Positions 1 through 32,124 of a stretch of 32,124 nt of DNA are shown here, one piece after another. Positions within the stretch are counted from its first letter, which is position 1. Every line of letters starts with the position of its first letter. The position numbers and the translations under genes are program-made. Source of the stretch: Dehalococcoidia bacterium (GTDB lineage: Bacteria; Chloroflexota; Dehalococcoidia; GIF9; UBA5629); NCBI GenBank assembly GCA_007280145.1, contig QYPU01000040.1, positions 1 to 32,124 of the forward strand, in the 5' to 3' direction. The notes beneath the pieces are model-generated. The model did no database searches and had not been told where the DNA came from. It was given only the letters and a program-made list of their open reading frames with translations.

Positions 1-166
1 ACCCTTCACCATGACGTTACGTTCAAAGCAATACTAAGCACCCGGCTCAGGTTAAACTAACGCCAATATACCAAATAGTCAACATCACAGGCAATTACTA
101 ACGAGGCAATTTGGCAATCCCTTTGCCGTGGACCATGTGCTTTTATAACTCAGTTTACGCTCAGAG

Positions 167-1303
167 CTAAGATGCAGGCAGGTGATTCTTTGCAGTATCA
201 ATCATCGCTTTGACATTGTCAAATTTGGCATCTATGGGGCACTCACACCCGGTGCTGAGAATAAAACCCCCTCCGTCACCAACAACGTCTATTAGTTTCT
301 CGCAATATTCGGTAACATCTTCAGGTGTGCCCAAAGCAAGCTTAGACGCTGGCACATCTCCCATAATGCACATGTGGCCTTCCAATACTTCTTTTGCCCT
401 AAAGATATCGGTGGTACTATCAAGTTCACATATACACTTACCTTTAGGTAAATCTTTTAGATAGGGAAGATTCATCGTCCAGTCGGTGTCAAAGTGTAAT
501 GTGGTCGTGAGTCCCTCGGCAGCGAAGGCATCGACCATTTTCTTCAGGTAGGGAAAGCCAAACCGCTCGAAAATCTTCATCGGGTAGTAGAAACCAGAGC
601 CCCGTTCCAGGGGAAAGAAGACCCAGGGCATACCTGTAGCTTTAATATCGTTCTTGACGTTATCAATAAGGTCGTCAACCATGGCATCCATCGCTGCCTC
701 AACCTTGTCAGGCCGGCGATATAGGTCAAGCGTGAATTGAGTAAGCGACCTGCATAAAGACAGTATCATGGTGCAGCTACAGGTAGTTGCACCAAGCAGT
801 ACCGGTACCCCGCGTTCTTTCCAGGCCTTGGCATCGTCCATATATATCTTACACTGCCTTTTCTGGCTGGCATCTATCTTCTCGACAGAACGACCTGTCA
901 CCCGCGGGAGAAGCTCCTCCAAAAAACCATTCCAACCTTTGCTAATTATCGTATCGTAGTCCTCAACAACCATAATTTCCCGTTCTGCTGCTTGAATTGG
1001 ACTGTCCTCAGGGGCCCCCCTACCCGCCACATACATCGGCGTTGGCGCCGACGATATCCGCCAGCTAGAACTCGGCCAGATAAGGTCGGCTGCAATCTGC
1101 CCATCATAACCTCCCAGGGCATCAAAGGTATCAATAAAGGCCTGAATTGCTCTGTGTGGGTTCTTGTAACCTTCGCTTTGAGGCACACCTTGATACCGAA
1201 GAGGAAACTGCAACATGTAAGGAGCTACTGGAACTCTGTCAGGAATCTCAAGATTAACCGCAGCACGGATTCTTTCCTCTCGGGTCATCATCTCTTTTAT
1301 CAC
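167..1303 (-). CDS. Uroporphyrinogen decarboxylase/MtaA-fold protein, putative corrinoid-dependent methyltransferase (paralog 1)
   Basis: N-terminal MTREERI..PDRVPV, C-terminal GDV..LALGTPEDV..C..LID..G.GGGFILSTGCE. Start re-called at GTG 1303 (GGAGGTG at 1310-1316; matches the MIKE start of its paralogs). Lies downstream of a corrinoid protein gene. Confidence 0.85.
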   Translation of the reverse strand: MIKEMMTREERIRAAVNLEIPDRVPVAPYMLQFPLRYQGVPQSEGYKNPHRAIQAFIDTFDALGGYDGQIAADLIWPSSSWRISSAPTPMYVAGRGAPEDSPIQAAEREIMVVEDYDTIISKGWNGFLEELLPRVTGRSVEKIDASQKRQCKIYMDDAKAWKERGVPVLLGATTCSCTMILSLCRSLTQFTLDLYRRPDKVEAAMDAMVDDLIDNVKNDIKATGMPWVFFPLERGSGFYYPMKIFERFGFPYLKKMVDAFAAEGLTTTLHFDTDWTMNLPYLKDLPKGKCICELDSTTDIFRAKEVLEGHMCIMGDVPASKLALGTPEDVTEYCEKLIDVVGDGGGFILSTGCECPIDAKFDNVKAMIDTAKNHLPAS

Positions 1304-1349
1304 CCATCTCACCTCCTGACAAAACCCTCGCATATACCCACGCTCAGAT

Positions 1350-2489
1350 TCAACAAGCAGGCAGGTGATTCTTAACAGAATCGACCATAGCTTTTACATT
1401 CTCAAATTTGGCATCAACAGGGCACTCACACCCCGTGCTCAGGATAAAACCTCCATCTTTACCAACGACGTCTATCAGTTTCTCGCAGTATGCAGTAACA
1501 TCTTCAGGTGTGCCCAAAGCAAGCTTAGTCGCTGGCACATCTCCCATGATGCACATATGGCCTTTCAGTATCTCTTTTGCCTTGAATATGTCACTGGTAC
1601 TATCAAGCTCACATATACACTTACCTTTAGGTAAATCTTTTAGATAGGGAAGATTCATCGTCCAGTCGGTATCGAAGTGCAGCATAGGCGTGAACCCCTT
1701 GGCAACAAAAGCATCAACCATTTTCTTGAGGTAAGGGAATTCAAATCGCTCAAATATCTTCAGCGGGTAATAGAAACAAGAGCCGCGTTCCAGAGGGAAG
1801 TAAATCCATGGTAAACCTGTAAATCTCATATCATTAGTGATATTTTCAATAAGGTCATCAACCATAGCATCCATTACCGCCTCCACCTTATCAGGAATGC
1901 GATACAAGTCAAGCGTGAATTGAGTCAATGTTCTAGATAATGAGAGTATCATCAAGCAACTCATAGTACTTGCGCCGCTCAAAACGGGAACTCCTCGCTC
2001 CTTCCACCTTTCGGCATCACGCTTACGTATCGCCGCTAGCTTTTTCATGTTTGCGTCCAAGCTCTCGAGAGAACGACCTCTTAGGCGAGGGAGGAATTCC
2101 TCACAAAAACCATTCCAACCTTTGCTGATTATCTTATCATAGTCTTCAACCGTCATAAGTTCCTGCTCTGCTACCTGCAAGCTCTGGTCATCGGAAATAC
2201 GATCTCTGCCTGGCACGACATAAGGTGTTGGCGCCGCACATATCCGCCAGCTGGAAGCTGGCCAAATAAAGTCAGGCTCAATCATAGCATCAAAGCCCCC
2301 CAGGTCATCAAAGGTGTCAGTTAGTGCCTTAAACGCCTTTTCGGCATCTTTTAAACCTTCGGTGTGCTTTATACCCTGATACCGAAAAACAAACTGATAT
2401 ATCAAAGGCACTATCGGCACCCGGTCTGAAACTTCTAGGTTAACAGCAGCCCTAATCCTCTCCTCCCGCGTCATAGTTTCCTTTATCAT
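1350..2489 (-). CDS. Uroporphyrinogen decarboxylase/MtaA-fold protein, putative corrinoid-dependent methyltransferase (paralog 2)
   Basis: Same motifs as 167..1303 (DRVP, LHFDTDW, GGFILSTGCE). ATG directly abuts the stop of the corrinoid gene (TAAATG). Confidence 0.85.
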   Translation of the reverse strand: MIKETMTREERIRAAVNLEVSDRVPIVPLIYQFVFRYQGIKHTEGLKDAEKAFKALTDTFDDLGGFDAMIEPDFIWPASSWRICAAPTPYVVPGRDRISDDQSLQVAEQELMTVEDYDKIISKGWNGFCEEFLPRLRGRSLESLDANMKKLAAIRKRDAERWKERGVPVLSGASTMSCLMILSLSRTLTQFTLDLYRIPDKVEAVMDAMVDDLIENITNDMRFTGLPWIYFPLERGSCFYYPLKIFERFEFPYLKKMVDAFVAKGFTPMLHFDTDWTMNLPYLKDLPKGKCICELDSTSDIFKAKEILKGHMCIMGDVPATKLALGTPEDVTAYCEKLIDVVGKDGGFILSTGCECPVDAKFENVKAMVDSVKNHLPAC

Positions 2490-3122
2490 TTACTTCACCT
2501 CCCTGGCAAATTTCTTGCACATCTCCACACCCTCAGATGCATCATTGGTGCAAGCATCAGCCCCAACATACTCCCCAACTTGCTCAGTCATAATCCCACC
2601 ACCGACGATAATCTTGACTTTGCCTCGTAACCCAGCTTCCTCTACCCCCTTTACCACCTCCTTCATCGACTCAAACGACGGCGTCAATAAACCTGACATC
2701 CCTAAAATGGACGCCCCCGTTTCAACCAATTTGTCTATAAAAACACCCGGCGCTACATCTATTCCCAAGTCGTAGACCTCAAATCCAGCCGCTGTTAGAA
2801 GAGTCCCTGCTATGTCCTTCCCTATATTGTGTATGTCCCCCTTTACCGTCCCCAATACCATCTTACTTAACGGCTCTGCTTGCTTGCCTCCTTCTAGCAA
2901 CGGCTCTACAACTGCCATCGCCTCCTTGAATATCTCGCCCGACACAATTAGCTCGCTGAGAAAATATTCCTTGCTCTTGTACCGCTCCCCAACAATATCC
3001 ATACCCTGACGACATTCATCAACTATAGACATTGGCTCAACACCAGCATCGATTTTCTCACGCACCAGTCTCTTTGCCTCGTCCTCGTTTAATTCAGCTA
3101 TGACATCAGCCAGTTCTGACAT
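2490..3122 (-). CDS. Corrinoid (B12-binding) protein, MtaC/MtbC-like
   Basis: GTVKGDIHNIGK (DxHxxG base-off/His-on motif), GMSGLLT, IIVGGG, N-terminal cap domain (EYFLSELI). AAGGAGG SD. Confidence 0.95.
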   Translation of the reverse strand: MSELADVIAELNEDEAKRLVREKIDAGVEPMSIVDECRQGMDIVGERYKSKEYFLSELIVSGEIFKEAMAVVEPLLEGGKQAEPLSKMVLGTVKGDIHNIGKDIAGTLLTAAGFEVYDLGIDVAPGVFIDKLVETGASILGMSGLLTPSFESMKEVVKGVEEAGLRGKVKIIVGGGIMTEQVGEYVGADACTNDASEGVEMCKKFAREVK

Positions 3123-3225
3123 ACTTCCTCCTTAAAATTTTTGTAACCAAGAATGCATACACGCTGAAGAATAACCCGCCTTTCAACTCGAAGCAGCACT
3201 GCAATGGATAGTATGCTGACCCAGG

Positions 3226-3975
3226 CTACAATCCCAGGTATATCTTTCTTATGCGCTCATCGCTGAGCAGCTCTTTGCCTGTACCCTCAGCGATTATCTT
3301 GCCTTTAGACATAACATAGTTTCTCGTACTCAGGGCAAAGGCAAAGCTAATATCTTGCTCAACAAGCATCGTGTTAATTCCAAGACGTTGAATCTCTACT
3401 ACCTTCTCAAACAAGTCCTCTTTTGTCTTGGGGGCAAGTCCAGTCGACGGTTCATCAAGGCACAGGAGCTTCGGGCTGCTCATTAATGACCTCCCTATGG
3501 CAAGCATAACCCTTTCTCCGCCGGATAATGTCCCCGAGATCTGTTTTCTCCTTTCTTTCAGCACTGGAAATAGCTCAAAAACCCCCTCTAGATTTTTGTT
3601 CCTATCCTTTGGGCATGTGTACGCCCCCGCTTTCAAGTTATCCAGAACCGACAGTTCAGTAAACGGCCTCGCCCTTTCCGGGCAGACAACCAGGCCTCTT
3701 TTCATAATTTCATCCGCCGGCAGATTATCCACTCTCTCTCCATCGAATACCACTTCACCCGTGGTGGTTATTTTGCTCAACATCGCCCTCATTCCTTTCA
3801 TCATGTCCCTCTCCCACCTTGTGAGCCCAACCATAGCCCTGAGCATAGTGGTCTTCCCTGCCCCGTTTGGACCTACCACTGCAACGAACTCTCCGGCATC
3901 AATACTGAAGCTGGCTCCATTCAACACCAGTGCAGTATAGTAACGCACAGTCAAATCCCGTACTTCAAGAAGCAC
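3226..3975 (-). CDS. livF: LIV-family ABC transporter ATP-binding subunit (LivF-like)
   Basis: Walker A GPNGAGKT, LSGGE, LDEPSTGLAP, LVEQ, C-terminal YLG. Confidence 0.9.
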   Translation of the reverse strand: MLLEVRDLTVRYYTALVLNGASFSIDAGEFVAVVGPNGAGKTTMLRAMVGLTRWERDMMKGMRAMLSKITTTGEVVFDGERVDNLPADEIMKRGLVVCPERARPFTELSVLDNLKAGAYTCPKDRNKNLEGVFELFPVLKERRKQISGTLSGGERVMLAIGRSLMSSPKLLCLDEPSTGLAPKTKEDLFEKVVEIQRLGINTMLVEQDISFAFALSTRNYVMSKGKIIAEGTGKELLSDERIRKIYLGL

Positions 3976-4741
3976 CTAAAATCACCCCCTTACCCAGGTA
4001 AGCCTCTATTACCTTGTTGTCACTGGCTATCTCCTCTGGTGTGCCCTGAGCAATGATCTGGCCGAAGTTGAGCACAAGCACTCTATCAACTATCTTCATC
4101 AGGTCCATTAGCTTATGTTCCACGATAAGCATAACCATCTCTTCGGAATGCAGTCTGCCAAATCTCCCCCCTTTATGCAACCTCCTCATCGATTTCCCCA
4201 AGAGGTCGGTTTCAGCAGGGTTTAGTCCACCAAATGGCTCATCAAGTAAAAGCAGCTCAGGTTCGGTGGAAATAGCTCGAGCTATCTCCAGACGCTTTAA
4301 GTCACCATGTGACAGGACAGCAGCCCGTTCCAGCGACAGGTCGGCAATGCCAACAAACTCCAGGGCATCTCGCGCCTTCACAGCCAGTCTTTTGGTCCAC
4401 TCCCCCCTCTTTGCCTTAGTCACCATACAGGCCACCATAACATTCATGATACAAGGTAAGTTGCGAAACGGCTTTACCACCTGGAAGGTCCCTGCAATTC
4501 CCCGTTTGACAATATCGCATGACCTGTGCCGGGTGATATCCTTACCCTTGAATATTATCCTCCCTGAATCAGGCTTCAGCACCCCCATTATGAGCCGCAA
4601 TAGGGTAGTCTTCCCCGAACCATTGGGGCCTATTAGGGCAACCACTTCCCCCTGGTCTATCCGAAAACTCACATTATCGACTGCCACTAGCCCACCGAAC
4701 CGCTTGGTTAAACCTTGAACTTCAAAAAAGGCGTCGGCCAA
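3965..4741 (-). CDS. livG: LIV-family ABC transporter ATP-binding subunit (LivG-like)
   Basis: KRFGGLVAV, GPNGSGKT, TFQ, LEIARA, LLLDEP.GLN, VEH, VIEAYLG; TTG start. Confidence 0.9.
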   Translation of the reverse strand: MADAFFEVQGLTKRFGGLVAVDNVSFRIDQGEVVALIGPNGSGKTTLLRLIMGVLKPDSGRIIFKGKDITRHRSCDIVKRGIAGTFQVVKPFRNLPCIMNVMVACMVTKAKRGEWTKRLAVKARDALEFVGIADLSLERAAVLSHGDLKRLEIARAISTEPELLLLDEPFGGLNPAETDLLGKSMRRLHKGGRFGRLHSEEMVMLIVEHKLMDLMKIVDRVLVLNFGQIIAQGTPEEIASDNKVIEAYLGKGVILGAS

Positions 4742-4742
4742 T

Positions 4743-6440
4743 TTAGTCCACCTCCTCTCTTAGCTCTCTTCGTGATACCTTGCCAACATCTGTCTGTGGG
4801 ATTTCTCCCTTGAATTCCACGACCTTAGGGATTTTAAAATGGGCTATCTTACCCTCACAATATTTCATGATGTCCTCTTCGGATAATTCTCCCCTGGCAT
4901 CACTCTCAAGCACTACCACCGCTTTAACAATCTCCCCTGCCCTGGGATCCTTAACCCCGACAACCCCCACATCTTTGACCTGGGGATGCTTTTTTATAAC
5001 TTCCTCTACCTCTCGGGCAAAGACAGCATGACCTTTGTACTTAATCATGTCCCTCTTTCTATCATAGAAATAACCATAGCCTTCCTCATCCATACTTCCC
5101 AGGTCACCGGTCCTCATCCACACCTCACCATCTATGTCTACAAACCTTTCCTCATTTTCCTTGGGGCGCTTCCAATAACCCTTCATTACCTGGGGACCTC
5201 TAACAGCAATCTCACCCACTTCCCCAACGGGCAGGAATTCGTTCTTTTCGGGATGGAGAATCGCAAACATCGTGGAGGGATAAGGTACACCGAACGAGCC
5301 TAACTTGATTCTGTTATAGGGGTTGTAGGAAATTATGGCAACTGTCTCACTCTGCCCGTAACCTTCGCATAGCCTCCGGCCGGTCCGTCTTTCAAAGCCG
5401 TTAGCTGTTTCCAAAAGAAGAGCATCAGCTCCAGAAGAAACATAATGCAATTTTTTCCAATCCACCCTATCCGTCTTTTCGTAGTCCTTTAAAGCATCAT
5501 ATATGCTTGGAGCACCGACAAATGTGGTTGCTTTATATGTTTGCATATAGCCTAAGAGCTCATCAAGGTCAGTACTGGCAGTTACTATTCCGGTATATCC
5601 CCGGAGTAGTCCGTTAGTCAAGGCTATTTGCCCGGCAGCATGATACATGGGCATATAAGCTATCCCCGTCTCTTCGCCCTCGTGAAGTAGACCCCTCAGT
5701 GAGGTATTGAGTTGCAGTTCATTAGCTACATAGTTGTAATGGGTAAGCATAGCAGCCTTGGGTAGCGCAGTCGTTCCCCCGGTATATTGCAGGGTTGCTA
5801 AATCTTCCTTGGGATTGAACTCAATTTTTGGCGGGTCAGGAGGATACTTCTTGAGTAAATCTTGAAGTTGATAGAAGCCCTCCCTTTCGATGATCTCGGT
5901 AGATGGCAGTGCCATCCTCTCATAGACAGAGCTCAACACACTCTTCCCCATGAACCTCTTGAAGCGAGGCAGGTATTCTCCAATATCCGTCAGAATAACA
6001 TTCCTCAGCTTCACCCCCGCCTTCTCAACGATACCATAGAGTATGTTCAAACAGATAATGTCCTCGGCCTCGCTGTCCTCAAGTTGGTGCTTGACCTCAG
6101 GAGAAACATACATCGGGCTAATCAGGGTTAAGACGGCGCCTGCCTTGAGCGCACCGTAGTAGGCTATGGCATACTGAGGCGAGTTCAACAGAAGTATGGC
6201 AACTGTGTCCCCCTTCCTCACACCCAGGTCACACAGGGCAGTCGCAAACCTGTCTACCTGGTCCTTTAGGTCCAGGTAGCTTATTTTCCTGCCGTAGAAT
6301 ATTACGGCAGTCTTATCCTTCCACCTTGCCACCGATTCGTCAAAAAGCTCAGGCAGGGATTTCTCAGGCACCTCGACCTCAGCCGGGACTCCCTCAGGGT
6401 AGAACTTAATCCATGGTCTTTCATGGTATACCGTTTTCAT
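4743..6440 (-). CDS. Acyl-CoA ligase (FadD-like AMP-binding enzyme)
   Basis: QYTGGTTALPKA, EGYGQSE, RTGDLG, DRKRDMIK, GKVSRR. Start re-called at ATG 6440 (GGAGGT at 6448-6453). Confidence 0.92.
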   Translation of the reverse strand: MKTVYHERPWIKFYPEGVPAEVEVPEKSLPELFDESVARWKDKTAVIFYGRKISYLDLKDQVDRFATALCDLGVRKGDTVAILLLNSPQYAIAYYGALKAGAVLTLISPMYVSPEVKHQLEDSEAEDIICLNILYGIVEKAGVKLRNVILTDIGEYLPRFKRFMGKSVLSSVYERMALPSTEIIEREGFYQLQDLLKKYPPDPPKIEFNPKEDLATLQYTGGTTALPKAAMLTHYNYVANELQLNTSLRGLLHEGEETGIAYMPMYHAAGQIALTNGLLRGYTGIVTASTDLDELLGYMQTYKATTFVGAPSIYDALKDYEKTDRVDWKKLHYVSSGADALLLETANGFERRTGRRLCEGYGQSETVAIISYNPYNRIKLGSFGVPYPSTMFAILHPEKNEFLPVGEVGEIAVRGPQVMKGYWKRPKENEERFVDIDGEVWMRTGDLGSMDEEGYGYFYDRKRDMIKYKGHAVFAREVEEVIKKHPQVKDVGVVGVKDPRAGEIVKAVVVLESDARGELSEEDIMKYCEGKIAHFKIPKVVEFKGEIPQTDVGKVSRRELREEVD

Positions 6441-6546
6441 CTCTTTAACCTCCACATAAGAATGGCACACATCTCAAGCTCAATGGCCTTTATAACCCAG
6501 GCACCTTCTCTGAAAAAATGCCCAGCATGGAAACAAACGCCACCTA

Positions 6547-7617
6547 TCAATCCTTCACTGTCTCCAACTTCTTCCGCTCCGTATGCAGGTGTGCCCCGCA
6601 GGCCCTGCACTCCTGCCGGCTCATGGCATTGATTAACTTGCACCTCGGGCATTGTTTCTCAATTTTGTCTCTTGCCCACGGGACAATTCCTTCAGGCATA
6701 AATAGTATGATGAGGACCACAAGACAGGCATAGACAAACATCCGCAGCTCCGGGATGACTCGGAGCAATTCCATAACTGGATAGAGAACGAAAACACCGG
6801 TTACTGCTCCGCCGATTGTACCCATCCCTCCGAAAATCGTCCATATGATTGGGCTGAACGACCAGAGCAGGTCCAGCATCATTGGCCCGGCCACTCGCAT
6901 AACATGGACATATAAACCACCAGAAATTCCGGCAAAGAAAGCACTGACGCCGAAAGCTGCCAGCTTATACCTTGTGGTGTCGATTCCCGAACACCGTGCC
7001 GAAATCTCGTCTTCCTGAATGGCCCGAAAGGCAAGCCCCGTTCTGATAAGTGAACTTCTGGCATCGGTGAACTTCCACATTGCCAGTACAGAGGCTACCA
7101 TCACAATGAACGTGGTATAGTAGGCAGCCACCCGGCTCTGACAAAGAGCGCTCACTCCCGAGATGCCCTTCTCTCCACCAGTAAAATCAACGAAAACAAG
7201 AACGATGCCAGCGAGTATCAGGGGAAAGGTCAAGCTGACTAGAGTGAAATAGGTGCCCCTCAACCTCATAGACGGAATGGCTATGATGAATCCCGCCAGC
7301 ATTGCCACAAGCGCCCCACAGGGTATTGTTGCCCAGGGCACCCAACCAAGATCTCTGCTGAGGATAGCAGCAGTATAGGCGGCAATGGCAAACAGGGCAC
7401 CCTGTCCCATGTTGAACTGTCCGGTGAAGCCAGCAAGAACATCCCAACTCGCAGCATAGATGGCAAACACATTGACAAAGATGAGAACGAGCAGGATATA
7501 CGGCTCCTGGGTAACAAGCGGTACGAAGCACAAAAGCAGGAGACAGAAGAACGCCATCGCCCGGCCCGGGATGGCCATTATATTGCCTTGAAATGCCTTG
7601 TATAGCCCACGAATCAT
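6547..7617 (-). CDS. livM: LIV-family ABC permease (LivM-like) with C-terminal CxxC-x10-CxxC zinc ribbon
   Basis: GFTGQFNMG, RLRGTYF, TGGEKG, AIQEDE, IFGGMGT, MPEGI, then CPRCKLINAMSRQECRACG. Confidence 0.9.
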   Translation of the reverse strand: MIRGLYKAFQGNIMAIPGRAMAFFCLLLLCFVPLVTQEPYILLVLIFVNVFAIYAASWDVLAGFTGQFNMGQGALFAIAAYTAAILSRDLGWVPWATIPCGALVAMLAGFIIAIPSMRLRGTYFTLVSLTFPLILAGIVLVFVDFTGGEKGISGVSALCQSRVAAYYTTFIVMVASVLAMWKFTDARSSLIRTGLAFRAIQEDEISARCSGIDTTRYKLAAFGVSAFFAGISGGLYVHVMRVAGPMMLDLLWSFSPIIWTIFGGMGTIGGAVTGVFVLYPVMELLRVIPELRMFVYACLVVLIILFMPEGIVPWARDKIEKQCPRCKLINAMSRQECRACGAHLHTERKKLETVKD

Positions 7618-8489
7618 TATAGCCTCTCTTCCTCAAAGGTTACGCCGAAAAGTCCCTCCGGCCTCAGGAATAGTATTACAACCACTATTGCCAGAGCTAC
7701 AGCGCCCTTTATGAAGCTTCCTTCAGGAATCAGAAAAACGACGAGTACTTCGACATATCCCAGGATAAAAGCTGCGATAAAACTCCCTTTCATACTCCCC
7801 AAACCGCCAAGGATAACGGCCGCGAACATCATTACCAGCGGATGCGCCCACATGTAAGGGTTTACGACATATGTTGGCGCTACCACCGCACCGGCTACTG
7901 CTGCCAGGGCCACTGCCAGGGCCATACTAATCATAGCTGTCTTGTTACCATTTATTCCCATAAGATTAGTAACCTCTTTGTCCTGAGCGGTAACTCTAAC
8001 TGCAAGACCCAGGTTAGTCCAGTAAAGAAAAGCAGCAACGGCCAGCAGACACACCGCAGTGATTCCAACTATGAGCAGTTGCTGAATGGGAATCGTCACA
8101 CCGATTATGTCGACATTCCCGGCAATAAAAGGGGCAACCCCTCGATAGACGCCGCTGAATAGCAGGAGCATCAATTCTTGAAAGGCCAGTGCCAGTGCCA
8201 CCGTCATCAGTATCACGGCTCCTTCATGCTCTCGTATCCGCTCAAGGAACGCCTTATAGCAGGCTACTCCCACAGCAGTAACAAGCACTATAGAGATAAC
8301 GATTGATAAAAATGTATTCAAACCAAGCATGGATGTAGCTGTGAACAGCATATAGGCAGCCAGCATAAAGAACGCGGTATGAGCCAGATTCACTATCCTG
8401 GCTACGCCGAAGATGAGTGAAAATCCCACTGCCAGAGAGGCATATACCGCACCAACCATCGCCCCCCGCAGCAATATCATCTGTAGCAT
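7617..8489 (-). CDS. livH: LIV-family ABC permease (LivH-like)
   Basis: GFSLIFGV..VNLAH, GLAVRV..QD, ILGGLGS, RPEGLFG. Start re-called at ATG 8489 (AGGAG at 8495-8499). TAATG overlap with livM. Confidence 0.9.
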   Translation of the reverse strand: MLQMILLRGAMVGAVYASLAVGFSLIFGVARIVNLAHTAFFMLAAYMLFTATSMLGLNTFLSIVISIVLVTAVGVACYKAFLERIREHEGAVILMTVALALAFQELMLLLFSGVYRGVAPFIAGNVDIIGVTIPIQQLLIVGITAVCLLAVAAFLYWTNLGLAVRVTAQDKEVTNLMGINGNKTAMISMALAVALAAVAGAVVAPTYVVNPYMWAHPLVMMFAAVILGGLGSMKGSFIAAFILGYVEVLVVFLIPEGSFIKGAVALAIVVVILFLRPEGLFGVTFEEERL

Positions 8490-8507
8490 AATAGCTCCTA
8501 ACACGAA

Positions 8508-8557
8508 CAGTTGGAAGAACGCCCGCACACTAGAAGTGTGAGGCGTTCTTCCAACTG
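8508..8557 (-). promoter_or_regulatory. Long intergenic hairpin 3' of binding-protein gene (16-bp perfect stem plus 6-bp inner stem, no U-tract)
   Basis: CAGTTGGAAGAACGCC (8508-8523) / GGCGTTCTTCCAACTG (8542-8557); inner CACACT/AGTGTG. Confidence 0.75.
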
Positions 8558-8568
8558 CAATTTACAAT

Positions 8569-9909
8569 TTACTTGCCCTTCCAGTATTCCACCATCCACG
8601 GTGGCAGCTCAGCCTCTACAGTCCCAGGAAAGCTGACACCATGCCACGACCCATCTGCCGGCGGCCAAATTATAAACAGCTCTCCATCTTGATACTGAGC
8701 TCCAGTCGTGATAACATATTCCGGTCCCATTCTCACACCGTGAGCGTCATCCGTCTCCGGCCCGTACCATACTTCCCTTCCCATGACCCCAATGTAATCT
8801 GTTTTCTCCAGCTCAACAACGAGGGCATCAGCATCAAGAGTGTCCGCTCTTTCAATAGCCTCTGCTAACCTGTAAATTGCGTCGTAAAAGAAACACCAAA
8901 CGGTCTGAGGTTTCTCACCATATTTCTGTGTAAATTTGTCAAAGAATGGGATAGTTTTTTCTGTCACTGCAACTGGCTCGCTGCTCCCGGCCAGCGTAGC
9001 GAGGTAATTTCCCAGGCCGTGAGTGCTTTCCATGAAGGTATCATAAGGAGCCTCGCCATTACAACCAACTAAAGCTGCTGGTATTTGAAGCTCATCCCAC
9101 TGCTTGGCTACAACCATGCTAGATGGCCCATACATAATGTGAAAGATGATTTGAGCCCCGGCATCTTTTATCGCCAGCAACTCGGCACTAACATCGGTCG
9201 CCGTCGTAGATGGCCTCCATACCCCAATATTCTCACAACCAGCTTCAGTAATGAAATAATCAGCAGCCTTGACCATGGGCTCAACCCACTCTGCCTTGTC
9301 CATCATAACAGCTACCTTTGGAGTCTCAATGCCAAGCTCTTCCCTTACCAGGTCAGCGAATTGCGGAATAGCACAATAATAGTACGGAACAGCCTCCTTA
9401 CTACTATAGTAGGCCCTAAACCAGTACTTGTAGCGCTCATAATCTTCCTTGACACGGTCTGCCATGGGGGTACCAGCCCCCTCAGTTATGAAGATTTTCT
9501 TGTAGTCCATGGCAACATCCTGCATGGCCAATACAGGCTCTGTGTTCCAAGACCCGACTATGAAGTCAACCTTGTTAACCGTAATTGCCCTCTCAATCGC
9601 CAATGCTGCATCAGGCACGCTTGTAAGTTCATTTGTGTCGACTTTAACTAGCTCTAGAGGTCGCTTGACACCTCCCACTGACACACCACCAGCTTCATTT
9701 ATTTCCTCAGCCGCTATCGTACAATTCCACCATATCTGCTCCCCTGACGAATGTGTCATTGGTCCAGTGATTGCTATCTTTATAGGCTCCCCCTGTGTCG
9801 GCGTCGGTTCCTCTGCTGCCGGCGCTTTTTCCGCTGGCGCCGGAGCACAACCAAACACTAAAGCCACCAAAGATACTACTACCACCACCATCCAAAATGC
9901 CTTTCTCAT
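8569..9909 (-). CDS. LIV-family ABC substrate-binding lipoprotein (module A)
   Basis: Signal peptide with lipobox LVFGC, Pro/Ala linker, IKIAITGPMT, AAEEINEAGG. Start re-called at ATG 9909 (AGGAGGT at 9914-9920). Confidence 0.88.
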   Translation of the reverse strand: MRKAFWMVVVVVSLVALVFGCAPAPAEKAPAAEEPTPTQGEPIKIAITGPMTHSSGEQIWWNCTIAAEEINEAGGVSVGGVKRPLELVKVDTNELTSVPDAALAIERAITVNKVDFIVGSWNTEPVLAMQDVAMDYKKIFITEGAGTPMADRVKEDYERYKYWFRAYYSSKEAVPYYYCAIPQFADLVREELGIETPKVAVMMDKAEWVEPMVKAADYFITEAGCENIGVWRPSTTATDVSAELLAIKDAGAQIIFHIMYGPSSMVVAKQWDELQIPAALVGCNGEAPYDTFMESTHGLGNYLATLAGSSEPVAVTEKTIPFFDKFTQKYGEKPQTVWCFFYDAIYRLAEAIERADTLDADALVVELEKTDYIGVMGREVWYGPETDDAHGVRMGPEYVITTGAQYQDGELFIIWPPADGSWHGVSFPGTVEAELPPWMVEYWKGK

Positions 9910-9959
9910 TTTAACCTCCTTACAATATGGAATATTTTTGCCCTTGTGAAAAACCATCT

Positions 9960-9995
9960 CTATCTTAAACTGCACATGACTATAGCACCTCCTTT
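9960..9995 (-). promoter_or_regulatory. Orphan strong Shine-Dalgarno with 5-codon minigene (MCSLR*) upstream of binding-protein gene
   Basis: AAAGGAGGTG (9986-9995), 8 nt, ATG TGC AGT TTA AGA TAG (9977-9960). Confidence 0.5.
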
Positions 9996-10004
9996 CTCAA
10001 CGTC

Positions 10005-10370
10005 TCAGCCTCCACTGGATATGTTTTTTGTACAAACACACTGTGCAAGAATGAGCTCAGCTTGTTCTCTTATATACTCCTCCAACGTACAGCACTTCCG
10101 TAAAAGCCAGCGCCTGATTGCCCACATGTGACCGAGAACAATTATGTTATGCGCCACCACCGTAGGATTATCAATCTTGAATTCCCCGGCTTCAACCCCC
10201 CACCTCAACAACTTCTCACAAGCAGCCACGTCATGAGCTGCAGAGTCACCCCTTCTTCTCATGGCGACTTTAGTACTGCCATACCTATCCACACCACTTA
10301 TCAAAAGCTTTGGAATTGTGCCTGCAACCATTGTGGCATCTTGTTGATTAGCGTTTTTTGTTCTTGCCAT
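10005..10370 (-). pseudogene. Chimeric remnant: acyl-CoA synthetase N-terminus fused in frame to a TetR C-terminal domain
   Basis: N-part TIPKLLISGVDRYGSTKVAMR resembles TISKLFKQTCDKYGSKKVALR of 17371..19314. C-part DVAACEKLLRWG...EEYIREQ is almost identical to TetR 20173..20853. No HTH and no AMP-binding core. Confidence 0.8.
10063..10243. repeat. 181-bp direct repeat, copy 1 (copy 2 at 20270..20450)
   Basis: Manual ungapped alignment: 13 mismatches, 95-bp identical core 10132-10226 = 20339-20433. Confidence 0.92.
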
Positions 10371-10371
10371 A

Positions 10372-11034
10372 TCAACCTGCTTTAACTATGCATTCGTTCG
10401 CACAAACCAGCCTCAGTGTCATCTTGACCTGCGCGCTTATATACTCCTTCAGTGTGAAGTGCTTTCTTAGAAACCACCGCTTGACCGCCCACATTTCGCC
10501 GCCGCTCACTATGATATGTGCCACCATCGTAATATCATCAACCTTAAATTCTCCGCTCATACATCCCTTGGCCAATATCTTCTCAAATAGAGCAACAGCT
10601 CTGGTGTCCCATTCCCGAATTGCTCGCTGCACCTCCGGGGGTGCATATCTTATTTCCTGATACCAGAAGCGGGTAAAACTGGGGTATTTGTCGACCCTCC
10701 TGCAAAAATCTTCGACACAATGTCGAAGTGTCTCAGTAGCACTCATTTTGTCAAAGTTAGCAAGGCCCTCCTCGAAGAAACCTTCCCACAGGACGGTGGC
10801 TTTACTTTCAATTAGCCGCAGGATGTCTTCCTTTGTCCCGATATAGTGGTAGATAGTGCCTTTGCCCATGCCACAGGCGTCCCCTATCTCTTGGACAGTT
10901 GTATTATGATAACCCTTATCGGCAAACATCTCAGCAGCATATAGAGCCAATTGGACCCTACGAGATTTAACCAACCCCTCATCGGTGCTGTAGGTACGGA
11001 TGCGTCTTTCCATGTCTGGCTTGCCTCTTGACAT
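10372..11034 (-). CDS. TetR/AcrR-family transcriptional regulator (module A)
   Basis: HTH FADKGYHNTTVQEIG..CGMGKGTIYHYIGTKEDIL; C-terminal MWAVKRW. Alternative start ATG 11013. Confidence 0.92.
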   Translation of the reverse strand: MSRGKPDMERRIRTYSTDEGLVKSRRVQLALYAAEMFADKGYHNTTVQEIGDACGMGKGTIYHYIGTKEDILRLIESKATVLWEGFFEEGLANFDKMSATETLRHCVEDFCRRVDKYPSFTRFWYQEIRYAPPEVQRAIREWDTRAVALFEKILAKGCMSGEFKVDDITMVAHIIVSGGEMWAVKRWFLRKHFTLKEYISAQVKMTLRLVCANECIVKAG

Positions 11035-11039
11035 CGACC

Positions 11040-11065
11040 GACCTGTAGGTCTAGACTCACTGGTC
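11040..11065. promoter_or_regulatory. Putative TetR operator: tandem GAC-N6-GTC boxes
   Basis: GACCTGTAGGTC (11040-11051) TA GACTCACTGGTC (11054-11065), between the -10 box and the tetR start. Confidence 0.55.
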
Positions 11066-11068
11066 GTC

Positions 11069-11098
11069 AGTGTACATCATGATATTCCTCTTTGTCAA
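11069..11098 (-). promoter_or_regulatory. Sigma70-type promoter of module A
   Basis: TTGACA (11098-11093), 18 nt, TACACT (11074-11069) on the minus strand. Confidence 0.6.
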
Positions 11099-11115
11099 TA
11101 TCTTAATTGACATAT

Positions 11116-11290
11116 TGTTGATGTTCTATGATTTTGTCACCCTCTAAGTGTTCTGTGAAAATGTCATCATGAAGGAGCAGAAGCGGTTAATGGTGTTAAA
11201 TGAGGTGGAGTCAAGCAAGATACTTGGCAGAGAGGCAGCATGGGTATTAGGTCTTTCCCTCCGCCACGCGGGGAGAACCCTAGCAGCACA
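11116..11290 (+). mobile_element. Decayed IS1202/ISNCY-like element: one end plus the first ~40 codons of a transposase
   Basis: Starts TGT; two 18-bp subterminal repeats TGTTCTATGATTTTGTCA (11122-11139) and TGTTCTGTGAAAATGTCA (11149-11166); ATG 11169 MKEQKRLMVLNEVE..GREAAWVLGLSLRH, an HTH-like transposase N-terminus; no DDE domain. Confidence 0.7.
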
Positions 11291-11353
11291 ATCGTTTCAC
11301 TTAACATTTACTTCACTCTTTGTCAAAACCCTGACACATCTTCCCGCTCAGAT

Positions 11354-12514
11354 TCAACGAGCAGGCAAGTAGCTTTTGGCAGTGTCAATCATAGTCTTGA
11401 AGTTTTCGAACTTAGCATTGGCCGGGATTGTGCAGCCTGAACTGAGAATGAATCCACCACCATCGCCAACCACGTCGATAAGTTTTTTACAATAGGCTTC
11501 CATGTCCTCGGGCGTACCGATTGCTGACAGTGATGCCGGCACATCTCCCGCAATGCACATATGGCCCTTCAGTATCTCTTTCGCCTTAAAGATATCAGTG
11601 GTACTGTCCAGTTCAGCGATGCATATTTTTTCAGGCAACTCCTTTAAATAGGGGAGGTTAAGCGTCCAGTCCTGGTCGAAGTGCATAACCGTTATGAGAC
11701 CCTCGGCAGCAAAGGCTTCGACCATCTTCTTCATATAGGGAAACTCAAAGCGCTCAAATATCTTTAGCGGGTAGTAGAAGCACCCTCCTCTCTCCAGTAC
11801 CAACATCACGCCCGGTATCCCGGTAAGACGGGCTGCCTCTATCGTATCCGTGATAAGATCATCAACCAAAGCATCCATTACCGCCTCTACCTTGTCCGGG
11901 ATTCTGTGAAGGTCCATGGTGAAAGAGGTAAGCGACCGCTTCGTAGAAAGAAACATCAGGGGTGATTCCACTATAGCACCACAAAGTGATGGTACACCCT
12001 TCTGTGCCCACGTCTCCCCTTCTCTGGCATAATGTTCCGTTTGCTTCTTAGCCCAGGCAATTATCTGTTCAGGAGGGAAGGAAGTATATCTCTCACGGTT
12101 TCTCTCAGCAAAACCAGACCAACCATACTTGATAATCTCATCATAGTTATCTACCGTCAATCGCTCTCGTTCCTCATACTGAGGCTGGGAATTCTCTGAA
12201 ACAGCAGCATCCTGCCCGGGAAACTTGTAACCTCTCGTACCCATGCTTGCCATAACACCCGAAGCAACTTTTGGCGTGAGCGCAAGGCTATATCCAGGTA
12301 ATATCATAGCATCCCAGCCACCTACTTCATCAAAGATATCCACTATAGCCTGAAGTCCTTCCTTCCAGTGCGAAATACCATAGGCTACCGTCATGCCCTT
12401 ATGGCGGGAGGGAAACATAACATCCATAAGGGGCGCCACCGGCACCCGGTCATATGGTTCAAGCTTAATTGCAGCTTCAACCCTCTCTTTCGAGGTCATA
12501 GTTTCCTTTATCAT
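11354..12514 (-). CDS. Uroporphyrinogen decarboxylase/MtaA-fold protein, putative corrinoid-dependent methyltransferase (paralog 3)
   Basis: MTSKERV..DRVPVAP, MHFDQDW, GDV, GGGFILSSGC; abuts corrinoid gene (TAAATG). Confidence 0.85.
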   Translation of the reverse strand: MIKETMTSKERVEAAIKLEPYDRVPVAPLMDVMFPSRHKGMTVAYGISHWKEGLQAIVDIFDEVGGWDAMILPGYSLALTPKVASGVMASMGTRGYKFPGQDAAVSENSQPQYEERERLTVDNYDEIIKYGWSGFAERNRERYTSFPPEQIIAWAKKQTEHYAREGETWAQKGVPSLCGAIVESPLMFLSTKRSLTSFTMDLHRIPDKVEAVMDALVDDLITDTIEAARLTGIPGVMLVLERGGCFYYPLKIFERFEFPYMKKMVEAFAAEGLITVMHFDQDWTLNLPYLKELPEKICIAELDSTTDIFKAKEILKGHMCIAGDVPASLSAIGTPEDMEAYCKKLIDVVGDGGGFILSSGCTIPANAKFENFKTMIDTAKSYLPAR

Positions 12515-13147
12515 TTACTTTGTCTCCCTGGCAAATTTCTTGCAAATCTCTACACCTTCAGGGCCATCACTGGTGAAAGCATCAGCACCAACATACTTGC
12601 CAACCTGTTCAGTAACAATCCCACCACCGACGATAATCTTTACTTTATCCCGCAACCCAGCCTCCTCTACCGCCTTAACCGTTTCCTTCATCGATTCAAA
12701 AGAAGGCGTCAATAGTCCTGACATCCCCAGAATGGGCGCCCCTGTTTCAACTAATTTATCCACAAAAATGCTCGGGGCTATATCTATCCCTAAATCATAG
12801 ACTTCAAAACCAGCCGCTGTTAGAAGCGTGCCTACAATATCCTTCCCTATATTATGTATGTCCCCCTTTACCGTACCCAATACCATCTTGCTTAACGATT
12901 CTGCTTGCTTGCCTCCTTTTAATAACGGCTCTACAACTGCCATTGCCTCCTTGAATATCTCGCCAGACACGATTAGCTCGCTGAGAAAATACTCCTTGTT
13001 CTTATAACGTCCCCCGACGATGTCCATTCCTTCGCGGCACTCATCAACTATGGACAGTGGCTCAACGCCAGCATCGATTTTCTCACGCACCAGCCTCTTT
13101 GCCTCATCCTCGTTTAATTCAGCTATGGCATCAGCTAGTTCTGACAT
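12515..13147 (-). CDS. Corrinoid (B12-binding) protein, MtaC/MtbC-like
   Basis: GDIHNIGK motif; 186/210 residues identical to 2490..3122 by manual count. Confidence 0.95.
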   Translation of the reverse strand: MSELADAIAELNEDEAKRLVREKIDAGVEPLSIVDECREGMDIVGGRYKNKEYFLSELIVSGEIFKEAMAVVEPLLKGGKQAESLSKMVLGTVKGDIHNIGKDIVGTLLTAAGFEVYDLGIDIAPSIFVDKLVETGAPILGMSGLLTPSFESMKETVKAVEEAGLRDKVKIIVGGGIVTEQVGKYVGADAFTSDGPEGVEICKKFARETK

Positions 13148-13183
13148 ATTCCCTCCTGTATTTAGTTCTCAAAAACATATTTT

Positions 13184-13211
13184 AAAACCCCATGTCACTC
13201 TTACGATGGGG
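13184..13211 (-). terminator. Possible weak intrinsic terminator between livF and the corrinoid gene
   Basis: CCCCAT..ATGGGG stem (13188-13211) followed by TTTT on the minus strand. Confidence 0.35.
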
Positions 13212-13234
13212 CCCTGGTTATCACACCAATATAC

Positions 13235-14029
13235 CTAGACCAGCCACCTCTTCCGTCTTTTGTAATGCTTTACTTCGCTGTATTTCTTCTTTTCACCCAG
13301 TTCACTAAGTCCAAGATAGAATTCCTTTACGTCAGGATTATCCATCAATTTGCTTGCAGGTCCATCAAGAACAATCTTCCCGTTCTCCATAACGTAGCCA
13401 TGGTCAGCAATAGAAAGAGCTGCTACAGCATTCTGCTCCACGAGCAAAACCGAAGCCCCCTGCTCTTCCTTAATCCTCTTCACTATATCAAAAATCTCCT
13501 CTACTATAATAGGAGCCAATCCCATCGAAGGTTCGTCAAGAAGAAAAAGCTTCGGCCTGGCCATCAAAGCGCGTGCTATCACCAGCATCTGCTGCTCCCC
13601 CCCAGAAAGATAGCCGCTCACCTGACGACAAAGGTCCTTAAGCCTGGGGAAATAGCTAAAAACCATATCTCGTTCACTGTTCAGACTTGACTCGCGTCGG
13701 CGGACATAGTGACCAGCCTCAAGGTTCTCATCAACAGTAAGATGCTCAAACACCATCCGCCCCTCCATTACCTGGCTAATTCCCATGCTGACTCTCTGCT
13801 CTGGCTCTATGTGGTCTATTCTCTTACCCCCAAACTCAATACTTCCATCAGTAACCTCACCCTCTTCCGTCTTAAGCAACCCGGATATAGCCTTGAGCAA
13901 AGTGGTCTTGCCCCCACCATTGGCTCCCAGCAGAGCAACAATACTCCTATCAGGCACATCCAGGGACACGCCCTTCAAAACCAGGATGACCTCGCTATAA
14001 CAGACTTCGATATTATTTACTCTCAGCAT
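13235..14029 (-). CDS. livF: LIV-family ABC ATP-binding subunit (LivF-like)
   Basis: GANGGGKT, LSGGEQQM, LDEPSMGLAP, LVEQN; C-terminal VKHYKRRKRW tail. Confidence 0.92.
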   Translation of the reverse strand: MLRVNNIEVCYSEVILVLKGVSLDVPDRSIVALLGANGGGKTTLLKAISGLLKTEEGEVTDGSIEFGGKRIDHIEPEQRVSMGISQVMEGRMVFEHLTVDENLEAGHYVRRRESSLNSERDMVFSYFPRLKDLCRQVSGYLSGGEQQMLVIARALMARPKLFLLDEPSMGLAPIIVEEIFDIVKRIKEEQGASVLLVEQNAVAALSIADHGYVMENGKIVLDGPASKLMDNPDVKEFYLGLSELGEKKKYSEVKHYKRRKRWLV

Positions 14030-14045
14030 AGTTCATCTTATCTGG

Positions 14046-14078
14046 ATAGAGGGCTTCCGTAATCCGGAAGCCCTCTAT
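14046..14078 (-). promoter_or_regulatory. Perfect 14-bp hairpin 3' of binding-protein gene, no U-tract
   Basis: ATAGAGGGCTTCCG (14046-14059) TAATC CGGAAGCCCTCTAT (14065-14078), 8 nt past the stop. Confidence 0.75.
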
Positions 14079-14086
14079 ATCCTAAC

Positions 14087-15361
14087 TTACAGCTTCCAGA
14101 AACTGGGGTCTTGTGCTTCCTCAGGCCAGGGTGGCATCTCCTGCCACAGCTTCAGAATCTCGAGCCCAAAATCCGGGGTGGTCTTTACGATGATGTTGGC
14201 ACGAGGCCCGCCGTGCTGCTCAGTTGACCAGGGCAGAGAGCCAATCAACCCCTCGGCAGTATATCCCTTCATCTTGTGCTCCATAATCCACTTAATGTTA
14301 TCTCCAGTAAGCCCATCGTAGCCATACTTGTCAATTGTCTTCCCAAGTATGTCATTTACCAGCATTGATCCGGCATAATTAATTATGCGAATCCAGTCTA
14401 GTGGCGGCGCATCCGGGCGGTTAGTCTCGTGGAGTTGATTAATCAGTCCTATCACCTCCACCTCGTCCGCCATCTGCAACAGGGCGCATGGGCTATGGCT
14501 CATAAGACCCGTCGTCGCCTCAGGGTCCAGCTGGCGGAAGCTCATCATCATCGTTATGAAGATGTCTACGAGCTGCGTTGAGTCTGTCAGGCCGGCTGCA
14601 TATGCCGTCTTCTGGAATATCAGCTGCGGGGCGCCGGTTAATGGCATCAGCACATAGTCGCAGTTGGCATTCTTCAGGTTAGTTACCTGTGAGGTAACAT
14701 CCATTGCCGACATGGTCATCCACTCTTCAGCAACAATAGGCCAGTTCAATTCATTCTCCAGCATCCACTTAATTGGTTTGATGGTACTTTTTGAGAAGGA
14801 TGCATCCAGACCCATTATGCCGATTCTGGGCGGTTCATCCCCTTTCCAATTGTCCTTAATCCAGGTTAGACTACAGCGGTACATGTCAGCATAGTGTGGC
14901 ATATAACCAAACATGAACGAGTCAGGTGTGTGGGGAAGCAGCACCGCATACTCAGTTGGTCCTGAGCATGGCATGTGATATCTGCTAGCTAGAGGCTTGA
15001 CGACCGGCTGATAGTTGGCGCAAGCACACGAGATATAGTGCACTTTATCCTGGTTGACCAGCTTCTCGAAACCTGATGCCGCCAGGTCATTATCATATTT
15101 AGCATCAACAACGATAAGTTCGATTTGATGACCACGGATTCCACCAAGCTCCTCGTTCACATATTTCGTCCAGTCCTCCATAGCTTCCAACCCAGGAACA
15201 GACGAAGCAGCGATTGGCCCGGTCAGGTCAGTGAGAAGGCCAATCTTTATTACCCCCTCTTGAGGCCCTGCTGGTTCCGCCTTACCACAACCTGATAGAG
15301 GCAGTGCCACCAGCAAAACCACCATCAACAAAAACACACTTATTTTCCCAATTTTAGACAT
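14087..15361 (-). CDS. LIV-family ABC substrate-binding lipoprotein (module B)
   Basis: Lipobox LSGC, IKIGLLTDLTGP, VNEELGGIRG, VDAKYD; AAGGAGG SD. Confidence 0.88.
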   Translation of the reverse strand: MSKIGKISVFLLMVVLLVALPLSGCGKAEPAGPQEGVIKIGLLTDLTGPIAASSVPGLEAMEDWTKYVNEELGGIRGHQIELIVVDAKYDNDLAASGFEKLVNQDKVHYISCACANYQPVVKPLASRYHMPCSGPTEYAVLLPHTPDSFMFGYMPHYADMYRCSLTWIKDNWKGDEPPRIGIMGLDASFSKSTIKPIKWMLENELNWPIVAEEWMTMSAMDVTSQVTNLKNANCDYVLMPLTGAPQLIFQKTAYAAGLTDSTQLVDIFITMMMSFRQLDPEATTGLMSHSPCALLQMADEVEVIGLINQLHETNRPDAPPLDWIRIINYAGSMLVNDILGKTIDKYGYDGLTGDNIKWIMEHKMKGYTAEGLIGSLPWSTEQHGGPRANIIVKTTPDFGLEILKLWQEMPPWPEEAQDPSFWKL

Positions 15362-15412
15362 TTCTCCTCCTTTTTCTTAAACTCTTAAGTAAGTATCTTG
15401 CTTCCATAATCT

Positions 15413-15435
15413 CTATCACATAGACATCACCTCCT
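15413..15435 (-). promoter_or_regulatory. Orphan strong Shine-Dalgarno with start-stop minigene upstream of binding-protein gene
   Basis: AGGAGGTG (15435-15428) ATGTCT ATG TGA TAG (15421-15413). Confidence 0.5.
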
Positions 15436-15439
15436 AAGC

Positions 15440-16489
15440 TTAATACGAAAATGGCCACAAGCGGTAGTAGGCCTTAAAAATTTGCCACCGGTGCGCCAGT
15501 CCTCTGGGCTCAAAAGTTAAAAATAAAATAATCACCAACCCAAAAATAACCAGCATTAGCGGAGCCAGCAGGCTGCCAGCACCGGGGAAAATCGTAGACA
15601 ATGAAGAAAGAAACATGGCAAGGCCATTATTCAAAGCTGAAACGAATATCACCCCGAAGAAAACTCCAGTTATAGTGCCCAGACCTCCTATGATAATGTA
15701 TCCCAGATACCAGAAGGATTGAACCAGCGTGTAGCTGTCCGGTGTAATTACCCCGCGGGCATGAGCCGCCAGCGCTCCTCCGATACCAGCAAAAGCACAG
15801 CCTATAAAGAAGGCCAGCAGCTTATAGGCCGTCAAATGAATACCCATCACTTCAGCAGCTAAGTCATTGTCACGTATAGCAATAAAGGCCCGCCCCACAT
15901 TGGTCCTGACTATATTCTTAGCCACGTAGGTAGCTATAAGCAAAGCTATGAAGACAATGTAGAAGTAGCTCTGTGTGGTAGCAAACTCAATCCCCCCCAG
16001 CTTCGGAGCCGGCGCTGACATGCCAAAAGAGCCGCCGGTAACACTCGTCCAGTGTATTATAACGTACATAATGATAAACTGCGCCGCCAGTGTAGATATG
16101 ATGAGATAAAACCCCTTAAGCCTGATGGAAGTAAGTCCTACTAGCAATCCAACCAGTCCAGCAGCGATACCAGCAACAGGCACAGCAATCCAAAATGACA
16201 GCCCCGATTGTGAAACCAGGAGAGCTGAGCTATAAGCACCAACCGCTACAAATGCGGAATGGCCTACAGAGAGCTGTCCGCAGTATCCCGTCAGGATTTG
16301 TATTCCCAGTGCGGCAATGATAATGCTCATAGTCGTGATAATTACGGTAAGCATATAGGTACCAGTAAACAGGGGAATGCAAAGACCGAAAACGATGGCT
16401 GCAGCTAGCAATATCCATTGCAGCCGGGTCCTAACAATGGCCATATCCTGCTCGTAGGTCTCATTGAAGGTTCGGCAAGGCAGATGCAC
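15440..16489 (-). CDS. livM: LIV-family ABC permease (LivM-like)
   Basis: GYCGQLSVGH, RLKGFYL, GRAFIAIRDND, IIGGLGT, FEPRGLA. Confidence 0.92.
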   Translation of the reverse strand: MHLPCRTFNETYEQDMAIVRTRLQWILLAAAIVFGLCIPLFTGTYMLTVIITTMSIIIAALGIQILTGYCGQLSVGHSAFVAVGAYSSALLVSQSGLSFWIAVPVAGIAAGLVGLLVGLTSIRLKGFYLIISTLAAQFIIMYVIIHWTSVTGGSFGMSAPAPKLGGIEFATTQSYFYIVFIALLIATYVAKNIVRTNVGRAFIAIRDNDLAAEVMGIHLTAYKLLAFFIGCAFAGIGGALAAHARGVITPDSYTLVQSFWYLGYIIIGGLGTITGVFFGVIFVSALNNGLAMFLSSLSTIFPGAGSLLAPLMLVIFGLVIILFLTFEPRGLAHRWQIFKAYYRLWPFSY

Positions 16490-16492
16490 TTC

Positions 16493-17374
16493 TTATATCC
16501 TCTCTATTCTCTTTAGTCCAAAGATTCCGTAGGGCACAATCAGCAGTAGCACCAGCAAAATAACATACGGGATTACATCCTCAATACCAATTAACCAGGA
16601 ACCTAAATAAGCTGCGCCGAAGTGTTCGACTACACCCAGAATAATGCCCCCAATGAGAGCCCCAGGCACTGATTCCAAACCGCCGAGGATAACAGCCGGC
16701 AAGACTTTGAATCCGAAGTCATCAAGCGAATAGCCTACCGATAATATGGTGCCCACTATTATGCCGCCGACTGCAGCAGTTAGACTGGCAATAGCCCACG
16801 ACATTCCAAATACCCGCTTGACGCTTATGCCCACTGATTGGGCTACCTGTTGATTATCCTGGGTGGCTCTCATGGCAACGCCGATGCTGGTATACCTGAA
16901 AAACAGAATGAAGACAGCGAACAGGATGGCCGCTGCTACGAGAGACAAAGCGAAAATTGGCAACACATTTGCCCCCAATATATTGATTGGTTCCGCAGAG
17001 AGATAGGACGGAAGCGATTTGCTATAGACACCCCAGGCAATCAACACCACCCCTCGGAGCATGAGGTAGAGACCTATAGTAATCATAAGTATTGCCAGGT
17101 GGGACTGGCCAATCATACGGCGCAGAAATACAAACTCAATCAGCAACCCTATCGCAAAGGCAACTACCAGCGTTAAAATAATTGACACATAAAATGGCAA
17201 TCCAACCGTGATGCTTAAAAAATAACAAATATAGGCGCCAAGACACAGCAAGCTTCCCTGAGCTAGATTGAAAACGCCCGTGGCCTTGTATATGAGGACA
17301 AAGCCGAGAGCAACTATGCTGTACACAGCGCCAACCGCTATTCCAATAACCAGATGCTCTAATATAACACTCAT
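16493..17374 (-). CDS. livH: LIV-family ABC permease (LivH-like)
   Basis: ALGFVLIYKATGVFNLAQG, GVAMRA, ILGGLES, PYGIFG..IERI; ATGA overlap with the synthetase. Confidence 0.92.
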   Translation of the reverse strand: MSVILEHLVIGIAVGAVYSIVALGFVLIYKATGVFNLAQGSLLCLGAYICYFLSITVGLPFYVSIILTLVVAFAIGLLIEFVFLRRMIGQSHLAILMITIGLYLMLRGVVLIAWGVYSKSLPSYLSAEPINILGANVLPIFALSLVAAAILFAVFILFFRYTSIGVAMRATQDNQQVAQSVGISVKRVFGMSWAIASLTAAVGGIIVGTILSVGYSLDDFGFKVLPAVILGGLESVPGALIGGIILGVVEHFGAAYLGSWLIGIEDVIPYVILLVLLLIVPYGIFGLKRIERI

Positions 17375-19314
17375 CTGTCTTCGTCCTCCACTGATGCAAT
17401 TTGAACCGCGGTTGTTATTGTAGCCGTTCTACCATCCCGGTAGGTAACCTTAGCCTCGGCAGTATATTCCATTTTGTCTCCGTACAGGGCTTCTATCATG
17501 TCCAGGTAACGCTGGCTAACTTCCTTTCGCCTCAACTTCCTCGTTCTGGTTAACTCAGCGTCATCGGCATCCAGCTCCTTGTGCAGTAAAGCAAACCTCC
17601 TTATCCTCTGCTTCTCAGGTAAACGCCTATTTATACCCACCACATCTTTTCTGATAAGGTCATAGACTTCCGGTTTCTGGGACAGGTCAACAAATGTGGT
17701 ATAGGGGATACGGTGCACCTCAGCCCATTTCCCCAGGTTGGGAAAATCAATACTAATTAGAGCACCGACAAACTCCTCATCATCACCAGTGATAACAGCA
17801 TCCCTGATATAAGGCGAGAATTTAAGCTTATTCTCGATATATGAAGGCGAGAAACCAGTCCCATCACTTAGAGTTCCGAGGTCAGCCAGCCTGTCAATAC
17901 ACACTAGATGACCCCGTTCCGTAATAAAGCCAGCATCACTGGTATGTACCCAACCCTGCTCATCAATAAGTTTTGCCGTAGCCTCAGGATTGTTATAGTA
18001 GCCAAGCATCTTCTGCGGGCCTCTCTCGAGAATTTCGCCATCTCCGGATATCCTCAGCTCGGTATAAGGCGTAGCCACCCCAGAGGTTTCAGAATCGATA
18101 TCACCTTTCATATGCATAGCTGTCGGTGTGCACTCAATCATTCCATACATCATTCGGGCATCAATCCCCAGAGCAACAAAGAAATCGAAAACTTCAGAAG
18201 CCATGGAAGCACCACCAATAAGCATAACCCTATTCCCTGAATAGGCCAGCCAGTCCTTGATTGGCCTAAATACTAGAAGATAACCGAGGGCATAGACCGC
18301 CCGCCAAAACAAATTCACCTTCTGATTATTGCGTTTCAGTTGAGCTATCTTGTAGCCAACAGGCATAAATAGCTGATAGACGAATCTCTTCAAAAAGCTG
18401 GCATCGGCAATCTTTACCTGCACGAAAGAGACCTCATTCTCCAGCAATCTTGGAACTGTTGATGCTTTCGTTGGCCCTACTTCTCTCACATCTACCGCCA
18501 CGGTTTCTGGCTCCTCGGGGAAATTCACCGTAGCGCCACCTTTTATGAATGCTGGTATAAGATATAAAAACTCAGCACCATAGGCGAGGGGAAAAGCCGA
18601 AACGAACTCATCACTCTCTCCAGTAAGTGGTAGCGTATCCCAACAGCGGCTCGCTGCTAGAACGCTCCGTGAGCAGTGCACTATCCCCTTCGGTAAACCT
18701 GTAGTTCCTGACGAATAGGTTAACATGACAGGGTCTTCTTCATCACTATTCTCAATAATCTGCTCTAACAGGCCAGGATGTTCCTTCTCATATTCTCTAC
18801 CAAGCTCCACCACTTTATCAAAACGCATCAGAATAGGGTCATCATAGAATCTGAGCCCCTTCGGGTCCCAATATATTACCTTACTTATTGCCGGCACTTC
18901 CTCAATGATAGGCTTTTGCTCCTTGCCCTCCCTATCCCTGTACGGAAAGATAAGCTTGTCAACCTGCTCCTGGTCCTCAACAACCACAAAGGTGCTGCCA
19001 GACTGAGTGATGACATATTTTATTTCCTGGGGGCCAGAATCCTGGTAGGCACCGGTTGGGACACCTCCACAGCATATGGCAGCAAACTCGGCGAAATACC
19101 ATTCAGGCTCATTATCACCTATTATGGTAATCCTATCACCAGACTTAAACCCCAGGCTCATCAGCCCAAGAGCAAAATATTTGGACTGCTCCCACCACTC
19201 CTTCCATGTATAAGGCTGCCATACTCCAAAGTTCTTATAGCGCAGGGCTACCTTCTTGCTCCCATATTTATCACAGGTCTGCTTAAACAGCTTGGATATC
19301 GTATCCCCTGGCAT
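17371..19314 (-). CDS. Long-chain-type acyl-CoA synthetase (AMP-binding) embedded in the ABC transporter
   Basis: YSSGTTGLPKG, YGMIE, GWVHTSDAG, SPSYIENKLKFSPYI, ELTRTRKLRR. Confidence 0.9.
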   Translation of the reverse strand: MPGDTISKLFKQTCDKYGSKKVALRYKNFGVWQPYTWKEWWEQSKYFALGLMSLGFKSGDRITIIGDNEPEWYFAEFAAICCGGVPTGAYQDSGPQEIKYVITQSGSTFVVVEDQEQVDKLIFPYRDREGKEQKPIIEEVPAISKVIYWDPKGLRFYDDPILMRFDKVVELGREYEKEHPGLLEQIIENSDEEDPVMLTYSSGTTGLPKGIVHCSRSVLAASRCWDTLPLTGESDEFVSAFPLAYGAEFLYLIPAFIKGGATVNFPEEPETVAVDVREVGPTKASTVPRLLENEVSFVQVKIADASFLKRFVYQLFMPVGYKIAQLKRNNQKVNLFWRAVYALGYLLVFRPIKDWLAYSGNRVMLIGGASMASEVFDFFVALGIDARMMYGMIECTPTAMHMKGDIDSETSGVATPYTELRISGDGEILERGPQKMLGYYNNPEATAKLIDEQGWVHTSDAGFITERGHLVCIDRLADLGTLSDGTGFSPSYIENKLKFSPYIRDAVITGDDEEFVGALISIDFPNLGKWAEVHRIPYTTFVDLSQKPEVYDLIRKDVVGINRRLPEKQRIRRFALLHKELDADDAELTRTRKLRRKEVSQRYLDMIEALYGDKMEYTAEAKVTYRDGRTATITTAVQIASVEDEDR

Positions 19315-19340
19315 TACTTAAACTCCCACCACTATGTGGC

Positions 19341-20132
19341 TCATGCTGCCGCTTTACCTAAATAAGCTTTAATAACATCAGGGTTGCCCTTGACCTCACT
19401 CGGCTTGCCCTCAGCAATCTTCCGCCCAAAATCAAGAACAACCACCCTGTCCGATATATCCATCACTACGCCCATGTCATGTTCAATAAGGACTATGGTG
19501 TTGACTCGCTCCTCATATATATCCAGAATGAACCTGGCCATATCCTCTTTCTCTTCCAGGTTCATTCCGGCCATAGGCTCATCCATTAAAAGCACCCTGG
19601 GCCCCAGGGCCAACGCCCTGCCTAGCTCGACTCTCTTGCGCAACCCATAAGGAACGGTACCCACGACCTGCTTTCTTATCGCCTCTATCTCCAGGAAATC
19701 AATAATATCTTCTATCGCCCTTCGCTGTTCAACTTCCTCCCGGTGGGTTCTACCCAAGTAAACACCACCCAGAATAGAACCAACAAGCCCGCCCGTCATA
19801 TAAAAATGCCTGCCAGCAAGCAGGTTATCCTGGACGCTCAATCCAGTAAACAACTCGATATTCTGAAACGTCCTGGCAATACCAAGCCCGGCAATTTTGT
19901 GGCTCTGCAGACGGGTAATATCCCGACCCTCAAAATAAATATTACCCTGCTGAGGGCGATAGAATCCGTTTATACAATTAAGAATACAGGTCTTACCAGC
20001 ACCATTGGGACCAATTATTGAGAGTATCTCACCTTCCCTGACATCCAGGCTAACATCAATCAGGGCATGAACCCCCCCAAAGCTAAGATGAAGGTGCTCC
20101 AGTTTTAACTTAGCTTTATCTTCTGAAACCAC
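19341..20132 (-). CDS. livG: LIV-family ABC ATP-binding subunit (LivG-like)
   Basis: FGGVHAL, GPNGAGKT, RTFQN, PYGLRKRVELGRAL, DEPMAGMN, IEHD, AYLG. Confidence 0.92.
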   Translation of the reverse strand: MVSEDKAKLKLEHLHLSFGGVHALIDVSLDVREGEILSIIGPNGAGKTCILNCINGFYRPQQGNIYFEGRDITRLQSHKIAGLGIARTFQNIELFTGLSVQDNLLAGRHFYMTGGLVGSILGGVYLGRTHREEVEQRRAIEDIIDFLEIEAIRKQVVGTVPYGLRKRVELGRALALGPRVLLMDEPMAGMNLEEKEDMARFILDIYEERVNTIVLIEHDMGVVMDISDRVVVLDFGRKIAEGKPSEVKGNPDVIKAYLGKAAA

Positions 20133-20172
20133 TCAAGCTCCTTAATCTAAATAAGCTGCCGCACAAAGCAAG

Positions 20173-20853
20173 CTATTTAACACCTACGCTGGGATGTCTT
20201 TCTGTATCCTTACGGCTCCCGGCGGCTGCTCTTGTGTCTACCAGTATCGCCTTCAGGATAGATTCAGTCTGTTCTCTTATGTACTCCTCCAACGTGCAGC
20301 GTTTTCTCAAAAACCAGCGCCTGATTGCCCACATGTGGCCGAGAACAATTATGTTATGCGCCACCACCGTAGGATTATCAATCTTGAATTCCCCGGCTTC
20401 AACCCCCCACCTCAACAACTTCTCACAAGCAGCTACATCACGGGCTGCAGCATCAAGAACACGTCGTCGAGCATTTGAATCCAGGCCCTTTGTTTCTTGA
20501 TATGTAAAGAGGCACAGATTCTGGCCATCATCGATCAATCGGTAGTACATCTTAATAAACTCACGAAGGGCTTCTGTCGGGCTGATATCACCCAATCTAC
20601 TGGAGAAGCCCTCAACCACTTCTGATAGCCTGGATAACCCATCGTTGATAAACAAGTAGAGAATATCTTCTTTTGAACCAACATAGTGGTACAGGGCACC
20701 GATACTCATATTACAGGCTGCAGCCATTTCACGCATATTTGTTCGGTCATATCCCTTTTCCACAAACACCTTGGCCGCACCCTGAATTATCTGCATTCTG
20801 CGCAACTTGACTAAGGTCTCATCATGGCTGTAAGTGCGCATATCATCATTCAT
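20173..20853 (-). CDS. TetR/AcrR-family transcriptional regulator (module B)
   Basis: HTH FVEKGYDRTNMREMAAACNMSIGALYHYVGSKEDIL; HMWAIRRW. Start re-called at ATG 20853 because GTG 20895 lies inside the operator palindrome. Confidence 0.92.
   Translation of the reverse strand: MNDDMRTYSHDETLVKLRRMQIIQGAAKVFVEKGYDRTNMREMAAACNMSIGALYHYVGSKEDILYLFINDGLSRLSEVVEGFSSRLGDISPTEALREFIKMYYRLIDDGQNLCLFTYQETKGLDSNARRRVLDAAARDVAACEKLLRWGVEAGEFKIDNPTVVAHNIIVLGHMWAIRRWFLRKRCTLEEYIREQTESILKAILVDTRAAAGSRKDTERHPSVGVK
20270..20450. repeat. 181-bp direct repeat, copy 2 (copy 1 at 10063..10243)
   Basis: Manual ungapped alignment at offset 10207. Confidence 0.92.
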
Positions 20854-20879
20854 ATGAAGCTCTTGCCCCCTGGTTAGTG

Positions 20880-20899
20880 TAGAGCGAACATTCACTCTA
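20880..20899. promoter_or_regulatory. Putative TetR operator palindrome
   Basis: TAGAGCGAA-CA-TTCACTCTA (8/9 symmetric), overlapping the predicted transcription start. Confidence 0.7.
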
Positions 20900-20902
20900 T
20901 GT

Positions 20903-20931
20903 AGAATACTAAAACCTTAAAGTCTTGTCAA
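20903..20931 (-). promoter_or_regulatory. Sigma70-type promoter of module B
   Basis: TTGACA (20931-20926), 17 nt, TATTCT (20908-20903) on the minus strand. Confidence 0.7.
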
Positions 20932-20970
20932 CGCATCTTCTCAGCATTAAGGGTTATTTAACACGCTCTT

Positions 20971-21765
20971 TTAGTCAGAGAATCGAGGCAGTCTCTTTTC
21001 TATAAAAGCCTGTACGCCTTCCTCCACATCCCCGGAAAGGCCAAGCCTTTCCACAAGCTCAGGTTCACACGGATACAGGTCAGCCATCTTCGACAATGAT
21101 GCTGCGTTAACTATCTTCTTGCATATCCTCACCGCCAAAGGGCCTTTGGTAGCAATCTTACCTACTAACTCGTGACAGGAACTCATCAACTGCTCTGGAG
21201 GCACAACCTTATTTACCAGTCCTATCCTCAGCGCCTCTTGAGCATTAACGTTATCGCAGGTCATAATCATTTCCTTAGTCTTCGATGGTCCTATCAAGGT
21301 AGTAAGGCGAGGAGTAGCCCCCCAGGTAAAGAAGATTCCCAGACTAGCTTCCGGGATACCAAAGACAGCGTTCTCAGAGGCAATTCTGAAATCGCAATTC
21401 ATAGTCAGGCAGAGTCCTGCCCCTACGGCGGCGCCATTGACCGCAGATATCGTTACTTGTTCCAGATTCTCCATCGTATGCATAAAATCATGCCCAAATA
21501 ACTGCCACAACCTTTCATTCGCCAGCTCAGGCCTGACATATCTTTCGTCCATCGCCTTTTTGGTAAACTCGACTCCGCAGGAGAAAGCCTTGCCTGCCCC
21601 GGTGAATATCACAAAACGCGTCTTTTGGTCTCCCCTCAACTCGGCCAACAGGTCTTTCAGCTCCAGGAGCATCTGCGTATTCATAGCATTCAGAATAGCA
21701 GGACGATTCAATGTCACCGTCGCCATATTGCCTGACTTTTCCACCAGCAATGTTTCGTATTGCAT
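20971..21765 (-). CDS. Enoyl-CoA hydratase/isomerase (crotonase) family protein
   Basis: TLNRP..LNAMN, TGAGKAFSCG, AVNGAAVGAG, CDFRIA, PEASLG, AQEALRIGLVNKVVP, AFIEKR.P.F; start ATG 21765 or 21771. Confidence 0.9.
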   Translation of the reverse strand: MQYETLLVEKSGNMATVTLNRPAILNAMNTQMLLELKDLLAELRGDQKTRFVIFTGAGKAFSCGVEFTKKAMDERYVRPELANERLWQLFGHDFMHTMENLEQVTISAVNGAAVGAGLCLTMNCDFRIASENAVFGIPEASLGIFFTWGATPRLTTLIGPSKTKEMIMTCDNVNAQEALRIGLVNKVVPPEQLMSSCHELVGKIATKGPLAVRICKKIVNAASLSKMADLYPCEPELVERLGLSGDVEEGVQAFIEKRLPRFSD

Positions 21766-21802
21766 CTTCATCTCAAAACTATATTCAAAGGAAAGCAAAA
21801 TT

Positions 21803-23272
21803 TTAAGAGCCAAAAATCCTGGCGGCAGCTTCAGCTATGCCAATAAAACAACCGGGGACAACACCTAAAAGTAAGACGAAAAGGCAGCAGAGAAACAGGG
21901 CGGTACGCAGAGCCCACGATGAAGGCACTTTTCCCTCCGAGGCTGGGGCCTCTAACCACATGACCTTGACCACCCTGAAGTAGTAGTAAGCCGAGATACA
22001 ACTGTTTATCACACCTATGATTACCAACCACAGTAAGCCGTGATGTATTGCCCCACTGAAAATGTAAATCTTGGCGATAAGCCCCGCCGTAGGTGGCAAG
22101 CCAGTCAATGAAACCAGGCAAAGAGTCAAAGCCAAAGCAAGCAACGGCGCCCGCTTGCCCATCCCGGCATAATCATCAATCATATCGCTATCAATCCTGT
22201 TGGAAATAGCGATAATAGCAATAAAAGCGCCAAGATTTGTAACTGCATAGCTCGCCAGGAAGAAAAGCAGTCCACTCTGCCCCAGGGCATCAGTACCCGC
22301 CGCCATCCCCACTGTAGCCAACCCCACCATAAGGTAGCCAGCCTGAGCTATGCTAGAATAACCGAACAGTCGCTTGATGTTGGTCTGAACGATAGCCACC
22401 ACATTACCCACCGTCATAGTAATGGCACTCAAGACAGCAAATAGCATTCCCCAATCGAGGCTGAGCCAGACTGGAGCACCAAAGGTGACAAAGAAAACAC
22501 GGAGAACAACAGCAAAGCCAGCAGCTTTACTAGCTACGGAAAGGTAGGCAGTAATGGGCGTTGGTGCACCCTCATAAACATCAGGCACCCACATCTGGAA
22601 GGGGACACAGGCAATTTTGAAGCCAAAGCCAGCAATTAAAAGGATAATGCCCAAAAGCAGAGCTGGACTCTCCAAAAGGCCAGCGATAGGCAGCCCCTGA
22701 ATGACATCAGCAATGCATATCAAGCAAGTATGCCCGGTAAGCCCAAAGACCAGAGCCATACCATAAAGCAGTACCGCTGAGGCAACAGCGCCCACAAGCA
22801 AGTATTTCAACCCGGCTTCAGTCGACTTCTGGTCCTTCAAAAAGCTTGCCAGTACATAAAGCGAAATGCTGCTTAGCTCCAGAGCAACATAGATTGAAAT
22901 CAGGTCAGTAGCTGCTGCCATCAACATCATGCCAAAGGTAGAGAGCAACACCAATGCATAATATTCACCTTGAAATCTCTCAAATTTGCTCACATAGTCC
23001 TGTGATGCCAGTATGACCAGGCCGGCCGCTACCAGAAGCAATAATTTGAAGAAAAGAGCAAAACGGTCAACTGCTACCATGCCATAGAAGATATCAACAG
23101 TGGGTGCTCCCCACATCAGCAGCGTGAAACCAGCCGAAACTATCAAGCCAGCAATGCTGACACCAGCCAGAACCTTCTTCTGTTTGATAAACAGGTCAAG
23201 CAGAATCACCAGCAAGGCGAAACCCAGCAGGCTAAGTTCCGGCATTATTAACTGAAGCTCACTAATTATCAT
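21803..23272 (-). CDS. nuoN: NADH-quinone oxidoreductase-like subunit N
   Basis: EAGLKY, GFGFKIACVPFQMWVPDVYEGAPTP, NIKRLFGYSSIAQAGY. Confidence 0.95.
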   Translation of the reverse strand: MIISELQLIMPELSLLGFALLVILLDLFIKQKKVLAGVSIAGLIVSAGFTLLMWGAPTVDIFYGMVAVDRFALFFKLLLLVAAGLVILASQDYVSKFERFQGEYYALVLLSTFGMMLMAAATDLISIYVALELSSISLYVLASFLKDQKSTEAGLKYLLVGAVASAVLLYGMALVFGLTGHTCLICIADVIQGLPIAGLLESPALLLGIILLIAGFGFKIACVPFQMWVPDVYEGAPTPITAYLSVASKAAGFAVVLRVFFVTFGAPVWLSLDWGMLFAVLSAITMTVGNVVAIVQTNIKRLFGYSSIAQAGYLMVGLATVGMAAGTDALGQSGLLFFLASYAVTNLGAFIAIIAISNRIDSDMIDDYAGMGKRAPLLALALTLCLVSLTGLPPTAGLIAKIYIFSGAIHHGLLWLVIIGVINSCISAYYYFRVVKVMWLEAPASEGKVPSSWALRTALFLCCLFVLLLGVVPGCFIGIAEAAARIFGS

Positions 23273-23320
23273 CAAACTAAACCACTCCGGCTAAAAAGTA
23301 TCCTGTCTCTATCATCTTCA

Positions 23321-24814
23321 TCATAAACCTATTAACTTTACTATCGGCATAATGCCCATCTTGATAACATCAGTAAGAATAGCTGGATAGACACCGATGA
23401 GCATGATAACAGCCACAAAGGAAAAGATGCACACCTTTTCGATATTATCGGCATCGGGCACGCCATCATACTTCTCCAGCGGAGAACCATAAAAAACTTT
23501 CTGCAGCATCCATAATATATAGCCGGCAGTCAAGACAATCCCCAGAACACCCAGAAGGGTGTATATCTGTATGCCCCCGACAGCGGTGCTGGAGAAGCAG
23601 CCAACAAAGGTGATAAACTCAGCGGCAAATCCACAGGTGCCAGGCAAACCTAAAGATGCCAGGCCGGCAACAGTGAAGACCACTGTAATAACTGGCATAC
23701 GCCGGGCTAAGCCGCCTAAGTTGTCAAGATTACGCTCGTGCGCCTTATCGTATACCAGCCCGACCATAGCAAACAGAAGGCCGGTGATAACACCATGGCT
23801 GAACATCTGCAAGACAGCCCCGGTCAGACTTATCTGACTCAAGGCAAAGATACCCAGAAGCACGTAACCCATGTGGCTGACACTACTGTAAGCAATCAGC
23901 CGCTTCAAGTCTCGCTGCCTCATCGTTACCGCTGCTCCGTAGAGCACACCCACCACCGCCAAGGCTACCAGCAGTGGTGCATAACGCAAGGCAATCTCAG
24001 GGAAAATGCTCACACAGAGCCGAATCATCCCGTAGCCACCCATCTTCAGCAGCGCTCCAGCTAAAATCACACTGACCGCAGTCGGAGCATTTGTATGAGC
24101 ATCAGGCAGCCAGGTATGCAATGGAACCATCGGCAGCTTGATAGCAAAGCCGATAAAGAGCAAGAAGAACATAGCCGCAAACGGGATAACCGGACTAGCT
24201 ACAGAGAGACCACATAGCCCCATCATACCGAGGCTGCCGGTGGTGAAATAAATGCTCAAGATGCCAGCCAGCATCATGGCACTGCCGACAAGAGTATAGA
24301 TAAGATACTTATTAGCTGCATATTCCTTCCTGCCACTGCCCCAGATGGAGATAAGAAAATACATCGGGATAAGCTCCAACTCCCAGAACAGGAAGAACAG
24401 GACAAGGTCTAAGGAACAAAAGACCCCCAGGATGCTTGTTTCCAACAGTAGCAGCCAGATGAAATATTCTCGAGGTCTTAATTCAATTTTCCACGAGACC
24501 AGGACAGCCAAAAAACCAAGGAATGTCATCAGTATCACCATAGGCAGGCTCAAACCATCAACGCCAAGGTGGTAGAAGGCATTTATTGCCGGAATCCATG
24601 AGATTTTTTCCTCAAACTGCATCTGCCCGATAGCACCAGCAGAACGGTCGAAAAGACAAAAGACAGCTATTGACAAAATGAACGAGGCCAGGGTAAAGGT
24701 AAGAGCTGTAAGCCTTATGGTTCTCGCCTGGGGCTTAGGCAGCAAGGCAATCACAATTATCCCCGCTAAGGGGAGGAAGAGTATAGCCGTTAAATAACCG
24801 AAATCCAAATCCAT
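23321..24814 (-). CDS. nuoM: Complex I-like subunit M
   Basis: LGVDGLS, FWELELIPMY, KLPMVPLHTWLPDAH, DLKRLIAYSSVSHMG. Confidence 0.95.
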   Translation of the reverse strand: MDLDFGYLTAILFLPLAGIIVIALLPKPQARTIRLTALTFTLASFILSIAVFCLFDRSAGAIGQMQFEEKISWIPAINAFYHLGVDGLSLPMVILMTFLGFLAVLVSWKIELRPREYFIWLLLLETSILGVFCSLDLVLFFLFWELELIPMYFLISIWGSGRKEYAANKYLIYTLVGSAMMLAGILSIYFTTGSLGMMGLCGLSVASPVIPFAAMFFLLFIGFAIKLPMVPLHTWLPDAHTNAPTAVSVILAGALLKMGGYGMIRLCVSIFPEIALRYAPLLVALAVVGVLYGAAVTMRQRDLKRLIAYSSVSHMGYVLLGIFALSQISLTGAVLQMFSHGVITGLLFAMVGLVYDKAHERNLDNLGGLARRMPVITVVFTVAGLASLGLPGTCGFAAEFITFVGCFSSTAVGGIQIYTLLGVLGIVLTAGYILWMLQKVFYGSPLEKYDGVPDADNIEKVCIFSFVAVIMLIGVYPAILTDVIKMGIMPIVKLIGL

Positions 24815-24819
24815 TTACC

Positions 24820-26718
24820 TCAGCCAAAGAGATAACAAAAGACCGCAATGGCTACCACACCCACCGCAATAGCCATAACATAGACCTGCAACTGACCCGT
24901 CTGCACTCGCCGCAAAGCATTACCGGCAGCCGCAGTGCCGTCGCCTACTCCATTCACCGCCCCATCAACAACACGAGCATCAAAGAAGTCAAGAGCAGCA
25001 CAAAGCCCATCAACCAGAACCCTGACTACAATTACCTTCTCATAAAGCTCATCAAACCAGTACTTCCGGTAAAGCAGCGTATAAAGAGGCCTAAAAGCTC
25101 TGCCTACAGCTTCAGCCGAAACCCACTTAGCGCTGTACATAGCATAAGCCAGTAAAATGCCTAAGCCAGCCAGCAATAATGATATCAGTGGCAACGGATG
25201 AGTAAGAATGCCAAAGAAACCTTCAGCAAAACCACATACCTCACCATGACCCATAAATGCACCAAAAGCGCCAGTAACATTCAACCACCCTGAGAATACC
25301 GCCAGAACAGCAAGAACAACCATAGGAATGACCATCACCCTCGATGATTCATGAGGCTCATGGCTGCCATGCTCGGATGATGCTCCACCCCGGTATTCGC
25401 CGCCAAAAGTAAGAAAAATAACTCTGAACATATAGAAAGCCGTCATGAACACGGTAATCATGGCCAGGTAGAATAATATCGGGTTGTTAGCAAAGGAAGA
25501 TACTACTATTTCATCCTTGCTCCAGAAGCCGGAAAGAGGCCAGATACCAGCAATGCTCAGCGAGGCAATAAGAAAAGTGGCATAAGTCCACGGCATGACC
25601 TTGCGTAAGCCACCCATCTCCCGTATGTCAAAAGTTCCTGTACTATGGTTGACACTGCCAGCACCAAGAAACAGAAGACACTTAAAAAAGGCATGATTGA
25701 ACAGGTGAAACATGCCAATGGCAATGCCGCCCGTGCCCAAACCAAGCATCATATAGCCTAGCTGGCTAATGGTAGAATAAGCCAGCACACGCTTTATATC
25801 GGTCATCACCAGACCCATACTGGCAGCAAAAATAGCCGTAAAACCGCCGATAACAGCCACTGTAGTCAAGGCTACCTCGGAGTATTCAAATAGAGGATAC
25901 ATGCGAGCTACCAGAAAGACGCCAGCAGCTACCATAGTCGCTGCATGTATCAAAGAACTGACCGGCGTTGGCCCTTCCATAGCATCAGGCAGCCAGACAT
26001 GCAGGGGGAATTGGGCTGACTTGCCCACTGCCCCGGCAAAAATACCAATGGCTACCCACGTTAAAGTGGTACCGGCTAAAACGCCAGCTATAGCTAAGCC
26101 ATGCAGCTCCTCAATATCGAATGTTCCTGTTGTGTAAAACAACAACAAGATAGCAGCCAGAAAGCCAAGGTCGCCAAAGCGAGTAACTATAAAAGCTTTC
26201 TTGGCTGCATCGGCAGCAGATGGTTTATGAAACCAGAAGCCAATAAGAAGATAAGAGCATAAGCCAACGCCCTCCCAGAAAAGGTACATGAAGACCAGGT
26301 TATCAGCCATAACCAGGCCCAGCATACAGGCAGTGAATAGAGACATGAAAGCATAATAACGATGATAGCCAGGGTCACCTTCCATATAACCCTGAGAGTA
26401 AATTTGAACCATCAGGCTAACCACCGTAACCACTACCAGCATCACGGCAGTCAAAGAATCAATCATCAGCCCAATATGAATACTGAAGTCGCTAATTAAC
26501 AGCCACTGGATATCAGGTATCTCCAGCTTATGCCCGGGAGCACCAAACACCTCTGCTACTACCCAGAAGGAAAGGACGCAGGCAGTGCCGATAGCGGCAA
26601 TAGTCACATAACCGCCAAGCTTCGGACGATGATTAAAGAAAGGTCTGAGAATAAAAGAAACAAGAATAAACGAAAACAGAGGCAAAAGAAAGATTAGCCA
26701 CGGAACTTGATGAGGCAT
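24820..26718 (-). CDS. nuoL: Complex I-like subunit L
   Basis: WEGVGLCSYLLIGFW, GKSAQFPLHVWLPDAMEGPTPVS, DIKRVLAYSTISQLG, C-terminal VDGAVN..QTG. Confidence 0.95.
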   Translation of the reverse strand: MPHQVPWLIFLLPLFSFILVSFILRPFFNHRPKLGGYVTIAAIGTACVLSFWVVAEVFGAPGHKLEIPDIQWLLISDFSIHIGLMIDSLTAVMLVVVTVVSLMVQIYSQGYMEGDPGYHRYYAFMSLFTACMLGLVMADNLVFMYLFWEGVGLCSYLLIGFWFHKPSAADAAKKAFIVTRFGDLGFLAAILLLFYTTGTFDIEELHGLAIAGVLAGTTLTWVAIGIFAGAVGKSAQFPLHVWLPDAMEGPTPVSSLIHAATMVAAGVFLVARMYPLFEYSEVALTTVAVIGGFTAIFAASMGLVMTDIKRVLAYSTISQLGYMMLGLGTGGIAIGMFHLFNHAFFKCLLFLGAGSVNHSTGTFDIREMGGLRKVMPWTYATFLIASLSIAGIWPLSGFWSKDEIVVSSFANNPILFYLAMITVFMTAFYMFRVIFLTFGGEYRGGASSEHGSHEPHESSRVMVIPMVVLAVLAVFSGWLNVTGAFGAFMGHGEVCGFAEGFFGILTHPLPLISLLLAGLGILLAYAMYSAKWVSAEAVGRAFRPLYTLLYRKYWFDELYEKVIVVRVLVDGLCAALDFFDARVVDGAVNGVGDGTAAAGNALRRVQTGQLQVYVMAIAVGVVAIAVFCYLFG

Positions 26719-26912
26719 TATAGTTTCCTTAGCATCTCCTCGATAACATGTACTTTCTCCCGGGAGACAAGAACGCTATACTTCGGCGCTCCGCCAATAC
26801 CAGGCTCATCGTGGTCAGGTAAAACCCGCGCCGGCACGCCCTCACCTTCAAAGAAGTCTTTCCACATCTCAGCCATTATCAAATTAGGTGCCTTCTTAAC
26901 TTCAACCCACAT
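26718..26912 (-). CDS. Small soluble protein, DUF2007-like, inserted between nuoK and nuoL
   Basis: 64 aa, WVEV..APN...AEMWK..FEGEGVP..V...V.V pattern as recalled for DUF2007; fills the gap in the operon; TAATG overlap with nuoL. Confidence 0.7.
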   Translation of the reverse strand: MWVEVKKAPNLIMAEMWKDFFEGEGVPARVLPDHDEPGIGGAPKYSVLVSREKVHVIEEMLRKL

Positions 26913-26923
26913 AATCTAGCTCA

Positions 26924-27235
26924 CTACCATTTCATTAAATCGAATTTCTCTGCATCCACAGTTCCACGACTACGATAAATAGCAATTATTATAGCTATGC
27001 CAACAGCAGCCTCAGCCGCAGCCACCGCCATCACAAATATGGCAAAAATCTGTCCAGTAAGAAGCGTAGGCACAACATAACGGGAAAAGGCAACCAGTGT
27101 GATATTCACCGCATTGAGCATGATTTCAACACACATCAGAATAACCACAGCATTGCGCTTGGACAAAACACCATACAAGCCAATGCAAAAAAGAACTGCT
27201 GATAAGATAAGGTAATGTTCCAGTCCAACTGACAC
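26924..27235 (-). CDS. nuoK: Complex I-like subunit K
   Basis: [28 protein letters not shown]. Confidence 0.95.
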
Positions 27236-27237
27236 TT

Positions 27238-27726
27238 CTATTTCTCCCTTATTAGCACGATAGCACCCAGTACCGCCGCCAAAATCAGCACCGCTGTGAC
27301 TTCCACAGGCAATAGAAACCCACCTTCACCAAATAGCCTGACACCTATAGCCGCTGTCGTCGGTTCCAGTGGCGGCACATCGCTTGTATACCATTGGGTA
27401 GTTATTGCAGTGAACACCAACGTCCCCAAAAGCAACAACCCGACCACCAAGGCAGGAATGCGCAGTTTTCCTGAAGAACTGCCATGCCACATCTCACGAG
27501 TAAGCATAATACCCACAATAATTACTACAGAGATAGCCCCTACATAGACGAGAATCTGAACAACAGCCAGGAAGTCAGCGTGAAGTGTTATGTAAACTCC
27601 AGCCACAGTCAGGAAAAGGAAAACCAGACAAAGAGCCGCCCGAAACACATCGCGCAGAAGAACAACAGCCAGGGCTGCGATTACAGTTACCACCGCTAAT
27701 ACCCAAAAAACAATGTCAAACACCAC
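27238..27726 (-). CDS. nuoJ: Complex I-like subunit J
   Basis: [20 protein letters not shown]....LA..GAIVL. Confidence 0.93.
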
Positions 27727-28261
27727 GACCTCTCTTCTTGCTTAGCGGCACTAAGCTTAATTTCTGCCCACCTTTTTCCCTGTCCCAGTTAACGAGCAAA
27801 CTCTGCTCAGGTAGAGTCGCTTCAATCTTCGGTCGAGCATAGCCGCTGGGCTGCCTGACATCAGATAACCGGAGCTCTTCCTTGCTCAACACAAGCTGTC
27901 CTCGACGATACTGCGCTCGCTCATAGCTAAGCCCCATAGCCAATGCCTCATACGGGCAGGACTCAACACACAAGCCGCAGAACATACAACGCCCGGTATC
28001 TACTTCAAATTTATCAACTACGTAATTGTTCTCGTCACCTACATGGGTGACAATTTCAATATTGCCCTGAGGACAACTCTTAGCACAAGTAGCACAGCCA
28101 GTACATCTATCAGGATACCAGACCAGCTCGTTGCCTCGTATACGCCGTGAAACGACCAGCTTTTCCTCAGGATATTGCACCGTAATCGGCGGACGGAAAA
28201 GATGCTTGAAGGTTAAAGCCATTCCCTTGGCAATACCGATTCCATATCTTTCAAACTTCAA
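27716..28261 (-). CDS. nuoI: Complex I-like subunit I (2x[4Fe-4S])
   Basis: TVQYPEE, CTGCATCAKSCP, CMFCGLCVESCP. Confidence 0.95.
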   Translation of the reverse strand: MKFERYGIGIAKGMALTFKHLFRPPITVQYPEEKLVVSRRIRGNELVWYPDRCTGCATCAKSCPQGNIEIVTHVGDENNYVVDKFEVDTGRCMFCGLCVESCPYEALAMGLSYERAQYRRGQLVLSKEELRLSDVRQPSGYARPKIEATLPEQSLLVNWDREKGGQKLSLVPLSKKRGRGV

Positions 28262-29360
28262 CTCTACCGCCTCCCAGGGTAAACAACTTCGACCACAGCA
28301 AAATCAGGGCACCCGCAAAAGCAAAGTTCACCACCACCATTATCCAGGGTAGAGATTCTGGCAGCCACAGCACCTCAGCAGCAACTACAAACAGGTTAAT
28401 TACTGCCATCGGCAGCAAGCACTTCCAGGCAAAGGACATCAACTGGTCTACCCGCAGCCGGGGAAGAGTGGCACGTATCCATACAATAACAAAAAACACC
28501 GCCACGACTTTAATCAGCAACCATAAAAACGGCGGCAGCAACGGCCCTCGCCAACCACCCAGGAAGAGAGTAGCGATAATACACGAATAAGCCAGCGCAT
28601 GACAATACTCGCCAAGATAAAACATGGCAAATTTCATCCCGGAATACTCAGTATGGAAGCCGGCAACGATTTCAGAGTCAGCTTCGAGAAGGTCAAACGG
28701 ACTCCGGTTCATCTCGGCAACCGCTCCCAGGAAAAAGATAATGAACCCCAGAGGTTGAAGTAAAATAAAAGGAATCGTCTGCGCAGCTACAATCTGGCTC
28801 ATTGACAGCGAGCCAACCATCAATACCACACCAAGAATGGACAGGATTACCGGCAGCTCATAGCTAACCACCTGGGCTACCATCCGCAACGCTGAAATTA
28901 ACGCATATTTATTATTAGACGCCCAACCCGCCATATATATACCGACTGCGGACACAGAACTAATTGCCACCACATAAACTATGCCCACATTCAGGTCGAT
29001 GAAAATAGCACCTTCCCAAAAAGGCACTACCGCAAAAATCATCAGCACCGGCACAAAGACAACCAGCGGTGCCAGCCAATGGAGCCACTTATCACCTTTA
29101 GCTGGCACGATATCTTCCTTCAATAATACTTTGACCGCCGTGGCAATCGGCTGAAAAATCCCCTCCGGCCCAAGTCGGTTGGGACCTAAGCGAATTTGAA
29201 ACCGACCCAGCAAGCGACGCTCAAAATAGATAAAAACTATTACCATACATAATGCAAAGGCAATAACAATCACCACACCAACTATGGCAGGGGTTACGTA
29301 AGCTGCCCACTCCGGCCACATAGTGGCCAGCCATAGCTGAAATTGTTCCAGAAGCGTCAT
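28251..29360 (-). CDS. nuoH: Complex I-like subunit H
   Basis: ERR..GRFQIRLGPNR, SNNKYA, SYE, AEMNRSPFDLLEADSEIVAGFHTEYSG, PRLRVDQL. Confidence 0.95.
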   Translation of the reverse strand: MTLLEQFQLWLATMWPEWAAYVTPAIVGVVIVIAFALCMVIVFIYFERRLLGRFQIRLGPNRLGPEGIFQPIATAVKVLLKEDIVPAKGDKWLHWLAPLVVFVPVLMIFAVVPFWEGAIFIDLNVGIVYVVAISSVSAVGIYMAGWASNNKYALISALRMVAQVVSYELPVILSILGVVLMVGSLSMSQIVAAQTIPFILLQPLGFIIFFLGAVAEMNRSPFDLLEADSEIVAGFHTEYSGMKFAMFYLGEYCHALAYSCIIATLFLGGWRGPLLPPFLWLLIKVVAVFFVIVWIRATLPRLRVDQLMSFAWKCLLPMAVINLFVVAAEVLWLPESLPWIMVVVNFAFAGALILLWSKLFTLGGGRVEV

Positions 29361-30463
29361 TACCGGTCTATCTCCCCCAAACAGACATCAATACTGCCAA
29401 AAGTAATTATCAAGTCAGCCACCTTCCAGCCGATAACCATATCCTTCAACGCCGTCAAATTAATCAAAGTCGGAGGACGAATACGGAACCGATAAGGAGC
29501 AATAGAATTATCGCTAACCAGATAAAAACCAAGCTCCCCTTTGGGGGCCTCTATATGCCCGTAAACCTCACCGACCGGCGGGCGCAGCAGCCGAGGCACC
29601 TCGGCACAAACCTCACCTTCAGGCAACTGGGGTATTGCCTGCTCCAAGATACGAACGCTCTGCCTCATCTCCTGAACTCTCACCCAGTAACGGTCGTAGC
29701 AATCACCAGCACTGCCCACAGGTATATCAAAGTCAAAGCGGTCATAGATGGAATATGGGTCAGCCCGGCGGATATCCCACTTCACACCGCTGGCCCTCAG
29801 CACCGGGCCGCTGGCTGCACTATTTATCGCCAACTCTTCAGGCAAAACGCCAACGCCTTTACTCCGTACTAATAGAATTTCGTTCCCCGCCAGAAGCTGG
29901 TCATATTCATCAATGAATCCCGGCATCTCAGCCACAAACCTCTTCAAAGCCGGCAAAAACTCTTCGGGAATATCATGGCTAACGCCGCCAATGCGCATGT
30001 AATTGTAAGTAAGCCTTTGACCACAAACCATCTCAAATAGGTCCAGCAGCTTCTCCCTTTCCCGCCACATATACAAGACTGGAGTCATCATAGCCCCGAG
30101 GTCATTGAGGAAAAAGCCAACTGCCATAAGATGGCTGGCAATACGCATCATTTCAGCCGTAATAACCCTCAGGTACTCAGCCCGCTCCGGGACCTTTACC
30201 TCCGCCAATTTCTCCACTGCCAGCACATAGGCTAAATTGTTTGTTATCGAAGCTAAATAGTCCAGTCTGTCTGTAAATGGGATGTTTTGGGTATAAGTCC
30301 GTCCCTCCGCCAGTTTCTCAATCCCGCGGTGGAGATAACCAATAACAGGCTCCACATCAACAACGACTTCCCCATCAAGAGTAGCCCGCAGCCGAAAGAC
30401 GCCATGAGTTGATGGGTGCTGAGGGCCTATATTGAGAATAAAGGGCTCTGTCTTGATTGCCAT
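29360..30463 (-). CDS. nuoD: Complex I-like subunit D
   Basis: NIGPQHPSTHGV, GYLHRGIEK, DRLDY, EAPKGELG, GEIDR; no NiFe CxxC motifs. Start re-called at ATG 30463. Confidence 0.95.
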   Translation of the reverse strand: MAIKTEPFILNIGPQHPSTHGVFRLRATLDGEVVVDVEPVIGYLHRGIEKLAEGRTYTQNIPFTDRLDYLASITNNLAYVLAVEKLAEVKVPERAEYLRVITAEMMRIASHLMAVGFFLNDLGAMMTPVLYMWREREKLLDLFEMVCGQRLTYNYMRIGGVSHDIPEEFLPALKRFVAEMPGFIDEYDQLLAGNEILLVRSKGVGVLPEELAINSAASGPVLRASGVKWDIRRADPYSIYDRFDFDIPVGSAGDCYDRYWVRVQEMRQSVRILEQAIPQLPEGEVCAEVPRLLRPPVGEVYGHIEAPKGELGFYLVSDNSIAPYRFRIRPPTLINLTALKDMVIGWKVADLIITFGSIDVCLGEIDR

Positions 30464-30464
30464 C

Positions 30465-30905
30465 TTAGAGATAATCCCTCCGCAGCGGGTGCCCCACAAA
30501 TCCTTCCCAGAGCAACAAACGCTTCAGATTAGGATGACCTTCAAAGGTGATGCCCATCAGGTCGTAGACCTCTCGTTCCTGAAAATCGGCAGCACGCCAT
30601 AGATTGACTACCGAGGATACCACGGGCTTTTCCCGCTCATAGCACCTGGTCTTCAAAACCAGACTATGATTATGCTTCAAAGACGTTAAATGATAAACAA
30701 CCTCAAAATAGTCGAGATAATCAACAGCAGTAAGGTCGGTAAGATAATCAAAATCAAGCCCTGCGGTATTCTTGAGAAACTCAGCTACCTGATAAAGAGA
30801 CTGATTGGTCACAATAACAGCCGCTTTGTCGGCCGCAACAACAGAGCCGGGGAAAGCTCCCCTTATCTTTTCCGCTACCTCTTCGCCATTCAAGGCTATA
30901 GTCAC
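30465..30905 (-). CDS. nuoC: Complex I-like subunit C
   Basis: AVDY, EREVYDLMGITFEGHPNLKRLL, GHPLRRDY. Confidence 0.95.
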   Translation of the reverse strand: MTIALNGEEVAEKIRGAFPGSVVAADKAAVIVTNQSLYQVAEFLKNTAGLDFDYLTDLTAVDYLDYFEVVYHLTSLKHNHSLVLKTRCYEREKPVVSSVVNLWRAADFQEREVYDLMGITFEGHPNLKRLLLWEGFVGHPLRRDYL

Positions 30906-30948
30906 TCTTGCTAACTACCTCCAATCACACAATCAAGCATACCTCTGG

Positions 30949-31539
30949 TCACGACGTCTTTATACTTTCTTTACCGATTTTCTTATGTATCTTCGTTATA
31001 CCGTAAAGCAACCCCTCGGGCCGAGGCGGACACCCAGGCACATAGACATCAACGGGGATTATATGATTGATACCCGGCACAACGCTGTAAGACTCTCTGA
31101 ATGTGCCACCGCTAATAGCACAAGCCCCCATAGCTATCACCCATTTAGGCTCAGCCATCTGCTCATAGACCAATTTCACTGCTGGCGCCATCTTCCAGGT
31201 CAATGTGCCAGCAACAATCATGAGGTCAGCCTGGCGTGGTGACCAGCGAAAAATGTCCATGCCGAAGCGAGAGATATCAAAGCGTGAAGCTGCGCTACCA
31301 ATCATCTCAAAAGCACAGCAGGCCAAACCAAACATAAGCGGGAATATCGACCTCGACCGTGCCCAATCAACCGCATAATCTACAGTTGTCAAAAGGACAT
31401 TGCGCCTGAGCTCTTCTTCGAGCCACCTGTCCGGGTCAGGTATTGCCTGTTGGGAAGTTTCCTTTAGTGAGTTGATTCTTAACGCTTCAGCAGCATCGAT
31501 TTCATCCGAAAATATAACCTCGTACCTTTCTATTTCCAC
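30949..31539 (-). CDS. nuoB: Complex I-like subunit B
   Basis: [32 protein letters not shown] (N2 cluster ligands). Confidence 0.95.
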
Positions 31540-31901
31540 TCCAGGGCTCCTTTCAGCCAGGCATAAATATACCCCACCATAAGAATTACAAAGAAAACGC
31601 CTACCGCAATCAGACCAAACACGCCTAGCCCCTTAAGATTAACCGCCCAGGGATACAAGAAGACAGTCAACACATCGAGAGCAACGAAGAGAACAGCGAA
31701 AAGGTAGTAGCGGAAGTTAAACTGAACCCACGTCTTACCGACGGTTTCCATGCCGCACTCATAGGTGGAAGTCTTAGCTGGATTGCTCTTCCTGGGAACG
31801 ATGCCGAGAAAGCTGAGCCCTAAAGGAATAAGCGGCATGGAAACCGCAAACAGAATAGCTACTATAAGGAGTATCCCGATATAACCGTAATCCGCTAGCA
31901 A
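31530..31901 (-). CDS. nuoA: Complex I-like subunit A
   Basis: YECG, FRYYLFA, LYPWA, KGALEW. Start re-called at TTG 31901 (GAGGAGG at 31910-31916). Confidence 0.93.
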
Positions 31902-31957
31902 TACGCAGGCCTCCTCGGCTCGAAATGGCGTCTGAAAGTGTAGCACATCCCTGGAAC

Positions 31958-31987
31958 AAAAAACAAGCTGGCGTACTCGTTCAGCTT
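31958..31987 (-). terminator. Intrinsic terminator-like hairpin upstream of nuoA
   Basis: Minus strand AAGCTG-aacgagtacgc-CAGCTT-G-TTTTTT. Confidence 0.55.
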
Positions 31988-32077
31988 ATAGACACATTAC
32001 CTCCTTGTATATTTTGCCGATATTGTTCCAGTCATTTGGGCAACTTCACCAGGCAAAAACATGCAGTGCGAGGCAAT

Positions 32078-32100
32078 GTAGTGCAGGGCTTTAGCCCTGC
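32078..32100 (+). repeat. GTAG-type REP-like palindrome
   Basis: GTAG-T-GCAGGGCT-TT-AGCCCTGC: GTAG tetranucleotide followed by an 8-bp GC-rich stem, intergenic; single copy in this window. Confidence 0.55.
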
Positions 32101-32124
32101 CCGTCAACCACCGCCAGGCAGCCT

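Follow-up and report, generated by a model that had tools for sequence, protein, structure and literature searches.

The stretch of DNA analysed here, hereafter the window, comes from a lake-dwelling Dehalococcoidia bacterium, is 32,124 nucleotides long and carries two adjacent operons, A and B, each led by a TetR-family regulator and each encoding a LIV-type ABC importer, an AMP-forming acyl-CoA ligase, a corrinoid protein (CP) and a URO-D-fold gene. All of the genes found through the ORF listing and Pfam lie on the minus strand and are listed from operon A to ECH1 in Table 1. This layout agrees with a first-pass annotation, which had described two TetR-led operons of equal inventory whose transporters and ligases are of different subtypes. 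On sequence comparison the subtypes are different: the Liv components share 38% (LivF), 33% (LivG), 29% (LivM) and 34% (LivH) identity, and the ligases can be aligned in patches only, at 20-30%. TetR_A and TetR_B are 40% identical. Both ligases are generic FadD/4CL-like proteins, which counts against reading a substrate from them. The annotation also had each operon ending in a CP gene that abuts a URO-D gene; the abutment stands, the UroD gene beginning 0 nt after the stop codon of CP in both operons, and the description has to be amended for operon A, which has two URO-D genes (UroD1 and UroD2) at its end.

Table 1. Features of the window and their coordinates
Feature	Position	Strand	Basis or remark
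Spacer towards the RACo gene (gene body on C90)	1..166	minus	L100 colinearity
UroD2, URO-D-fold MT I-type methyltransferase, 'A clade'	167-1333	minus	Pfam, 96.2 bits
UroD1, URO-D-fold MT I-type methyltransferase, 'A clade'	1350-2489	minus	Pfam, 86.5 bits
CP_A, corrinoid protein, diverged copy of CP_B	2490-3122	minus	Pfam
Ligase-importer cassette A, whole	3226..9975	minus	Pfam
LivF, cassette A	3226-3975	minus	Pfam
LivG, cassette A	3965-4741	minus	Pfam
Ligase A, 575 aa, FadD-like	4743-6470	minus	Pfam
LivM, cassette A	6547-7617	minus	Pfam
LivH, cassette A	7617-8528	minus	Pfam
SBP, cassette A	8569-9975	minus	Pfam
TetR_B relic (3' half), 121-aa ORF	10005-10370	minus	76% identity to TetR_B over 85 aa
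TetR_A, TetR-family regulator	10372-11034	minus	Pfam
Intergenic region UroD_B/TetR_A	11035..11353	minus	L100 junction, promoter-like site, palindrome
UroD_B, URO-D-fold MT I-type methyltransferase, 'B clade'	11354-12514	minus	Pfam URO-D, 79.2 bits
CP_B, corrinoid protein	12515-13147	minus	B12-binding_2, 57.1 bits; B12-binding, 75.6 bits
Ligase-importer cassette B, whole	13235..20132	minus	Pfam
LivF, cassette B	13235-14029	minus	Pfam (ABC_tran + BCA_ABC_TP_C)
SBP, cassette B	14087-15361	minus	Pfam Peripla_BP_6
LivM, cassette B	15440-16489	minus	Pfam BPD_transp_2
LivH, cassette B	16493-17374	minus	Pfam BPD_transp_2
Ligase B, 647 aa	17371-19314	minus	Pfam AMP-binding + AMP-binding_C_3
LivG, cassette B	19341-20132	minus	Pfam (ABC_tran + BCA_ABC_TP_C)
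TetR_B, TetR-family regulator heading operon B	20173-20895	minus	TetR_N, 50.6 bits; TetR_C_24, 41.7 bits
ECH1, crotonase family	20971..21813	minus	Pfam ECH_1, 198.5 bits

The family-profile match to UroD2 spans 173-1303, and its true start is probably at 1303. ECH1 directly follows nuoN, with TetR_B 75 nt downstream; it likely starts about 14 codons inside its ORF, and keeps this position in L003, L037, L046 and L134 (79-88% identity); its best NCBIfam model, PRK05809, stays below the cut-off (215 against 394 bits). The gene order of cassette B is kept, at 68-97% identity, in L003, L037, L046, L100, L102, L103, L117, L133 and L134. Past its start the locus continues onto another contig, C90, across an unassembled gap of about 211 nt: colinearity with the metagenome contig L100 extends from position 3 of the window to position 11609 of C90 (93-94% DNA identity), and synteny with L002 and L003 gives the same adjacency. 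C90 encodes the corrinoid activase RACo (318.6 bits), which in L002, L003 and L100 comes next after the orthologue of UroD2, a methyl-THF:corrinoid methyltransferase (MT II; PRK07535, 342.9 bits against a cut-off of 259), a second crotonase (ECH2) and a MetH-activation-like protein. By gene content, a full set of MT I, CP, MT II and activase is present across the window and C90.

The URO-D family and its corrinoid partner

The first reading of the URO-D genes as corrinoid methyltransferases is borne out: the evidence supports enzymes of MT I type that work with the adjacent CP, in an MT I clade without a characterised member. When the family profile was compared with the PDB, the sole match at E up to 0.001 was CdmB (E 3.3e-28, near full length; 6.3e-23 for UroD1 and 5.6e-20 for UroD_B against 9rui), an enzyme that the CdmB paper groups with aryl O-demethylase MT I enzymes. 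Pfam URO-D scores of the three paralogues range from 79 to 96 bits. UroD_B shares 84% identity with its orthologue in L003 and 96% with that in L100. The AlphaFold2 model of UroD1 (pLDDT 84.6) has MtaA as its nearest fold (TM 0.70-0.79), followed by uroporphyrinogen decarboxylases. A modelled complex of UroD1 with CP_A scored 0.83, against 0.00 for the best control, a mark that 116 of 157 solved complexes attained, as did 2 of 215 mismatched pairs; contact agreement among runs was at least 97%, the partners' pLDDT at least 88, and the contacts include the DxHxxG loop of CP. This loop is among the residues of CP that are invariant in alignment A4 (D96-x-H98-x-x-G101, S143-x-L145 and G174-G175), and the best solved relative, tested for CP_A, is 4jgi (E 9e-44). 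CP adjoins the URO-D family in 55/79 genome loci and 49/77 metagenome loci, and the two are fused in L041, L061, L068 and L076.

The likeness to CdmB, which among solved sequences gives the best match and the only significant one, could also mean that these proteins are Cdm-like halomethane dehalogenases, which we regard as scarcely credible. The similarity is distant, and at the positions of H271/D273/C354, which are retained in the family, CdmB has Ser/Gln/Phe and is reported to be zinc-free. H271 and C354 correspond in alignment to the H-x-C...G-C residues found in MtaA-like neighbours, and the His/Asp/Cys set is a probable metal site. Moreover, a gaseous substrate requires neither an ABC importer nor a CoA ligase, and the CdmB paper reports that the close homologues belong mostly to Bacillota and Asgardarchaeota.

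Strain variation and the origin of operon A

The same pairing had been taken to arise twice, in a "twice-assembled" module. Our comparisons do not bear this out. In L100, at about 93% DNA identity to the window, UroD_B is followed directly by UroD2 and all of operon A is absent, as it is from this position in more distant relatives; orthologues of UroD2 directly follow UroD_B in L001, L003, L037, L046, L100, L101, L102 and L103. With UroD_B and UroD2 adjoining in these relatives, operon A is most likely a strain-variable insertion of roughly 10 kb. The colinearity of L100 stops at about 11291, which marks the left boundary of the additional segment; UroD1 belongs to this segment. Orthologous parts of cassette A (28-75% identity) occur in four of six relatives' loci (L093, L094, L096 and L097) as two convergent units that never adjoin CP/UroD, and no CP/UroD stood beside the cassette A relatives in any of the six loci inspected. 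CP_A, which had been called near-identical to CP_B, is highly alike, and the term is somewhat generous at 88.6% protein identity and 80-95% DNA identity per 60-nt block; it is closer to CP_B than to the orthologues of L003, L037 and L001 (78-81%). UroD1 and UroD2 are 72% identical, with 85-90% DNA identity at the 3' end of UroD1, and each is 54% identical to UroD_B. CP_A and UroD1 are diverged neighbour copies and not independent assemblies. The insertion most likely consists of a separately conserved ligase-importer cassette, the diverged CP/URO-D copies and a TetR_B relic, as if recombination had placed a pre-existing cassette and these copies between UroD_B and UroD2.

The relic is a 121-aa ORF, and the earlier description of operon A is amended in this respect. 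Its core patch (about 10060-10250, 190 nt) is 92-98% identical in DNA to 20267-20457 and contains a promoter-like candidate site at 10195-10167. A second candidate at 11098-11069 (10/12 matches) overlaps the palindrome TGTCAAT-N6-ATTGACA at 11093-11112.

The copies are under selection (dN/dS 0.086 with dS 0.67 for CP_A/CP_B, and 0.17 for UroD1/UroD2), which we count in favour of a functional locus as proposed below. Contigs from lake-water metatranscriptomes cover the locus in 4/4 runs examined, with cassette A on single contigs in X10, X11 and X13 and in three pieces in X12; near the relic one contig ends at 10161 and two at 10008. The window's own population is found in lake water, and the gene copy number differs by strain, from one to three.

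Linkage to ligase-importer cassettes

Importer and ligase are linked to these genes beyond the window too, in genomes and metagenomes alike. Cassettes are held by 10/79 genome and 10/77 metagenome loci, or by 9/35 and 8/26 of the loci of at least 12 kb. These counts overstate independence, since the loci are those that best matched a single query, with close kin and probable duplicates between the two collections among them. We found no characterised system of this composition in the literature, as the annotation had supposed.

One explanation of the locus is chance adjacency, in which the methyl donor demethylated by the corrinoid system is small and free (for instance a neutral methoxy-aromatic, methanol or methanethiol) and needs neither importer nor CoA ligase. 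Cassettes are indeed frequent, with six of the ligase B type in the window's 1.23-Mb assembly, and also flank unrelated acyl-CoA enzymes, as on C119, where one flanks a crotonase and acyl-CoA mutase set; close relatives dispense with operon A, and 44/61 long loci have no ligase cassette, which counts against a functional link; some of these have an MFS transporter (L122) and some no transporter close by. On the other hand, the cassette directly flanks the CP/UroD unit in every locus inspected in detail; cassettes flank the family directly in 17/61 long loci, in two phyla and in at least six arrangements: LivF>CP>UroD, UroD>LivG, LivF>UroD>CP, a reordered cassette>UroD>CP (L160), a convergent ECH2-UroD-CP >< LivF and a divergent one (L061). 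These are spread over separate branches of the UroD tree in Chloroflexota and Desulfobacterota-type records. In the 35 genome loci of at least 12 kb, cassettes (9) are no rarer than the canonical partners RACo (4) and MT II (4). Crotonases, acyl-CoA dehydrogenases (ACAD) or MaoC hydratases also recur nearby: an ECH2-type crotonase (PRK08259 family) adjoins UroD or RACo in both phyla, ACAD and EtfAB occur in L045, L047 and L145, and ACAD, thiolase, a ChsH2-like protein and MaoC in L146, while in L002 MaoC lies within a methyltransferase set. We consider chance adjacency unlikely.

A proposed route and its possible substrates

The explanation that we favour, at somewhat better than even, is that of a catabolic island, variable among strains, through which a methylated carboxylic acid would be taken up, activated with CoA and demethylated in a B12-dependent manner. 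The LIV-type importer would bring in the acid, and two importers with unlike binding proteins would cover two substrates or substrate ranges. The cassette-borne ligase would form the CoA thioester; one of the three MT I paralogues would then dock its barrel mouth on the cobalamin face of CP, whose Co(I) would accept the methyl group, with the probable metal site activating the leaving group. An AcsE-like MT II from C90 would move the methyl group to tetrahydrofolate and so to the Wood-Ljungdahl/C1 pathway, and RACo would re-reduce oxidised corrinoid. The acyl-CoA skeleton may be processed by the non-canonical crotonases ECH1 and ECH2, and expression may be under FadR-like TetR repressors; TetR_B weakly resembles the Bacillus-type acyl-CoA-sensing FadR (NF053878, 59 bits against a cut-off of 200). 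Given this explanation, there is about one chance in three that the substrate of MT I is the CoA ester and not the free acid.

Some observations count against the proposed island. The window's own assembly, 68% complete, yielded no ACS, MTHFR or FTHFS; in favour of the island, MTHFR and ACS (CdhC) are present in 5/5 relatives that carry the system. Of the two catalytic Glu residues of canonical crotonases, ECH1 and ECH2 each lack at least one; in alignment A3 ECH1 is without that of the GG-x-E-L motif. HCHL-type chemistry for ECH2 was considered and is unsupported (99 bits against a cut-off of 276).

On this reading the substrate is probably methoxylated, and we see an aromatic or phenylpropanoid acid from lignin or humic matter as the likeliest candidate. 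Matches of the binding proteins to solved ones are weak (the best, E 8e-13, is an entry that names no ligand; several others lie at about 1e-5). An S-methyl acid such as 3-methylmercaptopropionate, CoA-activated and losing its methyl group either at the thioether or by way of methanethiol set free in an ACAD and crotonase route like DmdBCD, seems to us distinctly improbable. Desulfobacterales-type loci do join a ligase cassette, ACAD, EtfAB, ECH2, UroD and CP (the best model of the ACAD being the acryloyl-CoA reductase AcrC, at 394.8 bits, below the cut-off of 640), the His/Asp/Cys site lies where MtaA-like proteins have thiol-activating ligands, and some carrier records are marine by title. 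Yet the only solved sequence relative sits in the O-demethylase/CdmB branch, MtaA/MtbA family models reach 26-69 bits where their cut-offs are 235-600, and the window's population lives in lake water, in which little DMSP-derived acid would be expected.

It is very unlikely that methyl flow is reversed, with a pterin-binding MT II, CP, an activation-domain-like protein and a URO-D-fold acceptor module forming a split MetH-like set that methylates a thiol or acid from methyl-THF. MT II, CP and the MetH-activation-like protein do occur together in 12/79 genome loci (unk236) and on C90, the fold is like that of MtaA and, at a greater distance, that of MetE, and the metal site could activate a thiol. 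A patchy distribution (9/151 genomes of the class, 31/77 of the family), the strain-variable copy number and the linkage to importers and catabolic acyl-CoA enzymes suit catabolism, not a housekeeping synthase. The pairing of a probable B12-dependent demethylase set with importer-plus-CoA-ligase cassettes is seen again in numerous uncultured anaerobes.

Two operons and the proteins at their ends

Every long ORF of the window lies on the minus strand (ORF listing), and the two operons, B and A, follow a nuo operon in which Pfam found no NuoE, NuoF or NuoG gene within the window (table below). The nuoN-ECH1-TetR order, ECH1 being a crotonase, was seen again in metagenome locus L134. Operons B and A are separated by 319 nt, their internal spacers measure -11 to 103 nt, and each holds all five parts of a LIV/HAAT-type importer: a Peripla_BP_6 binding protein (SBP), two BPD_transp_2 permeases and two ATPases, one with a BCA_ABC_TP_C tail. 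The first-pass annotation had described neighboring operons with the same inventory but a different gene order and different subtypes, and the ORFs, the Pfam assignments and the sequence identities confirm this: like importer parts are 29-38% identical between the operons, and the ligases are alike in patches only. Its further statement, that each operon ends in a corrinoid protein (CP) gene abutting a URO-D gene, holds for the abutment, since in both operons UroD starts immediately after the CP stop, but operon A closes with two URO-D genes. CP_A and CP_B are 88.6% identical, whereas UroD1 and UroD2 share 72% and each shares 54% with UroD_B. Both binding proteins have weak matches to solved structures; SBP_B matches several R. 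palustris-type binding-protein entries, which we take to be linked to lignin-derived aromatics, at E about 1e-5, and a literature search on the code of its best match, PDB 8TG1, returned unrelated work only. The solved matches of both ligases are generic FadD, 4-coumarate and feruloyl ligases.

Positions of the features discussed, in the window or on the contig or locus named
Feature	Sequence	Coordinates	Strand	Remarks
nuo operon, 11 subunits	window	31946-21803	-	NuoA, B, C, D, H, I, J, K, L, M, N; Pfam
ECH1, crotonase	window	21813-20971	-	Directly after nuoN; Pfam
Operon B	window	20895-11354	-	TetR_B, LivG, 647-aa AMP-binding ligase, LivH, LivM, Peripla_BP_6 SBP, LivF, CP_B, UroD_B; Pfam
Operon A	window	11034-167	-	TetR_A, 121-aa ORF, SBP, LivH, LivM, 575-aa FadD-like ligase, LivG, LivF, CP_A, UroD1, UroD2; Pfam
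Inverted repeat	window	11093-11112		TGTCAAT-N6-ATTGACA, upstream of TetR_A
Best promoter-like site upstream of TetR_A	window	11069-11098		-35 hexamer overlapped by the inverted repeat
TetR_B-derived patch	window	10060-10250		190 nt; compared with 20267-20457
Promoter-like site in the patch	window	10195-10167		Upstream of cassette A
RACo, corrinoid activase	C90	9902-11608		RACo_C_ter 318.6 bits, Raco_middle 184.3 bits; N-terminus lost at contig end
ECH2, second crotonase	C90	9062-9853		After RACo
MT II, AcsE-like	C90	8140-8934		Convergent with RACo-ECH2; PF00809 84.6 bits; NF005719 342.9 bits, cut-off 259
236-aa protein	C90	7343-8053		Convergent with RACo-ECH2; ESM Atlas: MetH-activation-domain group, 0.97
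MttB-family set	C102 (L084)	2601-5761
Cassette with mutase-family genes	C119 (L099)	7963-18082
Second methyltransferase set	L002	3959-7381		After RACo
FecCD-Cob genes	L043	1157-7139		Directly upstream of CP-UroD
CobW-family GTPase	L029	2596-3534		Directly after CP
CobW-family GTPase	L145	11880-12818		Directly after CP

All three URO-D genes belong to PF01208 (79.2-96.2 bits, cut-off 23.9) and score far below the cut-offs of the more specific models: 47.8-55.9 bits for MtaA/CmuA (TIGR01463, cut-off 235.4), 56.9-69.1 for PRK06252 (cut-off 244) and 34-40 for MtbA (cut-off 600). For HemE (TIGR01464, cut-off 302.95), UroD2 and UroD1 reach 25.7 and 30.9 bits, and UroD_B gave no match at the threshold used. 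Among solved structures, CdmB (9rui) was the sole PDB match at E up to 0.001, both for single URO-D proteins (6e-23 and 6e-20) and for the family profile (3.3e-28 over profile positions 10-373, near full length), and the profile search did not reach MtaA at E up to 1. According to the available part of PMC13222342, CdmB of Acetobacterium dehalogenans is an MT I of the URO-D superfamily, and its close relatives MtvB, OdmB, VdmB and MtoB demethylate methoxylated aromatics. Modelled with AlphaFold2, UroD1 forms a TIM barrel (pLDDT 84.6, pTM 0.87) for which Foldseek, with a library older than the CdmB structure entries, returned MtaA first (4ay8 and 4ay7, TM 0.70-0.79) and then uroporphyrinogen decarboxylases (TM 0.62-0.73).

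Both CPs combine a PF02607 cap with a PF02310 Rossmann B12 domain, and D96, H98, G101, S143, L145, G174 and G175 are invariant in an alignment of 12 sequences; these residues form the pattern DxHxxG...SxL...GG, which we take to be the B12-binding signature of small corrinoid proteins. Their nearest solved relative is 4jgi of Desulfitobacterium hafniense. In four loci (L041, L061, L068 and L076), with record titles naming Actinomycetota, Desulfobacterales or Deltaproteobacteria, MT I and a complete CP are fused in one protein of 608-641 aa. A predicted complex of UroD1 and CP_A scored 0.83, a mark reached by 116 of 157 solved complexes and by 2 of 215 mismatched pairs, and the best control scored 0.00. 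The runs agree on no fewer than 97% of contacts, the partners have a pLDDT of 88 or more, and the barrel mouth faces the DxHxxG loop of the CP, so that the model supports binding of CP_A by UroD1.

H-x-C and G-C motifs occur in MtaA-like URO-D proteins whose genes neighbor those of the family. Alignment A2 pairs the invariant H271 of the family with the His of these motifs and its invariant C354 with their second Cys; a three-residue insertion that includes the invariant D273 takes the place of the first Cys. The His/Asp/Cys set H271/D273/C354 is a probable metal site on this alignment. CdmB shares the H311-x-C313 motif with the URO-D family but lacks its invariant H271, D273, C354 and E234-R235-G236, with Ser, Gln and Phe at the first three positions. 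As stated in the part of PMC13222342 at hand, CdmB acts on gaseous haloalkanes and neither needs nor binds zinc, in contrast to the veratrole and vanillate O-demethylases, which contain it. A halomethane as the substrate of the window's system would agree with CdmB being the sole solved match, but the likeness is distant, H271/D273/C354 are present, and we do not place the family among CdmB-type haloalkane methyltransferases. The retention of these residues, set against zinc-free CdmB, argues instead for a leaving group that has to be activated, whether the oxygen of an ether or the sulfur of a thioether, and against a halomethane, which we consider barely credible.

The remaining system parts and the origin of operon A

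The 1.23-Mb assembly that holds the window (contig C63) is 68% complete, and another of its contigs, C90, carries its only RACo activase together with ECH2 and a methyl-THF:corrinoid methyltransferase (MT II). Metagenome contig L100 joins the two contigs: it is 92.9% identical in DNA to window positions 18119-11291, continues into UroD2, and is then 93.9% identical to C90 positions 11609-1989. RACo lies directly after UroD2 in L100 and directly after the UroD2 orthologue in L002 and L003 (76-81% identity), and the unassembled gap between the window and C90 comes to about 211 nt. This colinearity across the window and C90 places MT I, CP, MT II and activase all in one locus. Proteins of 230-245 aa like the 236-aa protein of C90 travel with RACo and MT II in 12 of 79 genome loci; they have no Pfam match above threshold, and the homologue in L013 has a weak match to PF02965. 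Other methyltransferase sets were also observed. In L002, the set after RACo opens with a URO-D protein of canonical length and continues with a MaoC-like hydratase, a CP and a further URO-D protein. On C102, a third contig of the window's assembly, a 507-aa MttB-family methyltransferase, an MT II (Pterin_bind) and a third corrinoid protein stand in a row; the first scores 452.5 bits against the trimethylamine model (cut-off 525), and by sequence the set is probably a quaternary-amine-type methyltransferase system.

Comparison with relatives bears on how operon A came to stand here. In L100, UroD_B is followed by a 46-nt spacer and UroD2, without operon A, and UroD_B also directly precedes UroD2 in L001, L003, L037, L046 and L101-L103. 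Colinearity between the window and L100 extends through the spacer and 17 nt into UroD2, stopping at 11291, and the same spacer is found again ahead of the window's own UroD2. Cassette A, the importer and ligase of operon A, has orthologues in 4 of 6 relatives' loci inspected (ligase 59-66%, other parts 28-75% identity), where it forms two convergent units and never lies beside a CP or UroD gene. CP_A and CP_B are closer to each other than either is to its orthologues in L001, L003 and L037 (78-81%). Their dS of 0.67 and dN/dS of 0.086 indicate purifying selection on a pair older than the split between the window and L100. A recent in-situ duplication of CP and UroD after the L100 lineage had split off was considered and set aside, given this CP dS and a DNA identity to L100 of about 93%. 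UroD1 is a mosaic: over the first 120 nt it is slightly closer to UroD_B, whereas at the 3' end it matches UroD2 at 85-90% DNA identity.

Contigs from three of the four lake-water RNA-library runs (X10, X11 and X12) join position 191 to position 11379 and omit 11,187 nt, with 23-26 positions differing from the window. We interpret them as coming from a co-occurring strain whose only URO-D gene is UroD_B and that lacks operon A, UroD1 and UroD2, so that these contigs, L100 and the window together represent one-, two- and three-MT I forms of the locus. Operon A is an accessory module, and the simplest account of it is a gain through recombination among paralogous URO-D genes, gain being preferred to repeated loss elsewhere by parsimony over L001, L003, L037, L046 and L100-L103. 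The earlier description of the module as twice assembled thus survives in a weaker sense, that of an accessory module joined to the locus, as operon A is absent from L100 and the other loci just named and CP_A is a diverged copy of CP_B.

Linkage to importer-ligase cassettes, acyl-CoA enzymes and expression

A linkage of URO-D and CP genes with ligases and LIV importers had been proposed from the window, and a gene-neighborhood check found it to recur in other genomes and metagenomes in at least six arrangements. We compared the best 79 genome and best 77 metagenome loci around URO-D family relatives, with ORFs labelled by BLAST to the proteins of the window and C90; these loci are the nearest relatives of one query, many of them kin, and the two collections probably overlap (L046 and L102/L103 give equal identities). 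A CP neighbors the URO-D gene in 55 genome and 49 metagenome loci, a ligase B-type cassette in 10 and 10, RACo in 14 and 5, and MT II in 8 and 6; with the comparison restricted to loci of at least 12 kb, the cassette counts become 9 of 35 and 8 of 26. The arrangements are LivF>CP>UroD (operon B and its kin), UroD>LivG (L015, L043), LivF>UroD>CP (L149, L154), a reordered cassette before UroD>CP (L160), ECH2-UroD-CP convergent with LivF (L029, L040, L047, L071, L175) and a cassette divergent from a UroD-CP fusion (L061). In L043, a FecCD-type permease, CobQ, CobT, CobS and CobU directly precede CP-UroD, and a CobW-family GTPase accompanies the CP in Desulfobacterales-type loci.

Chance adjacency of the corrinoid system and the cassettes has to be weighed here. 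The window's assembly holds six ligase B-type cassettes, and at six per 1.23 Mb proximity alone is not rare. The cassette nevertheless directly flanks the CP/UroD unit in every locus inspected, and its arrangements fall on separate branches of the UroD tree; we therefore regard chance as unlikely, though not negligible.

Acyl-CoA enzymes are a further part of these neighborhoods. Of the 77 metagenome loci, 25 have some CoA-related neighbor, and so do 14 of the 26 that reach 12 kb. ECH2 scores 250.6 bits against the PRK08259 family (NF006108, function unknown; cut-off 273), while the crotonases immediately upstream of UroD in L047 and L029 exceed this cut-off (419.5 and 308.9 bits). The hydroxycinnamoyl-CoA hydratase/lyase model NF006588 gave 99.4 bits for ECH2 (cut-off 276) and is absent from the 25 best models of ECH1. 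Of the two catalytic Glu of canonical enoyl-CoA hydratases, alignment A3 shows the first to be missing from ECH1 and the second from ECH2, at what are presumably the positions of the two Glu motifs; the second position is Asp in Dehalococcoidia and Cys in Desulfobacterales-type homologues, and a crotonase on contig C119 of the window's assembly has both Glu. Desulfobacterales-type loci additionally carry a divergent ACAD with EtfAB, L002 has its MaoC hydratase within the second methyltransferase set, and in L146 UroD and a TetR gene are followed by an ACAD, a thiolase, a ChsH2-like protein and MaoC. On C119, a ligase B-type cassette is followed by this canonical crotonase and then by a large subunit of the methylmalonyl-CoA-mutase family and a B12-binding subunit of 143 aa, a second case in the genome of a cassette ahead of a B12-dependent acyl-CoA enzyme. 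The cassettes of this genome are evidently the front ends of acyl-CoA pathways.

The TetR proteins show a weak likeness to the acyl-CoA-sensing FadR of Bacillus (57.7 and 59 bits, NCBIfam cut-off 200). Upstream of TetR_A lies a perfect 7-nt inverted repeat with a 6-nt spacer, a candidate TetR operator; no operator-like word of at least 10 nt common to both TetR upstream regions was found. The 121-aa ORF of operon A is a relic of TetR_B (76% identity over 85 aa) and includes a sharply bounded DNA patch of 92-98% identity. RNA-library contigs have ends at 10161 (one contig) and, with adaptor letters attached, at 10008 (two contigs), and the relic may have been retained because it carries the promoter of cassette A. 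In the LivF-CP gaps of both operons, simple scans, which tell little for Chloroflexota, detected no minus-strand terminator.

Nine freshwater or lake-water DNA runs, some of which may be the source, contain 97-99% of the sampled operon A words, and eight lake-water metatranscriptome runs contain 68-91%. Contigs cover the locus in all four RNA-library runs compared over window positions 1-20000, with the reading that these are assembled contigs, that DNA carry-over is possible, that one contig need not be one transcript and that contig depths cannot rank genes. In three of the four runs, cassette A lies within single contigs of 6.7-7.0 kb. Among the contigs listed, the long ones over cassette A end at 3164, 3233 and 3174, and a piece from X12 enters CP_A by 21 nt only. 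One X12 contig crosses LivF_B into CP_B by 36 nt, and a variant-strain contig of X13 covers SBP_B to UroD_B. The URO-D family is patchy, occurring in 9 of 151 sampled genomes of the class and in 31 of 77 genomes and 9 of 25 genera of the taxonomic family; against 1.84 billion cluster representatives (50% identity), its profile matched 394 at E up to 1e-30 and 4344 at 0.001.

Proposed pathway and relation to known systems

Taken together, we somewhat favor the reading that the locus is an accessory catabolic island for a methylated carboxylic acid. The LIV-type importer would take up the acid and the cassette ligase would make its CoA thioester; MT I and CP would strip the methyl group, MT II would hand it to tetrahydrofolate within the four-part corrinoid system, and the crotonases would process the acyl-CoA. 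The favored candidate substrate is a methoxylated aromatic or phenylpropanoid acid, because the carriers inhabit lake water, side-chain beta-oxidation-type genes lie nearby and the sole solved relative of the MT I clade belongs to the O-demethylase branch. An S-methyl acid would also suit the putative metal site, as a thioether sulfur is likewise a leaving group that needs activation, but we hold the sulfur compound to be improbable. That the methyl group flows in reverse, out of tetrahydrofolate, is very improbable in our judgment. MTHFR and ACS are present in all five relatives carrying the system; CdhC, MTHFR and FTHFS were not found in the window's own assembly, which at 68% completeness is no proof of absence.

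Corrinoid-dependent demethylation has been described in acetogens, a few methanogens and Archaeoglobus, acting there on free methyl ethers, amines, thiols or halomethanes. The methylcobamide:thiol methyltransferases of methanogens (MtaA, MtbA, MtsA and MtpA) share the URO-D fold and two of the three positions of H-x-C...C with the proteins studied here, which differ in the Asp-containing three-residue insertion at the middle Cys and in scores of 26-69 bits against family cut-offs of 235-600. In Rhodopseudomonas palustris, a plant-derived aromatic acid is served by the cou cluster, which comprises the LIV-type importer CouPSTU, the ligase CouB, the hydratase/lyase CouA and the regulator CouR. 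Like the present locus, it combines an importer of the LIV type and an acid:CoA ligase with a crotonase-family enzyme and a repressor, but it has no corrinoid system, and its regulator is of the MarR rather than the TetR type. The Odm/Vdm systems of Acetobacterium dehalogenans, MtvABC of Moorella thermoacetica and MtoABCD of Methermicoccus and Archaeoglobus, in turn, have the same four parts, namely a URO-D-superfamily MT I, a small His-on CP, a methyl-THF-forming MT II and an ATP-dependent activase (PMC13222342, available part). In contrast to them, the MT I clade described here is uncharacterized and distantly related, and it is joined to LIV importers with built-in acyl-CoA ligases, to crotonases and to FadR-like TetR proteins, a wiring for which the literature searched held no report in known aryl O-demethylase systems. 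Genes for fatty-acid activation, beta-oxidation and branched-chain ABC transport are induced in Archaeoglobus fulgidus on methoxyphenol, which the authors put down to mixotrophy (PMC8359953, as far as available). No description of a system of this composition appeared in the literature searched, including the accessible parts of PMC5736913 and PMC8318568. The single parts are familiar, but that literature describes neither their wiring nor the MT I clade nor the modularity at strain level.

A bolder version, which we think doubtful, is that MT I takes the methyl group from the acyl-CoA thioester made by the cassette ligase and not from the free acid. ECH2, of the PRK08259 type, would then be a dedicated partner acting on the demethylated acyl-CoA, and importer, ligase and MT I modules would be swapped between strains through recombination among paralogous URO-D genes. 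If true, demethylation at the thioester would amount to a widespread, unrecognized harvest of methyl groups from methoxylated or methylthio acids by Dehalococcoidia and Desulfobacterota in anoxic lakes and sediments.

In conclusion, our results describe a large, uncharacterized MT I clade. Its carriers are uncultured genomes of Dehalococcoidia and of the Desulfobacterota type, in which its genes repeatedly stand next to importers that include their own acyl-CoA ligase and next to enzymes of acyl-CoA processing. The locus in the window also shows module exchange, as nearly identical strains with one, two or three MT I genes occur side by side. Should the link prove functional, these genes would be candidates for turning over methoxylated (or methylthio) acids anaerobically in lakes, peat and sediments, and would provide a case in which a coupling of B12 chemistry to thioester metabolism can be tested.
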